A stretch of 64,000 nt of DNA from IMG/VR virus record IMGVR_UViG_3300042268_000564; one strand, written 5' to 3'. The notes beneath the pieces were generated by a model, which had not been told where the DNA came from, made no database searches, and worked only from the letters and a program-made list of their open reading frames with translations. This document shows positions 1 through 64,000 of the stretch, in pieces. This DNA comes from a virus. Its lineage: Duplodnaviria; Caudoviricetes. Both the position numbers and the translations under genes were made by a program. How positions within the stretch are numbered: the first letter of the stretch is position 1; each line of letters begins with the position of its first letter.

Positions 1-15
1 AAATTAAAAATCAAT

Positions 16-285
16 GTGCCATCTGATGCTGATAACGATTTGATTCACATGAGGGTTGAGTTGGACACAGAACCAACATTTGATAGTCCGAACAAGATTG
101 TCGCTGAAAGCCGTTTCTCTACGATTAACTGGACATATTTTGACGGAACGAATGAGATTCCTTATCCAGTAAGTGGCGTGCCACAGGGTGTCCCTAACAC
201 ATGGGTAGCGTATGATACTGGCGATGTTTTAATAGATGGCAAAAGATATTATTGTAGAGCGTCAGCATGGGATAATTGGCAATGA
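16..285 (+). CDS. C-terminal part of a virion/tail structural protein (probably begins upstream of the window)
   Basis: Open frame from window edge, beta-rich Ig/FN3-like composition (YYCRASAWD), overlaps next gene start. Confidence 0.5.
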   Translation: MPSDADNDLIHMRVELDTEPTFDSPNKIVAESRFSTINWTYFDGTNEIPYPVSGVPQGVPNTWVAYDTGDVLIDGKRYYCRASAWDNWQ

Positions 286-1223
286 TAAATAATCTTGGCT
301 ACGACAATTTATATGGGGGCATAACCTTAAAATGGTCTGTAGACAATCCTGCCAACTTTAACGGTGTAAGAGTATATTTGCAGGGTGATGATTTGACGCT
401 GCTCGCTACATTGTCGAGTTTTACAGAGGATTACACCTACTTGATTCCACAAGCGGACAGGGGAGTTGTTTTAAACTTTGTTGTAGCATTATTTGTGGTT
501 GATGATGTCGAGGCTGTTGAATACGAAGTAGCGACCATTCCTAACCCACCTGTTAATCTGTCTGGTGAATCAAAAGAAAATATGGCTATTTTGACATGGG
601 ACTCGCCACAGGGCAAGAATATTAAAGGATATCTTGTAAAACGAGATGGCGAAGAATTGGGTGTTGCAGCAGCGGGGAAATATACCGATATAGGGAATTT
701 TATAAAACCACCTTCCAGCGGAAACAGTTACACATACGACGTAGCTACAATTACCTATAATAATGAGCTTTCATCATTCCTTTCTGTTAATGTAACTATT
801 GTTATTTCCGAAAGAACAATTCAAGAGAGATTATCTAAATCAGTTACAGTTGCAAAAGTTGATAAATATCGTATTTGTTCTGTTGATGAAGATGGCTCTC
901 GTTCAAGATGGACTACATTCCGTAAGATTGATATGCCAAGTTTATTACCAGCGCATGAGATGCAATTCCGTATCCAAGCGATTACGACAACAGGGGCAAA
1001 GTCTTTGCCATTGGTGACAAAGTCGATAAAAGTAGATAGCAATTTTGAAGCAGGCGACTATCCGACATTTCGATTAAGGGTGATAGATGTAGATGGTTGC
1101 GAGTCCGATGCGATTGTAACGGTGGCTCAGGATTATCTCTGGCGACAAAAAGTATTGATTAACAGAAGTAATGATTTGTTAATTAATAAGTCCGATGAGA
1201 CTCTTGTCGGCAGGGAGTTGTAA
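276..1223 (+). CDS. Fibronectin type III / Ig-like domain virion protein
   Basis: FN3 signatures PNPPVNL, LTWDSP, GYLVKRDG, YTD, YTYDVATI. Confidence 0.65.
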   Translation: MAMINNLGYDNLYGGITLKWSVDNPANFNGVRVYLQGDDLTLLATLSSFTEDYTYLIPQADRGVVLNFVVALFVVDDVEAVEYEVATIPNPPVNLSGESKENMAILTWDSPQGKNIKGYLVKRDGEELGVAAAGKYTDIGNFIKPPSSGNSYTYDVATITYNNELSSFLSVNVTIVISERTIQERLSKSVTVAKVDKYRICSVDEDGSRSRWTTFRKIDMPSLLPAHEMQFRIQAITTTGAKSLPLVTKSIKVDSNFEAGDYPTFRLRVIDVDGCESDAIVTVAQDYLWRQKVLINRSNDLLINKSDETLVGREL

Positions 1224-1226
1224 GTT

Positions 1227-3719
1227 ATGGCATCGGTTTATCATGATGAACAAAAAACAATAGACGGAATTCATATTCCTTACGCTTATGAATTTGCAAG
1301 TGCTGTTGCCAGAGCAAATGCTGTAGGCTTGTCTGCGGCTGACACGGGGAAATTCGCTCGCCAGATGGATGATAATTCTATTTGGATGCTTTTGACTCAT
1401 TCTCCGATTTTATGGGCAAGAGTCAGTTTTGACCCTTTGCATGTTCATGATACACCGACTTTGGTGGCTGGTAGTGGGGTTGAGATAGAGAATGACATTG
1501 CGAACAATCAAATAATAATCAAAAACATAATGCAAGCTATAACAACGCTTCAGAGTGGAAGCGAAAGCTTGGTTGTGCCGAGTTCGGGGATTTTGAATCT
1601 TTTGGGCACCAATATAGGTGTAGAATTATTGTTTGATGCACAGACAGAGACAGCAACGGTTAGCCTGACATTGTTGGAACATGCTTCTACGCATGGTATC
1701 GGTGGCAGTGATGAAATAGCAGGCTTGCTCACTAATGAACAAATAATGAAGCTTGATAATTTGCCTGAAGGCGCAGATGCCAATCAGAATGCTTTTTCTG
1801 TGATGGCGTTTAACGGACAGTCGATTCAGGCAAAAAATACAACAGATACGGTAGACTTTGCTATTGTTGGGGCTAATGTAGTTGCAGATAACACGACAAA
1901 TACAGTTACATTGGAAATCCCCGCTGTTTCGGGGGAGACAGGTCTTATTAACCATGCTGCAACACATCTTACAGGCGGTAGCGACCCAATTTCATTGGCG
2001 TCGAGTACTGCGGCGGGGCTTATGTCCGCTGCGTATGCTCAGAAACTTATAGGGATTGCCACCGGGGCACAAGTGAATGTTGTAGAGTCGATACTTGGCT
2101 CTGGTCATATTTCTGCAACTCAAGTCGGCAAACAAGTTACAATTAGTAGCAGCTTGCAACAAAGTGTAGCTTTGGCGGCAGGTTCTACGGGAGAGACATT
2201 GGTCAGCCCTTTAACTTCCGGCAGTAATTTATATTTTAAGCGATTAGTTCAGGGTGATGGAATTGTATTGAGTGCTGATAACGAAAAGATTACAATCAGC
2301 ACGTCATTCCAAGCGAGCGAGACATTGGCACCTCACGCTTCTCTGCATCAAACTGGCGGCACAGATGCGATTCCTGTTGCCAGAGGCGCCGCTGACCCTG
2401 CGGGTGCGCTTGATGGGCTAATGGCATCAACAGATAAAGACGCTATTGAGAGTTTGGGTGATTCATTGGTTTTGCATAGAACTGCTGATGAACATGAACA
2501 ATACATACACAATATGTCGCCAAGGCAGGTGAGCGCTAGACATACATATACGGATGGTGCATTATTTCAAACGTCTACGGGGAGTAATACGCCTGTAGAA
2601 ATTAATCTTGGCGGCACATCGGACGCTGTTGGCGCAATAGTCGTTAGGTCGACAAATGCTGCGTCTCGTGGTGATGGTGTAATACGTTGGGGGATTTATG
2701 CTGAACATGCTAGTTATGGTGCAGTTGTTGGTGTAGTGCCAAAGGGAGTCAGTTATGCAGGCTTTCACGCGAGAGTGAATGATTTTAGCAATAATAATGC
2801 GAGCGGTTATCAGGCAGATATAGACAAAACATCGAATGCTGGTAATTTGTTTTACGGCGCATCGGCAGGTCTTGGCTCTTTGATTAAGGTGACTGGGACT
2901 AATGCTGGTGCAACCCATGCAGTTAATGTGGCTACGGCTGGTACGGGCAGTGCTGCTTATTTTACTCAAAATGGGACGGGTAGAGGTGTAACGTCTTATG
3001 TCGCAAATAATGGCGATTCAGCTTATTGGGCGCAAATAAATGCTGCGAATACTAATACAAATGCATGTTTATTTTATGGTGTTCAGTATGGACTTGGTGG
3101 CGGGGTGCGTTCAGTTATCTCTAATGCATCAAATGCAGCTACGGCTCTTTATGTAAGGCATAACGGGATAGATGCAAGTTGGCTTGCCGATTTAACTCAT
3201 TCTGGAACGGGGAATGGTGTTTACATTAATGTTGCATCAGGAAGGCAGGCTTTGAGAGTTGCGCAGGGTGACGTGAATATCGTTAGCGGGAATTGTTATG
3301 TTGGCGGGACTCTTTCTAAGGCAGCAGGCACATTTTTGATTGACCATCCAGTTGACCCATATAATAAAGTTCTGAGGCATTCATTTGTTGAATCACCTGA
3401 CATGAAAAATATTTATGATGGCACGATTAAATTGGATGAATATGGAACAGCAACTATTTATCTGCCCGAGTATTTCAGTGCCTTAAATTCTGATTACAGA
3501 TGTCAATTAACGCCATTATGCGAGGCTATGCCCAATCTTTATGCTGGGAAGGTAAATAAAGATTACAATACGTTCTCGATTCTCGGCGGGGAGCCTAATG
3601 GCGAAGTAAGTTGGCAGATTACGGGGATTCGCAAAGATAAGTTTGCTTTGGCAAATCCTGTGGTTGTAGAAGAAGCGAAAGAGAAGCCGGGGTATCTGCA
3701 TCCAGAGCTGTTTGAATGA
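1227..3719 (+). CDS. Tail fibre / tail spike-like protein
   Basis: Three HAxxHxxGG[ST]DxI repeats, Gly/Asn/Ala-rich beta-helix-like middle, C-terminal FxIDHPxDPxNKxLxHSFVESP module common at ends of phage fibre proteins. Confidence 0.7.
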   Translation: MASVYHDEQKTIDGIHIPYAYEFASAVARANAVGLSAADTGKFARQMDDNSIWMLLTHSPILWARVSFDPLHVHDTPTLVAGSGVEIENDIANNQIIIKNIMQAITTLQSGSESLVVPSSGILNLLGTNIGVELLFDAQTETATVSLTLLEHASTHGIGGSDEIAGLLTNEQIMKLDNLPEGADANQNAFSVMAFNGQSIQAKNTTDTVDFAIVGANVVADNTTNTVTLEIPAVSGETGLINHAATHLTGGSDPISLASSTAAGLMSAAYAQKLIGIATGAQVNVVESILGSGHISATQVGKQVTISSSLQQSVALAAGSTGETLVSPLTSGSNLYFKRLVQGDGIVLSADNEKITISTSFQASETLAPHASLHQTGGTDAIPVARGAADPAGALDGLMASTDKDAIESLGDSLVLHRTADEHEQYIHNMSPRQVSARHTYTDGALFQTSTGSNTPVEINLGGTSDAVGAIVVRSTNAASRGDGVIRWGIYAEHASYGAVVGVVPKGVSYAGFHARVNDFSNNNASGYQADIDKTSNAGNLFYGASAGLGSLIKVTGTNAGATHAVNVATAGTGSAAYFTQNGTGRGVTSYVANNGDSAYWAQINAANTNTNACLFYGVQYGLGGGVRSVISNASNAATALYVRHNGIDASWLADLTHSGTGNGVYINVASGRQALRVAQGDVNIVSGNCYVGGTLSKAAGTFLIDHPVDPYNKVLRHSFVESPDMKNIYDGTIKLDEYGTATIYLPEYFSALNSDYRCQLTPLCEAMPNLYAGKVNKDYNTFSILGGEPNGEVSWQITGIRKDKFALANPVVVEEAKEKPGYLHPELFE

Positions 3720-3943
3720 GGTATTTGATGTTTTTAAAGTGTAAAATCGGTGGGCTTGAATTGCAAATCGGACAAGATGAGCAAGAGACGGTAATGCGAA
3801 GGTGCTCAAACTGTTTTTATGAAGGGTGGACGTGCGAACATCCAAAAGCGGGGGAATGTCAGACAGCCATGCTTTATGGCGGGGAATTTAAACACTTCAA
3901 GGCAAAAGAAAAAGGGGCAGTAAGAGATGCTTGTTTCGTATAA
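3716..3943 (+). CDS. Small Cys-rich hypothetical protein
   Basis: CxxC...C...C, ATGA overlap with upstream gene; true start may be the internal ATG. Confidence 0.5.
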   Translation: MRYLMFLKCKIGGLELQIGQDEQETVMRRCSNCFYEGWTCEHPKAGECQTAMLYGGEFKHFKAKEKGAVRDACFV

Positions 3944-6900
3944 CACAAATCAAAAGAAATTCAGAAAAGTATATTTTTTAAGCGGAAATCCTACGACAGG
4001 AAGCCGTGTGGTTCTTGACCCAAAAGATTTTTCTGAAATGCAGGATATTTGGCTCGAACAGCTTGATAATTTTGTTAAGGCAATTCGAGGTGTCGATAGT
4101 GGCGTTGTTGACGGTTGTGAAGTTGTAGTTCAGGCAAAATCGACGGGTGGTTTTGAGATTGTTGTAGCCCCCGGCAAGTTCTATGTGAATAGTACAATGG
4201 TGCAGCTTGTTCAGGCTCATGCAATAGATATTCCAATTCCATCATGGTCAGGTAATAAAGTTTTTTATTTTATTGCAAAACCTGTAATAAAGACGTTCAT
4301 CCCTACAGTAATTGGTGAACCCGGATTTTCCACATTGGCAGGACGACCTACCAGCAATAGGGCTGAGATAGCATTTGAACTTGAATTGGTTGATACATTG
4401 CCTGAAGATTGGCATGTTATATTTTGTGCTGTAAGAATTGGTGAAACTCTTGCCACGATTGATGACATTGAGATTCTTTACGATGACCGCAATGAATTAA
4501 TGGAAATGAAAGACATTCAAGAAGCTGCCGTTTATGCCAAGGCTCTTATTGATGAGCATCTTACGTTTTATTTTGACAAGCAGATTGTAGCTGAGAGTGA
4601 TGGCGTAACAACATCTTTTGAATTGAAATATCCAGTAATGGCAGGTTCAGAAGTAAAGGTTTTCGCTGATGACATAGAGATAACAAATTTCACCATTGAA
4701 ACCGTTGGCGATTGGCTTAATAATGAAAAACCAGTTTCGACGCTTACTTTGTCTGCGCCAGTGCAGGATAGTTTGATTATTAAAGCAAGTTATTTCCCTG
4801 ACCATCATGTTCAATATCTTTCAAGATTTAGATTTAGCGAGCATATAGGTGCAGAGTCAATTGACCACGATAATCGTTATTACACTGAAGCCGAGATTGA
4901 TGCATGGCGTATAACTCATAATCAAGATGTTGATGCGCATCCGACTCATGTTTTGTGGACTGATTTTAATGCTTGGGTTGAACAGCATACGTCGTCCACT
5001 ACGACTGACCATGACAATGCTTATACAAGAATCGGGCATGGACATACAATTGACGATGTAAATAATTTGCGTGGCGAGCTTGTTATGTTGTCTCAACAGA
5101 TAGGTTACGGTAGCGATGATTACTACATTGTTACTCAGCAGATAACAGAAAATGTGGACGGCGTAAATACATTATTCACCGTTTCAAATAGTTTGATTGA
5201 TTCTGGTGTAGGCTATGTAAAATCTGTAAGAGCGGATATCACAAACGATGCAGTTAAAAATCCTGCCGTATTAAAAGTGATTGATGCAACCGAAGAGTTT
5301 GAGACACCGTCGGTGGGTGCTTTTTCGGAGCCAAAGCTTTTAAGTCAGAGAAATTTGAATGGGAATCCATCAGCTTGTGTTCAATTGGATGATGAAGTGT
5401 GGGCTGTGTGGTCGGCAAAAGAAACAGAAGATATTTCCAGAATTTGGTTCGCTTCTTACAAGCAGGGTGATGGCTATTTTTCACCTGCCACGTCTACGGG
5501 CTTGCCGTGCAATCCTGACTCCAGAGTTTCGGCTACTGTAGTTTATTCTGTGAATCCTACAATAAATCAACGGATTGTAATTGTTTGGAATTACAATGAC
5601 CAGCTTTATTATTCTCATATTGATAAAGGACAGACGGAATGGATTAATGCGGTGCCATTGCCTAATACTTCCGGGGCAAGTGATGCCGCAGTATGTTGGG
5701 TTAATGATGGGGTAACAGCGTCTGGAAGGCTGCATGTTCTTTATACAAAAGAAGCTGGCACGGGTAAGATGGCGATTTACAAAAAGATGTATGAGATAGA
5801 CCTTCTTGAGGTTGATGACGAGGTTAATGTAACGTTTGGTGATATAAATGAGGTGCATCCTGTTATTGTGCAGGATACGAGCACGAGTAAGCGAGTTTGG
5901 TATGGTTGGATAGCCAGAGAAGAAAATGTTGGCGGAGATTATGATAATTCTTGCACTTTGAAATATAAAATTGTAGACAAGTATTCTCCAACAGTTTATC
6001 AGCCAGTTTCGGTGTTGGGTGGGATTTCTGATTTGAATATTGCCAGCGGGCTTTCTTTTTCACCTCAGCCATCTGGGATGTGGGTTCAATTTTCAGTGTT
6101 TGAGAGTGGTCAATTTAACATTTATTATCAGGAGTTTGATTTCGCAGGCTCAATAATAAATCCTAGAATTTATCTTGAAAAAGGGACACAAGTCTCGGCT
6201 GTGGTAAGCAGTGATAATGTTGTGTGGTCGATTTATCAGTATTTATCGTCGATTTATTATAGAGCGAGAGAAAATGGAGCAGGCGAAGTCAAGTGGAATA
6301 TTGCCACAAAAGAGCTTGAGTTTGAAAATGCACCTGTATCTATTCCCATTTTTGTGGACATTGCTGTTCCATTGCAGAGTCTTAATAAGCGTGTTTCTCG
6401 TTTGGAGAGTGATGTTGCTGATACAGAGGAATTGGTTGCGCAAAGAATTCGAGACGTAATTGAGTCTATGGGGCTGAATATTCCTCAAGAACGTATGAAT
6501 ATGATGCGTGAGAAGATGATTGTGGAAGCAAATACAGACATTGATTCAAGACGAATAGCTCTTAATTACGACAAGGTGATTTATAATAAATTTTTCGATG
6601 CTACGAGCGGTTTGCCAGATGGGATTAATTCTGTGGTGCTGAAGAATGGAAGTCCTGTATTATTTATAGAGTCGGGCTTAGTTCACGATTCTATGGGTAA
6701 AATTATTAATCCGACAGGACAGATTATGAAAATTTACACCAAAATTTATGATGTGGATTTCCTTTGTGATGGACATCTTAGAGTCGAAGCAAATGGTGAT
6801 ATTGAATGTTTGGCTTTCAGAATTACTTCTAAATTGACTAATACACCGAGTGACCCTGCCATTGATTGGTGGAATATTGCAGATGCGCAGCTATCACAAG

Positions 6901-7022
6901 ATTTAAACTTGTCAGGAGATGCGAATTTTGTGACTAATCATAATTACGGTGTTGAAATAGAAATATTGCCCGGTGGTTGGATATATGATTGGGCTATTTT
7001 CATGAACGGAAGTGCAATTTAA
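3927..7022 (+). CDS. Large virion structural protein (baseplate/tail-fibre-like, beta-propeller-like middle)
   Basis: 1031 aa; HDNRYYTEAEID and HGHTIDDVNNL fibre-type motifs, repeated VW/IVW/LY blades, coiled coil near C-terminus. Confidence 0.6.
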   Translation: MLVSYNTNQKKFRKVYFLSGNPTTGSRVVLDPKDFSEMQDIWLEQLDNFVKAIRGVDSGVVDGCEVVVQAKSTGGFEIVVAPGKFYVNSTMVQLVQAHAIDIPIPSWSGNKVFYFIAKPVIKTFIPTVIGEPGFSTLAGRPTSNRAEIAFELELVDTLPEDWHVIFCAVRIGETLATIDDIEILYDDRNELMEMKDIQEAAVYAKALIDEHLTFYFDKQIVAESDGVTTSFELKYPVMAGSEVKVFADDIEITNFTIETVGDWLNNEKPVSTLTLSAPVQDSLIIKASYFPDHHVQYLSRFRFSEHIGAESIDHDNRYYTEAEIDAWRITHNQDVDAHPTHVLWTDFNAWVEQHTSSTTTDHDNAYTRIGHGHTIDDVNNLRGELVMLSQQIGYGSDDYYIVTQQITENVDGVNTLFTVSNSLIDSGVGYVKSVRADITNDAVKNPAVLKVIDATEEFETPSVGAFSEPKLLSQRNLNGNPSACVQLDDEVWAVWSAKETEDISRIWFASYKQGDGYFSPATSTGLPCNPDSRVSATVVYSVNPTINQRIVIVWNYNDQLYYSHIDKGQTEWINAVPLPNTSGASDAAVCWVNDGVTASGRLHVLYTKEAGTGKMAIYKKMYEIDLLEVDDEVNVTFGDINEVHPVIVQDTSTSKRVWYGWIAREENVGGDYDNSCTLKYKIVDKYSPTVYQPVSVLGGISDLNIASGLSFSPQPSGMWVQFSVFESGQFNIYYQEFDFAGSIINPRIYLEKGTQVSAVVSSDNVVWSIYQYLSSIYYRARENGAGEVKWNIATKELEFENAPVSIPIFVDIAVPLQSLNKRVSRLESDVADTEELVAQRIRDVIESMGLNIPQERMNMMREKMIVEANTDIDSRRIALNYDKVIYNKFFDATSGLPDGINSVVLKNGSPVLFIESGLVHDSMGKIINPTGQIMKIYTKIYDVDFLCDGHLRVEANGDIECLAFRITSKLTNTPSDPAIDWWNIADAQLSQDLNLSGDANFVTNHNYGVEIEILPGGWIYDWAIFMNGSAI

Positions 7023-7837
7023 TGACTATTTTCAAACATAATTCAGACATAATTTGCCTAACAAAGAAAAAAAGCAGCGTTAAAGCTACTGCGACAGAAG
7101 GATTTAAGCCTGTTGGTCAAATTATAGAGCGTGGTGAATGGGCTGGAATTCCTATTGTAAAAGAGAAGCCTGATGTTGGGCACCATAATCCTATAACAGT
7201 GCAAGATGTAATTAACTCTCTGAACTACTTTGGCATGTCAAAAGATGACATTCAGGGGTTACAAGTTATTATTATTTCTGGCAGAAGCCCTTATACTGAT
7301 GAATTGGGTGCATCTTGGGCATTTGGTGCCTATCAAGTATTATGGGAACAGCAGGCTGTCAGAGATAAAAAGACCAAGAAGATAAAGCGCACAAACACTC
7401 CTAAAGAGAATCGTTTAATTTTGTGGGCACAGAAAATGGATTTGATTCAATTTAATCTTGGTGGTGAAATGCGTCAGGGTTATTACTACAGGATTCAACC
7501 TACTATGGGTGGGCAGCAGGTTGATAGATACATAAGTGTCAAAGCTTTGCGCAGAGAAGTTCTTGGCGACACAGTGTTGCATGAAATAGGGCACCACGTA
7601 GATATTTGGCATTATGGTCGGTTTATTAAGACTGAGAAAGACAGGGCAAAGGCAGAAACATTTGCTGAGAAATATTCCGCAGCAATGTCAAAGGGCAAGA
7701 TTGACAATTCAGCTTTTGAGGATATTATAAATGGGACATATGAAAGTAGTGGACAAATTCCATCTCAGTTGCCTACAGAAACGCCAGAACCTGAGCAGGT
7801 GGAGGTAGCAGAAAATGAAAATGCGGGACAAGGATGA
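7022..7837 (+). CDS. Zincin-like metallopeptidase domain protein
   Basis: TVLHEIGHH motif with downstream E (AETFA); ATG at 7022 overlaps upstream TAA. Confidence 0.6.
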   Translation: MTIFKHNSDIICLTKKKSSVKATATEGFKPVGQIIERGEWAGIPIVKEKPDVGHHNPITVQDVINSLNYFGMSKDDIQGLQVIIISGRSPYTDELGASWAFGAYQVLWEQQAVRDKKTKKIKRTNTPKENRLILWAQKMDLIQFNLGGEMRQGYYYRIQPTMGGQQVDRYISVKALRREVLGDTVLHEIGHHVDIWHYGRFIKTEKDRAKAETFAEKYSAAMSKGKIDNSAFEDIINGTYESSGQIPSQLPTETPEPEQVEVAENENAGQG

Positions 7838-7979
7838 CCTTGTGGGCAATTCGGTTACATGCCCTTTTTGTGATGAAAATACACCCATGAAAATGGGGAG
7901 AGATTCTAAGATAGAGTGCGAACATTGTAAACGAAAATTTGATGCTAATAACGTAGAAAGGGAAGTAATCTTTTTATGA
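7815..7979 (+). CDS. 54-aa zinc-ribbon protein (below ORF-track cutoff)
   Basis: MKMRDKDDLVGNSVTCPFCDENTPMKMGRDSKIECEHCKRKFDANNVEREVIFL; GGAGG at 7801-7805; TGA overlaps ATG of next gene. Confidence 0.7.
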   Translation: MKMRDKDDLVGNSVTCPFCDENTPMKMGRDSKIECEHCKRKFDANNVEREVIFL

Positions 7980-8332
7980 CAGGCAAGAAATTAAAATTAG
8001 ACCCAAGGATTTTTAAAAATCAGTCGAGTCAAACAGCCCGGAGCGCAGGAATCCCTGTAAAGACCAAGCTTGTTTTCTATAAACAGGAAGGGAAAAGAAC
8101 TGAAAAATTTGCTGAAGCAGGTTGGGACGTGGAAAAGAATGAATGGCAATTTTCTGGTGATGATGCAAATTTGATTGATTGGTTGAAGGGTGTATTTGCG
8201 CAGCCAATTATTGGTAAAGCTGCGGCTACTCGACCAAATATGACGTTGCAGCCTGATTCAATGGCATTTGTATACCACCTGAAAGATGTAATCATGCCTC
8301 GCAAAAAAATTATAATGAAAATTGAGAATTAA
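7976..8332 (+). CDS. Hypothetical protein
   Basis: ORF in operon context, ATGA coupling. Confidence 0.6.
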   Translation: MTGKKLKLDPRIFKNQSSQTARSAGIPVKTKLVFYKQEGKRTEKFAEAGWDVEKNEWQFSGDDANLIDWLKGVFAQPIIGKAAATRPNMTLQPDSMAFVYHLKDVIMPRKKIIMKIEN

Positions 8333-8335
8333 TAC

Positions 8336-9679
8336 ATGGCAAGGTTAAGTGGTCCAAAAGCACACGGGAGAGCCAGCGGCTTAGGCAATAAATCTTCTAA
8401 GCTGATTGGAACCCGTGAGGATGAATCTGGAAATGTCCAGACAGCTTTGTCGTCTGTTAGAGATGCTTTAAAAGAAAAAACTATTGCGGCGAAAGAAAAA
8501 GCTGTAAAGGGTCTTGTGCAGGATTTCCTTAAGCAGAATGGCATGAAGCATGTTGATGTGCAGGTCAAGCTTGATGTCGATGCAAAAAAAGCTGAGAACT
8601 ATATTTCATCATTATTAACCACTTTGTCAGAGCAAAAAGATTCTCTTTTTAAAGAAGGGCTTACTTCGATTAACATTGTTACGGGTGATATTGCTAAGAA
8701 TGAAATGGCAAATAATACTGAATTTAGCAAGCGGTTAGAATATCAAGAGACAGACAATGGGACTACTGCCGCCGAGGTTGTGACATCGCTCAACTTTGAC
8801 CCTAACAAAAGATATCCGCATGACATGCATCTGAATGTGTATATCCCAAATGAGGAATCGAAAGCCCTGCCGAATCTTACAGGCGTGATGGCTCATGAGC
8901 TTACACATTTGATGGAGCGTAAGTGGGCTGACTCTTTGATGAATGATTATGTAATGGTGAAAACTGGAAGTCGAATGATGAACCTTGATATTAATGACCC
9001 TGCCAATTCTAATCCACCAAGGTTTTTATTCTTAAAAACCGCTGTAGATGTCGACACTAGAGCTATTTTAAAGCTTTTGCAGGACAAGAGTAAGAACGAC
9101 CCTGATTTTAAAAAGCAGATGGAATTTGTAAAAGAATGGGAAAAGAAGTCTGCTTTTTCAATACAGACAGTAAAAATTATGGGTGGCGATGGCGACCCTG
9201 AAAGTGGAAAGAATAAACCTGTCGAGGCTAAGGACTGGGTGTTTTCTGCTGATAAAATTCCAATAAAACAAAAGGGTATGGAAGCTCGTGAAGTGATTCG
9301 GGCTGCATTTTCATTAAACGAGCCGAGCAGAGGATATGTATTAAATGACGCTGAAAAGAAAGCTATTGTTGGGGCATCTGTTTCGCCATCAGAAGAATTG
9401 GCTGAGGCTGTTCGAGTAGCGAGAGACCCACAATTTCCACAGCATATGGAGCGGTTGGCAAAAGAGAACCCTGATGCAAAAGCTTATCTTGAAGGGCTTC
9501 TTTCTGTTGTAGCGAAGTATGATGATGTAATCAAGGGCAGATTGCAAACAGTTTCTAAAGACCCATCTGCCTTAATTTATTCGACTGCCAAGCCTAAAAG
9601 AAATCGTGCGGTTTCTGAAGAACTTAAAGATGAAAGTGTTAAAAAACGAGTTAAGCGTAAGAATGTAATTCCAATTTAA
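8336..9679 (+). CDS. HExxH zincin-like protein with basic Gly-rich N-terminus
   Basis: MAHELTHL motif, downstream SEELAE; followed by terminator. Confidence 0.55.
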   Translation: MARLSGPKAHGRASGLGNKSSKLIGTREDESGNVQTALSSVRDALKEKTIAAKEKAVKGLVQDFLKQNGMKHVDVQVKLDVDAKKAENYISSLLTTLSEQKDSLFKEGLTSINIVTGDIAKNEMANNTEFSKRLEYQETDNGTTAAEVVTSLNFDPNKRYPHDMHLNVYIPNEESKALPNLTGVMAHELTHLMERKWADSLMNDYVMVKTGSRMMNLDINDPANSNPPRFLFLKTAVDVDTRAILKLLQDKSKNDPDFKKQMEFVKEWEKKSAFSIQTVKIMGGDGDPESGKNKPVEAKDWVFSADKIPIKQKGMEAREVIRAAFSLNEPSRGYVLNDAEKKAIVGASVSPSEELAEAVRVARDPQFPQHMERLAKENPDAKAYLEGLLSVVAKYDDVIKGRLQTVSKDPSALIYSTAKPKRNRAVSEELKDESVKKRVKRKNVIPI

Positions 9680-9696
9680 TTCTGCTAATAAAGAGC

Positions 9697-9728
9697 GTGC
9701 TGGTAATATAAAGTTACCAGCATTTTTT
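9697..9728 (+). terminator. Intrinsic terminator ending the tail module
   Basis: GCTGGTAA-tataaag-TTACCAGC stem followed by T-run. Confidence 0.7.
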
Positions 9729-9747
9729 GTTTTTAGGAGATAAAATC

Positions 9748-10341
9748 GTGGCTGTTTTTACCAAACTGAACGTTGATATGCCAGAGCATGTCGCATATTA
9801 TACGCAAAAAACAATTCCCGTAGATATTACTGAGGATGAGATTGACGAATGGCTTGCTGCCCTGCCTGACGTGTTGGACTTTTGGGAAACTCAGGTAGCA
9901 GAAAAACGGCTTGCTTACGAGATGCAAGATATGGAAGCAAAACAGATAGCTGCTATTTGTTATAACGACACGGAATCATCTCTCTCTGTTAAGAATAGAG
10001 AGAATATTGCAGCTTGTGACCCACGCTTATTAGAAGCCACAAAAAAAGCTGCGAAATTTCAATACGAAGTGAATCTTGCCAAAGCAAAAATGGCACAGAT
10101 GGAAGCAAAACTCAAATCTGTACATAAAATTGCAACCCTGAGAGTCCGAAGATTAGAGCAGGGTGTAACATCGCCTACCGTCACATCTAAAACTTTGACG
10201 AGGAATGATAGGGGACGTTCTGAGCGAATAGTATGGGACAAGCCTGAAGAGCGCAAGGCTAAGGTTGACAGCGTGATTAATGATGAAGTGCGGAAGGAAA
10301 TTAATCAGGATATTTATGCAGAAGATAGAGAGGTCTGGTAA
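9748..10341 (+). CDS. Helical protein, possible UvsY-like recombination mediator
   Basis: GTG start after AGGAG; coiled-coil with ENIAACDPRL pattern reminiscent of UvsY; heads the replication operon. Confidence 0.4.
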   Translation: MAVFTKLNVDMPEHVAYYTQKTIPVDITEDEIDEWLAALPDVLDFWETQVAEKRLAYEMQDMEAKQIAAICYNDTESSLSVKNRENIAACDPRLLEATKKAAKFQYEVNLAKAKMAQMEAKLKSVHKIATLRVRRLEQGVTSPTVTSKTLTRNDRGRSERIVWDKPEERKAKVDSVINDEVRKEINQDIYAEDREVW

Positions 10342-10910
10342 TGGCAATTGAACAAATAGACATGTTTGATGATGAATATACTCCCGATGAGTTGCTTTTT
10401 AAAAAGCTTGAAGCAGATATGGAAGCAGGTAAGCGATATTTGGTGACGGCAACAAATGTAAGGCTGTTGGATGAGATTGTATTGCGGAACAAGGTTGTTT
10501 TTTCAGGGAATCTTATACGGCATGGCTGCAAGAATCTTGGGTTCGGCGAAGTGTTTTTGCATGAATATGACTCAAGTGAAAATATGGCAGTTTATAAAGA
10601 GTTTGTTGTTGTGGATATCGCTGACGTAGAGGCTTTAACCGAATTGGCACCTACAGAGCTTGTATTTAATTCCCCTTATAGGGTGCAATTGGTGGAAAAA
10701 GATGAAGCGAATCGAAAGAACTTATGGTTAAGCTGTCGATTTGTTGGGCAAACACTCTCAGGCTGTCTTTTGTTTCTGGACTACAGTGAACATAAAGCCA
10801 TAATAATGTTAAGACAAGATGAGATTAAAAGCATTTTTTCAATGTCTGTTGCCGAGATTGAACCTTTGGACGAGGAAATCTTAGAGAAGGAATTATCAGA
10901 TGAAGCCTGA
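10341..10910 (+). CDS. Hypothetical protein
   Basis: ORF coupled to neighbours. Confidence 0.6.
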   Translation: MAIEQIDMFDDEYTPDELLFKKLEADMEAGKRYLVTATNVRLLDEIVLRNKVVFSGNLIRHGCKNLGFGEVFLHEYDSSENMAVYKEFVVVDIADVEALTELAPTELVFNSPYRVQLVEKDEANRKNLWLSCRFVGQTLSGCLLFLDYSEHKAIIMLRQDEIKSIFSMSVAEIEPLDEEILEKELSDEA

Positions 10911-13900
10911 AGAATTTGTTCATTTACATCTGCATAGCCATTACTCCATGCTCGACGGCATGATTGACCATAAAGGGCTGTGTAAAAGGTTGAAAGAACT
11001 TGGCATGACCTCTGTGGCAATCACCGACCACGGGAACATGTTTGGTTCTGTGTTTTTCTATAAAGCAGCTAAAGAGGCTGGGATTAAGCCCATTATCGGT
11101 CTGGAAGCTTATATTGCTCCAGAAGAGATGACAAACAAATCTACGGTTTCAACAATCAATGGACAGAATATTTGCAAATATTATCACATCCTTTTGCTGG
11201 CAAAGAATGAAGTTGGATACAAAAACCTGATTAAGATGGCATCAGCGTCTTATGTGGATGGTTTTTACTATCGACCAAGAATAGATAAGAACCTTTTGCA
11301 GAAACATCATGAAGGAATTGTATGCACGAGCGCCTGTTTGGCAGGCGAATTGGCAAGGTTATTGACAGCTAATCGTATTGACGATGCTCGTGAGGTAATG
11401 AGGGAATATAAGTCCATCTTCGGCGATGATTATTATTTTGAAATCATGCGTCACGGGATTGATGAGCAGGAAATTGTGATTCAGCGTGGCGTTAAGCTGG
11501 CAAGAGAGTTGGGTGTTCCTATTGTTGCTACGAATGATTGTCATTATCTGACAAAAGATGATGTTGAGCTACATACGATTATCCTTAATGTTCAGAATAA
11601 AACTGGCGAAGCAATTAGGGAGTATGACACTGGCGAGTTTTATGTGAAATCAGGGCAAGAGATGATGGCTTTGTTTAAAGACCTGCCAGATGCTTGCGAG
11701 AACACAAAAAAGATAGCTGACCAATGTAACTTTGATTTTAAATTTGGTGAATTGCACTTTCCAAAAGTTGATTTGCCTGATGGGATGACGGAAGATGATT
11801 ATCTTGCTCATCTTGCATGGCAGGGTTTTGCCAAGCGTTATCCGAATGAATCCAAAGATGGCGAAGTTGGCAAAAGATTGCAGTATGAACTTGATGTTAT
11901 CAAAAAAATGGGCTTTCCCGGATATTTCCTTGTTGTGGAAGATTTTACCGTGTATGCCAAAGATGTCCTTAACATGGAGGTCGGCTGCGCAAGAGGTTCT
12001 GTAGGTGGTTCAGTTGTAGCCTATTGTTTAAGAATAACAGAGCTTGACCCGATTAAATATGATTTGATGTTTGAGCGATTTTTGAATCCTGACCGAATTT
12101 CGATGCCTGATATTGATATGGACTTTCCAGAATCCCGTCGTCTCGAAATCATTGACTATGTAACAGAGAAATATGGTGCTGATTGTGTGTCGCAGATTGT
12201 GACCATTAACTATATGAAGGCTCGTACATCAGTAAGAGATGTCGCTAGAGTTTTGAGAGTGCCAATCCATAAAGCGGATAAAATGGCAAAAAGCATTAAT
12301 CCATTTATGACATTGAAAGAACAAATGGAAATCCGAGATGACGATGAGCAGGCTGTTGCGAATATGAAACAGGAAACAATAGCCGTAATGAATGAAGATG
12401 AAGAAACTAAGAAGGTATGTCGTCTCGCTTGTGGTGTTGAGGGAACGCCTCGCCAGACGGGTGTTCATGCTGCGGGTGTTGTTATAAGTGACCGACCTTT
12501 GTATGAATATTTGCCGTTATCGAGAGAGAAAGAGGCTGTTACTACTCAGTATACAATGGATATGCTTGAGCCATTAGGTTTGCTTAAGATGGATTTCTTG
12601 GGTTTGCGCACAATGGATGTTATACGAAATACTGTAGACCTCGTAGAGAAGAGGCATGGCGTGAGGATTGATGTCCATAATTTGCCAATGGATGATGAGG
12701 TAACTTGCCAAATGCTCTCTGATGGCTTTACAAAGGGGGTATTTCAGTCAGACAGTAGCGGGATTTGTGCTCTTATTAAAGATATTGCTCCAAAGTCTAT
12801 GTTCGATTGTGTGCCAATTGTTGCGCTTTATCGTCCCGGTCCACTTGAGTCAGGAATGGTTGAAACCTATCTGAATTGTCGTCATGGACGAGAAGCAGCG
12901 GTTCCATTTTATCCAACGATAGCTAAGATTACGAAAGATACTTATCATCAGTTCCTGTATCAGGAGCAGATTATGCAGGCATCACAAGTATTGTCAGGTT
13001 TTACGATTGGTGAGGCTGATGAGCTGCGCAAGGCTATTGGAAAAAAGAATGCAGAGAAACTTGCCAAGCTGCGCAAGAAATTTGTTGAAGGTGCGATAAA
13101 ACAGAACCCGAATGACCCTGATGTTGGCAGAATAGCAGACGACCTTTACAGCAAGATTGAGTTTTTTGGACGCTATTGTTTCAATAAGGCTCACTCTGCC
13201 GCATACGGTTTGATTATGTATCAGACAGCATACTTGAAAGCTAACTATCCTGTTGAATATATGTCTTGTTTGCTAACCTCTGTTGTGGGCAAAAAGGAAG
13301 ACCAGTTTATCTCTTATTTGAGAGAGGCAAAGCGCATGGGACTACATGTAATGCCGCCATGCGTGAATAAGAGCGTAGAAGTTTTTGCGGTAGAGTCTGA
13401 CAAGCGAATCCGATTTGGCTTAATGGGTGTCAAAGGATTGTCGTCTGCTGCCTCAGAAATTCTTACCTCCAGACAGGAGGGTGGGGATTTCATGAGTTTT
13501 TATGATTTTCTGGAACGGGTGAAAGTTCATAGTGGCAATTTGAAGGCTCTGATTATGGCTGGTGCATTGGACTGCTTCGGCATTACTCGGAAGACCATGA
13601 TTGATAAAATTGAAAATAAAATCTTGGATAAAGTCGCGAAAGTGCTGAAAGAAAAGGCTCAAGGGCAGATGGATATGTTTGCTGAGGAAGGGGATTCATT
13701 TGTTTATGGTGAATTAGTAAGCACTGGTGAATATCCTGAGAAAGAAATGCTTGCTGAAGAAAAAAGATTGCTTGGTGCTTATCTGGGTAAGCATCCGATA
13801 GATAATTACAAAAAATTTATAGCCAATATTGGTGATTTAAAATCAGTTGTTCAATGCCATGAATCAGACGAAGGTAAAGCGGTAGTCGTCGCAGGTGTTG

Positions 13901-14514
13901 TTGCAGGGCTGAAGACTATCAATACCAAAAAAGGTGATGTGATGGCGTTTCTGGATATTGAAGATAATACTGGCACAATAGAGACAATCGTCTTCCCAAA
14001 GGTCTATGCAAACTATCAGAACAGCTTGTCGTTGGATAATACGGTATTGGTCGAAGGTCATATTCAGCATGATGCTGATGACAGCGATGACGAAGAGAAT
14101 GCTGCGCCAAAAGCCAAGACAGCTAAGTTAATGGTTGTGGGTGCTTTTAATCTGGAAAAGATGCAGAGGGATAAAAAGCGATATTCGCCAAGCCCTGATT
14201 TTATACAAGCAAAAAAGCGAAAGTATTCTGGCTATAAGAAAAAAGTAGAACAACCTGCAATCCAACAACCAAAACAAGAGGTTAAAGTGCCTGTTGGTGT
14301 CAGATTGTATGTAAGGACAGAACAGAGTTTGTTGTTGAGTAAATATGTTAAGCAGTATGCAAAGCCCGGTGCGATGAACCTTGAGCTTTGCGTAGGTGAG
14401 ACAGATAGCGGCGGTGTGGTTATTACATTGCCGAACAGAATTGATTTGCGCAGCCTTGAGCCTTTATTTGCAATAAGTGGGGTTTCTTGTGAGCTGTTGT
14501 ATAGGACTAATTAA
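10900..14514 (+). CDS. dnaE: DNA polymerase III alpha subunit (family C, DnaE type)
   Basis: PHP motifs HLHLHSHYS, AITDHG, ATNDCHY; RGS; FERFLNPDRISMPDIDMD; KMDFLGL; FNKAHSAAY; OB fold near C-terminus; no intein seen. Confidence 0.97.
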   Translation: MKPEEFVHLHLHSHYSMLDGMIDHKGLCKRLKELGMTSVAITDHGNMFGSVFFYKAAKEAGIKPIIGLEAYIAPEEMTNKSTVSTINGQNICKYYHILLLAKNEVGYKNLIKMASASYVDGFYYRPRIDKNLLQKHHEGIVCTSACLAGELARLLTANRIDDAREVMREYKSIFGDDYYFEIMRHGIDEQEIVIQRGVKLARELGVPIVATNDCHYLTKDDVELHTIILNVQNKTGEAIREYDTGEFYVKSGQEMMALFKDLPDACENTKKIADQCNFDFKFGELHFPKVDLPDGMTEDDYLAHLAWQGFAKRYPNESKDGEVGKRLQYELDVIKKMGFPGYFLVVEDFTVYAKDVLNMEVGCARGSVGGSVVAYCLRITELDPIKYDLMFERFLNPDRISMPDIDMDFPESRRLEIIDYVTEKYGADCVSQIVTINYMKARTSVRDVARVLRVPIHKADKMAKSINPFMTLKEQMEIRDDDEQAVANMKQETIAVMNEDEETKKVCRLACGVEGTPRQTGVHAAGVVISDRPLYEYLPLSREKEAVTTQYTMDMLEPLGLLKMDFLGLRTMDVIRNTVDLVEKRHGVRIDVHNLPMDDEVTCQMLSDGFTKGVFQSDSSGICALIKDIAPKSMFDCVPIVALYRPGPLESGMVETYLNCRHGREAAVPFYPTIAKITKDTYHQFLYQEQIMQASQVLSGFTIGEADELRKAIGKKNAEKLAKLRKKFVEGAIKQNPNDPDVGRIADDLYSKIEFFGRYCFNKAHSAAYGLIMYQTAYLKANYPVEYMSCLLTSVVGKKEDQFISYLREAKRMGLHVMPPCVNKSVEVFAVESDKRIRFGLMGVKGLSSAASEILTSRQEGGDFMSFYDFLERVKVHSGNLKALIMAGALDCFGITRKTMIDKIENKILDKVAKVLKEKAQGQMDMFAEEGDSFVYGELVSTGEYPEKEMLAEEKRLLGAYLGKHPIDNYKKFIANIGDLKSVVQCHESDEGKAVVVAGVVAGLKTINTKKGDVMAFLDIEDNTGTIETIVFPKVYANYQNSLSLDNTVLVEGHIQHDADDSDDEENAAPKAKTAKLMVVGAFNLEKMQRDKKRYSPSPDFIQAKKRKYSGYKKKVEQPAIQQPKQEVKVPVGVRLYVRTEQSLLLSKYVKQYAKPGAMNLELCVGETDSGGVVITLPNRIDLRSLEPLFAISGVSCELLYRTN

Positions 14515-16034
14515 TGATAAAGCTGGTGGTTGAACATTCCATTACGAGAGTCGAGGGCGGTTACGTTCCTGTTGATGTAATCAATAAACCTTTGACATAT
14601 ATGGAGAAAAAATATCTCAAAGCAGATACAAGGAAAAAATTTGCCAGTCAGGCAAAAGCAGCGGGAAAGAAGTTTAATCCTAATTCTCACTCAATGCAAG
14701 CACAGACCTTGTTTAATGATTTTGACAATACATTCCCAACCGGGATGTTGCCGAAAGTGATTCAGGCTTTAAATCGTGCAAGATTTCAATTTGAAGTAAT
14801 AGATTTGAGACAGTATGGTGATGAAACGCTTATTTTTGGTCAGAAAACAGGCAAATACGCCAATATAAATCCTTACCCATATCAGGCAGATGCAATAGAT
14901 AATATCTTGCATAAGAAACGTGGATTAATACGCATAGCCTGTGGTGGTGGCAAGACGTTAGTTGCTGGACAGGCAATTAGAGAGCTGAAACGGCAGTCTG
15001 TCTTTTTGGTGAATCGTAAAGGTCTCCTTTATCAAACAAAAGAAGTGTTCGAGGATTTATTAGGTCAAGAAATTGGTCAAGTGGGTGATGGGATAGTTGA
15101 TATTAAAGAAGTGAATGTTGTAATGATTCAATCTTTAATTCGCTTTCTCGGTGGAACCTACGAACGATTTGACGAAGAGGATATAGACGAAGACACTACA
15201 GATGTTGTGGCTAATTCAGGGGCTATCGGTAACATGCTTGCGGAAACACAGGTATTGGTGGTCGACGAGTGTCATTGTATCGGTGCGCAGACAGCTTACG
15301 ATTGTGTAACAGCTTTTAGAAACGCAGGCTGGGTTATAGGTGCTTCCGCCACGCCTGTTCGAGAGGATGGAAAGACAATCTACTTTGAAGCCTGTTTTGG
15401 CGAGAAGTTGGCGGACATTTCTTTTACTTATTTAATAGAAAATGGCTTTCTTGTGCAACCGTATATTTATATGATTCCTCTTTCTGAGAGAATGATAGCG
15501 GAGAGCAAGAAAAATGCGAGATATGACACTATTTATAGACATGGGATAGTGAATAATGAGATGCGCAATCATCTGGCGATTATGGAAGCCAGAATGATGC
15601 ATATGACTGGTCATCATCCTTTGATATTAGTGCAACATGTTAAGCATGGTAACGCAATACAGCAAATGATGCCTGAAGCGTCTTTTTTACACGGATTGCA
15701 CAAGCAAAAAGAAAGAAAACGAGTTTTAAACGAATTTAGTGAAGGCAAAATCAAAACATTGATTGCATCTACAATTTTCGACGAGGCAATAGATATCCCT
15801 GCTTGTGACGGTGCCATCTTGCTTGGCGGCGGCTGCTCTTATGTAAGAACAATTCAACGAATGAGTAGACCAATGCGATTGGATAGAAGTAATCCTAAGA
15901 AGGACAAATGTTTCATTGTTGATTTTTGGGATGTAGATAATATTGTGGATAGACATTCAAAGCTCAGGTATTCAACCTACAAGTCGGAAGCAGCGTTTAA
16001 GATTATTGAGTTGGGTGGCAGGCTTCCGTATTGA
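14514..16034 (+). CDS. Superfamily 2 DExH helicase (UvsW/XPB-like)
   Basis: Q motif YPYQ, Walker A IACGGGKT, DECH, SATP, motif V/VI DEAIDIP, IQRMSR. Confidence 0.9.
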   Translation: MIKLVVEHSITRVEGGYVPVDVINKPLTYMEKKYLKADTRKKFASQAKAAGKKFNPNSHSMQAQTLFNDFDNTFPTGMLPKVIQALNRARFQFEVIDLRQYGDETLIFGQKTGKYANINPYPYQADAIDNILHKKRGLIRIACGGGKTLVAGQAIRELKRQSVFLVNRKGLLYQTKEVFEDLLGQEIGQVGDGIVDIKEVNVVMIQSLIRFLGGTYERFDEEDIDEDTTDVVANSGAIGNMLAETQVLVVDECHCIGAQTAYDCVTAFRNAGWVIGASATPVREDGKTIYFEACFGEKLADISFTYLIENGFLVQPYIYMIPLSERMIAESKKNARYDTIYRHGIVNNEMRNHLAIMEARMMHMTGHHPLILVQHVKHGNAIQQMMPEASFLHGLHKQKERKRVLNEFSEGKIKTLIASTIFDEAIDIPACDGAILLGGGCSYVRTIQRMSRPMRLDRSNPKKDKCFIVDFWDVDNIVDRHSKLRYSTYKSEAAFKIIELGGRLPY

Positions 16035-16059
16035 GTAATATAGAGTTTGGAGTATTAAA

Positions 16060-16431
16060 ATGAAATTTCCCGCAAAAGTTAATAGGAACATGACGATTAG
16101 AATTCCTGCGCATATTGTACAGACAATGGGGCTTCATCCTCATGACCTGATAGATGTGTCGATAGAATTTAATATTGTTGGTGTAATTGCTGAGAGTGAG
16201 AAATTCACAGAATTTTGTAAAAAACGCATGAGTCCTACGCAATTAAATCAATTACATGCCGTATATAAAGAGACAGGTGGTCTCGATAAACATGGCGGTT
16301 TTAAATCATGGTTGGTTAAGGAACTGAACTTGCAGTCGATGGGGTTAAGAGCTTGGACGGATAAAAGTACTGTGGAAGAATTATTTCCGAGTGGCTTTGT
16401 CCCGATTCCGGGTGATGACAGAAATAAATAG
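16060..16431 (+). CDS. AbrB/MazE-type DNA-binding domain protein
   Basis: N-terminal KVNRNMTIRIPAHIVQTMGLHPHDLIDVSIE matches swapped-hairpin pattern. Confidence 0.65.
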   Translation: MKFPAKVNRNMTIRIPAHIVQTMGLHPHDLIDVSIEFNIVGVIAESEKFTEFCKKRMSPTQLNQLHAVYKETGGLDKHGGFKSWLVKELNLQSMGLRAWTDKSTVEELFPSGFVPIPGDDRNK

Positions 16432-16441
16432 GAGATGTAAT

Positions 16442-17260
16442 GTGAAAGAGAAAATTTTTCCAGCTCTAAAAAAGATTCTAAAATTTGCGGCTTTATTGCT
16501 GACGGTTTACGGCTTGTGGCGGCTTGGCATGTATTTATTCCCGGGCACAATCGGCGGCGGGACACAAGAAGCGGGACAGGACGTAGTAAACTTTTGGACT
16601 ACAGCTTATCAGACAATAAAAGATTCTTTTAAAGAAGTAATTAAGCAGTTCTTTTTGAACATCCACCAATCTATCGTATTAGTGTTTGTTGGATGGTTGT
16701 TTGCTGGTGTGAAACGTTTGTGGTCGGGTGTCCGTGAACGAGTATATATTTTGATTGATGTTTACCTCGGCAAAATGGCTCAAGAAAAGCGTGAGAATAT
16801 TAAAAAATACTTGGATACAATCATCATTGCTAATATTGAACTTGTTGAGAGCGCATTTGCCACCATTAGTGGTGGCTCTAATGAGGACATCGAAGAGAAG
16901 CGCAGACGTAATGAGGAAAAGCTTACAGCAGCTTTGACCATGACTCTTTATGACTTGATGAAGAATGAATCCGGTAGAGAGCTTGTTAAAGACTATACAA
17001 AAGAAGAGATTGTAAGAATGCTGATTTGTGAAATCGAAAAGAATATTCTCAAGCAGAAAATTGTTTCTGACAGTCCAGAAGCAAATATTTTCGCCTCGCC
17101 CATTATGGCATGTGCTGCTGGGTCAAGGACTCTTGGTCTCGAAGACAATATTTCAGAAGAGGCTGCTGGTAGATTGCGTAAATTAATCAAAAAGACATCC
17201 GACACTCTTCCAGCCGAGTATCAGGCAGCTATTAAGGAATCGGTTTCGGAGAGCAAGTAA
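16442..17260 (+). CDS. Membrane protein, possible LL-H-type holin
   Basis: GTG after GGAG; two TM segments followed by helical domain with G..EK..A..L....I...IE pattern. Confidence 0.4.
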   Translation: MKEKIFPALKKILKFAALLLTVYGLWRLGMYLFPGTIGGGTQEAGQDVVNFWTTAYQTIKDSFKEVIKQFFLNIHQSIVLVFVGWLFAGVKRLWSGVRERVYILIDVYLGKMAQEKRENIKKYLDTIIIANIELVESAFATISGGSNEDIEEKRRRNEEKLTAALTMTLYDLMKNESGRELVKDYTKEEIVRMLICEIEKNILKQKIVSDSPEANIFASPIMACAAGSRTLGLEDNISEEAAGRLRKLIKKTSDTLPAEYQAAIKESVSESK

Positions 17261-17880
17261 TGGAATTTCCTGTGCGCATGGATATAAGAAGAATTGACAG
17301 TAAGCCTGACATGCTTGAAAAATTGAAAGCAAGCGATTGGATTTGTTGTATGGATTGTGGGCTTCTTATTGAGAAAAAAAGGCAGGGCAAGCCTCAATGG
17401 TCTATTTGCCCTGCCTGCGTGCGGGTTTATTCCGAGGTAAAGCATAAATGGCTTGCGTCTATGCTTGCTAAAAGAGTTATGGAACAGCAAGGATTGTTGG
17501 CTGCAAGAGCAGAGATGTTGCAAAAGAATAATGTTTATTATTGCAAAGATTGCCATAGATTCTATTTGGCAATAAAGGACATAGAGAGCCAACAGATGCA
17601 GTGCAGGTGGTGTTTTGTTTATGAAAAGAAAACAGGCAGTCCTTTAAAGTCTCGCAGAGAAAAGACTTGCATAGTATGCTATGGCGAAACAGGTGGACAG
17701 GCTGTTTGCGATAATTGCTTCTCAAAAATGCGCATAGTTAAGAAAAGTATGGAATATACATATTTCATTACTTGGCTTGGTCGGTATATGAGAGAACCTG
17801 TTTTTGAAGCAGGGAAGATGACCAAAAAGGGGCTTAAACAAGAGAAGATAAATATGCGAGAGAGGATTCCCCGTGAATAA
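17260..17880 (+). CDS. Multi zinc-finger protein
   Basis: Six CxxC pairs. Confidence 0.65.
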   Translation: MEFPVRMDIRRIDSKPDMLEKLKASDWICCMDCGLLIEKKRQGKPQWSICPACVRVYSEVKHKWLASMLAKRVMEQQGLLAARAEMLQKNNVYYCKDCHRFYLAIKDIESQQMQCRWCFVYEKKTGSPLKSRREKTCIVCYGETGGQAVCDNCFSKMRIVKKSMEYTYFITWLGRYMREPVFEAGKMTKKGLKQEKINMRERIPRE

Positions 17881-18478
17881 AGATGAATTATTAGCGAATT
17901 ATTACAAGCTGATGCAGAATAATGAGCTTTCGACTGATGACGTCACTGGTTTGATACGAGGACTTATTTCTTATAACCCTGAGCTTGCGAAACAAGCCAT
18001 AGAGATGACTGATGACCAGCTCAAACAAACTTCAGATTTGTTGGTCGAGGCTAAAAATGAAAAAAGTATCGGCAAAGTGGACAGATGCCTTGAGCTTTTA
18101 TCAAGACGATATTCAATGTTATTGGCACAGATTGGCACTGTCGAAGCCCAATTAGAAATGTGCGAGATATTAAGGGTTGAGTCAGAAAAGTCTGAGTCTC
18201 AAGTAATTATGGGGACAATGCCGCTGATTCTTATAATTGAACTCGTGCATTTTTTGAAAAGCCAAATATGGGCGACTATCACATGGGAAAATAATGAGGC
18301 TTATGAGGATAAGAAAATTAATGAGCGTGCTCGGCTTGTGCGATTAAAGGTTGAGCCGAATAAAATGTGGGATGGCAAGATTAATTTTGTTTTTGCTCAA
18401 GAGGGGTATGTGACAGAACAAGATTTTAATCGTCTTTGTCAAAAATTAAAGTGTTCTTATGTGTATTATAACAACTAA
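17873..18478 (+). CDS. Hypothetical protein
   Basis: ORF in operon. Confidence 0.6.
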   Translation: MNKDELLANYYKLMQNNELSTDDVTGLIRGLISYNPELAKQAIEMTDDQLKQTSDLLVEAKNEKSIGKVDRCLELLSRRYSMLLAQIGTVEAQLEMCEILRVESEKSESQVIMGTMPLILIIELVHFLKSQIWATITWENNEAYEDKKINERARLVRLKVEPNKMWDGKINFVFAQEGYVTEQDFNRLCQKLKCSYVYYNN

Positions 18479-18543
18479 GTGGTTGTTTTTATTATGTATA
18501 AAACTACAGGAGGGCTTTTTAAAGCCGTGAATAGGGGGAACAT

Positions 18544-18867
18544 GTGGAAAGATTAGCGAGAATGTCAATCCCATTGGATATGGCAAATACACCTGACGAT
18601 GTCGGCGATTTTTTGATTAGGGTGATAAGACTCAAGATTGAGGATTTGGAAGGGGAAATCATCGGGCGCAACAAACAGCTTTCTGAATTGCGCATGATGG
18701 GGGAAGTAGACCCTAAGAACGAAACTTTAAGCGGTAGTGTGGCTGCTATTGAGAAAATAATTAAAGCTCGTCTTAAATCTAAAAAGATGTTCCGTGGGGT
18801 TCTTATGAAGTTGCAGCAACATGGGAACAAGTTTTTTAAATTTGAAAATACTGATACTGAAGAATAA
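18544..18867 (+). CDS. Hypothetical coiled-coil protein
   Basis: GTG after AGGGGG. Confidence 0.55.
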   Translation: MERLARMSIPLDMANTPDDVGDFLIRVIRLKIEDLEGEIIGRNKQLSELRMMGEVDPKNETLSGSVAAIEKIIKARLKSKKMFRGVLMKLQQHGNKFFKFENTDTEE

Positions 18868-18890
18868 ACCAGAAGGAGCATTGGCTGAAT

Positions 18891-19385
18891 ATGAATAATT
18901 TGATTGTGTTAGATGGGCGGGTAAGGACTGATGTCAAAATAGGCACAAAACAGGGATTTAATGGCAGCTCCCAAAAAGTGGCCAGATTTTCCATTCCCGA
19001 ATATGCAGGGAAAGATGACGCTGGAAATTACAAGCCAACTAAGGCTTGGTATCAGATTACTGGCTATGGACATATGGCTGACAAAATAGAGAAATATGTA
19101 ACAAAGGGTTCTCATGTTATTGTTACTGGCAAGATAAGGGTTGATGCTTATAATCACAAAACTGACAACAGTGCGGTAGCGAGTGTGAACGTGACCGTAA
19201 CTGATATTCAGGTTGTGGGTGGGTATGACTCTCAATCTCAAGGACAGCCGACTACTTATAATAATCCATCGTTTAATGATGACAATGATACTGCATCTTC
19301 GACTGGCGATACTGGTTATTCTTACAGAGCTACTACTGGCAAGCGACAAGATTCAAATGATTCTGGTGCTGGAGAAAATTGGTAA
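18891..19385 (+). CDS. ssb: Single-stranded DNA-binding protein
   Basis: MNNLIVLDGR...W..I..YG..A......KGS.V.VTGKIR bacterial SSB OB fold plus acidic unstructured tail. Confidence 0.88.
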   Translation: MNNLIVLDGRVRTDVKIGTKQGFNGSSQKVARFSIPEYAGKDDAGNYKPTKAWYQITGYGHMADKIEKYVTKGSHVIVTGKIRVDAYNHKTDNSAVASVNVTVTDIQVVGGYDSQSQGQPTTYNNPSFNDDNDTASSTGDTGYSYRATTGKRQDSNDSGAGENW

Positions 19386-21523
19386 TGGACTACAAGACTA
19401 AGCTAAAATCGTGGAAAACATCGTATGTGTTCTCTAACGGAATGCAGCTTTGGTACCGTCAAACGGACACGCTTACATCAGTTCTTTATGGTATTATTGA
19501 CGCAGGCAGTCGACATGATGGCGACAAGCGAGGGATAGCCCATTTTACAGAGCATTTACTGTTTGATGGGAACTCGTCTATGTCCGGCAGGGCTTTAAAG
19601 GAATTCGCCGCCAATAATGGTCTGGACATTAATGCAGGCACCAGTAAAGAATTTATGACAGTCGAAGTGGGTGACATTTTGCCAGAAAAGTTGCCCGAAG
19701 CTGTCGAGATACTTTATCAGACGATGATTAAAGCTGATTTTAATGGTGAGGACTTTGACAGAGAGAAGCGAGTCGTAATCTCTGAAATTGGCGATGCCGA
19801 AGACCGTGCTCTTAGCAAAGCGATGGAGCAGGTAGCGGGAATGCTTTTGGCAGACAAATATCGTTACCCTGTATTGGGCAATGCAGAATCAGTATCTTCA
19901 ATTACCAAAGAGGATGTAAGAGCTTTTTATGCCAGAACATTCAGACCTGAAAATATGGTTATTTGTTATGCAGGCTCCAAATCTGCTGATGAAGTTGCCA
20001 GAGAGGTTTCGCAAAAACTTAAATGGGAAGACAATGACTTGACATGGTCTCAATCTAATTCCGATATCGAGCTGCAATTCAATCAAATGGATACAGTATT
20101 TGATGGCAACGGTTTCGAGTGGAAAGAAGAGGTGGATAGGCAAGGTCAGCGTCAGGTCGCTGTAGCTTTCGGCTATAAGGGTTTGTCGAGCCACTTAGAC
20201 GAAGATACTATTTCTTTGTCTCTTGCTACCAAGATTTTTGGTGGCGGTGTAATGACAAGTCGAATGTTCCGAAGGCTCAGGGAAGAAAAAGGTCTTTGTT
20301 ATTGGGCTGGTGGCAAAGTTTCAAATTTTATTGATGAGCAGGGACTTATTGCATTACTTGGCACAACAAATAGTGAGAACTATAAAACCTTTATAAGTGA
20401 ATTGCAACAATTGGTGGATGAGGTGAGAACTACTGCACCTTTTACACAGCAAGAATTGGACGCTGCGAAGCTGTGTGAAAAAGCAGGGCTTTTAAAGATA
20501 TTTGACAGTTTTTCCTCTTCTGTCAATTTGTTCATGCACTCATACATAACAGCTAATAAGCTTGCTCTTGCAGATGAGTTGGAAAAGATTGAAAAAACAA
20601 CATTGCAGGACGTGCAGTCTGCTTTTAATAAGTATTTTGCAGAAGCACCTGTTATTGTGGCAGTAGGAAGCCTTAACGAGAATGCCGCAGACGAGCCACA
20701 AGAGAAAGAACAGGAATTAATGAATGCAGACAGACCTACGCCTGCGGGGTCGCACGCCACTACGCCGAATTCTGTAACACCACCATATGCAGCTCCTCCG
20801 ATTAAGGAAGAAAATGAATTACAGCCTTCGATAGTTGACGAGGAAAAGCCTGATGATGAATCTGAGGATATTGATGAGGAAACAGGACTTGAAGATGCAG
20901 AGGTAAATACGATGCCTCTTGAAGAAAGTCAATGTGCTGGCTGTGGCAAACCTTTTTTGCATATAGCTGGGGTTGCAGTTAAGAAATGTCCTGAGTGCAA
21001 GGTTCAGGACGTGGAAGGTGCCGTTAGAAAACCTGTTGAACATGTCAGTCTTTACGGATTGGACGGCAATGAGGTTTTGGGCAAGGCACAACAAGTTGTA
21101 ATACTTGATGATAAGGTAGATTTTTCCAATGCAGATATGTGTGACTCTTTGTTGCTCGAAGGTGCGAAATCAGAGGGTAAAGATTTTGGCTCAAAAGCAA
21201 GTTCGCAGTTAAAACCTGCGAGTGCTCCGCCGCCCGTAACGCCATCTGGCAAAAAAAATGATGGTGCTCCTGAACCGACTGCTGGGGCAGAAAAGGCTGG
21301 TGGCAAGGATAAATATAAGCCTACTGGCATGGGTGGCGGTAGCGCAGAAGCTGACGCTGCTGCCGAGGAAGAGGCCGAAAGAGCTGCGGTTGAAAAACAA
21401 AACGAAATAGAAGCTGAGATGGAAATGGCAGGGGTGGAAGCTACTGGCGGCAGGGGCAGTGCTTGGAATCCTGAAGACCATCCTAGAAATCCAGACAGTG
21501 GAAGGTTCATTGATGCTGAATAA
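19379..21523 (+). CDS. M16 (insulinase/pitrilysin) family zinc peptidase with long C-terminal extension
   Basis: AGS..D...GIAHFTEHLLF, NAGTS, EKRVVISE, SRMFRRLREEKGLCY. Confidence 0.9.
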   Translation: MVMDYKTKLKSWKTSYVFSNGMQLWYRQTDTLTSVLYGIIDAGSRHDGDKRGIAHFTEHLLFDGNSSMSGRALKEFAANNGLDINAGTSKEFMTVEVGDILPEKLPEAVEILYQTMIKADFNGEDFDREKRVVISEIGDAEDRALSKAMEQVAGMLLADKYRYPVLGNAESVSSITKEDVRAFYARTFRPENMVICYAGSKSADEVAREVSQKLKWEDNDLTWSQSNSDIELQFNQMDTVFDGNGFEWKEEVDRQGQRQVAVAFGYKGLSSHLDEDTISLSLATKIFGGGVMTSRMFRRLREEKGLCYWAGGKVSNFIDEQGLIALLGTTNSENYKTFISELQQLVDEVRTTAPFTQQELDAAKLCEKAGLLKIFDSFSSSVNLFMHSYITANKLALADELEKIEKTTLQDVQSAFNKYFAEAPVIVAVGSLNENAADEPQEKEQELMNADRPTPAGSHATTPNSVTPPYAAPPIKEENELQPSIVDEEKPDDESEDIDEETGLEDAEVNTMPLEESQCAGCGKPFLHIAGVAVKKCPECKVQDVEGAVRKPVEHVSLYGLDGNEVLGKAQQVVILDDKVDFSNADMCDSLLLEGAKSEGKDFGSKASSQLKPASAPPPVTPSGKKNDGAPEPTAGAEKAGGKDKYKPTGMGGGSAEADAAAEEEAERAAVEKQNEIEAEMEMAGVEATGGRGSAWNPEDHPRNPDSGRFIDAE

Positions 21524-21539
21524 AGGAGATGCGAGTTTT

Positions 21540-22118
21540 ATGCAAGGATTACCATTGATAACAAGGCAGGCAGAGCCTGATGACAGACTTGGACAGGTAT
21601 TAACTGTTGCGTCTGGGAAAGGACAATTGATGCTGCAAGGGATTCTTTTGCGTCCTTTGCAGATTAAGAATTATATTCTCTCTAATACATCATTAGAAAG
21701 ATTTGAAATCCCAGAATCAATTGAACTTTTTAGCGGCGAAGAAACCATTCGCACCGCAGACGGAAAGGAAGAAAAACGCCAAAGACTACTCGGTGCAGGC
21801 GTGTTGACCAAAAAGAATAATGGTGCTGATGGATTTGTTATAGAGTTTAATATTGAGCTTCTTGATGATTCTATAATTGAAGAAGTAAAGAGCAGTGTGG
21901 GCAAGCTTGGCTTAACTGCATTTGAACGTCTTTATCCTATCATGCCAGTGTTCGAGATTAAGTCTGAAGACCTTTATTGTAGTATTTGTGATGAGCAACT
22001 GAATCAATGTTCCCATAATGTGGGTGAAGGATATTCAAGAGTCACTTGCCGTGCACAAGTGCGTCAGGGTGCAATAAAATCGTTGATATGGTCAGGTGTC
22101 AGAGAAGACTTTAATTAA
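21540..22118 (+). CDS. Hypothetical protein with CSIC...CxH Cys cluster (seen in some phage head-maturation proteins)
   Basis: CSICDEQLNQCSHNVGEGY...C; start moved to ATG after AAAGGAG. Confidence 0.45.
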   Translation: MQGLPLITRQAEPDDRLGQVLTVASGKGQLMLQGILLRPLQIKNYILSNTSLERFEIPESIELFSGEETIRTADGKEEKRQRLLGAGVLTKKNNGADGFVIEFNIELLDDSIIEEVKSSVGKLGLTAFERLYPIMPVFEIKSEDLYCSICDEQLNQCSHNVGEGYSRVTCRAQVRQGAIKSLIWSGVREDFN

Positions 22119-22137
22119 TTCTTTTTTTGCTTGGTAG

Positions 22138-22161
22138 AAAGCCCCTTAATTGGGGCTTTTT
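22138..22161 (+). terminator. Intrinsic terminator
   Basis: AAAGCCCC-ttaatt-GGGGCTTT TT. Confidence 0.8.
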
Positions 22162-22199
22162 CTTTTCTGTAGGTAATATAGATGTAAAGCGCACGAGGG

Positions 22200-23393
22200 G
22201 TGACAGCATTGATTATATATGGCACTGGTGATTTGCATATCGGACAAAGTATGAATTATGGGAAAACTGATGAAAATGGTTTCCCAGACAAATTAAGAGA
22301 GCAGCAAAAGTTATTAGCCGATTTTGTTACAGAGGCAATAAATAAAGCTGACATGGTTGTATTTGCTGGCGATTACTTCCCGAAGCATTTCAGGATAAAT
22401 CCAGATGCCATGAGAGTTCTTTCAGAGCAGATTCTTAGGCTTGTTGAGGCAAAAATTCCTGTAAAGATTTTAGAGGGCAATCATGATAAAGCCAGAATAG
22501 AAGCATTAGACAGCACTGTTCAAATGTTTTCTGTGTTTAAATTGGCGGGTGTAGAGGTTATCCGCAAGCCTTGTGTTCAGAGCTATGACGACATTGATGT
22601 TTTATTCGTGCCTCATCTAATACCTGCCGAGCTTGCTGTTTATCAAAAGTCTGACCAAGATGATGTTACTGCTGCGATGAAGAATATGTTGGATGATTTG
22701 TTAAGCCAGACAACAAAAAGGGCTATTTTGTTTGGACATTTTGGGATTGCCGAAGCAGGACGTGGAAGCGAAACGACTATGATAGCAGGGAACAATATTT
22801 GTGTTTCTGCTGATATATTTGACCGACCTGAATTGGCATATTGTTTCTTGGGACATATCCACAAGAGTTGGAAATGGCAAGGAAACTATACGAATGTTGT
22901 TTATTTTGGGTCGATGGATAGATTTGATTTTGCAGAAGCCAAAGACACAAAGGAATACGGAATTATTCAAATTGCTGATGAAAAAGTGAATTATGAGACT
23001 ATTGCAGTTAATGCAAGAACTTTCGTAGATGTTAAACATTATTTGGGGCATGATGCCACTATAGCTTTCCTTGAGGAATACGATTTTAAAGATGCCGTTG
23101 TTAAGGTGAATGTAGAGGTAGATAAAGACTACACTCAGGGTAAGAAAATTTCCGAGAAAATCAAGGATTACATTACAAAGGCTGGTGCCTACCATATACA
23201 CGGGATTAGTATTGTGTATAGACCATCTTTTGTGGCAAAGAATTCAAAAGTTGTGGAATCTGCGTCTGTTGAAGATAATTTGCAAAGAGTAATTCTTGAC
23301 GAGGGATTTGCTAATCCCGCTGACTTGTATCGTGCTCATATAGAGTTAAGCAGGGAAATTCGTGCAGAGGATGAAGCGGAGGCTGAGAAATGA
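22200..23393 (+). CDS. sbcD: SbcD/Mre11-like nuclease subunit
   Basis: GDLHIG, AGDYF, GNHD, GH, LGHIH, GS...FDFAE phosphoesterase motifs; upstream of SbcC. Confidence 0.9.
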   Translation: MTALIIYGTGDLHIGQSMNYGKTDENGFPDKLREQQKLLADFVTEAINKADMVVFAGDYFPKHFRINPDAMRVLSEQILRLVEAKIPVKILEGNHDKARIEALDSTVQMFSVFKLAGVEVIRKPCVQSYDDIDVLFVPHLIPAELAVYQKSDQDDVTAAMKNMLDDLLSQTTKRAILFGHFGIAEAGRGSETTMIAGNNICVSADIFDRPELAYCFLGHIHKSWKWQGNYTNVVYFGSMDRFDFAEAKDTKEYGIIQIADEKVNYETIAVNARTFVDVKHYLGHDATIAFLEEYDFKDAVVKVNVEVDKDYTQGKKISEKIKDYITKAGAYHIHGISIVYRPSFVAKNSKVVESASVEDNLQRVILDEGFANPADLYRAHIELSREIRAEDEAEAEK

Positions 23394-23647
23394 CCAATTG
23401 GCGAGAGATTATTGCAGAATTGAATCCAGATGCATTACTTATTGATAGCTTTGATGAAGCTATTGTTGGGCATGTAGAACAGAGCAGCAAGGTATTGGCA
23501 GCCTACAGCAAAGAGGTGGTGTTAGACATATTGCATCGACAAGGCATGACAGAGGAAGAAGCAATAGAACATTTTGATTTTAATATAATTGGTTCATACG
23601 TCGGCGAGAATACGCCTGTTTTTCTTACTGCGGTGGTGAGTGAATGA
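23390..23647 (+). CDS. Conserved small phage protein
   Basis: FDEAIVG...EEAIEHFDFNIIGSYVGENTPVF pattern familiar from phage hypotheticals. Confidence 0.6.
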   Translation: MTNWREIIAELNPDALLIDSFDEAIVGHVEQSSKVLAAYSKEVVLDILHRQGMTEEEAIEHFDFNIIGSYVGENTPVFLTAVVSE

Positions 23648-24099
23648 ATAGTAAAGAACAGGTTGTAAAATGTGAAATTAATACGCATAGACGAGATGTC
23701 GAGAAAGTAATGACATTAATGGCATCGCTTTTCTTGCGGCGTGGCAAGTTGCATGATGTGTCTAAATTAGAGGAGCCAGAGCTTTCCGCAATTACTTTGA
23801 TTAAAGATATGAAATATGGCACTGATGAGTATTTAAAACATTGTCAGTCTGATGGCATTAAAGCTCACTACAAGAATAATCGCCATCACCCAGAACATTT
23901 TGAGAATGGCGTAGACGATATGACATTGATTGATGTGATGGAATATTTTGCCGATTGTGCAGTAGCTGCGAAGAGACGTAGTGGCTGTTACATTGATTTT
24001 GAAAATTTGCGAGAGCGACATAAGCTGTGTCCTCAGCTTGTAAAAATATTAAACAATACGTTGCAGGCAGTTATTATAGAGTTGGACAAGATTCATTAA
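23644..24099 (+). CDS. HD-like hydrolase (DUF5662-like)
   Basis: H...HDVSK...HYKNNRHHPEHF...MTLIDVMEYFAD. Confidence 0.65.
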   Translation: MNSKEQVVKCEINTHRRDVEKVMTLMASLFLRRGKLHDVSKLEEPELSAITLIKDMKYGTDEYLKHCQSDGIKAHYKNNRHHPEHFENGVDDMTLIDVMEYFADCAVAAKRRSGCYIDFENLRERHKLCPQLVKILNNTLQAVIIELDKIH

Positions 24100-24111
24100 A
24101 GAGAGTAGATA

Positions 24112-26709
24112 ATGATTCCAAAGGGTTTACAATTAATCAATTTTCGTTCACATAAGAATACAGTAATAGACCTTTCCAATATCACTGTAGCTGCGATACT
24201 TGGCGATAATGGGATAGGTAAATCATCTATTGTCTTGGCTATTTTGTATGTATTGTGGGGAAAAATCCCGAAATATACATTGCTTGAATTGGTCAACGAT
24301 GGTGGCGCAAAAGACATGTCAGTTATTTATGATTTTGAGCACGAGGACGGATGCGATTATCGTATAGAGCGCAGTGTAAAGGTTTCGGGGAAAACAAAAA
24401 AGACAGCCATAAGCACGTTAACTCTTTCCAAAAAATCTGATTCTGGAAAATGGGTTGATATTTCAGGGAATAGTATTAATGCAACCACAGCTACAATACA
24501 AAAGATGCTGGGGGGTCTTACAGTTGATGCTGCAATGTATTCTAATCTTGCGATGCAGGATGAATTTTCGAGATTTATGGATGCAGAGCCAAGTGAACGT
24601 AGAGAAATATTTGAAACAATTTCTAATGTGGGAATTTATGACAGGCTTGGAAAGAAAGCTAAAAGACGAGCAGATGATGCGCAGGCTGTAATTAAGGCTG
24701 TAAATCTTGATGATGACTTGGTAGTCTCAGGTTGGTCAACCCGTCTTAAAGAAATCGATGTTGAATTGCGGCAGCTTGAGCAAGATAGGCAAGAGAAGGA
24801 AAAAGATTTGTCTGCTTTTATGAGTGCGAAAGCTCAACTTACGTCCAGTGAGGCTTTTGATGTAAAAGGGGATAAAGAACGACTTGCCAGTTTGATGCAA
24901 CAGCTTGAAACATGGCAGGCAAAGGAAATTGAAACAAAAGAAAATTTGCAGGAATATTCAACCCTGATAAGTTCAAAAGACAAGATAACAGCCGACTATA
25001 ACCGTTTTACGGCTTTACGGATGGAAAATGATAAGTATTCCGAGCTGGAAAGGGAATACTCACAAATAGAGCGTGATTTGGCAGCAGAAAAGAGTAATCT
25101 TGTTCATATTAATCAGTTGCAGGAAAAAATCATTGCCGAGAAAGTGCGGCTTCAGCAGAAATCAGATAAGATTAAGGCAGACCTGAGAAAACAGTACGCA
25201 ATAGAGAGTGATGCCCCTATTCAGGCAAGCTTGAAGGAAAAGATTGCAGATTTGACCGAGGGGTTGACAGAACTTGCCCAAAAGAAAGATAGTCTTGTTG
25301 CAGAACAGGATACGCTTGAGCAGAAATTAACATCTTGCAGGGTAGCCATATCTGACTCGCAGGCTTCTTTGAACCAGATTGCTGAAACAATCACGAGATT
25401 AAAAGGTTCCGACGGGGAGTGTCCCTTCTTGCGCAAGAAATGTTCTAAAATTAGTGGGGACAGTTTAGCTTCTGAGATTCTATCGTTGGAAAAGAGAGGA
25501 AACCTTCTTAAAGCCCAGCAGGTTGTAATAGAGACAACAAGAACAGAAATAACTGAACTTATAGATTCAACAAAAAAAGAAGCCTATAAAGTAGAGCAAG
25601 AGGCTAAGGGAATAGAGAAGACCATTGTTGGAATTAATGCTGATTTAAAAAATGCAGCGGCTCAACTGTCAGAGATTAAGCAGCTTACAAAGCGACTTGA
25701 CGATGATTTTGACGGGAATTTTAAAGCCATGCAGGAGATAGAAATCTCTGTAGGGAACATTGAAAAGTTGCAGCAGGCTTGTTCGTATGACAGGCAGAAG
25801 CATGATACATGCAGAACATCTTTAAAGGAATTGCAGGCAACAGAAATCTCTACGCTATATCAAGCTCTATTAACAGCAGGCAAACTTTATGTTACAACAA
25901 AAGAACAGCTTGCCGATATTCAGGACAATTTAAAAAGAGCAGGACAAGAATCAACACGACTAACTCAAGTTATTGCAGACAAGCAGAAAAGGCTTGATGC
26001 GGCGGAACCAGAATTGAAGCGGATTGAGGATGCAATTGAAAAGGCTAACAATGAATTGGCAGTATTTGCAGAAAATAAGACGGCTCTTGTTGTGGAACAA
26101 ACGAATTGCAAAGCTAGGATTGAACAGCACGAGAGAACAAAAGAAACAATAAGTGCGCAGCAGAAAACATATGATACGCATATTAATCTGACAAAAGCCT
26201 ATCAAATGGCAAAGGCGTTTATCGTAGAGAATAGTATCCCTCGTTATCAAGAGAATTGTAACCGTATGTTGGAATATTTGGGCTTGAATATCCGTGTGAG
26301 GATAGAAACATTGGAAGAAGCTAAAGATAGTAAGCCTGACAAGCCTAAGTTTAATAAGGTGTTTAAGATTATTGTAATCAATTCTCAGGGGATTGAGCGC
26401 AGCTATCACACATGGAGCGGCGGTGAAAAGCATCGTGTGAATTTGGCGTTAAGACATGCCCTTTCAATGACATTGCTGAACAGAAGTGGTGTTAAAATGG
26501 GATTGGTAGTTATTGACGAAGGTGATACAAGGCTTGATTCGGCAGGCAAAGAAGCTTTGTTAAAAGTAATTGATGCAACCAGTAATGGTGAATTTGGGTT
26601 TCCTGCAAAAGTTTTGTTTATTACTCACGCAGAGGATTTGAAGGATAGATTGCCCACAAGGATAATATTGTCAGCGGGTAAAAATGGGACGAAAGTTACG
26701 ATAAATTAA
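24112..26709 (+). CDS. sbcC: SbcC/Rad50-like SMC ATPase
   Basis: Walker A GDNGIGKS, Q-loop, long coiled coil with central CPFLRKKC, signature SGGE, Walker B IDEG, ITH. Confidence 0.92.
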   Translation: MIPKGLQLINFRSHKNTVIDLSNITVAAILGDNGIGKSSIVLAILYVLWGKIPKYTLLELVNDGGAKDMSVIYDFEHEDGCDYRIERSVKVSGKTKKTAISTLTLSKKSDSGKWVDISGNSINATTATIQKMLGGLTVDAAMYSNLAMQDEFSRFMDAEPSERREIFETISNVGIYDRLGKKAKRRADDAQAVIKAVNLDDDLVVSGWSTRLKEIDVELRQLEQDRQEKEKDLSAFMSAKAQLTSSEAFDVKGDKERLASLMQQLETWQAKEIETKENLQEYSTLISSKDKITADYNRFTALRMENDKYSELEREYSQIERDLAAEKSNLVHINQLQEKIIAEKVRLQQKSDKIKADLRKQYAIESDAPIQASLKEKIADLTEGLTELAQKKDSLVAEQDTLEQKLTSCRVAISDSQASLNQIAETITRLKGSDGECPFLRKKCSKISGDSLASEILSLEKRGNLLKAQQVVIETTRTEITELIDSTKKEAYKVEQEAKGIEKTIVGINADLKNAAAQLSEIKQLTKRLDDDFDGNFKAMQEIEISVGNIEKLQQACSYDRQKHDTCRTSLKELQATEISTLYQALLTAGKLYVTTKEQLADIQDNLKRAGQESTRLTQVIADKQKRLDAAEPELKRIEDAIEKANNELAVFAENKTALVVEQTNCKARIEQHERTKETISAQQKTYDTHINLTKAYQMAKAFIVENSIPRYQENCNRMLEYLGLNIRVRIETLEEAKDSKPDKPKFNKVFKIIVINSQGIERSYHTWSGGEKHRVNLALRHALSMTLLNRSGVKMGLVVIDEGDTRLDSAGKEALLKVIDATSNGEFGFPAKVLFITHAEDLKDRLPTRIILSAGKNGTKVTIN

Positions 26710-26954
26710 AGCATTTCAATTGCTTGCATTTCAGACTCGGCTATTTCTGTCTCGTGTTGTTCGTAGACATTGTCCAATGCGTCAAATATTGCTTGGCGTA
26801 TTGGTGTGATGGAATTTTTAATATCTCGCAACTCTCTCATAAAATCCTTGTAAGCTTTTTTACTGCCTCTGGCATTAGTGAGATGTTTGCGATAGTTTTC
26901 TTCACAGCTTTGGAATAGACAAAATAGTCGTTCCATTTCATCGATTTTGGGCAC
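26706..26954 (-). CDS. Small helical protein
   Basis: GTG start at 26954 after AGGAG; convergent with sbcC; weak likeness to small Hc1-like helical proteins. Confidence 0.5.
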   Translation of the reverse strand: MPKIDEMERLFCLFQSCEENYRKHLTNARGSKKAYKDFMRELRDIKNSITPIRQAIFDALDNVYEQHETEIAESEMQAIEML

Positions 26955-27010
26955 TCTGAGTTCTCCTAAAGTATTGAGTATGTTTTTATTATAGCATTGG
27001 AGGTGCAATC

Positions 27011-27379
27011 ATGGAAATTAGTTGGCAAACAATCAAATTGGTATTACTTGCCATAGTTGGTGGCGTGCTATGGTTTCTTGGATGGTTATTTGGTAAAAAA
27101 AATTCACCTGTAAAAGTGCCCGACACTAAGGAAAAAGAAAAGGAGGCTGCACGTAAAGAGGGTAGGGTCGAGGTCAAAGAGGAAGCAGTCGAAAATAAAC
27201 TTGATGAAGCTGAAAAAAATTCTGAAAAAGCAGAAGAACATTTAAAGGAAGCAGATAAAATAAGAGAAGAAATCGAAAAAAGTAAAGAAGAAGAAAAAGA
27301 GCTTCTTGAAAATCGGGAAACGTATGACGATGCTACGCCCGATGAAATCGATGACGAGTTTAAAAAGCGAGGTTATTAA
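27011..27379 (+). CDS. Membrane-anchored coiled-coil protein (i-spanin-like topology)
   Basis: N-terminal TM followed by charged coiled coil; GGAGG RBS. Confidence 0.5.
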   Translation: MEISWQTIKLVLLAIVGGVLWFLGWLFGKKNSPVKVPDTKEKEKEAARKEGRVEVKEEAVENKLDEAEKNSEKAEEHLKEADKIREEIEKSKEEEKELLENRETYDDATPDEIDDEFKKRGY

Positions 27380-27381
27380 CG

Positions 27382-27897
27382 TTGTTTAAGAGAATAGTCT
27401 GTGGTGTTTTGATTTTCTCTCTCATTTCTCAATCTGTTGTTTTTGCTGGCGGAATTATTCGTAAAGGACAAACATTCACGGCGCATGAAGACGTGCGTTG
27501 GTTTTCCATGACAGAAGCAAGGCAATTACTTAATGAATTAAGTAAGAAAGATGCTCTCGAAGCACAAGTTACTTTATTGAAAAATAGAGAGCAGAGATAT
27601 GAGGGTGAAATTTATGTCCTGCGTCAAGCTGAGGCTGCAAGGAAAGACGCTGTAGAGGCGTGTCAGCAAGCGATAGGCATCATGAAAGAAGCGATGGCTG
27701 AATTGAAAGATGTTAATAAGATGTATAAGGATATTGTGTTAGTTCAGCAAGAAGCTTTAGGGAAACAGGCTGTTCAGGTTCAACAAGCGCAGAGAAGTCG
27801 CCGCAGAGGCAATGTTGTGTCGTTTATTTTGGGATTAGCGGCACCTATTGGTGGCGCATTTGCGCTTGGTCGTATCGGGCAATTTTTGAAATTCTAA
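27382..27897 (+). CDS. Secreted coiled-coil protein with C-terminal TM (lysis accessory candidate)
   Basis: Signal-peptide-like N-terminus (no clear lipobox), coiled coil, hydrophobic C-terminus. Confidence 0.45.
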   Translation: MFKRIVCGVLIFSLISQSVVFAGGIIRKGQTFTAHEDVRWFSMTEARQLLNELSKKDALEAQVTLLKNREQRYEGEIYVLRQAEAARKDAVEACQQAIGIMKEAMAELKDVNKMYKDIVLVQQEALGKQAVQVQQAQRSRRRGNVVSFILGLAAPIGGAFALGRIGQFLKF

Positions 27898-27990
27898 AAA
27901 AACCCGTAAATGTTGGCACTTTTTAAGATTGGTAATTTTGCAAAGTAATAAGTGTAACATTTTTTCTTAGTTAATAATGGAGGGCATATT

Positions 27991-29274
27991 ATGGGACAAG
28001 GCGGACGTGGTGGCGGAATCACAGTTACCAGAACATCAGATGGACAAATACAGTTAAGTGGTAGAGTCGGCAAGAAAATGCGTGAAAAACTTGGTGATGC
28101 TACTGCCGACAAACTTAATAAATTGGCGAGAGAAGGCAAGAAATTGAATGTTGGTGCGGTAAAAGCTGCACTTACAATTAAGGGCGCAAAAGGCACACCA
28201 AAAGTTCTCGCTGACACAATCGCAAATTTCAGTCAAAAAGGTGGCGCACCTGTTGGCACTAAGTTAAGAGTTGGGCTTAATAGCAAGGGTGAAGTTGGAA
28301 CCACAATGAGAGATTCCAGTGGCAAGCTTAAATTTAAAGCTACTGTTGATGAGCTTCGCAAAGTGACTAAACTCAAAAATTTGGTTCCAAAAGCTAATAA
28401 GGGCGAGAACGCAGGTGTCTCAGTTGCGAATCCTTTGAAAAGCAAGGCTAATCCTATTACCGTAGGACAAGCTCAGGCATCTGCTGCGGCAGGCGGGAAG
28501 TTTGGTGATAACGTTCCTAAGATTGGAGACATTAAAGGTAATAAAGCACCTAACGAAACTGCCATGAATTTGGTGAAATCACTCCAGAGTACAGCACAGC
28601 GAGAGATATCAAAACAAATAGCTGATGTTGCTGCAAAGCTCGGTCGTGACGCAAACCTTTCAAAAGAAGCTCATGCTGAAGCCATGGGCAAGGCTGAGAA
28701 GCTTTCTCTTGCTTCTAAGGAAGTTAAAGCCCGTCTTACTGGCAAAGAAGCTACTCTTGCTGATAAACACGCAGTAAGAGACCAAGTTCGTGCTGAGGCT
28801 ATTGCCGCTCTTAGTGCCAATAAAGATGTAGGACTCGCCAAGCAGATTCTTTCTCTTAAGAAAGAGTATGAGACTAAAGGTGTAATGGTTCTTATGACCA
28901 AAACTGGCACTGCTGCGACCGAGGGTAAGCGTGTTGGGCCTGATGCTGACACGCAATACAAAAGCACTACTGGTGCAGGTGCGAAACTTCCACCTAACAC
29001 CCACTATGGTTATTTCCAGACTGCAAATGTTGGAAAGACTGGCGATGCTGCTGGCAAACTGAATATTAGCATTACTGATGAAACTCGTAGATTGACTGGT
29101 GAAAAATCAGCGGCTGCTGCAACTGACAATCGTTTCACTACCACTCGTGCCGAAAATATTGACAGGATGTTTGTTAAAAATGGTAATCAGTGGAGCGAAG
29201 TTACTGACAAGGGACTTAAGCCAGTAAAAGATGTGTGGAAAGAAATTGGCGCAGAAGCTCCAAAAGCTGAATAA
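27991..29274 (+). CDS. Basic K/A/G-rich protein, member 1 of shared-N-terminus family
   Basis: N-terminus aligns with 31550, 36551, 40860, 61849; VANPLKSKANP motif. Confidence 0.7.
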   Translation: MGQGGRGGGITVTRTSDGQIQLSGRVGKKMREKLGDATADKLNKLAREGKKLNVGAVKAALTIKGAKGTPKVLADTIANFSQKGGAPVGTKLRVGLNSKGEVGTTMRDSSGKLKFKATVDELRKVTKLKNLVPKANKGENAGVSVANPLKSKANPITVGQAQASAAAGGKFGDNVPKIGDIKGNKAPNETAMNLVKSLQSTAQREISKQIADVAAKLGRDANLSKEAHAEAMGKAEKLSLASKEVKARLTGKEATLADKHAVRDQVRAEAIAALSANKDVGLAKQILSLKKEYETKGVMVLMTKTGTAATEGKRVGPDADTQYKSTTGAGAKLPPNTHYGYFQTANVGKTGDAAGKLNISITDETRRLTGEKSAAAATDNRFTTTRAENIDRMFVKNGNQWSEVTDKGLKPVKDVWKEIGAEAPKAE

Positions 29275-29291
29275 GTAATAAGGTTCACAAT

Positions 29292-29320
29292 AAAAGAGGC
29301 AGAAAATTCTGCCTCTTTTT
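29292..29320 (+). terminator. Intrinsic terminator
   Basis: AAAAGAGGCAGA-aaat-TCTGCCTCTTTT. Confidence 0.8.
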
Positions 29321-29325
29321 CCTTT

Positions 29326-29353
29326 TTGACAATGTTACAATTTGCTATATAAT
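29326..29353 (+). promoter_or_regulatory. sigma70-type promoter TTGACA-N16-TATAAT
   Basis: Perfect hexamers; ATG at 29360 lies at the expected start site. Confidence 0.8.
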
Positions 29354-29359
29354 AGCAAT

Positions 29360-29554
29360 ATGGACGATAAAGAAAAGATTGAGCTAGACGCATTAAACAT
29401 TAAAATCAAAGTAATGCGAGAGACGCAAATTTTGATACTAGTGTATCTATTTTTGATGGTTGTATGGTTTGCTTTGCAGGTGATGCAAGTATTGATTCCA
29501 GCCAAGCCAGAAATTAAAGCAGAAAAACCTCCTGAAGTAGTTGAGCTGAAGTAA
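29360..29554 (+). CDS. Small membrane protein (probably leaderless)
   Basis: One TM segment; no RBS, ATG 7 nt after -10. Confidence 0.55.
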   Translation: MDDKEKIELDALNIKIKVMRETQILILVYLFLMVVWFALQVMQVLIPAKPEIKAEKPPEVVELK

Positions 29555-29763
29555 TGGACTTTGATATAGAGCTTGCGCAACAAAATAAACAGGTTGCTCC
29601 ACCAGAGGTGCCACCAGAAGAACAAAATCCTGAACTTAAAGAACGACTAAAGCAACATGACAGGCTGCTTTATTGGTCAGTTATCTGCATGAAAATAGCC
29701 ACCTTTTCGTTATTCATTTCCATAATAAAAAGCACAGTAGAAGTGTTTTCTAAACTTTTTTAA
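29554..29763 (+). CDS. Small membrane protein
   Basis: C-terminal hydrophobic segment; TAATG coupling. Confidence 0.55.
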   Translation: MDFDIELAQQNKQVAPPEVPPEEQNPELKERLKQHDRLLYWSVICMKIATFSLFISIIKSTVEVFSKLF

Positions 29764-29781
29764 TTTTTTTTGCTTCACTGC

Positions 29782-29844
29782 TTGACACTTTTTTGCTTTT
29801 CATTATAATAAAAGTATAAAGATGAAAAACAAAGGAGCCGAGCA
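29782..29844 (+). promoter_or_regulatory. Promoter + RBS cassette (TTGACA-N16-TATAAT...AAAGGAGCCGAG), copy 1
   Basis: Near-identical to 55177-55236 and 56485-56540. Confidence 0.85.
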
Positions 29845-30153
29845 ATGAAAGTAACAATTTTCCATAAAGAACATGAATGGGGGTATGAATATTCACCCGT
29901 GGTTAACATGGACAAATGTGAAAAGGTTGCTGATGTAGAAGTGGCAACTGATAATGAAATGGAAGCTCTCGAAACAGCTTACTATCTCACCAATAACATT
30001 GATGAGTCATGGACTAACATGTCTAGACGCAGCAACATTGTGAGCACTCACCTTGAGAATGCACGTTCAACATCAGTTGGTGATGTGGCTGTTGTTAATG
30101 GTAAAACCTTCGTGGTTGCACCATGTGGCTTTGAAAAAGCTGTGATGGCATAA
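29845..30153 (+). CDS. Hypothetical protein, YodL-like motif
   Basis: RSTSVGDV...V..CGF pattern. Confidence 0.5.
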   Translation: MKVTIFHKEHEWGYEYSPVVNMDKCEKVADVEVATDNEMEALETAYYLTNNIDESWTNMSRRSNIVSTHLENARSTSVGDVAVVNGKTFVVAPCGFEKAVMA

Positions 30154-30163
30154 GGAGGCTAGT

Positions 30164-30760
30164 ATGTTAGTAGAACTTAAAGAGAAAAATGTTCTGGTTC
30201 GCAAATTGCCTTTAAAGATTCAAAATGTAATTAAGTGGTTGTTTAACGACCCGCCAAAGACTGCAAGAGTTTCATATGCTGCCAAAAAACGTGTTGGTGG
30301 CTCATGGCACGACTATAACGTTCCTACGGCTACGTTGCTTAAAATGTCGGGTGCTGTTGTGTGGGAAAGACATGGCTGCACTTATGAGAGCATGATAAAC
30401 GCAGACCCTGAAACTCGTGAGTTCATGGATGGCATGGAGAAAGAGATTCAGAGGGATGAGGCTCTGATTCTTACGCAGTCATATCCAAAAATTGTTGAAG
30501 TTATATACAATCCGATTGCCTCAACAAAAGAATACGTAAATATTTCGCCAGAAGCTGCAAAATTACTTTACGACATAAAAGGTGCGGGAACTAGCAAAGT
30601 CTATCGTGAACGTGTAATTGCAGGTGCGGCTGAAAGTGCATTTGACGAGCTTGAAGACAAAGGCTTTGTTTCTACAAGACGGACTCTGACACCGAAAGGT
30701 AAAGAATTGGCAAGAAACATTAATATTGCCGAAGTGGAATTTCATTTAAAAAACAAATAA
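30164..30760 (+). CDS. Hypothetical protein with C-terminal winged-helix-like segment
   Basis: ELEDKGFV....LTPKG. Confidence 0.55.
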   Translation: MLVELKEKNVLVRKLPLKIQNVIKWLFNDPPKTARVSYAAKKRVGGSWHDYNVPTATLLKMSGAVVWERHGCTYESMINADPETREFMDGMEKEIQRDEALILTQSYPKIVEVIYNPIASTKEYVNISPEAAKLLYDIKGAGTSKVYRERVIAGAAESAFDELEDKGFVSTRRTLTPKGKELARNINIAEVEFHLKNK

Positions 30761-30782
30761 TTTATAGTTCATACACTATTAT

Positions 30783-30813
30783 AAAAAGTGCCTGCAAATA
30801 CGGGCACTTTTTT
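30783..30813 (+). terminator. Intrinsic terminator
   Basis: AAAAAGTGCC...GGCACTTTTT. Confidence 0.75.
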
Positions 30814-30848
30814 ATTTTTCTAAAAAATAAAATAAAAAGTAAGAGGGA

Positions 30849-31085
30849 GTGCAAATGTCAGATGTAAACTTTGTAAGGATGAAGATGTGTGGCGGTTTGT
30901 TGGCGGAAGGCTTGCGACCAGCATGGGTGCAAGTAGAAAAACTTAACACTGGTGGATATATGGTGAAAGCGTTAGTTGTTAATGTTGCTACACCTGACAT
31001 TGAGGATGCACAGGTAATCCCTTTTGATTATAGAGTTGATGCAATTGAAAGCGGGGGCAAGCTGAATGACGATTTTAATGGCTGA
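30849..31085 (+). CDS. Hypothetical protein
   Basis: GAGGGAG RBS. Confidence 0.55.
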   Translation: MQMSDVNFVRMKMCGGLLAEGLRPAWVQVEKLNTGGYMVKALVVNVATPDIEDAQVIPFDYRVDAIESGGKLNDDFNG

Positions 31086-31527
31086 GAAATTCTCTTTTAA
31101 CTCGAAAGACAAAAAGAAGCAAAAACTGGAACGTCCTAAAAAAGGACGTCCACGCAATAAATTTGTAAGCTATAAAACTTATTGGTGCCTTCCTTATGGC
31201 TTGTTTTGTGACGCAGCTCGTCGTTGTGGCAAATGTGCTGAGGAATCGCCTGAGCATTCAATGCCTTATCCTTTTACTGATTTTGATTGTCAGAGATATG
31301 TAAAAATCTCATCGTCTTTTTTGACAAAGTTTCCGATAGAAAAGCTTACTAAGATTTTGCAGGACGCTTTTTTAAGTTTAATGTCTAAGTTGGGTGCTGG
31401 AACCAATGTAAATATGTTAGTTGAAGATATTCAAGAGAGTGATAACGGCAAGTTTTATGTAAAGTTTTGTGTGAAGTATAATTTTCAAGAGAACTTGCGT
31501 GAGAGGCATATTGAAGTTGTTGTTTAA
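31066..31527 (+). CDS. Hypothetical Cys-containing protein
   Basis: ORF in operon. Confidence 0.55.
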   Translation: MTILMAEKFSFNSKDKKKQKLERPKKGRPRNKFVSYKTYWCLPYGLFCDAARRCGKCAEESPEHSMPYPFTDFDCQRYVKISSSFLTKFPIEKLTKILQDAFLSLMSKLGAGTNVNMLVEDIQESDNGKFYVKFCVKYNFQENLRERHIEVVV

Positions 31528-31549
31528 GAAAAAGTAAAGGTGGTCTGTT

Positions 31550-33895
31550 ATGAAGGGTGGCTTATCAGTTGTAAAGGTATCGGATGGAAAGCTTAAATTT
31601 GCGGGGAAAATCGATTCTCGAACAAGAAAGGCACTTGGGGACAAGGCTGCTGATAAAATAGCTGGTCTCATAAAAAAGGGCACCCCTTTAAATTCAACTG
31701 CATTAAAAGCTCTTTTAACACATAAGTCTGCATTAGCTAAAAAGCTCTCGGATTTTGCAGCGAAGCGAGCGGGTAGCGCAGGTACTAAAATGTCAGTCAA
31801 AGATGACAAAGTAGCTTATTCTGGGAATAAAAATGCTACAATAAAGGTTTCGCCGTCTGCCGTATTCGGCAATAAGTCTAATCCTTATATTAATATAACG
31901 CAGGTCGATGTTAATAAGAATAAAGGCGTAATGGCGACAAAAGATTTGATAGATGACCTTGCTGAGAAATTAGGTGTGCCCAAAAATGCAAAATCTAACG
32001 TCACGGTTCGTGTGGCAGAGAATCGCAATGAAGAAAAAGAAAGTGGTATAACCAGTAAGTATGTTGGCGCCACTTTTATGCCTCGCAATAAGATTATTAC
32101 TATAAATAAGGGTTTGGTAAACGACATTGTAAAAAATAAGGGCAAAGAAGCTGCCGGGGTCCTTATTCATGAGATGGGGCATTTTATTGTTGGCGAAAAG
32201 AGAGCGAATGAGGGAACGACTTTGGCGCATGGCGGCCGCAGAGGCTTAACTCCCGCAGAGATTGCAGAAGAAATTGGTGTAGAATTGTTGGCACAATCTA
32301 TGTCTGATTCAAGGAACCGAATCGGCTACGAGGCTATTATTGCTCAGGGCACAAAGGCTGTTGCTACAATGATGAACATTCCGATGAAAGATGCCGCCGA
32401 AAAAATTATTAACGTTGGCTTGGCGCAAAACGCTTCAGAAGATGATACTAAACGTGTTCTTACTGGTTTAAGCATGATGAAAACATTGGGGAGAATGTCG
32501 GCAGTTGAGACCGTCAAGGCAAGAGATGAAGTTCTTGATGCTGCTGTAGAAATTTTTGAGAAGAAAGGCTTTGACGTGGTCAAAGATAGGCAAAATGCTC
32601 AAAAAGTTACAGAGGATTCTTTACTCACTGCAAGAGTAAGTGCGGCAGACACTCGTTGGTCGGCAGTTAACACCGCCAGACCCGATGTTGTTATGGTGTA
32701 TGCTGCCAGTGGTGGATTGCCCATGAAATTTGATAGTAAAAAATTAGAGGCTGAGGCGAAGCTGGCAACTGTTCATGTTCTTACTAATAGGATGAATGCG
32801 GCAGATATTTTAGTCAATCAAAATTTGCCGCAGGAATTAAAAACAAGATTAGCCGAAATGAGCTTGTTTAATCAAACGATTAGAGATGTAGCTGTGAAAG
32901 GGAAAACACCGCAGGAATTGATTGCCGACAATCAGCAAACTGTTTACAACAGGTTGCTATCTAATGAGCAAATTGCAAAAGTTGTGAATACGGCTTCGTC
33001 GAAAGAGTTTATTGCGAGATATAATGTTGCCAGTTTAACGGCGTTGACGACGGCTGAGACTGTTTTCAAAGCTCCTGATGCTAACGCAAGAACGTTGGCT
33101 TACGCTTTGAAAATGGCTGGTTCTACTGGGATAGATATGGGCACTGGCATGACAAAAGACATAGAAAAAAATGCTGATTTAATTTATGCAGCAAGAACTG
33201 GTGATGCAAGTGCGCTGGCAAAGGTAAAAGAAGTGTTGCCGAAGCAGTTCCAGCAGATTAACAAGAATATCGCTGAAAATGCTGAGAAAGTTAAATTTGT
33301 AGAACAAGTTTCACAGAATGATGCAGCAAAAAAAGAACTCGACAGGGCACTGGGTGGCATGGTCTATCTTGCAAGAATGAATGCAGAACATCCTCGCAAG
33401 GTGAGCATGAAGGTTGTGGAAACAAGGATTCGTGACACCGTTTCTGCTTTGGAAAGAGCGATGATTGCGGCTACTGGCAACCCTGAATCAGGGAAACGTC
33501 TTAATGATGTCTTGAGAGATGCTTTCAGTAATGTTTCTAATATGGCAAAAAATGTTACTGCAAAAGGTAAGCCTGCTACACCTGCATCGTGGTCGGTTCC
33601 TAATGCAGGAAAACCTACTCCAACACCAAAAGTTGAACCGCCAAAGGTTGAATCGCCAAAAGTAGAGAAGCCGAAAGCAACAAGCAAGCCTCGTACGAGC
33701 AAGAAAACAGAATTTTCTATAGGTCAGCAGCACAAGGATATGTTAACAAATATTATGATGAAAACTCAGATGGGGCAAAGCACGTCGTCTTTGAAAGAGA
33801 GCAAGCCTGATACCTATAAAGAGCTTGAGGACAATGGTTTTGTCAAAGATGGGAAATTAACTGACAAAGGTCGAAATTACTTCATTAAAAAGTAA
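31550..33895 (+). CDS. Shared-N-terminus family member 2 carrying an HExxH zincin domain
   Basis: N-terminal family domain, VFGNKSNP, then GATF...IITIN...LIHEMGHF...EEIGVE; Pro/Lys linker; ELEDNGFV..GKLTDKG end. Confidence 0.7.
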   Translation: MKGGLSVVKVSDGKLKFAGKIDSRTRKALGDKAADKIAGLIKKGTPLNSTALKALLTHKSALAKKLSDFAAKRAGSAGTKMSVKDDKVAYSGNKNATIKVSPSAVFGNKSNPYINITQVDVNKNKGVMATKDLIDDLAEKLGVPKNAKSNVTVRVAENRNEEKESGITSKYVGATFMPRNKIITINKGLVNDIVKNKGKEAAGVLIHEMGHFIVGEKRANEGTTLAHGGRRGLTPAEIAEEIGVELLAQSMSDSRNRIGYEAIIAQGTKAVATMMNIPMKDAAEKIINVGLAQNASEDDTKRVLTGLSMMKTLGRMSAVETVKARDEVLDAAVEIFEKKGFDVVKDRQNAQKVTEDSLLTARVSAADTRWSAVNTARPDVVMVYAASGGLPMKFDSKKLEAEAKLATVHVLTNRMNAADILVNQNLPQELKTRLAEMSLFNQTIRDVAVKGKTPQELIADNQQTVYNRLLSNEQIAKVVNTASSKEFIARYNVASLTALTTAETVFKAPDANARTLAYALKMAGSTGIDMGTGMTKDIEKNADLIYAARTGDASALAKVKEVLPKQFQQINKNIAENAEKVKFVEQVSQNDAAKKELDRALGGMVYLARMNAEHPRKVSMKVVETRIRDTVSALERAMIAATGNPESGKRLNDVLRDAFSNVSNMAKNVTAKGKPATPASWSVPNAGKPTPTPKVEPPKVESPKVEKPKATSKPRTSKKTEFSIGQQHKDMLTNIMMKTQMGQSTSSLKESKPDTYKELEDNGFVKDGKLTDKGRNYFIKK

Positions 33896-33904
33896 TATAG
33901 TTGC

Positions 33905-35716
33905 ATGGCAAAAACAAGTAATTCAGCAACAGGGCTTTGTTTAAATTATAGAAAGCTCAAAGATGCAGAAGCAAAGATAGACGAGACTGTACCTATCCTT
34001 GATGTAATGAAAAGGATGGGGCTAAAAGTCACACGGCTGGGAAATACTTATCGGACGTTATGCTTTTATCATAACGATACCAAAGAGCCAAATCTTTCGT
34101 ATATTGCTAATGGCAAGAACTTTGTCTTTTGTTTTTGCTGTAGATTGACTCGTAGACCAGTTCGGCTTTGGCAGGATTTCTTTTCTAAGACATTCGAAGA
34201 GGCTGTTTGTGACCTTGCCCCTATGGCAGGGATTAGTCTTTCAGATTTAGAGGGTGCACCTTCACGAGAAGAGCTTCTGCACAAAGAGGCATTAGCTGTA
34301 AATCTGGAAGTGGCGAATAAGATGCATGACAATGTAAAGCTTACGCCGCAGATTATGGAACATTTAAGGACTCGGTTTTCATTGGAAGCTATTAATCAGT
34401 GGCAGATAGGTTATTGTCCTGACGGCGATGAGCTTGTAACCTATTTAAGACATAAAAAGAAATTTTCCTACGATGCCATCAAGCTTGCAGGGATAAAGCC
34501 AAAGATGTTTCATGATAGAATCATTTTCCCATTAAAGAACCTTTATGGAAATATTGTAGCGTTCAGTGCTCGTTCTTGGGGAGTAACCCCTGAAGATGAA
34601 AAGGCAAAACGCACTAATCCAGACGGGAATGATTCGCCAAAATATATCAATACTTATGCCAGTAAGATTTTTAACAAATCCTCTGAAATGTATGGATTAT
34701 GTGTCGCCAGAGAGCATGTTAAAGCAAATGACAATTCCTTGATTCTTGTAGAGGGTCATCCTGACGTTATAGCAATGCATGAAGCAGGCTTTTTAAACAC
34801 CGCAGGCGTAATGTCAGCAAGCTTTAATATTGTTGCTGCAAAGATGTTAGAAGCTGTTGGGGTTCAGAAGATTATTTTTTGTTTCGATGGTGATAGAGGT
34901 GGCAGAGAAGGAACTTTGCGGATATTAAAGCAGGAGTCTAAGATTAACCAGCAGCTTATGGAACATGGTGGCTGTTTGCGCTTTTATGCTGTTGGTATTC
35001 CGTGGGGTTGCGACCCTGAAGAATACCTTAGAAATAAAGACAATGTTATCAGTATGAAAAAGATTTTGCGCAAGCCGATGACGTGTCTTGATTTTTATAT
35101 CTACAATCTTTTAAGGACTCAAACACCCCAAACATTGTCTGAAAAATTAGATTTTATTTATAATATTCGAAAAGAGCTGCATAAAGATATTAAGCCAGCA
35201 GAACTTCAGGTTACGGAAAAGTTTTTGTGTGATTCATTTGGCTTGGATTCAATTCAACTGTGTGAATATGCTAAGTCAATGGATTACAAAGAAGAAGTCT
35301 TTAAAATGGAAGATGAATTTATTGCGGCAGTCTTGAATGATAAATTTTTCCAAAAAGTGGCATTGGAAGTTGTGCCGCCTGAGTGGATACAGGGACGGAA
35401 TAATGTAGTGTATCGAGCGATTCTTGAATTGTATAAGAATAATGATTACATTGCTTTCGAGACTATGTGGGATAAGATTGTTTATTTGGGCATGGCAGCT
35501 CATCTTGGTGTAAAAAAAGAGGAGTTGGCAAAAAGATTTAAACGTGTGCCATCAGACCCGTTGCCAATGATTGCGGATTTGAAGCGTAGGGGCAGGAAGC
35601 GTAGGGTTGCTGATACTATGGCAAGGATTTGTGCGAAAGCAAAGAATCTTACTGAGCAAGAGCTTGTGGAAGAAATAAAAAAATGTGCATTAATTTTTGA
35701 AGCAGAATTTAATTGA
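33905..35716 (+). CDS. dnaG: DNA primase (DnaG type)
   Basis: CHC2 Zn finger CFYHND..CFCC, RIIFP, FSAR, KYIN, Toprim VEGHPDV and DGDRGG, DnaB-binding-like C-terminal domain. Confidence 0.93.
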   Translation: MAKTSNSATGLCLNYRKLKDAEAKIDETVPILDVMKRMGLKVTRLGNTYRTLCFYHNDTKEPNLSYIANGKNFVFCFCCRLTRRPVRLWQDFFSKTFEEAVCDLAPMAGISLSDLEGAPSREELLHKEALAVNLEVANKMHDNVKLTPQIMEHLRTRFSLEAINQWQIGYCPDGDELVTYLRHKKKFSYDAIKLAGIKPKMFHDRIIFPLKNLYGNIVAFSARSWGVTPEDEKAKRTNPDGNDSPKYINTYASKIFNKSSEMYGLCVAREHVKANDNSLILVEGHPDVIAMHEAGFLNTAGVMSASFNIVAAKMLEAVGVQKIIFCFDGDRGGREGTLRILKQESKINQQLMEHGGCLRFYAVGIPWGCDPEEYLRNKDNVISMKKILRKPMTCLDFYIYNLLRTQTPQTLSEKLDFIYNIRKELHKDIKPAELQVTEKFLCDSFGLDSIQLCEYAKSMDYKEEVFKMEDEFIAAVLNDKFFQKVALEVVPPEWIQGRNNVVYRAILELYKNNDYIAFETMWDKIVYLGMAAHLGVKKEELAKRFKRVPSDPLPMIADLKRRGRKRRVADTMARICAKAKNLTEQELVEEIKKCALIFEAEFN

Positions 35717-35740
35717 CAAGTCTTGGCGTGCATCTATAAT
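35713..35740 (+). promoter_or_regulatory. sigma70-type promoter TTGACA-N16-TATAAT
   Basis: Perfect hexamers; -35 overlaps dnaG stop codon. Confidence 0.8.
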
Positions 35741-35850
35741 ACGTGTATCCAATTTTGAGGTATTTTAATGAACATTCAAGGTGCACGGCAAGTTTACAAG
35801 CGCAAAGGTGAGAGTCCTGTTATTTCTGGGAGACGACAGGTAACAAGGTC

Positions 35851-36465
35851 GTGGAAAAAGATAGTTTTTTTGTCTGTGATTATGATTATTATTCTGTGTG
35901 GAAAGGTTCTGGCAAAATAATGAAGACACCCTGTAGCACTGGCTGTAATATGTGTGGAACATGTTGTGTGATTTATACCATTGACGATGAAAAGCTCCAG
36001 AAAGCGTCTTTTAAACGTTGTCCGAACTTAGTTTACGAAGGAAACAAGGCTTTATGTTCTATTCATGAAACAAAAGGAAAATGTCAGCCTGATACGTGTA
36101 AAGAATATGATGCTACAAAACGTCAAAAGACGGTTTGGTATGATGATAGATTTAAGTTCTATAAGCAGCGTGAGTTTATGGAGCATTGGGCATGGTGTTC
36201 AAAGCAAGGGTATCTCAAACATTTGCCGATTATGCAAGCTATAGCGAATAAAGATTATTCTGAGAAGGTAACAGAACAAGTTTTTCGTTATTTTGTTCAT
36301 CCAGTTTGTATGGATATTGACGGTACGCTTGCAGTAGAGAAAGAATGGTTTGGGTTGTGGCAAGGATTGAAAGACTATCTTAAAACTTTGCCAGATGAGG
36401 TTAAGAGTAAGTGGTGTGCTAAGAATAATAAGAATTATCGCAAGAAGCCATTGCAAGTAATTTGA
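35851..36465 (+). CDS. YkgJ-like CxxCxxCC cluster protein
   Basis: CNMCGTCC, CPNL, CSIHE, PDTCKEY; start may be the internal ATG (MKTPC). Confidence 0.65.
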   Translation: MEKDSFFVCDYDYYSVWKGSGKIMKTPCSTGCNMCGTCCVIYTIDDEKLQKASFKRCPNLVYEGNKALCSIHETKGKCQPDTCKEYDATKRQKTVWYDDRFKFYKQREFMEHWAWCSKQGYLKHLPIMQAIANKDYSEKVTEQVFRYFVHPVCMDIDGTLAVEKEWFGLWQGLKDYLKTLPDEVKSKWCAKNNKNYRKKPLQVI

Positions 36466-36483
36466 TTGTCAAAAATAAGCAAT

Positions 36484-36511
36484 AAAAGCCCTGATTTTAC
36501 AGGGCTTTTTT
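36484..36511 (+). terminator. Intrinsic terminator
   Basis: AAAAGCCCTG-atttta-CAGGGCTTTTT. Confidence 0.8.
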
Positions 36512-36550
36512 CTTTTTAAAGTATTAACCATATTAATATGGAGAAGTTTT

Positions 36551-37720
36551 ATGGTTAAAGGAACTGGCATAAAAGCGACAAAAGTTTCTGACAATAGTAT
36601 CACTCTTGGCAAACAACCAGCAGGGGTTGCGAGACGATATGGTGGCGCAGTGAGAAATGCGCTGGGACGAGCCTCAGTCAAAGGCAGTAAGCTTAATAAA
36701 ACAGCTTTACTTGCAGCTTTAACTGTTAAAGGAAGTAAATTAACGCCGGACAGGGCTAAGAAGCTTGTAGATAAGGTATTTAATGAAGCTGCGCCTCGTA
36801 AAGTGGCGGTAGCGAATCCTTTTAAGAATAAAACAAACCAGATGGCATTCTTTGATTTCTTTAAAAAGAAAGAGTCGTCGGAAGAATCTACTGAACAAAG
36901 ACTGGCGAGAGAAAAGGGACTCCAGCAAGGTGCAAGAAACGAAGTAACAGGACGTGCTGTTGGCGAAGCGAGAGTAAAACGTGACACTTATCTTCAGAAG
37001 CAGAATGAAGCTGGCAAGATAGACAAGAAGTTCCAAGATATGCCAATTTTCCAAAATAAAACGAATCAACTTTCAGGCAAGGCATTAGGCGAGACAACAC
37101 AAATATCTGGCAAGGTTGAGGCTGGAATTTTTGACGTGGCGAGGTCTAATGTTGAAAGGATTGCCAGAGAGAACGGTATGGATAATAAAGTGGCAAGGAA
37201 CATGATTAATACGCTTGCCGACCTTTCGTTGAATCAAGGTATTCAAGACCGTCAAGCATTAGAGGTCGCATTTAAAGAATCTATGCAAGCTTTTGGGAAC
37301 GATGCTAAAGCTATAAGTCGTTCTGCAAAAGAGCTGAACATTTCTAAATCGGATTTGCAAGACGCTGTTAAAAAGGCTCAAGGAATGAGTATTGACAATA
37401 TTCTTGGCAAGACCAATAGTGCATTTCAAGCATCAGTTGAATACTTCCCATCAAAAACATTGGCAGCGACTCATAAAGTGAGTCCGAAAATAATGGATTT
37501 GGTTGGTAATAACTTCCGTGACATGCTTTATAATAAAAATATGAGCAGAAAAGATATGGCTGCTGAATTCGACCGCACAAATAATGCAATGGCTCAAATG
37601 GAACAAGACAAACCAAAAGCATTTGCGAATAAAGCAAAAGAATATGGACTTACACCGAGAGAACTTTCAGACTCAGTAAGAAGATTGCAAAAACTTTCTA
37701 TTGACGATTTGTTACACTAA
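36551..37720 (+). CDS. Shared-N-terminus family member 3 with tandem helical repeats
   Basis: First ~95 aa nearly identical to 40860 and 61849; NKTNQ twice, GKTNS once. Confidence 0.75.
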   Translation: MVKGTGIKATKVSDNSITLGKQPAGVARRYGGAVRNALGRASVKGSKLNKTALLAALTVKGSKLTPDRAKKLVDKVFNEAAPRKVAVANPFKNKTNQMAFFDFFKKKESSEESTEQRLAREKGLQQGARNEVTGRAVGEARVKRDTYLQKQNEAGKIDKKFQDMPIFQNKTNQLSGKALGETTQISGKVEAGIFDVARSNVERIARENGMDNKVARNMINTLADLSLNQGIQDRQALEVAFKESMQAFGNDAKAISRSAKELNISKSDLQDAVKKAQGMSIDNILGKTNSAFQASVEYFPSKTLAATHKVSPKIMDLVGNNFRDMLYNKNMSRKDMAAEFDRTNNAMAQMEQDKPKAFANKAKEYGLTPRELSDSVRRLQKLSIDDLLH

Positions 37721-37737
37721 TAGAGGACTCTTTCAAG

Positions 37738-37763
37738 AAGCACTCCTTCGGGGGTGCTTTTTT
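37738..37763 (+). terminator. Intrinsic terminator
   Basis: AAGCACTCC-TTCG-GGGGTGCTT TTTT. Confidence 0.85.
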
Positions 37764-37765
37764 GT

Positions 37766-37793
37766 TTGACATTGTTGCCTATTTCGTTATAAT
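37766..37793 (+). promoter_or_regulatory. sigma70-type promoter TTGACA-N16-TATAAT
   Basis: Perfect hexamers. Confidence 0.8.
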
Positions 37794-37810
37794 AAATGTG
37801 AGGTGAAAAA

Positions 37811-38209
37811 ATGTTTGTTTACAATGATGGTGGCAGGGCAAAGGCTGGTTTCAAAGGTGAGACAAGAGACTGTGTCACAAGGGCTATTGCTATTGCTACT
37901 GGGAAGCCTTATAAAACTGTTTATGATGCCCTTAATAAACTCGCTGGCAAAAGTGTAGCAAGAACTGGTGTTCCACGAAAGATTTATGAGGCTTATTTAC
38001 TAGCTGACGGGTGGCGTTGGGTTCCTACGATGCTTGTGGGCAAAGGTTGCAAGGTTCATTTGTTGGCAGATGAATTGCCAAAGGGCAAGTTGATTGTTCG
38101 GGTTTCTAAGCATATTGTTGCTGTTATTGATGGCGTAATTCATGATACAAGTGACCCAAGTAGAGGTGGCTCACGTTGCGTCTATGGTTATTTCACAAAG
38201 GAGAAGTAA
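37811..38209 (+). CDS. Conserved phage protein (DGGR...DCVTRAIAIA...H...DG)
   Basis: Cys/His/Asp pattern suggestive of a small papain-like fold. Confidence 0.55.
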   Translation: MFVYNDGGRAKAGFKGETRDCVTRAIAIATGKPYKTVYDALNKLAGKSVARTGVPRKIYEAYLLADGWRWVPTMLVGKGCKVHLLADELPKGKLIVRVSKHIVAVIDGVIHDTSDPSRGGSRCVYGYFTKEK

Positions 38210-38210
38210 T

Positions 38211-38405
38211 ATGAGTGCAATGAAAGATGCTCAATTAGAGGCTCAGGAAAAACTTTCTGTTGAATGGCGACAAGTTTATATGTTGTTGGATAGAGAGAAA
38301 AAAGCAAAGCGTAAAAATTACGCCGCTTTGAATGATTATATGATTCGATTACGCTCCATTGAAGAACAGGCAAAAGAGATGAATATTGAATTGATTATCA
38401 GGTGA
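38211..38405 (+). CDS. Hypothetical protein
   Basis: AAGGAG RBS before ATG 38211. Confidence 0.55.
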   Translation: MSAMKDAQLEAQEKLSVEWRQVYMLLDREKKAKRKNYAALNDYMIRLRSIEEQAKEMNIELIIR

Positions 38406-38446
38406 GAGTAAAATATAGATAAACCATAATAGGACGGTTTATTTAT

Positions 38447-38869
38447 ATGCCAGAAAGCCTTAAAGACGGGGTTTGGTACCCCGAAATGATTCTTAAAGAC
38501 CTTGTTGACGCAGGTATCTCTGCCAAAACAGTAGGTTACGATATTGTTGATGTTACGGGCAAACGTTTTTTTTATTTTGCCGATGACGAAAAAATCCCAT
38601 TTGCAGTTGTAGCTTGGAAGCAAGATGACTATATGATTCTTGCTTTTGCACAAGAAATGCCGACTAATATAACAAAAGATATCGTAAAAGCTTTCCGTAA
38701 AGTGCTCGGTTATCCACCATTTGTTCAATACGACTCTTTTCAGCGTGGAGAAGCTTTCAAGGTATTTGAGTGGGCTAAGAATGATGAGGACGATAAATTT
38801 ATTACAATCATGACATTGCCTAACATTAAGAATGTGACAAAAGTGAAAGATGAGTATTACAATGCCTAA
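38447..38869 (+). CDS. Hypothetical protein
   Basis: ORF. Confidence 0.55.
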   Translation: MPESLKDGVWYPEMILKDLVDAGISAKTVGYDIVDVTGKRFFYFADDEKIPFAVVAWKQDDYMILAFAQEMPTNITKDIVKAFRKVLGYPPFVQYDSFQRGEAFKVFEWAKNDEDDKFITIMTLPNIKNVTKVKDEYYNA

Positions 38870-39323
38870 TCCACGAAAACGACTTGCTGATTTATCAGAA
38901 CAAAAACAAACATTTCTGCCTGAGAAATATGTTCTTTTAATTAAAACACCAAAAAAGGCGTTGGCGGTAGAAGGGCGCAAAGATTTTACAGAACATTCTA
39001 GCAGAGATGCGTCTACTGTTGTTTGGTTTGAGTTATTGTATAAACTCTCGCAATTAAAGGGGTTGGAAACTGTTAATCGAAAGTATAGATTAACTCATTA
39101 CAGTCCATTGCTGGCAGTGCCTGAAGGGTTCAGTGGTATGACAATTACCCATGAGCAAGATGGCACGATAACTTTTGGCGGAAGATTTTTTGCGAATTGT
39201 GCGTATTCGTCGGAGGATACAACATTAGAATTGTTTGCATATTTTGATGAAGCTTTGCAAGTGCCGGATGATGAAGTAAGAACAGTAATGCAGGAATTTT
39301 GCGTAGGGATGCATGATTTGTGA
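38850..39323 (+). CDS. Hypothetical protein
   Basis: ORF overlapping neighbours. Confidence 0.55.
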   Translation: MSITMPNPRKRLADLSEQKQTFLPEKYVLLIKTPKKALAVEGRKDFTEHSSRDASTVVWFELLYKLSQLKGLETVNRKYRLTHYSPLLAVPEGFSGMTITHEQDGTITFGGRFFANCAYSSEDTTLELFAYFDEALQVPDDEVRTVMQEFCVGMHDL

Positions 39324-39919
39324 GGCAAAAGATGGATAATGTAGGTTTAATTTTGTGGGATGGGACAACTTCTGTAGAGAATATGACTTCACAGCACAGT
39401 ATGATGCGTGGAGCTGGCATAAATAGAATTTGTGTGGTTGGATGTGGTCAAACAGCTCGTCCAAATTCTTTGATAACATTGTATGAGAATAAGCCTATTG
39501 GGTCTTACGCAGCTCTTGTTCGAGGGGTTAATTATTGTGAGATGTCAATGTTTAATGGTTCTACAGTGAACCAAGAAGGTGTGTTTATTCATTATGCAGA
39601 TGAGCCATTAACATTGAATATTATTAATAAGATTATGCAAATATCTACTATTTGCAGCAATGGAAGCGCAGATATTGTAATGGCTCTTAGACTGGTGGAT
39701 GATAGCTCGAAGCCTAAATATGCTATAGGGCATGATGGAACAATTCAAGGGGTTCAAGAACGTTCAAGAGGGCATGAAAATTTCGGAACTCTATTTATAA
39801 AACGTGGCTTTTTAAAAGGAATGCCAACAGGCTTTACAAAAATACATGAATTTATAGATTGGGCTGTAAAGAACGATACAGCTAAGATTTACGGTGCAAT
39901 AATTAGTTGTAGTAAATAG
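39320..39919 (+). CDS. Hypothetical protein, possibly degenerate sugar-nucleotidyltransferase fold
   Basis: AGINRICVV, YADE, KYA....G pattern but lacks the GxGTR loop. Confidence 0.35.
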   Translation: MRQKMDNVGLILWDGTTSVENMTSQHSMMRGAGINRICVVGCGQTARPNSLITLYENKPIGSYAALVRGVNYCEMSMFNGSTVNQEGVFIHYADEPLTLNIINKIMQISTICSNGSADIVMALRLVDDSSKPKYAIGHDGTIQGVQERSRGHENFGTLFIKRGFLKGMPTGFTKIHEFIDWAVKNDTAKIYGAIISCSK

Positions 39920-39946
39920 CTGTTTTAAATAGATTGTAAGCCGTGC

Positions 39947-39979
39947 CCCCTGCTTTTTTCGCATTAGCAGGGGTTTTTT
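39947..39979 (+). terminator. Intrinsic terminator
   Basis: CCCCTGCT...AGCAGGGG TTTTTT. Confidence 0.7.
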
Positions 39980-40043
39980 CTTGCTTTTTATAAAGTATTT
40001 ATTAGCGGCAGAGCTGGCAACGGGGACTAAAGGAGATTTTTTG

Positions 40044-40769
40044 ATGGATAATTCTAAGTTCAAGCAGGTGTCGAACGACGGCAGCGGCGTGTTGACGGTA
40101 TCTGTCGACAACGCATTAGTGTGTAGCGATATTCATGTGCCCGGTCATAGTGAATATCATATTAAAAAGATGATTAAATATGGTTTGGAACATGGCATTA
40201 AACATCTTTTTATTGCTGGCGATTTTTGGAATCATGATGCAATTTCACGATGGGAGCTTAAAGATAGAAATCTTGGGCTTGCCGATGAATTAAAAGCAGG
40301 AAAAGAGCTTTTGCACAGATTAACAAAATATTTTTATGTTTATCTGGTGTGTGGGAATCATGATGCAAGGATGCCAAGGATTTTGAAGTATGCTGTAAGT
40401 TATTCTGATTGGGTTGCGACAATCCATGCAAAGAAACTTGTAGTTACTGACTTTGATTATATGTTTCTTGAATCTGATGGTGAAATTTTCCGAATATGTC
40501 ATCCAGACATGTATAGCTTGGTAAAAAACAAAAGTGCCTCTACATTGGCACAAGACCTTCAGCAACACGTTATTATGGGGCACCAACATTACCTATCCAT
40601 AGCTACAAACAAAACGGGCAAGTATATGGCAATTGATGCAGGCTGCATGTGTGATATTAACGCCTTTGTTTACAAGAAAGCATCAACCACAAGATGCCCC
40701 GAATGGGAGAATGGTTTTTTCCATATTAAGAATGGGAAAGTAAAGATGATTTGTGATTACACCTTTTGA
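40044..40769 (+). CDS. Calcineurin-like metallophosphoesterase
   Basis: SDIH, AGDFW, GNHD, H, GHQH; start moved to ATG after AAGGAG. Confidence 0.85.
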   Translation: MDNSKFKQVSNDGSGVLTVSVDNALVCSDIHVPGHSEYHIKKMIKYGLEHGIKHLFIAGDFWNHDAISRWELKDRNLGLADELKAGKELLHRLTKYFYVYLVCGNHDARMPRILKYAVSYSDWVATIHAKKLVVTDFDYMFLESDGEIFRICHPDMYSLVKNKSASTLAQDLQQHVIMGHQHYLSIATNKTGKYMAIDAGCMCDINAFVYKKASTTRCPEWENGFFHIKNGKVKMICDYTF

Positions 40770-40792
40770 CAAGGTGAGAGGTTTTCATATTT

Positions 40793-40817
40793 GCCCTGCG
40801 GTTGCAGGGCTTTTTTT
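40793..40817 (+). terminator. Intrinsic terminator (paralogous to 61778-61806)
   Basis: GCCCTGC-ggtt-GCAGGGC TTTTTTT. Confidence 0.8.
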
Positions 40818-40859
40818 ATTGTAAAATATTGATAAAAGATTATTGCAGGAGTATTCGAT

Positions 40860-41831
40860 ATGGTCAAAGGTATTGGCATAAAAGCAACAAAGGTTTCAGA
40901 TAATAGTTTAACACTTGGCAAACAGCCAGCGGGTGTTGCCAAGCGTTACGGCAATTCTGTTAAAGCTGCGCTTGATAAGGCTTCAGCCAAGGGCAGCAAG
41001 CTTAATAAAACAGCTTTACTTGCAGCTTTGACCGTCAAAGGTAGCAAGCTTACGGCAGATAAAGCCAAGAAAATTGTTGATAAAGTTTTCGCTGATGCAA
41101 AGTCTAATAAGATAACAGTGGCGAATCCGAAGAAAAATAGAACTCTTGTGGACATGGCGACGCTTTATAACTTGCCTTCTGGCAACCCTACTGACGGCAT
41201 GACAAAGCAACAGATTGCTGATAGAGCTGCCAGAATCAGAGCTAATGCTGAAGCAATGTTGGGCAATAAAAGCAACCCTATGACGGGGGCGAAGGAATTA
41301 CCCGCCGACCTTAAAGCTCAATTCGCCAAGATGGATGCTGACCGTGCAACTTTAAGAAAAGCTACTGATGCTGAGATTGGATATATCGTTGCTCAGGGTA
41401 AAAAAGAAAATGGCAATGTTCCTGCGACTGGCACATTAGAAAAACGTGCGAATCTTAGAGTAGATGTTGACAGGCAGACGGATGAATTAAAGGCTGTAAC
41501 GCCTACCGATAAACAAGTAATGTCTAAGGGTTTTGAGCTTGCGGATGGGCAGCTTGGGAAAATGGGCACTCTTTCTAAGAATGTTCTTAATGGGGCAATA
41601 GAGATTGGGCAAATGTCGAAAGATACGTTTGAAGCTTTGAAGGCTGCTGCGCCTTATAATAGGTCTACCAATAAGCCTGCTGGCGAAAAATTCTATTTAA
41701 CCTCTGTTGGTGAAGGTGACAAAAATGAGGTTGTGCTTACACCTGCAAATACTAGAGGCAGGGTTCCAATAGAAAAGAATAGGATAGATATTGTAAAAGA
41801 TGCCAAGACAGGGAAATATGATTTGCTGTAA
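40860..41831 (+). CDS. Shared-N-terminus family member 4
   Basis: Conserved first ~92 aa; VANPKKNRT and LGNKSNP motifs; unrelated C-terminus. Confidence 0.75.
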   Translation: MVKGIGIKATKVSDNSLTLGKQPAGVAKRYGNSVKAALDKASAKGSKLNKTALLAALTVKGSKLTADKAKKIVDKVFADAKSNKITVANPKKNRTLVDMATLYNLPSGNPTDGMTKQQIADRAARIRANAEAMLGNKSNPMTGAKELPADLKAQFAKMDADRATLRKATDAEIGYIVAQGKKENGNVPATGTLEKRANLRVDVDRQTDELKAVTPTDKQVMSKGFELADGQLGKMGTLSKNVLNGAIEIGQMSKDTFEALKAAAPYNRSTNKPAGEKFYLTSVGEGDKNEVVLTPANTRGRVPIEKNRIDIVKDAKTGKYDLL

Positions 41832-41843
41832 AATCCTTTAAAT

Positions 41844-41879
41844 AAAAGGGCTTGCTGGTATCAATCGGCAAGCCTTTTT
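41844..41879 (+). terminator. Intrinsic terminator
   Basis: AAAAGGGCTTGC...GCAAGCCTTTTT. Confidence 0.75.
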
Positions 41880-41917
41880 ATTTTTTGAACAGATATTAAA
41901 AAAGTTACTTATATATG

Positions 41918-41945
41918 TTGACAATTTTATGAGAGTTAATATAAT
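41918..41945 (+). promoter_or_regulatory. sigma70-type promoter TTGACA-N16-TATAAT
   Basis: Perfect hexamers upstream of cca. Confidence 0.8.
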
Positions 41946-41963
41946 AAGTTGAAGGTGAATTAA

Positions 41964-43406
41964 ATGATTATAAACATTAACCAGACTGAGCAAAAAATCT
42001 TTGACACCGTGCTCGCAGTAGCAAGTGTGCACGGCATCGTTCTTCGTGTGGCTGGTGGCTGGGTAAGAGATAAAATGCTCGGTAAAGACAGTCACGACAT
42101 CGACATTGCCGTAGATGGTGTAATCAGTGGTAAGCCAGTGACTGGCGCAGTATTTGCTGCTTTGGTTGCTGATGCTACAGGCAAAACATTTGCTGTGATT
42201 GATGCTAATCCAGAACAATCTAAGCACCTTGAAACAGCAACTATTGATATTCATGGTGTTTCTGTAGATTTTGTCCACCTCCGCAGTGAAACATATGGCG
42301 ATAGCCGTATTCCAACTGTGGAAGTTGGCACCCCTCAAACTGATGCAGAACGCAGAGACCTCACAATCAATTCTCTTTTCTTTAATATCAATACAGGAGA
42401 AATTGAAGATTTCACTGGCAAGGGTATTGATGATTTGAGAGCTGGCATAATCCGCACACCTCGTGAAAGTAAGAAAACTTTGCTGGACGACCCTTTGAGA
42501 GCTTTGCGTGCAATTCGTTTTGCGGCAAAATTTGGCTTTGAACTTGATGCAAGTCTTGTAGAGGCTATGCAGGATGCTGACGTTCATCATGCTTTTAACA
42601 ATAAAGTTAAAGTTGAAAGAATGATTAAGGAACTCGACAGTATAATGCAGTTTGCCCCTGTAAGAGGGGTAAAATTGATTATTGAATCAGGCTTGCTTGA
42701 CAATCATATTCCTGAACTTAAAGATATGGATTTTGACCAGCAAACAAAATATCACGATAAAACAGTGCTTGACCATACTCTTGCACTTACTGAAGAGCTG
42801 CATCAGCAGTTTCCTGATGATATTGACCTTAAGTGGGCTGCAATCCTTCATGATATTGGCAAGCCAAGTTCAGCTACCCCTCACAAGGACGGCGTAAGTC
42901 TTACCTTTGTAAATCATGAATTGGTGAGTGCCGACATTGCGGAGCGTGCTCTTACTAATCTTCGTTTCAGCAATGAAAGAGTGAGACGTATCAGACGGCT
43001 TGTTAAAAGGCATATGATTAACTTCAACCCGAAATGGTCTGACTTTAAGTTCAAGAAATGGCTCAGGGAGCACTTCGAATCAGCCGATGAGGTAATGAGC
43101 CTTGTAGCTTTGCGAGGTGCTGACATTAATGCATTGAATCCAGAACACAATGTAGAGCCAAAAAGAAACCATGACGCTCTTGTTGATAGAATCAGCAGGG
43201 TTGATGTGGCTGAAGCGATTGGCATGAAGTCTTTCGTAAATGGACACGAACTTCAGAAAATCTTTAATCGTAAGCAAGGTGAATGGATTAGAGAAGTTCA
43301 GGGCAAGATGATTGATTTGCAGCTTCAAGGTATGGTTAATAACCAACAGGAAGCTCTTGCTCGTGCTCAGAAATGGGCTGATAGGGAATTGGAACAATCT
43401 AGTTGA
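41964..43406 (+). CDS. cca: Class II tRNA nucleotidyltransferase (CCA-adding enzyme) with HD domain
   Basis: Motif A GGWVRD..DIDIA, loop RSETYGDSRIP, RRDLTINS, DDPLRALRAIRF, HD domain H....DHT...LHDIGK...NHE. Confidence 0.9.
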   Translation: MIININQTEQKIFDTVLAVASVHGIVLRVAGGWVRDKMLGKDSHDIDIAVDGVISGKPVTGAVFAALVADATGKTFAVIDANPEQSKHLETATIDIHGVSVDFVHLRSETYGDSRIPTVEVGTPQTDAERRDLTINSLFFNINTGEIEDFTGKGIDDLRAGIIRTPRESKKTLLDDPLRALRAIRFAAKFGFELDASLVEAMQDADVHHAFNNKVKVERMIKELDSIMQFAPVRGVKLIIESGLLDNHIPELKDMDFDQQTKYHDKTVLDHTLALTEELHQQFPDDIDLKWAAILHDIGKPSSATPHKDGVSLTFVNHELVSADIAERALTNLRFSNERVRRIRRLVKRHMINFNPKWSDFKFKKWLREHFESADEVMSLVALRGADINALNPEHNVEPKRNHDALVDRISRVDVAEAIGMKSFVNGHELQKIFNRKQGEWIREVQGKMIDLQLQGMVNNQQEALARAQKWADRELEQSS

Positions 43407-43430
43407 CAATTAAGTTCTCGGCTATATAAT
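43403..43430 (+). promoter_or_regulatory. sigma70-type promoter TTGACA-N16-TATAAT
   Basis: Perfect hexamers; -35 overlaps cca stop codon. Confidence 0.8.
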
Positions 43431-43471
43431 GAGTGTAAGTAATGACACTCTATTTTTTTGAGGAGAAACAG

Positions 43472-43825
43472 ATGAAACAACAAATAATTGACTTGATTGC
43501 GGAAAGACAAGAGCAACTTAAACAAGGTGGAAGCTTTTCTGGCAATGACCCTTTGGGGGATAAAATTGCACAGCTTTTGAAAGAAAATTTCGACTCTTTG
43601 GAATGTGATTTCATTATTGAAAGCGTGACTCACTTGGGCTGGTCGCTAAGTGTTCTATATGACGACAACGGTAGGTTCGCTGTTGTTGGTGACGGCACTC
43701 AACCTGTGGTAGCTGGCGACGACCTTCTTGAGGGGCATGTAGGCTTTTCTTTCTTCATTGAAAAGGAAGATTGGCACAGCACAATTCGGGAAGCCCTGAG
43801 ACACTATTTATTTGAAAGAGAGTAA
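43472..43825 (+). CDS. Hypothetical protein
   Basis: GAGGAG RBS before ATG 43472. Confidence 0.6.
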   Translation: MKQQIIDLIAERQEQLKQGGSFSGNDPLGDKIAQLLKENFDSLECDFIIESVTHLGWSLSVLYDDNGRFAVVGDGTQPVVAGDDLLEGHVGFSFFIEKEDWHSTIREALRHYLFERE

Positions 43826-43827
43826 GT

Positions 43828-44253
43828 ATGGAATTTATTGTAAATAAAAAACCCATTAAGAAAGTAGACAAAAGAAAAGGTTTTCTTCTTGTTGTGGAAA
43901 CAATGGGAGGTGATGCAGATAGCACGGATTATGTCGAGGTAGGTGTGTTCCCCGACACTGAAAAAGGTCGGGAATACCTTGAGGAAGTGATAACTGTTTG
44001 TGATGATGCAAAAAAAGCATACCCAAGTGGCATGGCTGGCTATGATGATTACAGTCACATTAAGAATTTTGATAAATGGTTTATGGATGGTGCTACTGAA
44101 GACGAATATGAGGAAATAGAACCTTACATAACATATGAAGATGGCGACAGTATAATGTGGCCATTTTATTGTGAAACTTGCAATTCGTGTGAGGGTTATG
44201 AATTGTTTTGGTTGGAGAACGGGGAAAGATTTAAGGTTAAGATAAAAAGATGA
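43828..44253 (+). CDS. Hypothetical acidic protein
   Basis: ORF in operon. Confidence 0.6.
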   Translation: MEFIVNKKPIKKVDKRKGFLLVVETMGGDADSTDYVEVGVFPDTEKGREYLEEVITVCDDAKKAYPSGMAGYDDYSHIKNFDKWFMDGATEDEYEEIEPYITYEDGDSIMWPFYCETCNSCEGYELFWLENGERFKVKIKR

Positions 44254-44273
44254 TGTTGTTGGATTTAAGATAG

Positions 44274-44302
44274 AAAGAGCCTCTTTTCGAGGCTCTTTTT
44301 TT
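44274..44302. terminator. Terminator between convergent units
   Basis: AAAGAGCCTC-tttt c-GAGGCTCTTT TTTT. Confidence 0.75.
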
Positions 44303-44315
44303 ATTGCATAGTCTA

Positions 44316-44378
44316 GTCAGACCATCATTGGAATGGACTTGTCAGTCCATCATTGGAATGGACTTGTCAGTCCATCAT
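44316..44378. repeat. 2.5 copies of a 25-bp palindromic tandem repeat
   Basis: GTCAG[A/T]CCATCATTGGAATGGACTT at 44316 and 44341, partial at 44366. Confidence 0.9.
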
Positions 44379-44615
44379 GCACCAGTAGTGAGTACAGAGA
44401 TTGTATTTATTGCAGATTTCCATTACATCACGAAGTCTGGTTCCATCGTTAAAGCTGGCTTTGATTTCAGCCCATGCCTTGGCGATGTTTCTTTTCTTTT
44501 TTGTATAGAAGGCTGGCAGGTTGTTCTGGTCAACGAAGTCTCTGCCAGAGATTTGTTTTTCATCAGGTCTGAAAGTAATTTCGGTGTTTTTGTTTTTCAG
44601 TTCTGTTCGGTTCAT
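44367..44615 (-). CDS. Hypothetical protein
   Basis: Coupled to 44615-44857; ends inside the tandem repeat. Confidence 0.6.
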   Translation of the reverse strand: MNRTELKNKNTEITFRPDEKQISGRDFVDQNNLPAFYTKKKRNIAKAWAEIKASFNDGTRLRDVMEICNKYNLCTHYWCMMD

Positions 44616-44857
44616 TATTTGGCTCCTTCAAGATATTTGTTCAGTCTGTTTATGAAAGAACTTGCAGCCTTCATGGTTGAGAAGGTGATATACAAACAGC
44701 ATGTTTCTGCCTCGACATTGTTTCTATGTGTAATAACTTTTGCTGCTCTGAGCTTTTTTTCAGCAGCATAGTTATCTTCACAATCGAGGACTTTTGCCAA
44801 AGAACCGATAAACATAAAGCTTTTGTCCATTTGGTGAATGTTATTTTCTGTATACAT
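44615..44857 (-). CDS. Hypothetical protein
   Basis: AGGAG RBS, own promoter. Confidence 0.6.
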   Translation of the reverse strand: MYTENNIHQMDKSFMFIGSLAKVLDCEDNYAAEKKLRAAKVITHRNNVEAETCCLYITFSTMKAASSFINRLNKYLEGAK

Positions 44858-44891
44858 TTGATTTCTCCTTACTTTTTTTTCCTATACCTTT

Positions 44892-44919
44892 ATTATAATA
44901 AAATTCAAAAAAGTGTCAA
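44892..44919 (-). promoter_or_regulatory. sigma70-type promoter TTGACA-N16-TATAAT
   Basis: Perfect hexamers on minus strand. Confidence 0.8.
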
Positions 44920-44936
44920 GTGGGTAAATAAAAAGT

Positions 44937-45218
44937 TTACATTTCTCTTTCTTTTCTGGTTGCTTTCAGGTTTTCAACAATTTCTTCAGCTTCTGAGTAG
45001 ATACGAGCTTTGATTGTGTTAAGCTCTGCTTCTACTGCTTCCAAGCTTGCTATCATTCTCTTGCTGGCTTCTGCATCTTTTTCTGAAAGATTCTTTGAAA
45101 GATGCTCTTTCATTTTTTCAATCTGTCTCAAAGGTTCATGCAAAGGATTTAGTTCTCTGCTTTTCTTGTCTACTGCATCAGGGATGTAATCACCTTCTGT
45201 GTATTTAAAAGGATTCAT
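44937..45218 (-). CDS. Hypothetical coiled-coil protein
   Basis: AAGGAG RBS, own promoter. Confidence 0.6.
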   Translation of the reverse strand: MNPFKYTEGDYIPDAVDKKSRELNPLHEPLRQIEKMKEHLSKNLSEKDAEASKRMIASLEAVEAELNTIKARIYSEAEEIVENLKATRKEREM

Positions 45219-45252
45219 TCTGCATTCTCCTTCGTTTCTTTCTTATGCTTTA

Positions 45253-45280
45253 ATTATAACATAATGTAAAAAAGTGTCAA
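45253..45280 (-). promoter_or_regulatory. sigma70-type promoter TTGACA-N16-TATAAT
   Basis: Perfect hexamers on minus strand. Confidence 0.8.
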
Positions 45281-45344
45281 GTGGACGAGAATATTTTTTT
45301 ATATAAAGTATTGAAAAGCTTTTACAAAAGGGGCTTTTGAGACG

Positions 45345-45905
45345 ATGGGACAACAGAAGCGTATGTTCAACTTGAATAGGGGGCTTATTGCGGCTAATCA
45401 GGATGGGCAGGAAATAATTATTCGCACTAAGATTCTGAAGGATTCGCTGCAATTTTCTTTTGCGGGTGACACTGTTACAGCAAGGATAGAGAAAAAAGAA
45501 TGTTTGGCGGAATTTGAAAGAGTTAAGGATAATATGTTTGAAAAAAGAAGTTTTGAAGGAATGAAACACGCTTTAAGGCACCTTCTTAAAAATAAGTCTT
45601 TAAAGTTTGATGCAGGAATTTTAAGTGTTGGTGAGTATACTTTTTCGTTTGTTGTTGTCCAGAACGGTTTTCTTGCTCATTATGAGATTATGCCCGATAA
45701 TATTGTTTCATTTGGCGTGATTCATCAAGATGACGCCATTATGCTTGCCAAGCAACAGGGTGAATGGAATGTTAAGAAACAAGAGCAGGAGATTATTGCA
45801 CATTGCAAAGATTATTATGACGCTCTGGATAAAATAATAAAAGAGATAGAGCAAATTTTTGCAAATACAGTTAAAGACTTATCCGAAAAAAGGCAGTTGC
45901 ACTAA
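45345..45905 (+). CDS. Hypothetical protein
   Basis: ORF preceded by TAAAGTATT motif. Confidence 0.6.
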   Translation: MGQQKRMFNLNRGLIAANQDGQEIIIRTKILKDSLQFSFAGDTVTARIEKKECLAEFERVKDNMFEKRSFEGMKHALRHLLKNKSLKFDAGILSVGEYTFSFVVVQNGFLAHYEIMPDNIVSFGVIHQDDAIMLAKQQGEWNVKKQEQEIIAHCKDYYDALDKIIKEIEQIFANTVKDLSEKRQLH

Positions 45906-47275
45906 TGAGTACAAGCGGTGGTTCAAAACGACAAGGAGCAGGTGGCGGCTCAGGCAAACATAATGTTGAAAACAGAGAGCCAATTGCGCCCAGAGATGAA
46001 TGGACAAGAATCGGCAAAGAAGGTGGCGGTGGTTCAATCGCAGTTGCTTCAGCGATGGGCAACGAAGACCCTCTTTCTCAGCTCAAAAATTCAAAATATA
46101 AAAACAAAAAATTAGATAGCTTAAAAGATATAATTATCGCAAGAGATGCAAATGGTAAGCTCTTGATGTCCAACGAAGAATTTAATAAACAAGTAGCCAA
46201 GCTTGCTGTAAATAAACTCAAGAAAGCCAGAGAGATAGGGTTAATGCAGGGCGGGGTTATGCGACTCCCCAAAACAGGGAAAGCGATAGTTGTAGGCGAC
46301 TTGCATGAACAAGCAACAAATCTTACGGCGATTCTTAAACATGCGAATTTAGATAAGAACCCAAAAACAAAATTGATTTTGTTGGGTGATGTTTTGTCCG
46401 GGTCAAAAGTTGCCCGTTCTGACGAAACTGGTGGCGGCGATTCGATGCACAGAGTTATTTCATGGCTACAGGCTCGTTACCCTGACCAAGTTTTTGTTGT
46501 CAATGGGAATCATGAGATGGGCATGATGGCTGGCGTGGACAAGATGGAAGGTGGCAGCAAGGCTGCAAGTGCAATGGGACGTATGGAAGCTAGATTGTTC
46601 ACAGATAAAGAACAGGCTATAGAAAGAATAAAAGAATCACCGTTGCAGATTCAGATTGGTGATAAAGCCAAGGGGGAATATACAAGAACATTTCAACATG
46701 CCCCAGGTGCTGGCGACATTACAGAAGTTGCGAAATTGAATACCCCCGAAGATAGAAACGCAAAAGCTACGAACATATTTGAGAGCGGTGAAACTTTAAC
46801 AAAGGAAGCTTTGCAGAAGGTTAATGAAGGGAATAAGTCGGATTTAACATATTTTGGACACGTCTCGCCTGAAGCCGTCGAAAAGGGTTTACATAGTGGC
46901 GACTTGAAGCCTGAGATAAGCAAGGGTGTTGTTTCTAAGTTTGCTGGCGGCGGGATGTTTGTTGATTCGCAAAATCAGGACACAAGTGGTATTGTTGAGA
47001 TAGACCTTAATAAAGATTCAGCTCCTGAAAAGATTATTTCCATGAAGGATTTAAGGAACGAATATCAGAAATCTGCTGGCCATCTTGAAGGTTTAAGAGA
47101 ATTTGGTGGCAGCGATAAAGATACATTCAGAGGGCAGATTGCAATTAAAAATGCGGCTGAAAGAGCGGCAAAAGAAGCTGGTGAAAGGGCAAAGAAAGAA
47201 AAACCATTGACACCTGAAGAACAGGCAAAGTTGCTTGCAGACTTGATGGGCAGTGTTAAGGGTGCTGATTGGTAA
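45905..47275 (+). CDS. PPP-like Ser/Thr phosphatase / metallophosphoesterase with Gly-rich basic N-terminus
   Basis: VGDLHE, LGDVL, NGNHE, H, FGH. Confidence 0.75.
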   Translation: MSTSGGSKRQGAGGGSGKHNVENREPIAPRDEWTRIGKEGGGGSIAVASAMGNEDPLSQLKNSKYKNKKLDSLKDIIIARDANGKLLMSNEEFNKQVAKLAVNKLKKAREIGLMQGGVMRLPKTGKAIVVGDLHEQATNLTAILKHANLDKNPKTKLILLGDVLSGSKVARSDETGGGDSMHRVISWLQARYPDQVFVVNGNHEMGMMAGVDKMEGGSKAASAMGRMEARLFTDKEQAIERIKESPLQIQIGDKAKGEYTRTFQHAPGAGDITEVAKLNTPEDRNAKATNIFESGETLTKEALQKVNEGNKSDLTYFGHVSPEAVEKGLHSGDLKPEISKGVVSKFAGGGMFVDSQNQDTSGIVEIDLNKDSAPEKIISMKDLRNEYQKSAGHLEGLREFGGSDKDTFRGQIAIKNAAERAAKEAGERAKKEKPLTPEEQAKLLADLMGSVKGADW

Positions 47276-47282
47276 AATGTTC

Positions 47283-47310
47283 TTGACATTGTTGTCTGCT
47301 TGTTTATAAT
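47283..47310 (+). promoter_or_regulatory. sigma70-type promoter TTGACA-N16-TATAAT
   Basis: Perfect hexamers. Confidence 0.8.
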
Positions 47311-47340
47311 AAATAAAAATAAACCAAAGGATGGCTTATT

Positions 47341-47787
47341 ATGAGAGCCGAAGATGTGAAAAATGTGATAGCCGAGTTGGTAAAGAAGCGTGACTATCTT
47401 AATCTGTTCAAGATGGTTGCAGCTATTGACAGCTATGAGCCAGAGCTTAAATTTCCTGCTATAAAAGCAGTTAGTGTTATGTATCCTGTGTTGGCAAAAA
47501 TTGCCCATGAGGGTGAGAATGTGGATGCAGTTGCTGGTTTCTATTCTGTTTATACAAGAGATTGTGGTAGCGTTGAATTCGCTTTTTGGCACGCCATGAC
47601 TTGGCTTAATACAGAATACATTAATTCAATCGGCTGTGAATGTGGAAAAGAAGTGAATCTTTTCTCTGATACGGCAGAAACAAATTACAATCACCACGCT
47701 CACAAAATTTATAGAGAGTGGGCTTATAAACATTTACCAGAAGCACGCAGGGAAGAGCTTATTCTGCCTATTGAAGAATTGATGTAG
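47341..47787 (+). CDS. Hypothetical protein
   Basis: ORF after promoter. Confidence 0.6.
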   Translation: MRAEDVKNVIAELVKKRDYLNLFKMVAAIDSYEPELKFPAIKAVSVMYPVLAKIAHEGENVDAVAGFYSVYTRDCGSVEFAFWHAMTWLNTEYINSIGCECGKEVNLFSDTAETNYNHHAHKIYREWAYKHLPEARREELILPIEELM

Positions 47788-47795
47788 GTGGGCTT

Positions 47796-48233
47796 ATGAA
47801 CCATATTTTACAGCCCCTGTTCGTTATGATAACTGTTGTTGTCGGACTCCGTGTTTTGTTTAAAAGCTTTTATATGAAGCCCGTTATCGATAACAGAGAC
47901 GCAATTATAAGTGAATTGCAGCGGAAAAATGGCTATTACGAGAAGCACATTGAGAATGTTACGGCGAGAAATCGTGAAGCTATGATTGGCGTTAGAGTCG
48001 TATCACGCTCTAACGAAGATGAACCTCTGCTAATTGGTGAATTGGTCAGGTTTGAATTCTTGTCTCAAGCAAAAAATCCTTTCCCTGTTGTAAAGTGCGA
48101 AGAAACTGGTAAGGAATGGGTGACAATGGGTATTGTTTTCCCTTACAGCGATAAAATGATGCAGGAACTTTCATCTATGTCTCCAAAAGAGCAATGGGAT
48201 AGGTTGCAAAAAACAGGATTGCGATGGGAGTAA
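47796..48233 (+). CDS. Hypothetical protein with N-terminal TM
   Basis: ORF. Confidence 0.55.
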   Translation: MNHILQPLFVMITVVVGLRVLFKSFYMKPVIDNRDAIISELQRKNGYYEKHIENVTARNREAMIGVRVVSRSNEDEPLLIGELVRFEFLSQAKNPFPVVKCEETGKEWVTMGIVFPYSDKMMQELSSMSPKEQWDRLQKTGLRWE

Positions 48234-48853
48234 GTTCTGACATTGTTGTCCCGTTTGGTAAGCTTGAAGAAGCTACAGTAAAAGAATTGGTTCCCAATTA
48301 TTATCTTAGCAACTCCGAACCATTTGATGAATCAGATTTGAGAATTCTCAAAGAACTTTTTCGTTCCTTTTATTCTACATTGGAGCAGTTAGAGCTTGTC
48401 GAATTAACCCCCACCATTATGTATGACAAAATACAGAGTCCTGTATTGGGATTTGTATGGTTCTCAATAACAGGCGACCCGAAGATGTCGCATTTAAGGA
48501 AGATAGACAAGGGTATTATCTTGCCTATCACAAATGTTGGGGAGTTGCAGTATGGCTTAACATTAAGGGTCCCAAAGTTTAGACAGGCACTTAAAGTGAT
48601 TTATCCTAATCATAGATGGCTGAAGCGCACTGATAGGATGGAAAAGATTTTTTTAAGGCTTTATCGTAGGGAGCTTTACAGGTTCAATAGTAAAGCTGCA
48701 ACATTGCCTCAGCATAAAAGATTATGGCGTAGAGCGTTGAAAAAGGTGCAGCCGTCCCCGACAAAAACATATAGTGAGTCAGGTGTTTTTCTTTGGGGAT
48801 TAAAGAAAAAAGGTGATGCAGATTTATTGCCAGATTATAGAATCTTTCTCTGA
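48224..48853 (+). CDS. Hypothetical protein
   Basis: ORF. Confidence 0.55.
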   Translation: MGVSSDIVVPFGKLEEATVKELVPNYYLSNSEPFDESDLRILKELFRSFYSTLEQLELVELTPTIMYDKIQSPVLGFVWFSITGDPKMSHLRKIDKGIILPITNVGELQYGLTLRVPKFRQALKVIYPNHRWLKRTDRMEKIFLRLYRRELYRFNSKAATLPQHKRLWRRALKKVQPSPTKTYSESGVFLWGLKKKGDADLLPDYRIFL

Positions 48854-49269
48854 AGTTTTTCGGCTATCTTTTTCGCTTTTTTTATTTGAGTTGGATTAAG
48901 AAAAATTGTCTCTTGCTTTCCTTGCTCATTTTTGATTAGTTTAGGGGAGAGACACATTAGTAATTCATTATCGTCAAGAATAACCTCTTGCTCTTTTGCG
49001 ATGTCTTTGAGGATGTCTAATACAGTAATGTCAAACTGTTTGTTGCCTGTAAGGGTAAGATTCTGTTGGAATTGAGAGAGAAATCTTAATACATCTGTTG
49101 CAGAATCGCCAGTGGCTATTGCTGACATAATGGCTGTATATAGTAGTTTAGCACGTTCTGTTAGGGTTGTGTCTCTTATATCATGCAAAATTGGCGCAGG
49201 TTCATTAACAAGCTCTTTAACAGGAGGTCTTGTAGGTTGTGGGATATCTTGTTTTGTTTTCTTTCTCAT
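48835..49269 (-). CDS. Hypothetical protein
   Basis: ORF, TAAAGTA motif upstream on minus strand. Confidence 0.55.
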   Translation of the reverse strand: MRKKTKQDIPQPTRPPVKELVNEPAPILHDIRDTTLTERAKLLYTAIMSAIATGDSATDVLRFLSQFQQNLTLTGNKQFDITVLDILKDIAKEQEVILDDNELLMCLSPKLIKNEQGKQETIFLNPTQIKKAKKIAEKLQRKIL

Positions 49270-49295
49270 GAATATTATTTTACTTTAAAAAGGAT

Positions 49296-49323
49296 TTGAC
49301 AATGTAAGCCATGTTGTTATAAT
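49296..49323 (+). promoter_or_regulatory. sigma70-type promoter TTGACA-N16-TATAAT
   Basis: Perfect hexamers. Confidence 0.8.
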
Positions 49324-49343
49324 TCGTGTAGGAGAAAAAAACA

Positions 49344-49709
49344 ATGGCAAAAATTACAAAAAATGAAAATGGACAATTACAAATTGAAGACGGGATAAAT
49401 AGAGTTCAGAGGACGCAGATTCAAAAAGCGATTAATGATGTAATTTCCGAAATATTCTCTGAAGAAAGTGTTCACGCAGCAGACTATATGTCTAATGCTG
49501 AAATTTCTTTGGCTGCCGAGAAAATCCAAATGTCGATTAAAGAAGGCAAGGTGGCAGAGAGTGACATTGTAAAAGATACGCTATTGCTTGGAAATAAAAT
49601 TGTGCATGAGCGGCTTGATGATAGCGAAGCGAGGCAAATGTTTCGCAGAGGGTATGAATTGATTACATTGCTTACCGACCCCGATGCCACAACGCATGTG
49701 ATAAACTAA
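49344..49709 (+). CDS. Hypothetical protein
   Basis: AGGAG RBS. Confidence 0.6.
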   Translation: MAKITKNENGQLQIEDGINRVQRTQIQKAINDVISEIFSEESVHAADYMSNAEISLAAEKIQMSIKEGKVAESDIVKDTLLLGNKIVHERLDDSEARQMFRRGYELITLLTDPDATTHVIN

Positions 49710-49768
49710 ATTTTTCATCTCCTCAAAAATCCTGATGCAATTTTATAAATGTTAAAAATAGCGGGACT

Positions 49769-49801
49769 AAAAAAGGCTCAGAATCAATATCTGAGCCTTT
49801 T
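49769..49801. terminator. Bidirectional terminator
   Basis: AAAAAAGGCTCAGA...TCTGAGCCTTTT between convergent genes. Confidence 0.8.
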
Positions 49802-49820
49802 GCTTTTTAGACTGTTTGGA

Positions 49821-50237
49821 TTATGCCCACTTTATTGTGAGCTTAAATCCGTTTGGAGCTTTTTCTAGCAGCTTCTTGAGGGTGGCTTTTGAGTTGACTA
49901 CATCTAAGATTTTATCTTTATTGATATCTTTAAAGGCATTGCCAACAAGGATGCATCCGAGTATGTCAGAATAATAATTGCCGCCATGAATCAAAATCCA
50001 TGTGCGCCCCGGAACATCTTTCACATGAAAGTGATTGCCATACTTGGGCGAGTTTCTTAAAACGCAATCATATTCTGCGGCGGGAATACATGAGATTCTG
50101 CGTTTATTGTCTTTCCACGCAAGTTCAAGAGTTTTGCAGGAAAAGATTTTTTCATCATTTTTGTAGAGAGTAAGTTCACCAAGTGTTTGCTTCTCGGAAC
50201 TTGGTTGACGAATCAGAACAGCTTCAAATTTGTCCAT
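49821..50237 (-). CDS. DUF5675-like protein, candidate peptidoglycan hydrolase (endolysin)
   Basis: TLGEL...TLE...SCIP..EY...SPKYG...VPGR..ILIHGGN...DILGCILVG; AGGAGG RBS before ATG 50237. Confidence 0.75.
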   Translation of the reverse strand: MDKFEAVLIRQPSSEKQTLGELTLYKNDEKIFSCKTLELAWKDNKRRISCIPAAEYDCVLRNSPKYGNHFHVKDVPGRTWILIHGGNYYSDILGCILVGNAFKDINKDKILDVVNSKATLKKLLEKAPNGFKLTIKWA

Positions 50238-50303
50238 AAGACACCTCCTGTTATATAACACTTTAAAGGTAGAATATAAGAAACTCTAATTAAGGGATTT
50301 GAT

Positions 50304-50999
50304 ATGACAATTATTCCAATGGTTACAGATGTCACCAGACGCACGAACGACATTTACTCTCGCCTTTTGCAAGACCGTGTTATCTTTTTGGCTGATGAGA
50401 TTACAGATGAGACGGCGAATCTTGTTGTTGCGCAATTGTTATTTCTTGCGGCAGAAGACCCGAACAAAGAAATTTCGCTTTACATAATGAGTCCGGGTGG
50501 CATGGTTACGGCAGGCATGGCAATTTATGACACGATACAGCATATTAAGCCAGATGTTTCTACCTGTTGTATCGGTGCAGCCGCCAGTATGGGTGCATTT
50601 TTGTTGGCAGCAGGAACAAAGGGTAAGAGATATGCCCTCCCTAATGTTGAAATCATGATTCATCAGGTTCTCGGTGGTGCTATGGGGCAAGAGTCTGACA
50701 TTCAGATTACAGCGCAGCAGATGGCAAAAACAAAGGCTCGTATCAACCAAATTTTGGCTAAACATACTGGACAGCCTTTGGACAAGGTGACGGCAGATTG
50801 TGATAGGGATTATTATTTGACAGCAGAAGAAGCTGTGGAATACGGTTTGATTGACAAGATTCTTTATCCTCGTGAAAAAAGTAATACAAAAAAAACAAAA
50901 ATGACTGAGGTTGAAGATAAGAATGGTAAGAAAAAGCTTTCTCAGGAGTCTCTTGAAAAGAAATATGGAAAATTTAAACCAGCAGGAAAGAAAAAGTAA
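50304..50999 (+). CDS. clpP: ATP-dependent Clp protease proteolytic subunit
   Basis: DIYSRLL.DRVIFL, AQLLFL, SPGG, AASMG (Ser), MIHQ (His), DRD (Asp), YGLID. Confidence 0.96.
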
Positions 51000-51027
51000 T
51001 TGACAATATTAACGTAGTTGTTACAAT
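51000..51027 (+). promoter_or_regulatory. sigma70-type promoter TTGACA-N16-TACAAT driving ncRNA 1
   Basis: Same 16-bp spacing; no ORF before the next terminator. Confidence 0.7.
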
Positions 51028-51040
51028 AATATTAGCAATA

Positions 51041-51113
51041 TTGAAGATTATATACAGCAAACAAATGAACGCTGAAAAACTGTCAATTTTCTTAGCGGAA
51101 AATCTATAATCTG
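51041..51113 (+). ncRNA. Candidate structured small RNA, copy 1 (TTGAAG-stem-CAGCAAAC motif)
   Basis: AGATTATA(51045-52)/TATAATCT(51105-12) closing stem, internal CGCTGA..TTAGCG hairpin, own promoter and terminator, paralog at 52086. Confidence 0.7.
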
Positions 51114-51125
51114 AGGTTGCTATTT

Positions 51126-51153
51126 AAAAAGCTGCGATTAAGCAGCTTTTTTT
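51126..51153 (+). terminator. Intrinsic terminator after ncRNA 1
   Basis: AAAAAGCTGC-gattaa-GCAGCTTTTTTT. Confidence 0.85.
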
Positions 51154-51166
51154 ATCGGAGGTAATT

Positions 51167-51550
51167 ATGTTGTTCACTTTTCACGCATTAATAGTAGTGT
51201 CGTCGCTGTTGTTTTATCATTATGGCAAATCTGGGCGGAAATTTTATCGATATGCAGGTTATGTCTCTGTATTTCTGCTTTGTTTCACTTATGGGCATCA
51301 AAACTATTATTTTACTAAAGCGTTGGAACGAGAAAAGCAGTTAGCGACGGCAACTTTGAAATATGACGAAAATTTAAGAAAGCTTACCGCCACAGTCCAT
51401 GAATATTTGCAGATGGTTAAAAGCAGTCAAAAATGGGACGATGTTGCGTCGTCTACTTCTTTGCAGGAATATACCTTTACTGTGGGTGGCGTAGACAAAG
51501 AGACCATTGTTGCAACTGAACCTTTGATTGAGGTGGGAGGAAAAAATTAA
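51167..51550 (+). CDS. Membrane protein
   Basis: Two TM segments, GGAGG RBS. Confidence 0.6.
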   Translation: MLFTFHALIVVSSLLFYHYGKSGRKFYRYAGYVSVFLLCFTYGHQNYYFTKALEREKQLATATLKYDENLRKLTATVHEYLQMVKSSQKWDDVASSTSLQEYTFTVGGVDKETIVATEPLIEVGGKN

Positions 51551-52032
51551 TGTCTAATTTTTCTGCCGCCTTTGGTGTCGCCTTTATCGTAGGTGTTTTG
51601 CATGTGATTTTTCAAGTTTTGCTTTCAGACAACAAAAAGTCTAGTTTCAGGATGTCGACTATTTTCTTGACGGTTGCCTGTGTTTCATTATGTATTATTG
51701 CGTCTGAGGCTGACAGGGAAAAGGCTATACACACCGCCAGACGAGACCAGTTTAATTCTAAAATAGCGAATATTACACAGGAAAGAGACTCTTATAAGAA
51801 GTTGTATAAGGATACTGCACTCGAATATCAAAAGGATGTTGTAGAGCAACGAAACCTTTGTGAGAAAAAACTTGCAGATATGGAAGCGGAATGTGCAAAA
51901 CAGATAGCTGAAATAAGAGAACGTGCTGTTGCCGCTGGCTTAGGAGAATGGAAAGAGGAAGTAGTTGCTACGAACAAGGTTTTTTACTTTAAGGGTGAAA
52001 AGCTTCTTGCAGAGCAGATTGAAAAAAAATAA
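51550..52032 (+). CDS. Membrane protein with coiled coil
   Basis: Two TM segments, TAATG coupling. Confidence 0.6.
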   Translation: MSNFSAAFGVAFIVGVLHVIFQVLLSDNKKSSFRMSTIFLTVACVSLCIIASEADREKAIHTARRDQFNSKIANITQERDSYKKLYKDTALEYQKDVVEQRNLCEKKLADMEAECAKQIAEIRERAVAAGLGEWKEEVVATNKVFYFKGEKLLAEQIEKK

Positions 52033-52042
52033 AAATATTTTG

Positions 52043-52070
52043 TTGACAATGTTGAGGTCAAAGTTATAAT
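52043..52070 (+). promoter_or_regulatory. sigma70-type promoter TTGACA-N16-TATAAT driving ncRNA 2 / vWA gene
   Basis: Perfect hexamers. Confidence 0.8.
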
Positions 52071-52085
52071 ACGAATATAACGATT

Positions 52086-52217
52086 TTGAAGGTTGCTTGC
52101 AGCAAACCAACAAGCAAAATACTTTTAATCTTTACCGCTAACGTAACCTGTAAATCATTAATCTCGGAGCAATCCGGCGCAATCTCGGTAGGCTGTTGCT
52201 ACCGGGTCGATTATGGT
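52086..52217 (+). ncRNA. Candidate structured RNA, copy 2, plus a downstream three-way-junction domain (leader of vWA gene)
   Basis: AGGTTGC(52090-96)/GTAACCT(52143-49) stem with CAGCAAAC; then ATCATTAATC/GATTATGGT stem enclosing CGGA-GCAA-TCCG and CGGTAG/CTACCG hairpins. Confidence 0.7.
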
Positions 52218-52218
52218 G

Positions 52219-52250
52219 AACAGGTTAGAAGAAATTCTAACCTGTTTTTT
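52219..52250 (+). terminator. Leader terminator/attenuator upstream of vWA gene
   Basis: AACAGGTTAGAA-GAAA-TTCTAACCTGTT TTTT, lies between promoter and RBS. Confidence 0.85.
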
Positions 52251-52274
52251 ATTTGGGAAAAAAGGAGGCTGAAA

Positions 52275-53849
52275 ATGCCAAGAAAAGTAAGAAAAGTTGT
52301 AACTGGTAACGATGGTACTCACTACGAAAACACTGGCAATCCACTGGTGGACTTTTTCTCTGCTGCTGGTTCCATGCTTAAAGGTGGAACGGCACCAATA
52401 TTCAGTTCAGCATTGACTGCTGACAAGCTGCGTGCAATGCAATTGCTGTTCTGGCTGCGTGATATTCGTGGCGGGGCTGGTAATCGTTCAGGCTTTAAAG
52501 ATTGTCTGAATCTGCTCGCCAAAGAAGCTACTGAATGGGCAAGAGAAAACATGGACATCATCCCTGAACTCGGCAGATGGGACGACCTGACAGCTTTCAT
52601 TGGCACACCTCTCGAAAAAGAAGCCATTGATATGTGGGCAAAAGCAATTGCCGACGGGAATGGTCTTGCTGCAAAGTGGGCACCAAGGGCAACTAACAAA
52701 GCCAAGAAGCCTGTATTTGACGCTCTCCGCAAGTCGCTGAAAATGTCACCAAAAGACTTCAGAAAAACTTTGGCGCAGAATACGAATGTTATTGAAACCG
52801 CAATGTGTAACAAGGAATTTGATAAAATCAATTACAACCATGTTCCATCTGTTGCAATGAGCCGTTACAAGAAAACATTCTCAAAGCATGACTGCACAAG
52901 ATTCGGCGAATGGATTAACGAAGTCAAGGAAGCTGTCGCAACTGGCAAAAAGGGCAAAGGTGTTGCAAAAATGAACACAAAAGCTTTGTTTCCTCATGAC
53001 ATCGTGAGACAGGTTATGGATGAGCTTGGTGGTCGAGTTAGTTGCTACGGCGGTGGCAGATATGATACTAAGTTCAAGTCAGAATTTGCTGATACTGCAT
53101 TTGCTTCTTTGCCAGATTATATCGGCGACAAAGACCAGAAGATTCTTTGCATCGTAGATTGTAGCGGCTCAATGACAAGTGTTACGAGTGGTTCTGTGTC
53201 CATGATGGATATTGCTCATGGCTTGGGTATGTATTGTTCTGCAAGAATTGCGGAAGATAACCCTTTCCACAAGCTTATTGTGCCATTCTCAAGGACTGCC
53301 AGATTCTTTTCATGGAAAAATCTGCCGTTCAGTAATGCTCTATTCAAGCTGCGTGTCACTGAGAGTGAAGTTGCGTCAACTGACATGTCTGCGACTTTGA
53401 GCCTGATTCTTGACACTGCGAAGCAGTATAAGCTTAAGGCTGAAGATATGCCAACGACTTTAATGATTCTTTCCGACATGCAGTTCAATGGTGCAGTTCA
53501 TTCTGGTGATGATACTGTTTTTGAAAGATTCAAGAAAGAATTCAAGGCTGCTGGTTATAAATTTCCAAAAGTAATTTTTTGGAATCTCAATTCTGGCATG
53601 GGCAACGGCAAACCAACTACAGCTACAGCAAAGAATATGGTGCTTATCAGTGGTTTCTCAGCGAATATTCTTACCTCTGCTCTTAAGGGTGGTGGAATTA
53701 CACCTGAGTCTATCATGATGGACACTATTGGTAAGTATGAAAACTTGGTTAAAATTCCTGCCTCTGAACAGGCTCCTGTAAAAAAGGTAAAGCGGGTAAC
53801 TAAAACTACCGCAACAACTGCCAAAGCAAAAACTACGACCAAAGCGTAA
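52275..53849 (+). CDS. TROVE/Ro60-like helical + vWA protein (DUF2828-like)
   Basis: LFWLRDIRGGAG.R, ELGRWDDL, LAAKWAPR, INYNHVPSVAM, MIDAS DCSGSM, ILSDMQF, FWNL, ISGFS; AGGAGG RBS before ATG 52275. Confidence 0.8.
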   Translation: MPRKVRKVVTGNDGTHYENTGNPLVDFFSAAGSMLKGGTAPIFSSALTADKLRAMQLLFWLRDIRGGAGNRSGFKDCLNLLAKEATEWARENMDIIPELGRWDDLTAFIGTPLEKEAIDMWAKAIADGNGLAAKWAPRATNKAKKPVFDALRKSLKMSPKDFRKTLAQNTNVIETAMCNKEFDKINYNHVPSVAMSRYKKTFSKHDCTRFGEWINEVKEAVATGKKGKGVAKMNTKALFPHDIVRQVMDELGGRVSCYGGGRYDTKFKSEFADTAFASLPDYIGDKDQKILCIVDCSGSMTSVTSGSVSMMDIAHGLGMYCSARIAEDNPFHKLIVPFSRTARFFSWKNLPFSNALFKLRVTESEVASTDMSATLSLILDTAKQYKLKAEDMPTTLMILSDMQFNGAVHSGDDTVFERFKKEFKAAGYKFPKVIFWNLNSGMGNGKPTTATAKNMVLISGFSANILTSALKGGGITPESIMMDTIGKYENLVKIPASEQAPVKKVKRVTKTTATTAKAKTTTKA

Positions 53850-53855
53850 TTGATT

Positions 53856-53879
53856 GGGCACCTTCGGGTGCCCTTTCTC
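53856..53879 (+). terminator. Intrinsic terminator
   Basis: GGGCACC-TTCG-GGTGCCC TTT. Confidence 0.8.
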
Positions 53880-53893
53880 TAAGGGGATATAGC

Positions 53894-54271
53894 ATGACAT
53901 TGAATATTTGGAATAATATAATTGTCGAGCAAGCTTACGGTGTGTCTACGCCACCATTTGTTGCATTGCACGGTATTTTAAATTCCAGAGACTTGCGGGA
54001 CTTTGTTTTTGTAGATAAAAAGCTTTCTAAAGGTGCCATTATCTTGACCTTTTTGAAATATATGCCAATCACGGTAGAAGGTTTAACAAGAGACGGCAGA
54101 GAAAAAGTTCTCACAATGGTCTTGCGTGGTGAAAAAGTTCGAGTGCGTTCTAAGTTTTTGGACTACAGTGAAACGTATGACATACATGACATGCGATTAA
54201 AAGATGATGTGTTGCTTTTATTGCATAAATCCTTACCGAACAGGTTCTCAGCGGAGCTTGAACTTTTGTAA
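53894..54271 (+). CDS. Hypothetical protein
   Basis: AAGGGG RBS. Confidence 0.55.
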   Translation: MTLNIWNNIIVEQAYGVSTPPFVALHGILNSRDLRDFVFVDKKLSKGAIILTFLKYMPITVEGLTRDGREKVLTMVLRGEKVRVRSKFLDYSETYDIHDMRLKDDVLLLLHKSLPNRFSAELELL

Positions 54272-54346
54272 TTTTTTTTATTAAAATTTCTTTCTGGCTA
54301 TAAAATATGAATCGGGTAATAAAAAATTCTTGCAGGAGAGCAAACA

Positions 54347-54637
54347 ATGATTAACTATGACGAGCTTTACAATCAACCCTTTCCAGTTTCAGCCATGTCC
54401 TATGATGAGGACGAAGACTTTGACGATGAAGATGACCTCGAAGAGTGGGGCGACGACGAAGAGGACGAAGATTACATGGATGACGAAGATGAGGACGAGG
54501 ACTTTTTCGATGATGAGGATGAAGTTGTAGAATACGATGACGATGATGACCTTGACGACGAAGACCCTGATGATATGGACGATGAGGATTTTGAGGACGA
54601 TGACGAGGACTGGGACGATATAGACGACGATTACTAA
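54347..54637 (+). CDS. Extremely acidic small protein
   Basis: 96 aa, mostly Asp/Glu, no Lys/Arg; AGGAG RBS; terminator downstream. Confidence 0.75.
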   Translation: MINYDELYNQPFPVSAMSYDEDEDFDDEDDLEEWGDDEEDEDYMDDEDEDEDFFDDEDEVVEYDDDDDLDDEDPDDMDDEDFEDDDEDWDDIDDDY

Positions 54638-54643
54638 TTACAG

Positions 54644-54673
54644 TAAGCCCCTGTAAAATGGGGCTTATTTTTT
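54644..54673 (+). terminator. Intrinsic terminator
   Basis: TAAGCCCC...GGGGCTTA TTTTTT. Confidence 0.75.
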
Positions 54674-54683
54674 ATAATGCCGC

Positions 54684-54711
54684 TTGACAATTTTCTGCAT
54701 TTTGATATAAT
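54684..54711 (+). promoter_or_regulatory. sigma70-type promoter TTGACA-N16-TATAAT
   Basis: Perfect hexamers. Confidence 0.8.
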
Positions 54712-54736
54712 AAAATATAAATGAGGAGGTTAAGTA

Positions 54737-55159
54737 ATGGCTAAGTATGATGTGGTTTATGCCTGTGGCTGTAAGAAGGTTGTTAACCTTTTCGGAAAAA
54801 ATACTGAGAGACAGCGGAAGCTTACTTGGATGACTACTCAAAAGTGCTGGGATTGTCATAAAGCTGAAGAAAGCAGGGAGGCTGCTGAGAAAACAAGCGA
54901 AATGAACCTTGTCTCTCTTGAGGGGTCTGAGAAGCAGGTAGCGTGGGCAAATAAAATTAGAATAGACATGATTAAAGCTTTGCCACCAATTAAGCCAGAA
55001 CATAAAAAAATGATGTTTGGCTATATCAACGAAATCACTAATGCTGCAAAATGGATTAATATGAGATTCACTCCTCTTTACGAAGAAATCAAAACAATGC
55101 ATAAGGCAAAAATGGAAGCTGCTGCAAGACGAGAGAAAGAACCACCCGACATGCTTTAA
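54737..55159 (+). CDS. Conserved phage protein (CGC...CxxC...LEGSEKQVAWA)
   Basis: Recognisable LxGSEKQVAWAxxIR motif; GAGGAGG RBS. Confidence 0.6.
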   Translation: MAKYDVVYACGCKKVVNLFGKNTERQRKLTWMTTQKCWDCHKAEESREAAEKTSEMNLVSLEGSEKQVAWANKIRIDMIKALPPIKPEHKKMMFGYINEITNAAKWINMRFTPLYEEIKTMHKAKMEAAARREKEPPDML

Positions 55160-55176
55160 TTTTTTTATTTTTTCAC

Positions 55177-55236
55177 TTGACACTTTTTTGTTTTTCATTA
55201 TAATAAAAGTATAGATAAAAAACAAAGGAGCCGAGT
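55177..55236 (+). promoter_or_regulatory. Promoter + RBS cassette, copy 2
   Basis: Near-identical to 29782-29844. Confidence 0.85.
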
Positions 55237-55572
55237 ATGTATAATCAGGAAAACGCAACCGAAACCCTCAGACAGCTTACCATGAGCAATAATCCTGTTG
55301 GAACACTTACAATGTTCTTGGGTGCTTATCATATCGCTTTCAGTAGTAAAGAATACAATGTAAGCTTCAAATTCAAAGCGAGAGCAAAGAATAGCGTTAA
55401 TTACTGCAAAATCACGTTGACTGCAATGGACGACTACACAATGGAGCTTGGCAGAATCAGAGACAAGCAGGGTGTTCCTACATACAAAAAGGTCGAAGAA
55501 ATCGACGGACTCTACTGGGAAGACCTGAAAGGTGCATTCGAAAGACATACTGGTTTGTATCTCAGCCTGTAA
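55237..55572 (+). CDS. Conserved phage hypothetical protein
   Basis: ITL.AMDDY.M...Y..DL...FE.HTGLYLSL. Confidence 0.6.
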   Translation: MYNQENATETLRQLTMSNNPVGTLTMFLGAYHIAFSSKEYNVSFKFKARAKNSVNYCKITLTAMDDYTMELGRIRDKQGVPTYKKVEEIDGLYWEDLKGAFERHTGLYLSL

Positions 55573-55582
55573 GAGGAAAGTT

Positions 55583-55822
55583 ATGGAAAAACTCAATAAA
55601 GAGCTGACCGAACGTATGAGCAAAGCTCTTGAGAATGGTAGATATAGTATAAGGATTGATGCAAAAACACTCCTGATAGAAATCAACCCATTTTCTACTG
55701 TTGAAGCAATGAATAAAGCCGTTGTTGAGGTGTCTGCAAAATGCCCCTGTTGCGCAAAAAAGCGTCTGGCTTACATAGAAACCGGCGAAGAAATAATTTT
55801 GTGCGAGATTGCACCCGACTAA
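55583..55822 (+). CDS. Hypothetical protein
   Basis: GAGG RBS before ATG 55583. Confidence 0.55.
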   Translation: MEKLNKELTERMSKALENGRYSIRIDAKTLLIEINPFSTVEAMNKAVVEVSAKCPCCAKKRLAYIETGEEIILCEIAPD

Positions 55823-55897
55823 AAATGTAATTGCATAAAATCGCACCTGCGATTATAATAGCTCGTGGGTGTGATTTTTATTTTATTGGAGGTCGGG

Positions 55898-56269
55898 ATG
55901 AACTTGACTACTTTTTGTAATGATGTGCAAGGCAGGACTTATACAGATGTGATTAATGATAGCCGTTTTGATTTTGAGGAAATCTTACATTTTTTCAATT
56001 CTCAGGAACGAATAGACAGAATTTTGGTAGCGCAAGAACATTTCAAGCTTCCCCCTCTTGGCGGCGTGGCTGTTGAAATTGAGCAACATTCCGCTTTTAA
56101 GGTGTTGCAGGAGTCGCCTCGAACTTGCCACCGATTGAAACAAGCTATTGGGGTGATAGTGAGAATTATAATGGAGCAGAATGGTTGGGAAAAGACTGCC
56201 GAAGATGGTTCCATGCTCTCAATTACCAAGCTTTTCAAAAAGGCTAAACTTTATAGGAGGAACGCATGA
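55898..56269 (+). CDS. Hypothetical protein
   Basis: GGAGG RBS before ATG 55898. Confidence 0.55.
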   Translation: MNLTTFCNDVQGRTYTDVINDSRFDFEEILHFFNSQERIDRILVAQEHFKLPPLGGVAVEIEQHSAFKVLQESPRTCHRLKQAIGVIVRIIMEQNGWEKTAEDGSMLSITKLFKKAKLYRRNA

Positions 56270-56469
56270 CAAAGGGACAGAAACAAGAAGAGTTGATGAC
56301 AGACATGAAAAATGCACTTGATATTTTGTGGGTGCTGGCGATATCGCTTGAGCACAATACAAAAAGAGAGAACTTTCTGGCACAAAGGGACGCAAAAGAT
56401 GGACAAAAACTCTGCAAAGAATTGCTCAAAAAATACGAAACCGAGTTTGGCAGACTCGGGGTTGGTTAA
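56266..56469 (+). CDS. Hypothetical protein
   Basis: AGGAGG RBS. Confidence 0.55.
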   Translation: MTKGQKQEELMTDMKNALDILWVLAISLEHNTKRENFLAQRDAKDGQKLCKELLKKYETEFGRLGVG

Positions 56470-56484
56470 TTTTTTTAAAATCGC

Positions 56485-56540
56485 TTGACATTTTTTTGTA
56501 TTTTATTATAATAAAAGTATAAAGACAAAGGAGCCGAGCG
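56485..56540 (+). promoter_or_regulatory. Promoter + RBS cassette, copy 3
   Basis: TTGACA-N16-TATAATAAAAGTATA...CAAAGGAGCCGAG. Confidence 0.85.
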
Positions 56541-56786
56541 ATGAACGAAGCGAAGGAAATCAGAGTCGAGCTTAAAAATAAATTGGGTTATAATTCACGG
56601 CAGGTATCAGTAAGGACTGATGGCTGTGCTATAAGGGTAAATGTTAAAGATAAAAGCATAGACCTTAAGCCTATTAAGGAAATTGCACGGAAATACGAAG
56701 ATATAAGTCGTTGCGAGTATACTCACGAGATTCTTTCTGGTGGCAACACTTTTGTATTTGTTAACTACTCGTGGGATGCTAAATAA
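56541..56786 (+). CDS. Hypothetical protein (LPD29-like pattern)
   Basis: AKEIR.ELK....VSVR....I.V. Confidence 0.5.
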   Translation: MNEAKEIRVELKNKLGYNSRQVSVRTDGCAIRVNVKDKSIDLKPIKEIARKYEDISRCEYTHEILSGGNTFVFVNYSWDAK

Positions 56787-56804
56787 GGGATAAGGAGTTT
56801 AACA

Positions 56805-57077
56805 ATGTTAGAGCCGAAATTTGAAGTATTTGAAACTACCGAAGACCTTGTGAACCTTGACAAGCCCTATCGCCATATTATGGTTGAGGGTGTTAAATAT
56901 CGTGCCTCGTCAAATTCCTGCAAAGGTGTTACATTGTTCTACAATGAAGAGACGGGTAAAGCTTACTTCAGATATGAACTTATGGTGCATGACGGAGAAA
57001 ATCTCAGGCTGTGGAACGAAAAAAATCTTCCAAGAGAAATGGAAATTGCAATCGACTTTCAGTTTAAGGTGGTGTGA
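56805..57077 (+). CDS. Hypothetical protein
   Basis: AAGGAG RBS. Confidence 0.55.
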   Translation: MLEPKFEVFETTEDLVNLDKPYRHIMVEGVKYRASSNSCKGVTLFYNEETGKAYFRYELMVHDGENLRLWNEKNLPREMEIAIDFQFKVV

Positions 57078-57499
57078 AAATGCGCTTTCATAATTGGAAA
57101 GACATATTCATTGGCACTATTATTGTGTCGTTATTTGTTACCGTTGTGGCAGGTGTTGTTTATGTTTGCATGAATACTGGCACTTACAGAGAGCTTGGCA
57201 GTATTTATGTTGTTGATAAAGAATATGTGAGAGCTTACACGGAAACCAGAACAGAGACTAAATCTTATACTGAGAATGGGAAGACCAAAACGAGACTTGT
57301 AACCCGCAAAATTTATCACCCTGCCGAATACAATGTAACATTCAGGGACGTCAAATATCAGTATCGTTGCGTTGTGAATGACAGTCGTTTTTATGACAAA
57401 GTAAGAACTGACTGCAAATATGACGGTTGTGTTGTATACCGCACTTGGAAAAAAGAAATTGCAGGATTGTGGGGTTTTGAATTTATTGAAAGGAACTGA
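57074..57499 (+). CDS. Membrane-anchored hypothetical protein
   Basis: N-terminal TM. Confidence 0.55.
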   Translation: MKMRFHNWKDIFIGTIIVSLFVTVVAGVVYVCMNTGTYRELGSIYVVDKEYVRAYTETRTETKSYTENGKTKTRLVTRKIYHPAEYNVTFRDVKYQYRCVVNDSRFYDKVRTDCKYDGCVVYRTWKKEIAGLWGFEFIERN

Positions 57500-57501
57500 T
57501 T

Positions 57502-58011
57502 ATGTGGAACTTCGTAAATGTGTCGATGGTGACTCGTAGTGGATTAAAGATAAACTACAACTATCGTTTAAAGATAAGTTCAGACCTTGAGTTGGTTAAT
57601 CTTTTTTTTAATACACCATTTGGTCGAGAAAATTATGCAGGTGGTTTTATTGCTCATAAATTAGAAAAGGTTCGTCCCGGCAAGTTATGCGAATGGACTG
57701 GGTCACGCTGTTTGTTCGACATGCAAGCAAGACTCGAAGAATTTAGGGTCATGGACGCAAAAGCAACCTTTGCCGCAGAAAGCCCTTTCGCTACACCAGA
57801 CCAACTCGAACTCTTGAAAAAAGACGCTCGTAAGCGTACGGCTTTGGAAATTGATACAAGTATTACTATCACCGTGTTTAAACAAATGAGTGAAGCCATA
57901 AAAAAGTATGGAGCGATTTATTTGGCTGAAGAAGGTGCCTATTTCCCCCATTCTGAGGATATAATAATTCATAAGCAGAAAAAATCTAAGGAACTAAAAT
58001 GGGACTTTTAA
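57502..58011 (+). CDS. Hypothetical protein
   Basis: ORF in operon. Confidence 0.55.
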   Translation: MWNFVNVSMVTRSGLKINYNYRLKISSDLELVNLFFNTPFGRENYAGGFIAHKLEKVRPGKLCEWTGSRCLFDMQARLEEFRVMDAKATFAAESPFATPDQLELLKKDARKRTALEIDTSITITVFKQMSEAIKKYGAIYLAEEGAYFPHSEDIIIHKQKKSKELKWDF

Positions 58012-58581
58012 ATGCAGCTCTATACTTGGCAAGCTATTGATTTTAACCTTGTTTCTGACAAGTCTGACTTAAACTTGTCGCCCTGTTACATGGATGAACA
58101 TAAAGAATTCCGAGAAACATTCCAAAAAGCTTATGATTATCTTTTTGACAGGATTGGCAGACGAGACAATATTTGGTGCTATGGTGCACCAATAATTAAC
58201 GCCAACAAAAATAATAAATTACAATCGTTTAAAAATGAGCGGCTTTGGGTATTAGATGTGCCCGACAAACATATTATTGCCATTGATTCTGATATTTGGG
58301 ACTTTGCTCTGAACAATTGGTATTATCTCAAAGACGAAGTCTACGATGCTCTTTATGGGCATGTTGATGAAAAAGATGAAGATAGGATTGATGAGGCACT
58401 TGCCAGTATTTATGATAAAGACCCTAGAAAATCCTACAAGGATTTGATAAAGCCACTGAAGAAGGCTAACCAATTTCACGACCAGTTTTTAATTCCTTCT
58501 CCCATTAAGAAGAGTTGGGTGGTAAGGACTTTTGTTGTTAATGCAGAGGAGCGAATTTGTGGCGGCAAAAAAAGAAAATAA
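58012..58581 (+). CDS. DUF3841-like protein
   Basis: LYTWQ...AY.YL..RIG...W...LDVPD.....D.DIW..ALNNWY. Confidence 0.5.
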   Translation: MQLYTWQAIDFNLVSDKSDLNLSPCYMDEHKEFRETFQKAYDYLFDRIGRRDNIWCYGAPIINANKNNKLQSFKNERLWVLDVPDKHIIAIDSDIWDFALNNWYYLKDEVYDALYGHVDEKDEDRIDEALASIYDKDPRKSYKDLIKPLKKANQFHDQFLIPSPIKKSWVVRTFVVNAEERICGGKKRK

Positions 58582-58915
58582 GGACATTAGGGCTGATTTC
58601 ATCACTAACATCATGAAAGACTGGAAAGACCTTGACGACGCTTTCATGACTCGAAGGCTAGACAAGACAGAGAAAGAAAAACTCTATGATTATATCGGCA
58701 AACATTTTACAGAGGCGATAAATAAGCTTGATGAATTTGAGCAACTTTTTTATGTTGCGATTGGTTATTACGCCGTAGTAACTAATAATCCGAAAGTGAT
58801 GTTGGATACAGCACGTTATATTATGAATAATAAAGATTTGAATGATGAGCTTCGGCAATTAGCGGCAAAGAAATACAGCGAATGGCTGAAAGCCTCTTAC
58901 ATCAAAGTACAATAG
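58532..58915 (+). CDS. Hypothetical protein
   Basis: ORF; exact start uncertain. Confidence 0.5.
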   Translation: MLLMQRSEFVAAKKENKDIRADFITNIMKDWKDLDDAFMTRRLDKTEKEKLYDYIGKHFTEAINKLDEFEQLFYVAIGYYAVVTNNPKVMLDTARYIMNNKDLNDELRQLAAKKYSEWLKASYIKVQ

Positions 58916-58941
58916 ATATAAATCAAGGCAAGGGAAACAGA

Positions 58942-59265
58942 ATGGATTTAATTAATTGCGAACATTGTAGTAGAGCATTTCGACCACATACATCATTGCA
59001 AAGATATTGTCCTGATAAGTTGTGTCAAAGAGCAAGAAAAACAAATGCCGCACATTTAAGAGCGCAGCGGGTTGATTTGCCAGAAGAAAAGTCTGACAAT
59101 GCCGGATTCATAAAGTTAAAAGCTGAGAATGAACAATTAAAGACAGAGAATGAGCAGCTTAAAAAGGGACTGGCAGATTATAAAGGCAGGTTCGAGCTTT
59201 GCTATAGCAAGTTTGTTATGGTGCATGGTGCTTATAAATATGCTGTTGAGGTAGGCAATGTATGA
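58942..59265 (+). CDS. Zinc-finger + coiled-coil protein
   Basis: CEHC...YC....CQ then heptads. Confidence 0.55.
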   Translation: MDLINCEHCSRAFRPHTSLQRYCPDKLCQRARKTNAAHLRAQRVDLPEEKSDNAGFIKLKAENEQLKTENEQLKKGLADYKGRFELCYSKFVMVHGAYKYAVEVGNV

Positions 59266-59597
59266 ATGTGTTAAAAGATTGGACTATTGAAGAGCATGGG
59301 AAAGGTTGGGCACTTTATTCAGGCAGAGGCATACCTTGTTTTAGCGACATTCCCGGAGTTGGCATTGCCTGTGGTTCTCACGGAATGAATCTTGTTTATT
59401 TGACTGAGCCAGATAGAAATTTCCCAGAAGTAAAAAAATTGATTGAAGGTGCGCCAGAATTGTTGCAAGCACTTTATGCGACTCATCGTTCATTGCTGGA
59501 AAATCCAGATTATTTAAAAAGCAAACAAGGACAAGACAATGCCAAGCTATTAGCAGGTTTGTCTGATTGTCTTGCGAAACAAGGAGTAAAACCATGA
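59262..59597 (+). CDS. Hypothetical protein
   Basis: LIEGAPELLQAL motif typical of small phage proteins. Confidence 0.55.
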   Translation: MNVLKDWTIEEHGKGWALYSGRGIPCFSDIPGVGIACGSHGMNLVYLTEPDRNFPEVKKLIEGAPELLQALYATHRSLLENPDYLKSKQGQDNAKLLAGLSDCLAKQGVKP

Positions 59598-59842
59598 TTT
59601 TTACTGTAAGATTTGAACATCCACAAGTAGGTAACAAAGGGTCAGCAGTTTATTTGAATGTGGATGCTACAGATATGGCAGATGCAATTAAAAAGGCCAG
59701 AGCCGATAAAAGATTTGCAGAAGCTGTTGAAGAATATAACCACCCAGATTCCCCCATAACAGATTCGTTATTTATTGCTTATGCTTCGCCTACTCGTAAA
59801 GCTGGTGAGTTTATGCATTTTGATGGTGACCCTCGACTATGA
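59594..59842 (+). CDS. Hypothetical protein
   Basis: AAGGAG RBS, ATGA coupling. Confidence 0.55.
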   Translation: MIFTVRFEHPQVGNKGSAVYLNVDATDMADAIKKARADKRFAEAVEEYNHPDSPITDSLFIAYASPTRKAGEFMHFDGDPRL

Positions 59843-60129
59843 CTTTGATGGCACTGTTTTTTTTATTGTTCATCGTTTATTGCGTGAGAGAAATTGTTCT
59901 CTCTCGGCGTTCTTATAAGTTTTGGGTGGACATTAGAAAAGAGATGGTCGAGAAATACGAAGAATATTACAATGATGTTACTGTTATAGATGCAGCATTC
60001 TCCACGTCAAATGATTCTGACGAGAAAAAGGTTCTTGCTGGCAAAAGAATGGCTAGGATGGATGAATATGATGAATACCTTAGAGGTGTGGACAAACGTA
60101 TGCAAGAAAAGTTGAGCGGCAAAAGATGA
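59839..60129 (+). CDS. Membrane-anchored hypothetical protein
   Basis: N-terminal TM. Confidence 0.55.
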   Translation: MTLMALFFLLFIVYCVREIVLSRRSYKFWVDIRKEMVEKYEEYYNDVTVIDAAFSTSNDSDEKKVLAGKRMARMDEYDEYLRGVDKRMQEKLSGKR

Positions 60130-60299
60130 AAAAAGTTGTAATTGAAAATCTGATGTTGGAAAAAACAAATGATGATTATTTCAGCATTAACACCCATGAC
60201 AGAAAGGGTAATTCAATTAAGATTGAAATCACTGCGAAGACAGCTCTTGAAATCGCAAGAGTGTTTCTTAATTGGGTGTGTGCAGCGTGGTTAGAATAA
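60126..60299 (+). CDS. 57-aa hypothetical protein (below ORF-track cutoff)
   Basis: MKKVVIENLM...VCAAWLE, ATGA coupling, fills operon gap. Confidence 0.55.
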   Translation: MKKVVIENLMLEKTNDDYFSINTHDRKGNSIKIEITAKTALEIARVFLNWVCAAWLE

Positions 60300-60303
60300 G
60301 AGC

Positions 60304-60495
60304 ATGACATGCAATAAATGTGGTAGCACACTGACTGCGCCGACTAGAAACGGCTTGCTCACAGAAATGATGTGTCATAAACATCTGCAAGGTGACAAGT
60401 CTCACACAGCTTTTCAGGTTTTTGACCCTGAAGGCAAAATATTTGACACATTCTGTCCAAGAATGGAATTTTTCGTAGTAGAACGCAAGGAGTGA
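60304..60495 (+). CDS. Small Cys/His protein
   Basis: CNKC...C...H...C. Confidence 0.5.
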   Translation: MTCNKCGSTLTAPTRNGLLTEMMCHKHLQGDKSHTAFQVFDPEGKIFDTFCPRMEFFVVERKE

Positions 60496-60499
60496 TGAG

Positions 60500-61519
60500 A
60501 TGAAAGTTTATAAGACGCCTGCGGGTGAACATGGATTGATTTTGCAGGAGGGGACAGATGATTTTCGTTTGTTTCAGAATTTTCTGGCAACAACGGGTAA
60601 GAATTTGCCTGATACCAGATTAAAGATGCTATTTGAAAAGATGCAGTCTGCTTATCAGAATGCCGAAAATAAGACCGACGCTCCAGCAACGCCAGCAAAT
60701 GTTGTGAGTCAGGGGTATTCAACTCAAACAAATCAGAAGCTTGATGTTATAAGTCAGAAGATTGATTCGGTGATTCGTGCTATCGGTGGCATTGGGAATA
60801 TTAATCCTGCTGCTGCGAAAATTGACTTGTCAGCTCTTGAAGGTGCGATTGCTCGCATGGAAAAAACTATTGGCAATCAACTTGTTGTAAAGATGGAAGC
60901 CCTAACCGAGGGTGTAAGTTTTAACAATCTTTGTGTCGACATTAAAGATATCGTAAAGAAAGAGGTTGCTGAAATAAAATCAACCGTTCAGCAATTATCT
61001 GCATATCACAAACAGATTGACGCAATTAATAATATTGATATTGGTTCGACTCAGTTGCTGCCATCTGCTACGCAAGTGGAATCTATTGTGACTCAGGCTG
61101 CTGCTGATGAATATAAGGCGACAAAAAGGGCAATTGAAGAAGCCAGAACTGAACATGCAAGTGTTGATGAGATAAAAAAGGAAGATGAGGATAAAACCCT
61201 TCCTCGACTTAACCCCGGCGAATCTGTTGATAAAGTAACAATGGAAGATTTTACTAATCCTGCCGAAGATGAAGCAGTTGTACAGGAAGATATTATTCGC
61301 TATCCTGCCAGAAAGAAAAAGAATACTAGACCAAAGTGTTATGGGAATTTTGATTCTACTGATGAATCCCCTTGCAGGTCTTGCGCTTGGGTGAATGATT
61401 GTTCGCTGAATGAGCCAGTTAAGGAAACAAATAAGCCGGGATGTTATGGGCAGTATAAAGCTGATTTGAGGTGTGGTAGCTGTCCTGAAAGTAATGGCTG
61501 CATGAACGACTCGATGTGA
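60500..61519 (+). CDS. Coiled-coil protein with two C-terminal Cys-rich repeats
   Basis: PKCYG..C..C...C and PGCYG..C..C....C. Confidence 0.6.
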   Translation: MKVYKTPAGEHGLILQEGTDDFRLFQNFLATTGKNLPDTRLKMLFEKMQSAYQNAENKTDAPATPANVVSQGYSTQTNQKLDVISQKIDSVIRAIGGIGNINPAAAKIDLSALEGAIARMEKTIGNQLVVKMEALTEGVSFNNLCVDIKDIVKKEVAEIKSTVQQLSAYHKQIDAINNIDIGSTQLLPSATQVESIVTQAAADEYKATKRAIEEARTEHASVDEIKKEDEDKTLPRLNPGESVDKVTMEDFTNPAEDEAVVQEDIIRYPARKKKNTRPKCYGNFDSTDESPCRSCAWVNDCSLNEPVKETNKPGCYGQYKADLRCGSCPESNGCMNDSM

Positions 61520-61520
61520 G

Positions 61521-61763
61521 GTGCTTATGACTACAAAAATCATATTTAATGACAATGTAGATGTTGTAGTTATCAGGAAAGCAATGGGGCTTGGTGTAGA
61601 CTCATTTGCAGCTATTATGGGTGTTTCAAAGCGTATGGTTGATGATTGGGAAAAAGGCAGAAAGTCGCCAAAGGGAGCAGCTAAGAATCTTTTGATTGTT
61701 GCCAGAGAAAATCCTGATATGGTGAAAGAAGTATTGTTAAATACAGTAAAAATTGAACGGTAA
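61521..61763 (+). CDS. XRE-family HTH protein (HigA/MqsA antitoxin-like)
   Basis: IRKAMGL....FA..MGVS...V..WE.GRKSPKGAA..LL. Confidence 0.8.
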   Translation: MLMTTKIIFNDNVDVVVIRKAMGLGVDSFAAIMGVSKRMVDDWEKGRKSPKGAAKNLLIVARENPDMVKEVLLNTVKIER

Positions 61764-61777
61764 TTATTGATATAATT

Positions 61778-61806
61778 AAAAGCCCTGCGATTGCGGGGCT
61801 TTTTTT
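61778..61806 (+). terminator. Intrinsic terminator (paralogous to 40793-40817)
   Basis: AAAAGCCCTGC-gatt-GCGGGGCTTTT. Confidence 0.8.
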
Positions 61807-61848
61807 ATTGTAAAGTATTGACTAAAGAATGTTACAGGAGTGTTCAGT

Positions 61849-62601
61849 ATGGTCAAAGGTGACATAAAAGCTACGAAGGTTTCTGATAATAGTATCACTC
61901 TTGGCAAGCAACCAGCGGGTGTAGCCAAGAGATATGGTGCGCCAGTTAAAGCTGCGCTTGATAAAGCCGCAGCTAAGGGCAGCAAGCTTAATAAAACAGC
62001 ACTTATGGCTCTTTTGACTACAAGGGGTAGTAAACTTACTCCTGAGAAGGCGGCTAAAATTGTATTGCAAGTGTTTAAAAATGCAAAACCTACTATAAAG
62101 ATTAATACTTCCGCTATTTTTAAGAACAAAACTAATCAAATGAGCGTGAATGAGATTATTGGAAATAATAGTAAGGTTCAACAGAAAGAATATGACCAAA
62201 AGTTGATGATGGGTAAATATGTGGATAGTCTTTCTAGGAATGAACAACGACGCATGTTACAGGTTTTGCATGATGGTTTTAACGGTGACAAACTTGATAT
62301 GGCAGGACTTTCTAAGAATATTAATGAGACAGCAACGATTCTTAAAGGTTTATATAAAAATAGTGGCTTAGACCCTTTGCAATATCAGGGAGCTGTGCAA
62401 GTTGACTTGTTTAAAGCATTGGGCGGGAGATTTGAGGGGAAAAAAGCAGTAATGCCGGGGAAGCTAGTAACGTCATCATCTGAGTCACCTTTTAAAAATG
62501 TTAATATGACATCTTATAAGACAGACCCATTTAAGGCTTTTGCAGAACGCATGGCATCTTTAGCGACAAAAACTGCTGTTAAAAAAAACAGAAATGACTG
62601 A
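61849..62601 (+). CDS. Shared-N-terminus family member 5
   Basis: ATG at 61849 after AGGAG; conserved N-terminal domain, AIFKNKTNQ motif. Confidence 0.75.
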   Translation: MVKGDIKATKVSDNSITLGKQPAGVAKRYGAPVKAALDKAAAKGSKLNKTALMALLTTRGSKLTPEKAAKIVLQVFKNAKPTIKINTSAIFKNKTNQMSVNEIIGNNSKVQQKEYDQKLMMGKYVDSLSRNEQRRMLQVLHDGFNGDKLDMAGLSKNINETATILKGLYKNSGLDPLQYQGAVQVDLFKALGGRFEGKKAVMPGKLVTSSSESPFKNVNMTSYKTDPFKAFAERMASLATKTAVKKNRND

Positions 62602-63262
62602 TGAACAAAAAGCTATTGCTATGGGACAAGTAATGAAGGCTACTAGTAAGTTATTGGGTGAGAAGATTGAAGGCAATTTCAATAAAAGTGTAACAGGTGA
62701 AAATAAAGGTCGACCTTTCGATAAAGGGATGAAAATTGATTTTGAGAAGAATATAGCTACAGAGATAGAGAGAGCGGTAGCTGCTATGAACAAAGAAAAG
62801 GGCACAACGAAACAGGAAAATCTTGGTGAGAGACTGGATAGATTGGCAAAAGAAAGAGATAACAAAAAATCCAAGGACGAAAAGAGTAGCGATAGAAAAT
62901 TATGGTCTGACAAAAAATTAGCGTCTACTCTTAAACGGACAATAAGTCGCAGGCAAACTATTGTGAATAAGAATGAGCAGAATCAAACTGTTGACCATTA
63001 TAAAGTGCAGGACGGGACGGTAACAAATAAGTGGGGCGAAGCACAGTCTAGTGCAGAAACCATGCAGGGAATATTGGAGAGCATTTCAAAAGGTGTGGGT
63101 GGGAACAGCCCTAAGATGGTAGCATTGAGAGAAAAGGCTAGACAATGGGCTTACGATTTCTTTGATTCGTCAAGCCAACATACTGATAAACAAGTGCAGG
63201 ATAAGCTTGCAAAATCCGCAGAAGCTATAAGGAAAGAATTTGATTCGTTAACTAAAAAATAA
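62594..63262 (+). CDS. Hypothetical charged helical protein
   Basis: ORF coupled to upstream gene. Confidence 0.6.
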   Translation: MTDEQKAIAMGQVMKATSKLLGEKIEGNFNKSVTGENKGRPFDKGMKIDFEKNIATEIERAVAAMNKEKGTTKQENLGERLDRLAKERDNKKSKDEKSSDRKLWSDKKLASTLKRTISRRQTIVNKNEQNQTVDHYKVQDGTVTNKWGEAQSSAETMQGILESISKGVGGNSPKMVALREKARQWAYDFFDSSSQHTDKQVQDKLAKSAEAIRKEFDSLTKK

Positions 63263-63338
63263 GTTGACAGATTGTAATAACTCTTTTATTTTTGACCTAT
63301 GACCTTGGGGCTATGTTTTACCAAAGGACGGAGAAAAG

Positions 63339-63443
63339 ATGAAAGATTTGACAAAATTACAAAATCAACTGGTTAAGGATATTTACAAGCAATTAAGCTG
63401 TAAAAAAGACAAAAACGGCACTATTGTCGTAGGCAAGAGCTAA
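63339..63443 (+). CDS. Possible 34-aa peptide
   Basis: GGAG RBS, MKDLTKLQNQLVKDIYKQLSCKKDKNGTIVVGKS, ends at terminator. Confidence 0.35.
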   Translation: MKDLTKLQNQLVKDIYKQLSCKKDKNGTIVVGKS

Positions 63444-63446
63444 AGC

Positions 63447-63479
63447 AAAAAGAGAGGCATGAAAAGCCTCTCTTTTTTT
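63447..63479. terminator. Bidirectional terminator
   Basis: AAAAAGAGAGGC...GCCTCTCTTTTT between convergent genes. Confidence 0.8.
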
Positions 63480-63489
63480 ATCGGACGAA

Positions 63490-63774
63490 TTATTTGGTGA
63501 TAATCTGTCTGAAGCTTGCCTGATTTTTTTCAAGGTCGGCAATGATTGCTCTTACATCAAGAGCTTTCGTATCCAAAGTAGCTTTTTGCTTCTTTAAATT
63601 TTCCAACAAAGTTTCTTCTGCCTGCTTTTCTTTTGAAAGGCGGGCGATGTTAGTTTCAGCGGTTTTGATTTTTTCCTCAACTTCCGTGATTGCATTTGCG
63701 GTGTCTTTATTGAGTGTCCTGAAATACTGGTAAGTATCACTATTGATAGTGCTTACTTCAAAATCATTTGGCAT
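63490..63774 (-). CDS. Coiled-coil hypothetical protein
   Basis: AAGGAG RBS. Confidence 0.6.
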   Translation of the reverse strand: MPNDFEVSTINSDTYQYFRTLNKDTANAITEVEEKIKTAETNIARLSKEKQAEETLLENLKKQKATLDTKALDVRAIIADLEKNQASFRQIITK

Positions 63775-63815
63775 GATTATTTCTCCTTTTAAGGTTGACT
63801 CTCTTTATAATACCA

Positions 63816-64000
63816 TTATGGATTTTTCATAAAATCAATTACAGGCTGTAGTTCATAACAGATTCCACATTCAGGCAGCGAATCCAACACAGCGTTGCTA
63901 TAACCCTTTTTGAACCTGCTACTTGGATTAAGTCTTGAATCAAGTATTACTACCACGCCTCTGTCTCGCTTTGTTCTTATAAGTCTTCCAAAGCCTTGTC
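63816..64000 (-). CDS. dinG: 3' end of a DinG/YoaA-family helicase (truncated by window edge; not in ORF track)
   Basis: Minus frame from 63998: QGFGRLIRTKRDRGVVVILDSRL...Y....LDSLP, helicase motif VI of DinG family. Confidence 0.85.
   Translation of the reverse strand, partial: QGFGRLIRTKRDRGVVVILDSRLNPSSRFKKGYSNAVLDSLPECGICYELQPVIDFMKNP

Follow-up and report, generated by a model that had tools for sequence, protein, structure and literature searches.

A jumbo phage protein family that joins a basic N-terminal leader and a recurrent junction motif to unrelated cargo

An uncultured jumbo phage with a genome of 393,839 bp (~394 kb) and few relatives encodes six proteins in which a strongly basic N-terminal leader is followed by a disordered junction peptide and then by cargo that differs from protein to protein. 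Five of the genes lie in the window, the 64,000-nucleotide stretch analysed here (positions refer to it, and to its plus strand, unless given as genome positions); the sixth, a diverged member, lies outside it at genome 75753-76340. The junction motif is confined to the family and changes with phage lineage, one cargo – a CCA-adding enzyme – occurs both with and without the leader, and the family genes belong to a promoter class distinct from that of the neighbouring early genes. The best reading, tentative at a probability of about 0.4 and resting on analogy, is that the leader is a cleavable sorting element for virion loading and delivery.

Results

Family census and the leader domain

The first-pass annotation described five genes, at 27991, 31550, 36551, 40860 and 61849, with one N-terminal domain in common. 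All five open reading frames are present as described, the last with its true start at the ATG at 61849, and the genome-wide total rises to six. A leader HMM run against all six frames of the genome gives exactly five matches, the annotated ones (E 1e-28 to 1e-40), with a clean gap to the next match (E >2). A search of 1.84 billion representative proteins yields about 17 that bear the leader, all of them proteins of 206-700 aa with varied cargo that have it at positions 1-100, and none is a stand-alone leader; three weak internal matches in very long proteins (P0021, P0022 and P0025) seem to be compositional. No homologue was found by tblastn in 50,697 phage records, and no PHROG matches the family at E <0.001. 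Related phages show the same modular pattern, with several leader copies per genome.

In every member the leader begins at residue 1, at the extreme N-terminus of otherwise unrelated proteins, which is where T4-type targeting elements also stand. Those of 36551, 40860 and 61849, at first called almost identical, are indeed similar, but only at 68-77% identity over ~95 aa (BLASTP E 1e-22 to 1e-34). The diverged version reported for 27991 and 31550 is borne out, with 31-40% identity to the other three (E 8e-7 to 0.13), and these two match each other at E 7e-12. Leaders are rich in Lys, Ala and Gly, carry a net charge of +9 to +20 (pI 10-11.2), and conserve S-D-G, G31 and L-N-x-x-A-x-x-A. In AlphaFold models the pLDDT is 85-91 over the leader and below 50 at the junction; the short form of the leader (~80 aa) is predicted to be a beta-hairpin with four helices, to which the long form (~130 aa) adds a three-strand meander and a helix.

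A match to a known DNA-binding family, with no variable-cargo pattern elsewhere, had been named in the annotation as evidence against a targeting role. In Pfam, PHROG, Foldseek and VIA the leader shows no clear match to a known DNA- or RNA-binding family or fold, and no HU/IHF-like or SAP/HeH domain is hit by Pfam in the family. Foldseek gives no leader match in the PDB at E 0.001 or better, the HU chain 1hue appearing at E 8.6 over 33 residues only, and the best VIA Z scores (3.8 for the short form, 4.2 for the long form) are both to unrelated proteins. As modelled, the leader is a folded and strongly basic domain for which no known fold could be detected, and it is new here; a domain of this kind could equally bind nucleic acid.

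Cargo in the window and in relatives

P0001 (427 aa, 27991-29274) has a long-form leader (aa 1-~132), the junction motif ANPLKSKANPI at aa 146-156, and cargo of unassigned fold that is conserved in P0017, P0018 and P0054 of relatives. In P0002 (781 aa, 31550-33895) the leader and the motif SAVFGNKSNPY (aa 103-113) precede a zincin-like domain with HEMGH, which is the HExxH peptidase noticed at first pass, and a long helical tail. P0003 (389 aa, 36551-37720) has a short-form leader (aa 1-~85), motifs at aa 88-98 (ANPFKNKTNQM) and aa 165-174 (PIFQNKTNQL), and two helical repeats of ~100 aa each as cargo (internal repeat E 2e-7), in agreement with the repeat protein described earlier. P0004 (323 aa, 40860-41831) carries a leader and two motifs, ANPKKNRTLVDM at aa 88-99 and AMLGNKSNPM at aa 132-141, and P0005 (250 aa, 61849-62601) a leader, the motif SAIFKNKTNQM and a small cargo. 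No pair of cargo parts among these five proteins scores better than E 0.1 by BLASTP, in line with the claim that they are unrelated.

In relatives, too, the N-terminal module stays constant while the C-terminal effector domains vary. The cargo of this phage and its relatives includes a zincin peptidase, an RNA ligase, a CCA-adding enzyme, and HD-like, LRR, HEAT, DUF2958 and, weakly, RelA/SpoT domains, with Pfam matches to LRR_5, HEAT, DUF2958, RelA_SpoT (weak), RNA_ligase and PolyA_pol/HD. RelA/SpoT domains and zincin peptidases recur in phage-delivered polyvalent and MuF-linked effectors (PMC5512222). Some family proteins have several modules with repeated motifs, and the RNA ligase P0026 has a motif on both flanks. 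A reusable N-terminal module on unrelated cargo thus stands more firmly than the first-pass annotation claimed, given the promoter cassette described below, the multiple copies, and the varied cargo that recurs in other phages.

The CCA-adding enzyme occurs in both states. An untagged gene (41964-43406), immediately 3′ of the P0004 gene, has its own perfect sigma-70 promoter at 41918-41945. In a relative, residues 100-572 of P0027 are 70% identical to this enzyme from its residue 3 onward, and the N-terminal extension of 99 aa consists of leader and motif. The tagged gene lies inside an array of family genes, the untagged one under a sigma-70-type promoter.

The junction motif

The leader is always followed by a disordered junction with the consensus [AN]-P-[LF]-x-[NDG]-K-[ST]-[SN]-x-[MIL], present in one to four copies per protein, including between cargo modules, and some motifs are separated by segments of 35-50 aa. 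In a PSSM scan of all genome ORFs, the six family proteins score above 14 bits and nothing else does; neither the major capsid protein nor any other head-region ORF has the motif, and it is likewise restricted to the family in ~90 kb of DNA from relatives. Its sequence covaries within each phage lineage, with FKNKTNQM in this phage, NPLKDKSSKM in lineage B and ALGGKKSEM in lineage C. Because conservation is at the protein level, with synonymous codons free, the motif is not a hidden ribosome-binding site. Its recurrence, exclusivity and lineage covariation are new here.

Several proteases could act on such a site. An M16 (insulinase-type) peptidase gene at 19379-21523, which lies 6.5 kb 5′ of the first gene of the family and is syntenic in the relative L024, encodes an intact HFTEH and an acidic-rich tail of ~280 aa, and is one candidate for cutting the motif; the P0002-type zincin, a family member that three of four sampled lineages (A, B and D) possess, is the other. 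A canonical ClpP is encoded in the window. The genome has no match to the gp21-type prohead protease PF03420 or to PF04586, and since no other genome protein has the motif, a general prohead protease is probably not the cutter.

Promoters and genome position

The annotation proposed that most family genes are single-gene units preceded by a promoter-like box rather than a sigma-70 promoter, and three of the five do directly follow such a box. An exact TAAAGTATT box lies 25-29 nt 5′ of the ATG of 36551 (box 36517-36525) and 61849 (box 61811-61819), and the variant TAAAATATT lies 5′ of 40860 (40822-40830), each after a strong terminator hairpin (36484-36509, 61778-61803 and 40793-40810, respectively). 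The gene at 27991 is probably part of a multi-gene unit comprising 27011, 27382 and P0001, which starts at an exact TAAAGTATT box (26967-26975) before ORF 27011 and ends at a terminator at 29292-29319. No box adjoins 31550, which runs directly into a DnaG-type primase gene 10 nt 3′ of it, an order kept in relatives L013 and L024. In three lineages the P0002-type gene directly adjoins the primase gene; co-transcription with a replication gene is therefore probable, which counts against head loading. In lineage B (L009), a cassette of terminator, box, UTR and leader stands on each of five separately promoted family genes.

There are 21 exact copies of TAAAGTATT in the genome, 19 of them before a ribosome-binding site and ATG, versus 11% of scrambled controls. 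Boxes also lie 5′ of tail-fibre and tail genes (genome 71701, 97606, 41010, 232067 and 241160), and since the class includes non-structural genes as well – a phosphoesterase and a homing-type endonuclease – 'late' is a tentative label for it. Genes adjoining the family have perfect TTGACA-N16-TATAAT (sigma-70) promoters, of which the genome has 93, with almost none at 150-280 kb, where the head, tail and replication genes lie. Early expression together with absence from virions had been put forward as a sign against packaging; the early sigma-70-type promoters seen at neighbouring genes are missing from the family genes.

Five family genes lie at genome 283-318 kb and the sixth at 75.7 kb, 85-120 kb away from the head module with TerL (188-191 kb) and the capsid gene (198.4 kb). 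Their neighbourhood consists of replication and RNA-repair genes, with a Ro60-like gene adjoining, and in relatives they keep their place beside primase, SbcCD and CCA genes.

Discussion

Under the sorting reading, the six genes would yield pro-proteins of three parts – basic leader, disordered junction peptide and unrelated cargo – some with several cargo modules and further junction peptides between them. The leader would act as a common handle that gathers all of them at a single site, most probably inside the phage head as it assembles. A site-specific protease would cut the junction peptide and free the cargo, which would be carried out along with the DNA when the next cell is infected. 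Delivered cargo would include the zincin peptidase and, in relatives, the CCA-adding enzyme, RNA ligase, HD-like, weakly RelA/SpoT-like and repeat proteins. We infer cleavage, the protease, head localisation and injection from the sequences, and capsid loading with injection is an analogy. Counting against head loading are the absence of the motif from the capsid protein and the location of the genes in the replication region, far from the head module.

The analogy is closest to phage T4, where a capsid-targeting sequence (CTS) on IPI-III and Alt likewise places one N-terminal tag, followed by a protease site, on unrelated proteins, some of them enzymes that work in the newly infected cell; Alt is trimmed at its two ends (PMC9026906), and the motif-flanked RNA ligase here would be too. 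However, the T4 CTS is ~10 unstructured residues whereas the leader is folded and spans 80-130 aa, and the T4 site L/I-x-E is common to the major capsid and core proteins and cut by gp21, whereas the motif here is private to the family and no PF03420 protease was detected in the genome. Packaging is proven in T4 and a prediction here.

The E proteins of phiKZ and SPN3US are also paralogous families of jumbo phages, with N-terminal propeptides of 111-254 aa that are cut at several sites, and are delivered to the host (PMC10052503, PMC5694885). A leader of 90-150 aa with repeated motifs would fit such a long propeptide if the predicted cleavage takes place; the families have no sequence or PHROG similarity. 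The SPN3US cleavage motif also occurs in the portal and prohead protease (PMC10052503, PMC5694885), and in both T4 and phiKZ/SPN3US cargo and shell proteins have one protease motif in common, unlike the private motif here. The E genes are verified by virion proteomes; the present family differs in its enzymatically diverse cargo and replication-region genes.

MuF polymorphic toxins and polyvalent proteins similarly combine a constant N-terminus with swappable effectors, including RelA/SpoT and zincin (PMC5576092, PMC5512222), and they have been proposed to process themselves through an embedded metallopeptidase (PMC5576092, PMC5512222). A Pfam scan of the five window proteins hit neither a MuF nor a portal domain, nor any other known anchor. 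The family genes lie neither in the head module nor beside the portal gene, where MuF-type genes would be expected, and MuF/polyvalent proteins are one giant polypeptide, whereas the family consists mostly of separate effector genes, each with a leader and a defined junction motif.

A more distant parallel is offered by mitochondrial presequences, basic N-terminal targeting elements that are removed by the M16 peptidase MPP. The family too combines a basic N-terminal element with an M16 peptidase encoded nearby, but a presequence is a short amphipathic helix rather than a folded domain like the leader, and the link of the phage M16 peptidase to the motif is only a candidate one.

Should the leader prove to be a head-loading tag, it would offer a natural handle, both modular and portable, by which folded enzymes could be packed into a very large capsid; it would be unlike the 10-residue T4 CTS and the MuF anchors, and would bring its own release site. 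It would also mean that phages can package tRNA-repair enzymes in advance, a point relevant to how huge phages withstand anticodon-nuclease and related defences during the opening minutes of infection. In its fullest form, which we regard as doubtful, the proposal is a self-contained delivery system of a jumbo-phage clade, in which a private folded leader loads changeable enzymes into the capsid, notably a dedicated zincin maturase and, for tRNA repair, the CCA-adding enzyme, RNA ligase and HD-like protein, and in which release depends on a protease site that is likewise private and has no connection with head maturation; pre-packaged and released, the enzymes would let the phage arrive with ready counter-measures to tRNA-targeting defences, a given enzyme being supplied either early and untagged or pre-packaged and tagged.

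Alternatively, the leader may be a basic domain that binds nucleic acid or a hub and concentrates enzymes in the infected cell – on tRNA or the phage's Ro60-like RNP, at the replication factory or on phage DNA – with the motif a flexible linker or docking peptide and neither cleavage nor packaging. The charge of the leader, the cargos that work at the ends of tRNA (CCA-adding enzyme, RNA ligase, HD-like and weak RelA/SpoT), the replication and RNA-repair neighbourhood with its Ro60-like gene, and the place beside primase, SbcCD and CCA genes that relatives conserve all fit such recruitment. We think it somewhat less likely than sorting: no nucleic-acid substrate is obvious for the zincin, LRR, HEAT, DUF2958 and helical-repeat cargos, the profile and fold searches gave the leader no clear match to a known nucleic-acid-binding family or fold, and this phage's CCA enzyme works without a leader. 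Motifs on both sides of an enzyme, and segments of 35-50 aa between motifs, look more like the punctuation of a polyprotein than like one docking site, and the promoter class differs from that of the RNA-repair and early neighbours. Even with an intracellular destination, the family would represent a new domain with a lineage-covarying linear motif, whose reader would be a protease or a docking partner.

Timed release with no link to the virion, in which the leader serves as a pro-domain that inhibits or stabilises and a dedicated protease (zincin, M16 or ClpP) cuts the motifs at a set time in the cytoplasm, so that cargo modules are activated or separated from one another, would account for a motif unlike anything in head proteins, for multi-module proteins with repeated motifs, and for the conservation of the zincin member and of a nearby M16 peptidase with intact HxxEH, alongside ClpP. 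It is improbable, because a single pro-domain would hardly inhibit so wide a range of unrelated folds, repeat proteins that are not enzymes among them, and the strong basic charge and the leader's own non-early promoter cassette are left unexplained.

Finally, low-complexity similarity, which the Lys/Ala/Gly-rich composition and the compositional matches of P0021, P0022 and P0025 might suggest, or recent tandem duplication with diverged C-termini, is refuted by the HMM E-values and the gap below them, the confident and consistent fold prediction, the conserved positions, the different Pfam families of the cargos, and the CCA enzyme with and without its leader, a pair that is also a clean natural experiment.

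Genome setting

The window spans bases 255,068-319,067 of a 393,839-bp virus record (39.6% GC) from an uncultured jumbo phage, and its gene content is one of replication and RNA repair. It codes for a DnaE-type polymerase, a helicase, SbcCD, DnaG primase, a Ro60-like protein, a canonical ClpP at window 50337-50864, a CCA-adding enzyme without an N-terminal extension, and an M16 peptidase (window 19379-21523). The HFTEH motif of the M16 peptidase is intact and is followed by a tail of about 280 aa that is rich in Asp/Glu and Pro and carries a zinc-ribbon-like CxxC...CxxC segment; the position of the gene is kept in a relative (contig L024), where the order is SSB, M16, SbcD, SbcC.

Upstream of the window are the genes for head and tail, among them those for the large terminase TerL (990 aa; genome 188,052-191,021, equivalent to L008:8052-11021 in a piece of this genome), an HK97-type major capsid protein (genome 198,405-199,451), and the sheath and baseplate (genome 203-231 kb). 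The labels 'portal' and 'protease' near genome 226-230 kb are wrong, the proteins there being baseplate components. Searches for a prohead protease with PF03420 and PF04586 gave no match and the gene was not located; two ORFs of 1120 and 1135 aa between TerL and the capsid gene, the latter at genome 194427-197831, are without informative matches.

A leader family with exchangeable cargo

Five window genes, named here by their start positions (27991, 31550, 36551, 40860 and 61849), had been described in the first-pass annotation as sharing an N-terminal domain fused to unrelated cargo, for which a capsid-loading or injection role was proposed. All five ORFs were confirmed. The shared domain, or leader, is 68-77% identical among 36551, 40860 and 61849 (E 1e-22 to 1e-34), and diverged in 27991 and 31550, which match the other three at E 8e-7 to 0.13 and each other at E 7e-12; a compositional artefact as the source of the similarity is excluded. 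Beyond the leader no cargo pair matches better than E 0.1, as the annotation had it. A leader HMM run over all frames of the genome recovers these five alone (E 1e-28 to 1e-40; next E >2). The count of five thus holds for the window but not for the genome, since a sixth member with a degenerate leader, found via the junction motif described below, is present at genome 75,753-76,340; from the motif onward its cargo is homologous to that of P0013, a protein from a relative in which the leader is clear.

Both leader forms are predicted by AlphaFold2 (20-24 family sequences) to be compact domains with pLDDT 85-91. The short form is a beta-hairpin with four helices; the long form, which 27991 and 31550 share with many relatives, has a three-strand meander and one helix in addition. 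Net charges of the leaders range from +9 to +20. Foldseek found no fold neighbours at E 0.001 or better (short form against PDB, long form against BFVD), and a wide VIA fold search with both forms was unconvincing (best Z 3.8 short, 4.2 long). The PHROGs and Pfam profile libraries gave no significant match to the five proteins, and PDB sequence and profile searches with the 27991 cargo, the 31550 cargo and an alignment of the zincin members (of which 31550 is one) gave nothing meaningful.

Close DNA relatives among GenBank phages were not found by megablast of 6 kb, nor by tblastn of 36551 or the cargos of 27991 and 31550, and the leader alignment gave no confirmed relatives in the IMG/VR and JGI metagenome collection. 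Relatives were obtained solely through a representative-protein search and exact-protein look-ups, the latter placing their contigs in anaerobic-digester and similar samples. Lineages B-D come from JGI samples 3300076254-76256 and 3300076587 and from Logan ERR14373510 and ERR14788039. Searched by profile, 1.84 billion representative proteins yielded 20 matches, about 17 of them true members; these are 206-700 aa long with the leader always at residue 1, and none consists of the leader alone. So far, the leader family is confined to uncultured jumbo phages of one small clade.

Cargo in these relatives is varied. One contig of lineage B (L009, 29.5 kb) carries five family genes close together, two of which are separated by one other gene; next comes a CCA-adding enzyme that begins with a diverged leader and motif. 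A different contig (L012) encodes a DUF2958 member and then a leader-bearing RNA ligase with the motif on both sides; further cargos include LRR_5, HEAT, a weak RelA/SpoT match and an HD-like protein. The zincin member lies upstream of primase in three lineages, a 27991-type member follows SbcCD, and another has a phosphoesterase on one side and the CCA gene on the other. Because these positions recur, we regard the family as old and syntenic in the clade.

A private junction motif

Directly after the leader, within a stretch predicted to be disordered, is a short motif, [AN]-P-[LF]-x-[NDG]-K-[ST]-[SN]-x-[MIL]. Scanned with a PSSM built from eight instances, it exceeds 14 bits in this genome only in the six family proteins; the major capsid protein and all other non-family proteins are without it, and its interpretation as a general prohead-protease site is rejected for this genome by the same scan. 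It also recurs within cargo: 36551 and 40860 have two copies each, and relatives as many as four. The motif changes in concert from lineage to lineage (FKNKTNQM in this phage, NPLKDKSSKM for lineage B and ALGGKKSEM for lineage C) and its codons vary freely at synonymous positions, which argues for selection on the peptide rather than the DNA. A hidden ribosome-binding site with an internal start was rejected on the same synonymous variation and for want of a Shine-Dalgarno sequence. Neither leader nor motif has a catalogued relative, and both are new families; the principle of an N-terminal tag and protease site on swappable phage cargo is already known.

The CCA-adding enzymes provide a direct comparison. 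The tagged enzyme of the relative (572 aa) is 70% identical to the untagged one in the window, with its residue 100 aligned to window residue 3, and the extra 99 residues are exactly leader plus motif, so that the unit is a precise add-on. Judged from this pair, the enzyme has no need of the leader, as expected of a removable pro-region.

Promoter classes

The genome contains 93 perfect TTGACA-N16-18-TATAAT promoters, densely placed at 0-50, 90-110, 280-310 and 370-390 kb, with hardly any across 150-280 kb, the stretch of head, tail and replication genes. As a class of early promoters they are very clean, and they match the sigma-70 consensus of the host. Six lie between window positions 29,326 and 43,430 (29326-29353, 29782-29809, 35713-35740, 37766-37793, 41918-41945 and 43403-43430), each directly 5' of a neighbour of a family gene, the untagged CCA gene being one such neighbour.

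The family genes are instead preceded by a terminator and a TAAAGTATT box, in agreement with the motif noted in the first-pass annotation; 31550 appears to be co-transcribed with primase. Exact copies of the box number 21 genome-wide (in the window at 26967, 36517, 39991, 45304 and 61811); in 19 of them a ribosome-binding site and ATG follow at a distance of 18-51 nt, compared with 11% for scrambled controls, and on this sequence evidence the box constitutes a second promoter-like class. Since the box is common to the leader family, tail-fibre genes and other genes of the tail module, the family falls in a non-early class that includes virion genes, together with some non-structural ones. Lineage B, where the counterpart of the box is TAAAATATC, retains an equivalent terminator-box-UTR-leader cassette: on L009 it is found at all five family genes that have a promoter of their own, with the tagged CCA gene lying within this array. 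An untagged CCA gene with an early promoter and a tagged one in the array fit two routes to early presence of the enzyme.

Proposed function

With a constant N-terminal handle, a private junction peptide and free exchange of cargo, the architecture is, as read from sequence, that of a putative sorting leader with a release site. The peptide is private, disordered and covaries with lineage, punctuates multi-module proteins, and flanks one enzyme on both sides. We favour a scheme in which the leader would load cargo into the phage head for delivery to the host, and a dedicated enzyme would cut the motif and free the cargo. A dedicated cutter is the more likely given that neither the capsid protein nor any other non-family protein has the motif; candidates are the zincin of the family itself and the M16 peptidase, which is conserved.

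Head loading followed by delivery, to which we assign a probability of about 40%, is favoured by the promoter class and by analogy. The nearest precedents are the CTS that internal proteins and Alt carry in T4 (PMC9026906), the SPN3US/phiKZ ejection proteins with their long, multiply cut propeptides (PMC10052503), and MuF-anchored or polyvalent effectors, which count RelA/SpoT and zincin peptidases among their domains and have been proposed to process themselves through an embedded metallopeptidase (PMC5512222, PMC5576092). Against head loading, the family genes are far from the head module, amid replication and RNA-repair genes. A complex prediction of leader with major capsid protein scored 0.00, which weighs neither for nor against binding. 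The leader is also strongly basic and folded, as would suit a nucleic-acid or hub binder recruiting enzymes inside the cell, a role we consider somewhat less probable than head loading. We hold a zymogen or timed-release system that acts in the cytoplasm alone to be improbable.

Other features of the genome

In one relative, a ferritin-like gene (L016:9505-9996) directly precedes the sixth family member, and the two close a block of genes that encode Big_5 or Laminin_G-like domains; here, a 183-aa ORF without a PHROG match (genome ~75140-75688) has the same position. At their C-termini, 40860 ends in -YDLL (window 41817-41831) and 36551 in -DDLLH (window 37703-37720). The zincin member ends in a unit of about 55 aa, FS..Q.HKDMLTN...YKELE.NG (window 33600-33895), single here and duplicated in a relative's protein (P0055; L024:14150-14533), that may be a small binding domain. 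Endonuclease- and HNH-type profile matches within TerL residues 266-474 suggest a homing-endonuclease or intein-like insert. An IS200/IS605-type transposase is encoded on the minus strand at genome 82775-83953 (L002:2775-3953; phrog_506, E 3e-119).

Follow-up and report, generated by a model that had tools for sequence, protein, structure and literature searches.

How does a tailed phage come to encode a CCA-adding enzyme that combines a eukaryote-type catalytic head with a bacterial-type HD domain, and what would it use such an enzyme for? The question is raised by one gene in the window (the whole stretch of 64,000 nucleotides of viral DNA analysed here), which belongs to a phage genome of 393,839 bp containing this single PolyA_pol gene. 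Two tailed-phage markers were matched in that genome, a terminase (24.6 bits, over the cut-off) and a tail sheath (28.9 bits, below the cut-off of 31.4 bits); both models matched the source genome only and were silent in the related records G001-G004. The NCLDV capsid model PF04451 gave no match in the source record and the four related records, which says little because no control genome matched either. The genome also carries 29 tRNA genes, located 120-150 kb upstream of the window, and within the window itself ARAGORN and Rfam returned no tRNA and no known RNA family.

The gene is an intact open reading frame with an ATG start and encodes a class II tRNA nucleotidyltransferase, hereafter P0001 (Table 1). 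A terminator separates it from the preceding gene, and none of 200 shuffled sequences folded equally well as that hairpin. The promoter in front of the gene is of a kind that recurs in the window, where 14 perfect TTGACA-N16-TATAAT copies were observed against 0.04 expected. The terminator-like hairpin past the stop codon overlaps with the beginning of the following transcription unit (promoter at 43403-43430). From these signals and the protein evidence below, the gene very probably gives this tailed jumbo phage a working CCA-adding enzyme and appears to be transcribed alone, from a consensus promoter of host type. A metallophosphoesterase gene is located two genes upstream, and a Ro60/vWA-like gene lies nearby at 52086-53849, with a similar one near the related locus L036.

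Table 1. Features of the CCA gene and its flanks in the window
Feature	Coordinates	Strand	Basis
Intrinsic terminator of the upstream gene, 20-bp hairpin then U run	41840..41886	+	MFE -26.1 kcal/mol, z -7.2
Predicted promoter of the CCA gene, perfect sigma-70 consensus TTGACA-N16-TATAAT	41918..41945	+	12/12 matches
Shine-Dalgarno-like GAAGGTGA, ATG 5 nt further on	41951..41958	+	Direct sequence reading
CDS, class II CCA-adding enzyme with HD domain (P0001), 480 aa	41964..43406	+	ORF, profile and fold matches
Head and neck, aa 1-250, eCCA-type catalytic core	41964..42713	+	50-57% identity to eukaryotic enzymes
Motif A, GGWVRDKMLGKDSHDID, catalytic carboxylates D45 and D47	42054..42104	+	Invariant columns, alignment A1
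SKHLETA, aa 86-92, hallmark strand of the eCCA/huge-phage family	42219..42239	+	Family alignment
DFVHLRSETYGDSRIP, aa 102-117, flexible-loop region, full length	42267..42314	+	Gap-free alignment to the Arabidopsis enzyme
Motif B, RRD, aa 130-132	42351..42359	+	Invariant in A1
Motif D, DDPLRALRAIRF, aa 175-186, nucleotide-templating motif	42486..42521	+	Alignment A1
HD phosphohydrolase domain, aa 264-387	42753..43124	+	Pfam, TIGR00277, A1
C-terminal tail, tRNA_NucTran2_2 region	43125..43403	+	Homologous to eukaryotic and bacterial enzyme tails
Terminator-like hairpin and T run, 25 nt past the stop codon	43431..43460	+	Sequence

Every motif string quoted in the original prediction for this gene is present in its translation. 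Motif A (LRVAGGWVRDKMLG..SHDIDIA, aa 27-49) contains the GGxVRD...DxD pattern as G31, G32, V34, R35, D36, D45 and D47, all of them invariant in a family alignment of 20 sequences (A1), as are D175, D176, R179, R182, R185 and F186 of motif D. The segment ANPEQSKHLETAT (aa 81-93) reads NPEQSKHLETA, and TDAERRDLTINSLFFNI holds motif B (R130, R131, D132). TDAER had been taken for an EDxxR-like segment; it leads into motif B (RRD), and the equivalent of EDxxR is DDPLR (aa 175-179), in which D175 is invariant in A1. With NPxxSKHLETA, DFVNLRSExY..SRIP and RRD.T.N.LFYN, the head of P0001 bears the signature of the eukaryotic-type enzymes (eCCA). The proposed eukaryotic character is borne out by the PDB sequence matches, the best of which was 9kma (1.5e-62), titled Arabidopsis thaliana CCA-adding enzyme in the fold search, with Schizosaccharomyces pombe cca2 and cca1 (5.5e-53 and 7.8e-51) also far ahead of the Bacillus stearothermophilus (7.9e-14) and human TRNT1 (2e-10) enzymes. 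A head HMM scored eukaryotic sequences at 300-358 bits, Bacteroidota at 145-173 bits and other bacteria at 66-128 bits.

The HDIG-type domain that had been read in the second half is likewise there: all HD-site residues are kept (H264, H271, H296-D297, K300, H318, E319, D387), HDIGK stands at aa 296-300, and TIGR00277 (HDIG) scored 35.6 bits, above its cut-off of 27.6. Pfam recognized the PolyA_pol head (7.8e-27), PolyA_pol_RNAbd, HD (PF01966, 1e-08) and tRNA_NucTran2_2, and PHROG 2244 'tRNA nucleotidyltransferase' matched at 1.1e-45; a PADLOC search gave just trivial HD-domain similarity to Cas3. The AlphaFold2 model of P0001 (mean pLDDT 92.1, pTM 0.86) found 9kma as its best Foldseek PDB match (E 6.1e-23, TMq 0.72), and the best 46 matches were only class II CCA- or A-adding enzymes and bacterial poly(A) polymerases. 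P0001 scored below every NCBIfam equivalog cut-off (TIGR02692, 204.2 vs 438.8; NF008137, 73.2 vs 451; NF009814, 98.2 vs 290), so that no curated model assigns its function.

P0001 is full length and shows no decay, and it belongs to a large family whose members occur mostly on large viral contigs. A word-indexed search collected 3677 homologues, and NPxQSKHL[EA]T-like motifs occurred in all of the ~255 best; the full head and HD signature was present in ~195 of 314 collected relatives. On viral contigs of IMG/VR the family has 31 loci, and for 13 of these the record is at least 200 kb long. None of nine inspected neighbourhoods of relatives contained chromosomal housekeeping genes; eight were phage-like and the ninth was a 3-kb contig, too short to judge. 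Among deposited phages, megablast gave no DNA match and tblastn nothing above 31% identity. Known phage tRNA nucleotidyltransferases (PHROG 2244 and PHROG 24229, Erwinia phage Hena1, the Lak phages) are likewise class II enzymes of genomes with many tRNA genes, but those of the Lak phages group with Bacteroidota and not with the P0001 family. Some relatives carry fused or linked 2H phosphoesterases, which fit 3'-end healing: P0013 has 2H-SAK (PF22547), P0123 a LigT-like domain, and at L058 the phosphoesterase is a neighbouring gene. The CCA-HD-2H fusions (P0013-P0024) have the same head and HD domain as P0001 (~39% identity overall, 53-55% in the head) and differ by the extra C-terminal 2H domain. 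Another metallophosphoesterase gene lies directly downstream of P0123.

The genomes of 185,579 prokaryotic species were searched for [ED][QK]SKHLETA or R[VI]AGGWVRD, and 24 stretches matched, of which three only were relatives, all on MAG contigs; a text search of the literature with the motif string gave nothing relevant. The three MAGs hold one family copy each. A cellular home for the family was considered and rejected: in all three the SKHLETA copy lies on its own short contig, in a MAG that contains a standard cca too, and no more than 106 bits was reached by 30 further genomes from one of the MAG phyla. The sampled bacterial enzymes have no SKHLETA, as the original prediction had stated for typical ones; at that position the sequence is Y[GH]TAMF in chromosomal Bacteroidota and KHGTVTV or similar in the others.

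Most likely, P0001 builds and repairs the CCA ends of the phage's own tRNAs. Since CCA is encoded in none of the 29 tRNA genes, all 29 tRNAs need CCA addition: nine genes encode CC followed by G, and in the other 20 the discriminator base is not followed by CC (12 with no CCA nucleotide, eight with the first C only). The head domain would add C, C and A to tRNA 3' ends in a template-independent way, and the intact HD domain may remove 2',3'-cyclic, 2'- or 3'-phosphates from damaged ends, letting them be rebuilt, an activity shown for the Escherichia coli enzyme. Dual polymerase and phosphohydrolase activity is established for E. coli Cca. This enzyme (NF008137) and the actinobacterial CCA enzymes (TIGR02692) have the same order of class II head, HD phosphohydrolase domain and C-terminal tail as P0001, and by analogy P0001 would be expected to have the same dual function; they differ in that the head of P0001 is of another subfamily (73 bits with NF008137, 204 bits with TIGR02692) and carries SKHLETA. 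The sequence, motifs, fold, family membership and distribution of P0001 are observations, as are the tRNA gene ends and the promoter and terminator sequences; its catalytic activities, substrates and expression timing are predictions. Phage CCA-adding enzymes have been described before (PMC7824862), and functionally P0001 would be what one expects among the accessory genes of a jumbo phage rich in tRNA genes.

The gene might instead serve mainly in counter-defence, with host and phage tRNA 3' ends that were cut or blocked by host toxins being rebuilt and the maturation of phage tRNAs left to the host enzyme, a role that we consider possible though on the whole doubtful. The HD site kept in those ~195 family members and the 2H phosphoesterases of relatives would suit it, as would the metallophosphoesterase and Ro60/vWA-like genes noted above and the listing of CCA-adding enzymes among jumbo-phage RNA-repair genes (PMC7824862). 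However, 29 tRNA genes without CCA create a constitutive need for CCA addition, and neither an Rnl2-type RNA ligase (PF09414) nor RtcB (PF01139) was found in the genome with models whose positive controls worked; PF09511 (T4 Rnl1), a model without a positive control, had no match either. Repair after host nuclease attack, as originally suggested, is thus a possible use of the enzyme but not the first need, and it is compatible with tRNA maturation, neither role excluding the other.

We regard it as improbable that P0001 has a partial or different activity, namely A-adding, CC-adding, or poly(A) polymerase activity that marks RNAs for decay. The activities are split between cca1 and cca2 in S. 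pombe. These are close relatives of P0001, and CCA-, CC- and A-adding specificity would not be separable from sequence alone, since family membership cannot tell such class II activities apart; moreover, PcnB models do match P0001, and the nine tRNA genes that already encode CC would need only A. Yet this is the only such gene in a genome where 20 tRNA genes encode no CC, the flexible-loop region keeps its full length and can be aligned to the Arabidopsis CCA-adding enzyme with no gap, and the PcnB scores are far under their cut-offs (TIGR01942, 76.4 vs 305.65; NF008634, 61 vs 702). PcnB, the poly(A) polymerase I of E. coli, is not known to carry an HD motif.

The catalytic half of P0001 is about 55% identical to that of plants, fungi and protists; its head and neck are 50-57% identical to those of eCCA enzymes (A. 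thaliana 9kma; S. pombe Cca1/Cca2, 9ns2/9ns4), with which P0001 shares NPxQSKHLETA, DFVxLRSETY.DSRIP, RRDLTINSLFYNI and DDPLR, a full-length fold match (TMq 0.72) and homologous tails. The eukaryotic enzymes differ in having lost the H..HD..H..D metal site that the phage enzyme retains, and the phage gene sits in a tailed-phage genome with bacterial-type expression signals. Fungal, plant and protist CCA enzymes had been described as lacking an HD domain. What the eukaryotic enzymes have lost is the metal site; their C-terminal half is still a homologue of the HD domain, and compared with the phage HD half it gave an hhalign probability of 99.2% (E 6.7e-20) with the HD dyad lost. Relatives without the HD site include Paratrimastix, Diacronema, Chlorokybus, Albugo, Aureoumbra and Adiantum.

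In a tree of 41 rows, the phage HD-bearing and the eukaryotic sequences form one clade (100/99) that excludes chromosomal Bacteroidota and four other bacterial enzymes, with Bacteroidota outside on a stem of 0.94. Long-branch outgroups (L048, L054) had jumped into the family polytomy and were left out of later trees. When bacterial sequences are used as the root, several phage lineages with the HD site split off ahead of the eukaryotes, with weak to moderate support (94/83, 95 and 63-89 across trees). An AU test run with a quickly built tree gave a lnL difference of 0.9 and p 0.5 but was discarded for poor optimisation of the free tree; it was repeated on the careful 41-row tree. AU tests of the branching order within the phage-plus-eukaryote clade gave p 0.20 and 0.13, so the alternatives are not rejected and the direction and order of branching do not stand as first worded. 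The family does branch between bacterial enzymes and eukaryotes, but it is a large one, of which P0001 is one member and not a singular bridging lineage. We infer, rather than observe, the direction of descent between phage and eukaryotic enzymes.

Among the cellular bacterial groups sampled, chromosomal Bacteroidota (P0341, Muribaculaceae; P0401) are nearest to the family by head-HMM score and have in common with it the HD domain, the R.E.Y...SR.P loop and RRDLTINA.YY; they differ by Y[GH]TAMF in place of SKHLETA and by their position outside the phage-plus-eukaryote clade. The Bacteroidota enzymes were gathered via a Lak-phage query. Among the lineages compared, which comprised phages, eukaryotes and bacteria but not Heimdallarchaeia, the huge-phage family appears, from sequence evidence, to be the one outside the eukaryotes that lies nearest to the eukaryotic enzyme, and the eukaryotic enzymes appear to be this same protein after loss of its HD metal site.

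The gene had been read as a eukaryotic head fused to a bacterial HD domain, but head-HD-tail is the ordinary bacterial architecture: TIGR02692 matches P0001 over its full length (aa 13-471, 3e-60), and the bacterial outgroups share this order and the H-H-HD-K-H-E-D signature, so no fusion is needed. That a phage ancestor joined a eukaryotic eCCA head to a bacterial HD/tail half, by eukaryote-to-phage transfer, would suit a head far closer to eukaryotes than to bacteria and a phage C-terminal half nearer to bacteria (hhalign 164.6) than the eukaryotic halves are to either (75-92, ~92 against phage), but it is very unlikely, given that HD-bearing phage lineages branch before and not inside the eukaryotes (with the support stated above), that faster decay of the eukaryotic C-terminal half once the HD site was lost explains the asymmetry, and that Shine-Dalgarno sites and sigma-70 promoters mark these as phages, which have few opportunities to acquire eukaryotic genes.

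How the non-holozoan eukaryotic CCA-adding enzyme arose is actively debated. A 2026 preprint ties it to Heimdallarchaeaceae and bacteria of the Bacteroidota group, with admittedly weak similarity (bioRxiv 10.64898/2026.05.29.728689), and the nearness of Bacteroidota seen here agrees with the Bacteroidota/Chlorobiota/Rhodothermota link proposed there. Viruses were not considered in that work, whose text contains neither 'phage' nor 'virus' and uses 'viral' three times, about HGT only (10.64898/2026.05.29.728689). It is conceivable, and we put it forward as speculation that we judge rather unlikely, that among living relatives of the ancestral eukaryotic enzyme the HD-bearing eCCA-like enzymes of huge phages, P0001 included, stand nearest to it, ahead of the Bacteroidota/Chlorobiota/Rhodothermota and Heimdallarchaeia enzymes proposed at present, and that the eukaryotic enzyme came, through loss of the HD site, from this gene pool carried by viruses or from the unsampled bacterial lineage that hosts them.

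The main value of P0001 lies in its evolutionary placement, with 50-57% identity to eukaryotic catalytic cores, a fully supported grouping with them and an HD site still kept. Adding the phage family to the debate on eCCA origin is simple and could change the outcome of that debate. With HD-active, HD-lost and 2H-fused members, the family is also a natural set for the contribution of the HD domain to tRNA 3'-end repair. Mitochondrial RNA polymerase and the Twinkle helicase are of phage origin, and if the eukaryotic CCA-adding enzyme did arise in a viral gene pool, its origin would parallel theirs.

The CCA gene of the phage is an uninterrupted ORF with an ATG start that encodes a class II tRNA nucleotidyltransferase of 480 aa (P0001). 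Its top NCBIfam model is TIGR02692 (actinobacterial CCA enzyme; aa 13-471, 204 bits, below the cut-off of 438.8), TIGR00277 (HDIG) is over its cut-off, and PHROG 2244 'tRNA nucleotidyltransferase' matches at 1.1e-45. All sequence strings cited in the original prediction were found in the protein; TDAER, taken there for the EDxxR-like segment, precedes motif B, and the EDxxR-type motif D is DDPLR, the first D of which is invariant across the family alignment of 20 sequences. The AlphaFold2 model (pLDDT 92.1) has the Arabidopsis CCA-adding enzyme as its closest fold over the whole length (E 6.1e-23, TMq 0.72), the remaining fold matches being class II CCA/A-adding enzymes and bacterial poly(A) polymerases.

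Features of the CCA gene, its product P0001 and its surroundings (nucleotide positions in the window, aa positions in P0001)
Feature	Position	Strand	Details
Metallophosphoesterase gene	39981-40769	+	calcineurin-like
Strong terminator hairpin upstream of CCA gene	41840-41883		-26.1 kcal/mol, z -7.2
CCA gene promoter	41918-41945	+	perfect TTGACA-N16-TATAAT
CCA gene	41964-43406	+	P0001
Class II nucleotidyltransferase head	aa 27-164		Pfam PF01743, 7.8e-27
Motif B	aa 130-132		RRD
Motif D	aa 175-179		DDPLR
Neck			Pfam PF12627
HD domain	aa 269-364		Pfam PF01966, 1e-08
tRNA_NucTran2_2 tail	C-terminal		Pfam
Terminator-like hairpin downstream of CCA gene	43431-43450
Three small ORFs	44367-45218	-	82, 80, 93 aa
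Perfect promoters of the three small ORFs	44892-44919; 45253-45280
Metallophosphoesterase gene	45905-47275	+	calcineurin-like
Perfect promoter just upstream of Ro60-like gene	52043-52070
Ro60-like gene	52086-53849	+	587 aa; DUF2828 + DUF7788

The predicted likeness of the head to eukaryotic enzymes was borne out. Among all PDB sequences the best match is 9kma (by its fold-search title the Arabidopsis thaliana CCA-adding enzyme; 1.5e-62), with S. pombe cca2 at 5.5e-53 and cca1 at 7.8e-51, all over aa 2-243. These are far better than the matches to B. stearothermophilus (7.9e-14) and human TRNT1 (2e-10), and the low score of the latter agrees with an alphaproteobacterial origin of the holozoan CCA enzyme, as published (PMC4538823). 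Homologues among 1.84 billion representative proteins fall into two classes, full-length at 35-60% identity and head-only at 50-57% identity, the named head-only matches being from Paratrimastix, Diacronema, Chlorokybus, Albugo, Aureoumbra and Adiantum. NPxQSKHL[EA]T-like motifs are present in all of the ~255 best homologues.

The further claim, that this head had been fused to a bacterial-type HD domain, was not upheld. Phage and eukaryotic C-terminal halves align as profiles with 99.2% probability (E 6.7e-20) through the HD helix, the dyad being lost in the eukaryotes, which makes the eukaryotic body domain, as judged from these profiles, a decayed HD domain. A chimeric origin of P0001 would agree with the hhalign scores, since the phage C-terminal half is nearer the bacterial one (164.6) than the eukaryotic half is to either (75-92). 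However, faster decay in eukaryotes once the HD site was lost accounts for this asymmetry, and the bacterial outgroups share with P0001 both the order of the domains and the HD signature, so that a chimera is very improbable and decay of a shared HD domain is the preferred reading.

Nor is P0001 a singular lineage. In alignments to the C-terminal profile, the complete H-H-HD-K-H-E-D signature is found in ~195 of 314 collected sequences, whereas the named eukaryotes lack all of it. The original prediction stands in its observation and, in its interpretation, in part. IMG/VR holds 31 loci of this large family, 13 of them on records of at least 200 kb, and the nearest clusters in the ESM Atlas are labelled mostly Uroviricota. 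No chromosomal housekeeping genes were found in nine inspected neighbourhoods of HD-bearing relatives (those with an intact HD metal site); eight contain many small unknown genes together with PARP, Cpn10, intein-bearing IMPDH, Apyc1, R2K or 2H genes, and the ninth is a 3-kb contig, too short for judging. Near the CCA genes in the huge-phage neighbourhoods L036, L041 and L042, PARP (WGR-PARP_reg-PARP), RNase T, Cpn10, R2K ATP-grasp and IF1-like genes recur, as does IMPDH, with an intein in one case. Numerous relatives of ~870-920 aa (IMG/VR loci L006, L008, L009, L011, L012, L019, L020; P0125, P0132, P0133, P0146) carry an N-terminal extension of ~270-300 aa, without Pfam match, ahead of the head; in L013, L022, L031 and P0203 the enzyme lies within ORFs of 2000-2600 aa, and P0136 has a C-terminal GGACT domain.

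A scan for [ED][QK]SKHLETA or R[VI]AGGWVRD covered 185,579 prokaryotic species with one genome each. It matched 24 stretches, of which three encode relatives, each on a MAG contig of 2-23 kb; each of these MAGs has a standard cca elsewhere, and in 30 more genomes from one of their phyla the top match to P0001 reached just 106 bits at 31% identity. Chromosomal Bacteroidota enzymes, sampled via a Lak-phage query, have Y[GH]TAMF where P0001 has SKHLETA, and one of them (P0401) is encoded near DnaA, SurE, QueC and an Mfa-like fimbrillin. The enzyme of Prevotella phage Lak-B2 (L059, 1426-2697, 423 aa) clusters with these chromosomal enzymes, and the near-identical P0282 has no Pfam HD match; in contrast to the P0001 family, the Lak-phage enzyme looks host-derived.

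Trees were computed from the head (~255 columns, LG+C20 PMSF). When 68 rows and six bacterial outgroups were used, P0001 grouped among six HD-bearing sequences (94/85), and these lie outside a larger group of 52 rows (94/83) to which all eukaryote-type rows and 24 HD-bearing rows belong, the backbone being open. A carefully searched tree of 41 rows, with Bacteroidota and Lak-phage enzymes and without Heimdallarchaeia, contains three clades: phage HD-bearing sequences with eukaryotes (100/99, stem 0.74), Bacteroidota with Lak (100/98, stem 0.94) and four other bacteria (100/99). Within the family, successive HD-bearing branches precede the eukaryotes with just 63-89% support, and AU tests rejected neither HD-bearing monophyly (p 0.20) nor eukaryotes held with Bacteroidota (lnL difference 21.5, p 0.13). 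In the tree search these head sequences give good support to the phage-eukaryote clade, and to that extent the suggested position bridging bacterial and eukaryotic enzymes stands; branching order, root and direction of descent within the clade are not settled.

CCA-adding enzymes have been described from phages before; PMC7824862 lists them with the jumbo-phage RNA-repair genes. In the literature we found no paper on a mostly viral-contig family combining the head of the ancestral eukaryotic enzyme (eCCA) with an intact HD site, or placing such a family together with eukaryotic enzymes and the Bacteroidota ones outside. A 2026 preprint on eCCA origin (bioRxiv 10.64898/2026.05.29.728689), which puts forward Heimdallarchaeia enzymes as eCCA relatives, does not consider viruses as enzyme source.

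The IMG/VR virus record is 393,839 bp long and is rated 100% complete; the window corresponds to its bases 255068-319067. The record has a terminase match over cut-off, a tail-sheath match just under cut-off, a phage DNA polymerase, a primase and a single PolyA_pol gene. Neither an Rnl2-type RNA ligase nor RtcB was found in this genome. ARAGORN located 29 tRNA genes beyond the window (106521-135203 of the record, minus strand). CCA follows the discriminator base in none of the 29, and therefore every phage tRNA needs post-transcriptional CCA addition. The three bases in its place are nearly always G-final (CCG 9, CTG 6, TTG 5, ATG 2, others similar) and may be a common 3'-processing signal.

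The CCA gene promoter is one of 14 perfect TTGACA-N16-TATAAT promoters in the window (12 on the plus and two on the minus strand; 0.04 expected by chance), which suggests early transcription of the gene by host RNA polymerase; several of the 14 have a common spacer start, ACTTTTTTG or ATGTTG. The stretch that they span, 29326-56512, resembles a dense early-gene region transcribed by host sigma-70 polymerase. Bacteroidota promoters differ from this type, and the fourteen promoters argue against a Bacteroidota host. The three small minus-strand ORFs, with two perfect promoters of their own, lie in surroundings all read on the plus strand.

Metallophosphoesterase genes (PHROG 221; PF00149 / NinI-like) flank the CCA gene, and one lies immediately downstream of the CCA-2H fusion P0123 (L057). 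In L036, a vWA_Ro60 gene lies at a distance of ~2 kb from the gene for the relative P0089, and Ro60-like genes may thus accompany the CCA gene in huge phages. 2H phosphoesterase domains are fused to two relatives (PF22547 in P0013, LigT-like in P0123) and other relatives lie near 2H genes, which is consistent with 3'-end healing of damaged RNA as a putative task of the family. Removal of 2',3'-cyclic or monoester phosphates by the HD domain is established for E. coli Cca; the HD domain of P0001 would likewise first remove such phosphates, and the head would build CCA on both phage and damaged tRNAs. With these predicted activities the function of the enzyme is ordinary; its evolutionary position, though unsettled, is interesting.

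What the first reader, a model, noticed from the sequence alone, without database searches (positions are those of the whole stretch)
52086..52275. Leader of the vWA gene looks like a terminator/antiterminator switch, possibly autoregulatory
Seen: a strong terminator (52219-52250) lies between the promoter (52043) and the RBS/ATG (52275). The 3' strand of the conserved RNA stem, TAACCTGT (52144-52151), is perfectly complementary to the terminator 5' arm ACAGGTTA (52220-52227), so the two structures are mutually exclusive; the intervening sequence folds into a compact three-way junction that would bring them together. Inference: when the motif stem is stabilised (for example by the vWA protein) the terminator forms and a short RNA is released; when unbound, read-through makes more protein. 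The stand-alone copy 1 could titrate the protein.
Basis: partly seen in the sequence, partly recalled or inferred. Interest (0 to 1): 0.78.

Follow-up and report, generated by a model that had tools for sequence, protein, structure and literature searches.

The report
Y-like RNA leader with attenuator
In a giant phage, the gene for a Ro60-shaped RNA-binding protein sits behind one of its probable partner RNAs and a strong transcription stop signal, and that RNA can pair with the stop signal to disable it, so the phage may match protein output to RNA supply; this has not been tested at the bench.

Summary
The 'vWA gene' (52275-53849) carries DUF2828 and DUF7788, and its model matches Ro60 structures over its full length. 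The 'conserved RNA stem' belongs to a handle RNA: a 7-bp closing stem, 3 nt, then CAGCAA. This scan has already noted that family beside DUF2828 genes in about 88 other genomes and elsewhere in this phage.

New here:
- In most of 104 related loci the last handle RNA ends 11-36 nt before the start codon, with no terminator.
- Only the window's closest relatives place an intrinsic terminator in between.
- In nine of these leaders, from two protein clades, the handle's 3' strand pairs with the terminator's 5' arm about as well as with its own partner. This exceeds what other terminators or neighbouring handle stems give.
- Seven other terminator-bearing relatives, and both upstream copies (window RNA 1 and L002 RNA-A), lack this pairing.
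- Folding the nascent window RNA gives the antiterminator at P 0.999 before the terminator's 3' arm exists. The terminator then wins by about 3 kcal/mol.

A three-helix attenuator is therefore supported. That the protein is the regulator is inference. I rate it a new variant of a known kind, of moderate interest.

The parts
52043..52070 (+). Sigma-70 consensus promoter of RNA 2 (TTGACA-16-TATAAT). The start site near 52077 is inferred.
   Evidence: 12 of 12 matches. The closest relative, L002, has the same promoter layout.
52082..52156 (+). Handle RNA (RNA 2). Lower helix 52082-86 with 52152-56. Closing stem S1 52090-96 with S2 52143-49. 3-nt gap 52097-99. CAGCAA at 52100-05. Conserved tail GT at 52150-51.
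   Evidence: My handle finder, nhmmer hits to other copies, constrained folds, and a compensatory change against L002.
52086..52127 (+). Predicted local hairpin that sequesters S1 in naked RNA. It competes with the handle.
   Evidence: P(handle) is only 0.19 in the full-length ensemble.
52154..52217 (+). Spacer domain, predicted as a three-way junction and closed by the antiterminator helix.
   Evidence: z = -1.56. The sequence is not conserved; relatives have a different spacer of 18-68 nt, mostly one hairpin.
52144..52227 (+). Antiterminator: 52144-52151 (S2 plus GT) paired with 52220-52227 (S3). 8 bp, mutually exclusive with both the handle and the terminator.
   Evidence: Sequence. It is the MFE of prefixes ending at 52227-52240. 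P = 0.999 in the prefix ending at 52234. Null sets.
52218..52252 (+). Intrinsic terminator: 13-bp stem, GAAA loop and T run. Its stem reads like a handle stem (AGGTTAG / CTAACCT, then GT).
   Evidence: hairpin -16.8 kcal/mol; P = 0.998 in the full-length ensemble.
52262..52277 (+). Shine-Dalgarno sequence (AAGGAGG) and ATG of the Ro60-like gene.
52275..53849 (+). 524-aa DUF2828 + DUF7788 protein with a Ro60-like fold (HEAT-repeat ring plus vWA domain).
   Evidence: Pfam. AlphaFold2 model pLDDT 81.9. The top 13 PDB matches are all Ro60, Rsr or phage phiLo Ro60, TM 0.46-0.58.
51000..51154 (+). RNA 1: promoter 51000-27; handle S1 51045-51, CAGCAA 51055-60, S2 51106-12; own terminator about 51126-51154, which is not complementary to its handle.
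   Evidence: duplex -0.1 kcal/mol; 242 of 249 null arms do as well.

Best explanation
The 'leader' is a small-RNA gene. Transcription from the consensus promoter at 52043 makes a handle RNA, which is the Y-RNA-like probable partner of the Ro60-shaped protein encoded downstream. That transcript mostly ends at the terminator at 52218-52252 and so yields an RNA of about 175 nt. The protein gene has no promoter of its own, so it is expressed only by read-through.

Read-through is set by a three-helix attenuator:
1. S1:S2, the handle, acts as the anti-antiterminator.
2. S2 plus GT pairs with S3 to form the antiterminator, which closes the spacer domain.
3. S3:S4 is the terminator.

In naked nascent RNA, a local hairpin holds S1, so S2 pairs with S3 as soon as S3 emerges and the polymerase can run on. 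If the handle is locked, most plausibly by the Ro60-like protein binding it, S3 stays free, the terminator forms, and only the short RNA is made. This is negative feedback that keeps protein in step with its RNA, and it follows PyrR-type logic.

What is shown and what is inferred:
- Shown: the anatomy, the obligatory read-through, the mutual exclusivity and the conservation of the S2:S3 match within one group of leaders.
- Inferred: that termination is actually modulated, and that the protein is the modulator.
For: - Anatomy, and no internal promoter.
- The protein has a Ro60 fold.
- Handle RNAs lie upstream of DUF2828 genes and in the same orientation. My finder gave 257 hits on the gene strand, 62 on the opposite strand and 31 in shuffled sequence. 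In 92 of 104 non-redundant loci a handle is found upstream, and in 58 of these the last one ends no more than 40 nt before the ATG, so co-transcription is the family rule.
- Terminator-bearing leaders are confined to the window's nearest relatives.
- Nascent-chain folding. In all six type-i leaders folded, 7-10 nt of S2(+GT) pair with the terminator's 5' arm and no handle base pair forms. All seven type-ii leaders show no such pairing and keep 4-7 of the 7 handle base pairs.
- Window ensemble. Before S4 exists, P(antiterminator) is 0.999. At full length, P(terminator) is 0.998, and the forced antiterminator is only 3.2 kcal/mol worse.
- Null 1, the 5' arms of 249 predicted terminators of the own genome. 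Eight of nine type-i leaders have at most 1 of 249 as good (L280: 7). The upstream copies, window RNA 1 and L002 RNA-A, have 242 and 54 of 249 as good.
- Null 2, the idea that the terminator is just another handle stem. S2 against the next handle's 5' strand has a median of -4.4 and a 5th percentile of -8.7 kcal/mol (115 pairs). Type-i S2:S3 duplexes are -8.5 to -16.1, as good as cognate S1:S2 (median -10.0).
- The base just before S3 is C or T in 9 of 9 leaders. It pairs with the G of the S2 tail, although it is unpaired within the terminator in 6 of 9. S1 has A at that position (sequences).
- Between WIN and L002, stem position 4 changes in all four segments (S1, S2, S3, S4). Between L092 and L282, position 6 changes in S1, S2 and S3, while S4 keeps a T that pairs with either S3 base.
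Against: - There are no expression data.
- Seven related leaders (type ii) have strong terminators with no complementarity to the handle. Most of the family has no terminator at all.
- Among the 13 terminator-bearing leaders, cognate pairs are not clearly better than non-cognate pairs (permutation p = 0.056). This is because type-i handles resemble one another.
- Five of the nine antiterminators carry an internal A.C mismatch that one substitution could remove.
- At equilibrium the terminator wins everywhere: by 4.4 kcal/mol in the window, and by 10-16 kcal/mol in L002 and L092.
- The nine leaders represent roughly five or six independent lineages.
- Binding of the protein to the handle has not been tested for any member of this family.
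Confidence: 0.42

Rival explanations
1. Constitutive leaky terminator. RNA 2 is an ordinary small-RNA gene with a strong terminator, and a fixed small fraction of read-through supplies the protein mRNA, so RNA greatly outnumbers protein. The S2:S3 match would be a historical by-product, because the terminator arose from or copies a handle stem, and it would have no regulatory role.
For: - The window terminator stem (AGGTTAG / CTAACCT, then GTT) is identical to real handle stems of relatives L102, L103 and L114.
- Type-ii relatives manage with terminators that have no antiterminator.
- The terminator is favoured at equilibrium in every leader.
- The cognate versus non-cognate permutation test is not significant.
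Against: - Neighbouring handle stems in arrays are not mutually complementary (median -4.4 kcal/mol), so simple handle-likeness does not predict duplexes of -8.5 to -16.
- The terminators have optimised tetraloops and no trace of CAGCAA.
- The C or T before S3 pairs with the S2 tail but is unpaired in the terminator in 6 of 9 leaders.
- The match is kept in two separate protein clades.
Confidence: 0.3
2. Protein operator next to the ribosome-binding site. The Ro60-like protein binds the handle-like terminator hairpin, which occupies the place of the last handle in other phages, and represses translation or alters mRNA stability. Alternative RNA pairing would be irrelevant.
For: - In at least 58 of 92 leaders the last handle ends within 40 nt of the ATG (11-36 nt in the loci listed), directly abutting the SD.
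- In the window, L002 and L003 the handle-like terminator hairpin occupies that position.
- In Vibrio phage KVP40 a handle-like element (GACATT / AATGTC plus CAGCAA) encloses the SD and AUG of the DUF2828 homologue.
Against: - The terminator hairpins lack the CAGCAA motif that defines handles.
- The KVP40 stem is weak (z = 0.08).
- This reading does not explain why S3 matches its own neighbour's S2 in particular.
Confidence: 0.12
3. Processing signal only. The whole unit is transcribed as one precursor, nucleases excise RNA 2, and the hairpin with its T run mainly protects a 3' end rather than stopping the polymerase.
For: - Other copies of the RNA lie inside tRNA arrays, where they must be cut out of precursors.
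- Abundant phage ncRNAs upstream of the Rsr-like gene of Listeria phage CKA15 were reported without canonical terminators (PMC12282133).
Against: A 13-bp GC-containing stem followed by six T's is a textbook intrinsic terminator for a host-type polymerase, and the unit starts at a perfect sigma-70 promoter.
Confidence: 0.08

Closest known systems
Ro60/Rsr with Y RNAs: bacterial and mycobacteriophage YrlA (Chen et al. 2014, PMC4201824) and Thermus phage phiLo Ro60 with Yrl1/Yrl2 upstream of the gene (PMC12135203)
   Same: - A ring-shaped HEAT-repeat plus vWA protein (fold match).
- Small RNAs closed by a 5'/3' stem with an internal loop.
- RNA genes next to the protein gene, upstream and in the same orientation as in phiLo.
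- Other copies in this phage are tRNA-like or sit in tRNA arrays.
   Different: - There is no sequence-level match to TROVE; Pfam gives DUF2828 + DUF7788, and a PDB profile search finds no Ro60.
- There is no Rfam Y_RNA or YrlA hit.
- The signature is a 7-bp stem, 3 nt and CAGCAA, not the CGAA-type bulged helix.
- I found no report of cis autoregulation or attenuation by a Y RNA.
PyrR- and TRAP-type protein-dependent transcription attenuation in Bacillus (from established knowledge)
   Same: A promoter, then a leader holding an anti-antiterminator, an antiterminator and an intrinsic terminator ahead of the ORF. Protein binding to the 5' stem-loop would favour termination.
   Different: - Here the sensor helix is a free-standing RNP partner RNA, and the terminated product is itself the functional small RNA.
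- The proposed ligand is the product of the regulated gene.
- Nothing has been tested.
Class I RNAs of dictyostelid amoebae (Rfam RF01414; Kjellin et al. 2021, PMC7919456)
   Same: A short stem joins the 5' and 3' ends, a conserved motif containing ACAGCAA lies next to the 5' strand, and the RNAs start AAG and end CUGU. RNA 2 reads GAAGG...ACCTGT.
   Different: The Rfam scores are 18.5 and 21.9 bits against a gathering score of 41.5. The hosts are eukaryotic, and the only known binding protein there is an RRM protein.
Abundant early ncRNAs upstream of CKA15_055 in Listeria phage CKA15 (PMC12282133)
   Same: A phage gene whose best HHpred match is Rsr lies downstream of highly transcribed ncRNA regions in the same direction. 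Strong sigma-A-type consensus promoters drive two of those unannotated regions.
   Different: The authors saw no canonical terminators at the RNA 3' ends. I did not verify that CKA15_055 is a DUF2828 protein; Listeria phages account for 54 of the 695 records.

Membership tests
Handle-RNA family linked to DUF2828 (not in Rfam; noted repeatedly by this scan) | A 7-bp closing stem, a 3-nt gap and then CNGCAA next to the 5' strand | tested here: met
   S1 52090-96 with S2 52143-49, gap 52097-99, CAGCAA 52100-05.
Handle-RNA family linked to DUF2828 (not in Rfam; noted repeatedly by this scan) | The 3' strand ends ...YCT and is followed by G(T); the 5' strand starts AG | tested here: met
   AGGTTGC and GTAACCT followed by GT. 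The same pattern appears in nearly all gene-strand hits.
Handle-RNA family linked to DUF2828 (not in Rfam; noted repeatedly by this scan) | Lies upstream of a DUF2828 gene in the same orientation, and has further copies elsewhere (tRNA arrays) | tested here: met
Rfam RF01414 Dicty_Class_I_RNA | Score at or above the gathering threshold (41.5 bits) | tested here: not met
   18.5 bits for 52091-52150 and 21.9 bits for 51046-51113.
Rfam Y_RNA / YrlA | Match to the covariance model | tested here: not met
   No hit at the gathering threshold or at E <= 10.
Ro60 / TROVE proteins | Sequence match to the TROVE domain, or to solved Ro60 chains | tested here: not met
   Pfam gives DUF2828 + DUF7788 only. 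A profile search against PDB sequences finds no Ro60.
Ro60 / TROVE proteins | Ring of HEAT-like repeats closed by a vWA domain | tested here: met
   AF2 model with pLDDT 81.9 and pTM 0.82. The top 13 Foldseek PDB hits are all Ro60, Rsr or phiLo Ro60, full length, TM 0.46-0.58, E 9e-9 to 2e-5.
Protein-dependent transcription attenuators (PyrR/TRAP type) | An intrinsic terminator between the promoter and the ORF, with no promoter after it | tested here: met
   only 24 nt lie between the T run and the ATG.
Protein-dependent transcription attenuators (PyrR/TRAP type) | An antiterminator that excludes the terminator and is itself excluded by an upstream helix | tested here: met
   (nearest-neighbour predictions only).
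Protein-dependent transcription attenuators (PyrR/TRAP type) | The alternative pairing is conserved in homologous leaders | tested here: inconclusive
   Kept in 9 type-i leaders and well beyond two null sets. Absent in 7 type-ii leaders. Permutation among the 13 leaders gives p = 0.056.
Protein-dependent transcription attenuators (PyrR/TRAP type) | A regulator binds the anti-antiterminator and changes read-through | not testable with these tools
   Needs binding and transcription assays.

The most novel reading that the evidence does not exclude
A Ro60-like ribonucleoprotein measures its own RNA-to-protein ratio. Its Y-like partner RNA, still attached to the nascent transcript, is the sensor of a three-helix attenuator. 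Free protein locks the handle and stops transcription before its own gene. The same logic may operate at the level of translation in the many phages where the handle abuts the ribosome-binding site.
Probability: 0.33. Interest if true: 0.75.

Novelty: new variant of a known kind. Interest (0 to 1): 0.55.

Why it matters
Ro60 and its Y RNAs are conserved from bacteria to humans, yet how cells or viruses balance the protein against its RNAs is not known. I found no report of cis autoregulation.

A phage leader in which the partner RNA doubles as the sensing arm of an attenuator would give a simple, testable answer. It would also provide the first functional handle on a very widespread phage protein family that has not been characterised: 695 phage records carry homologues.

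The comparative result has practical use too. Handle RNAs almost always sit in the 5' leader of the protein gene, which tells experimenters which RNA to test for binding and where to look for regulation.

Tried and rejected
- Public sequencing runs.
- IMG/VR scan with a terminator-derived pattern (GGCTGGTT...AGCCTNTTT). It returned 115 stretches, none with a handle upstream or a DUF2828-like ORF downstream. The pattern was too unspecific and one scan was wasted.
- Close-relative search in IMG/VR with the single protein. It found nothing; an alignment was needed.
- PDB profile search by sequence. No Ro60 hit; only the fold comparison shows the relationship.
- Rfam. No family reached threshold.
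- Cognate versus non-cognate permutation among 13 leaders. p = 0.056 for the 5' arm and 0.43 for the 3' arm. I first read this as 'generic handle-likeness only', then revised that view after the broader control.
- Nested conformer (S1:S4 around S2:S3). At -38.8 kcal/mol it is clearly worse than either alternative, so I rejected it.
- An apparent match between the post-handle tail GTTCYGA and the apical part of type-ii terminators. In the folds the tail instead pairs with the 5' flank and extends the handle, so I did not pursue it.
- The match at 47230 (an 11-nt word) lies inside a coding region and is not a copy of the RNA.
- A formal count of structure pairs on the S2/S3/S4 columns was not made. 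Spacer lengths differ too much for MAFFT, and I could not type a manual alignment.
Full report
**What is there.** The window is part of a 393,839-bp IMG/VR phage record.
- A perfect sigma-70 promoter lies at 52043-52070, and a 13-bp terminator hairpin with a T run lies at 52218-52252.
- The SD and the ATG at 52275 open a 524-aa ORF.
- TAACCTGT (52144-51) is the exact complement of ACAGGTTA (52220-27).
- No other promoter-like site lies between 52071 and 52716 on this strand, so the ORF can be expressed only by reading through the terminator.

**The protein.** Pfam finds DUF2828 and DUF7788. Sequence searches against solved structures do not reach Ro60. An AlphaFold2 model (pLDDT 81.9) does: its 13 best PDB matches are Ro60, D. 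radiodurans Rsr and the Thermus phage phiLo Ro60, all over the full length, with TM 0.46-0.58. Homologues occur in 695 phage records, all below 60% identity.

**The RNA.** The 'conserved stem' is a 7-bp helix, 52090-96 with 52143-49. It is followed on the 5' side by 3 nt and CAGCAA, and on the 3' side by GT.
- A second copy lies at 51045-51112 behind its own promoter.
- Three more copies lie in the phage's tRNA arrays, and tRNA-shaped genes carry the same motif.
- Rfam has no family for it. The only weak resemblance is to Dictyostelium Class I RNAs, which also start AAG, end CUGU and carry the motif beside the 5' stem strand.
- Earlier notes of this scan describe the same 'handle' RNA beside DUF2828 genes in about 88 genomes and elsewhere in this genome. 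I re-derived the association independently, as described next.

**Family context.** I fetched 160 related loci and six contigs of close homologues.
- A simple finder (stem, 3 nt, CNGCAA) gives 257 hits on the gene strand, 62 on the other strand and 31 in shuffled sequence.
- Of 104 non-redundant loci, 92 have a handle upstream of the gene. In 58 of these the last handle ends no more than 40 nt from the ATG, typically 11-36 nt, so its 3' strand abuts the SD.
- Several of the remaining loci have variant handles that my filter missed.
- Co-transcription of the RNA and the protein gene is therefore the rule, and a terminator between them is the exception.

**The exception.** Terminators between the last handle and the SD occur only among the window's nearest relatives (41-55% protein identity). 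They fall into two kinds.
- Type i comprises the window, L002, L003, L280, L089, L281, L092, L282 and L093. These have a spacer of 18-68 nt and a terminator whose 5' arm reads AC/AT-(A/G)GGCTGG (ACAGGTTAG in the window).
- Type ii comprises L091, L095, L101, L102, L103, L111 and L114. These have unrelated terminators, and the sequence after the handle pairs with the 5' flank to lengthen the handle stem.
- On a protein tree, window + L002 form one clade (support 100). The other seven type-i leaders sit in a separate clade (99), and six of the seven type-ii leaders form a third (99).

**Is the complementarity meaningful?** I applied five tests.
1. Other terminators as a null. Against the 5' arms of 157 to 249 predicted terminators of the same genome, the window's own arm is the best partner of its handle 3' strand. 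Eight of nine type-i leaders have at most 1 of 249 null arms as good (L280: 7). The two upstream copies have 242 and 54 of 249 as good.
2. Handle-likeness as a null. If the terminator were merely handle-like, it should pair with the neighbouring handle about as well as successive handles in arrays pair with each other. That control gives a median of -4.4 and a 5th percentile of -8.7 kcal/mol (115 pairs). Type-i values are -8.5 to -16.1, equal to cognate stem pairing, which has a median of -10.0.
3. A diagnostic base. The base before S3 is C or T in all nine leaders and pairs with the G of the handle tail. It is unpaired in the terminator in six of the nine, and the handle's own 5' strand has A at that position.
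4. Nascent-chain folding. In all six type-i leaders folded, the terminator's 5' arm pairs with S2 and no handle base pair forms. In the seven type-ii leaders this pairing is absent and 4-7 of the 7 handle base pairs remain.
5. Window ensemble. The antiterminator has P = 0.999 before the 3' arm exists. Afterwards the terminator has P = 0.998, with a gap of only 3.2 kcal/mol. The handle itself has P = 0.19 because a local hairpin (52086-52127) competes for its 5' strand.

**Caveats.**
- The cognate versus non-cognate permutation among the 13 terminator-bearing leaders is not significant (p = 0.056), because type-i handles resemble one another.
- Five antiterminators carry an A.C mismatch.
- In L002 and L092 the terminator is favoured by 10-16 kcal/mol.
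- The three-way junction is not conserved and is not more stable than shuffles.
- The nine leaders amount to perhaps five or six independent lineages.
- No transcript data could be obtained, and binding of the protein to the handle has never been tested.

**Most likely mechanism.** RNA 2 is a Y-like small-RNA gene whose terminator also gates the Ro60-like gene. The three helices form an attenuator. A locked handle, most plausibly protein-bound, leaves the terminator free to form. An unlocked handle lets S2 capture the terminator's 5' arm and allows read-through. This is PyrR-type logic, with the gene's own product as the proposed ligand and the terminated product as the functional RNA.
- I put 0.42 on this regulated version.
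- I put 0.30 on a constitutive leaky terminator.
- I put less on a translational operator or a processing role.
- A hint that autoregulation through leader handles is general comes from two observations: the SD-abutting arrangement in most phages, and Vibrio phage KVP40, where a weak handle-like stem encloses the SD and AUG.

**Literature.**
- Y-like RNAs upstream of a phage Ro60 gene are known for Thermus phage phiLo (PMC12135203).
- Abundant early ncRNAs upstream of an Rsr-like gene are reported for Listeria phage CKA15 (PMC12282133).
- I found nothing on DUF2828 with RNAs, and nothing on Ro60 autoregulation by attenuation.

**Verdict.** This is a new variant of a known kind of control, attached to an RNA-protein pairing that this scan has already found many times.

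Noticed in passing
window 51000-52032: RNA 1 is not free-standing. Its terminator (about 51126-51154) is followed at once by an SD and two ORFs (51167-51550 and 51550-52032; no Pfam family above threshold). These ORFs have no promoter of their own, so they too depend on terminator read-through, this time without any handle complementarity.
   Followed up: partly
L083 5680-5798(-), 4680-4800(-) and 5885-5990(-) (G000 about 122.7-124.0 kb): tRNA-shaped genes whose anticodon region is replaced by a permuted handle (ARCCTGAYAAAGGTT..CAGCAAC). One of them scores as a 119-nt tRNA in Rfam. Earlier notes of this scan already cover them.
   Followed up: partly
L083 6057-6329(-): A group I intron (Rfam RF00028, 81.9 bits) lies in the phage's tRNA region.
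   Followed up: no
L286 622-665 (Vibrio phage KVP40, upstream of KVP40.0300): A handle-like element (GACATT, 3 nt, CAGCAA ... AATGTC) whose loop holds the SD and whose 3' strand holds the start codon of the DUF2828 homologue. The predicted fold is weak (-3.5 kcal/mol, z = 0.08).
   Followed up: partly
L285 310-640 (Vibrio phage BUCT194): Upstream of this cultured phage's DUF2828 gene lie tRNA-shaped RNAs carrying the handle motif, and a last handle that ends about 30 nt before the ATG.
   Followed up: no
window 49296, 52043, 54684, 55177: Four perfect 12-of-12 sigma-70 consensus promoters lie within 6 kb, all on the + strand (28 promoter-like sites against 18 expected). This looks like a block of strong early transcription units.
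   Followed up: no
window 52091-52097 and 52168-52174: The handle's 5' strand GGTTGCT is also fully complementary to AGCAATC inside the spacer domain. This is another possible competitor pairing.
   Followed up: no
L096-L098 upstream regions: In three relatives within the type-i protein clade, a small ORF lies directly upstream of the DUF2828 gene. In L096 the preceding leader still shows CCTGT, a spacer and then ACAGG plus a terminator; L097 and L098 were seen only as coding sequence.
   Followed up: no
window 50304-50999: A ClpP protease gene (Pfam E = 2.5e-79) lies directly upstream of RNA 1.
   Followed up: no
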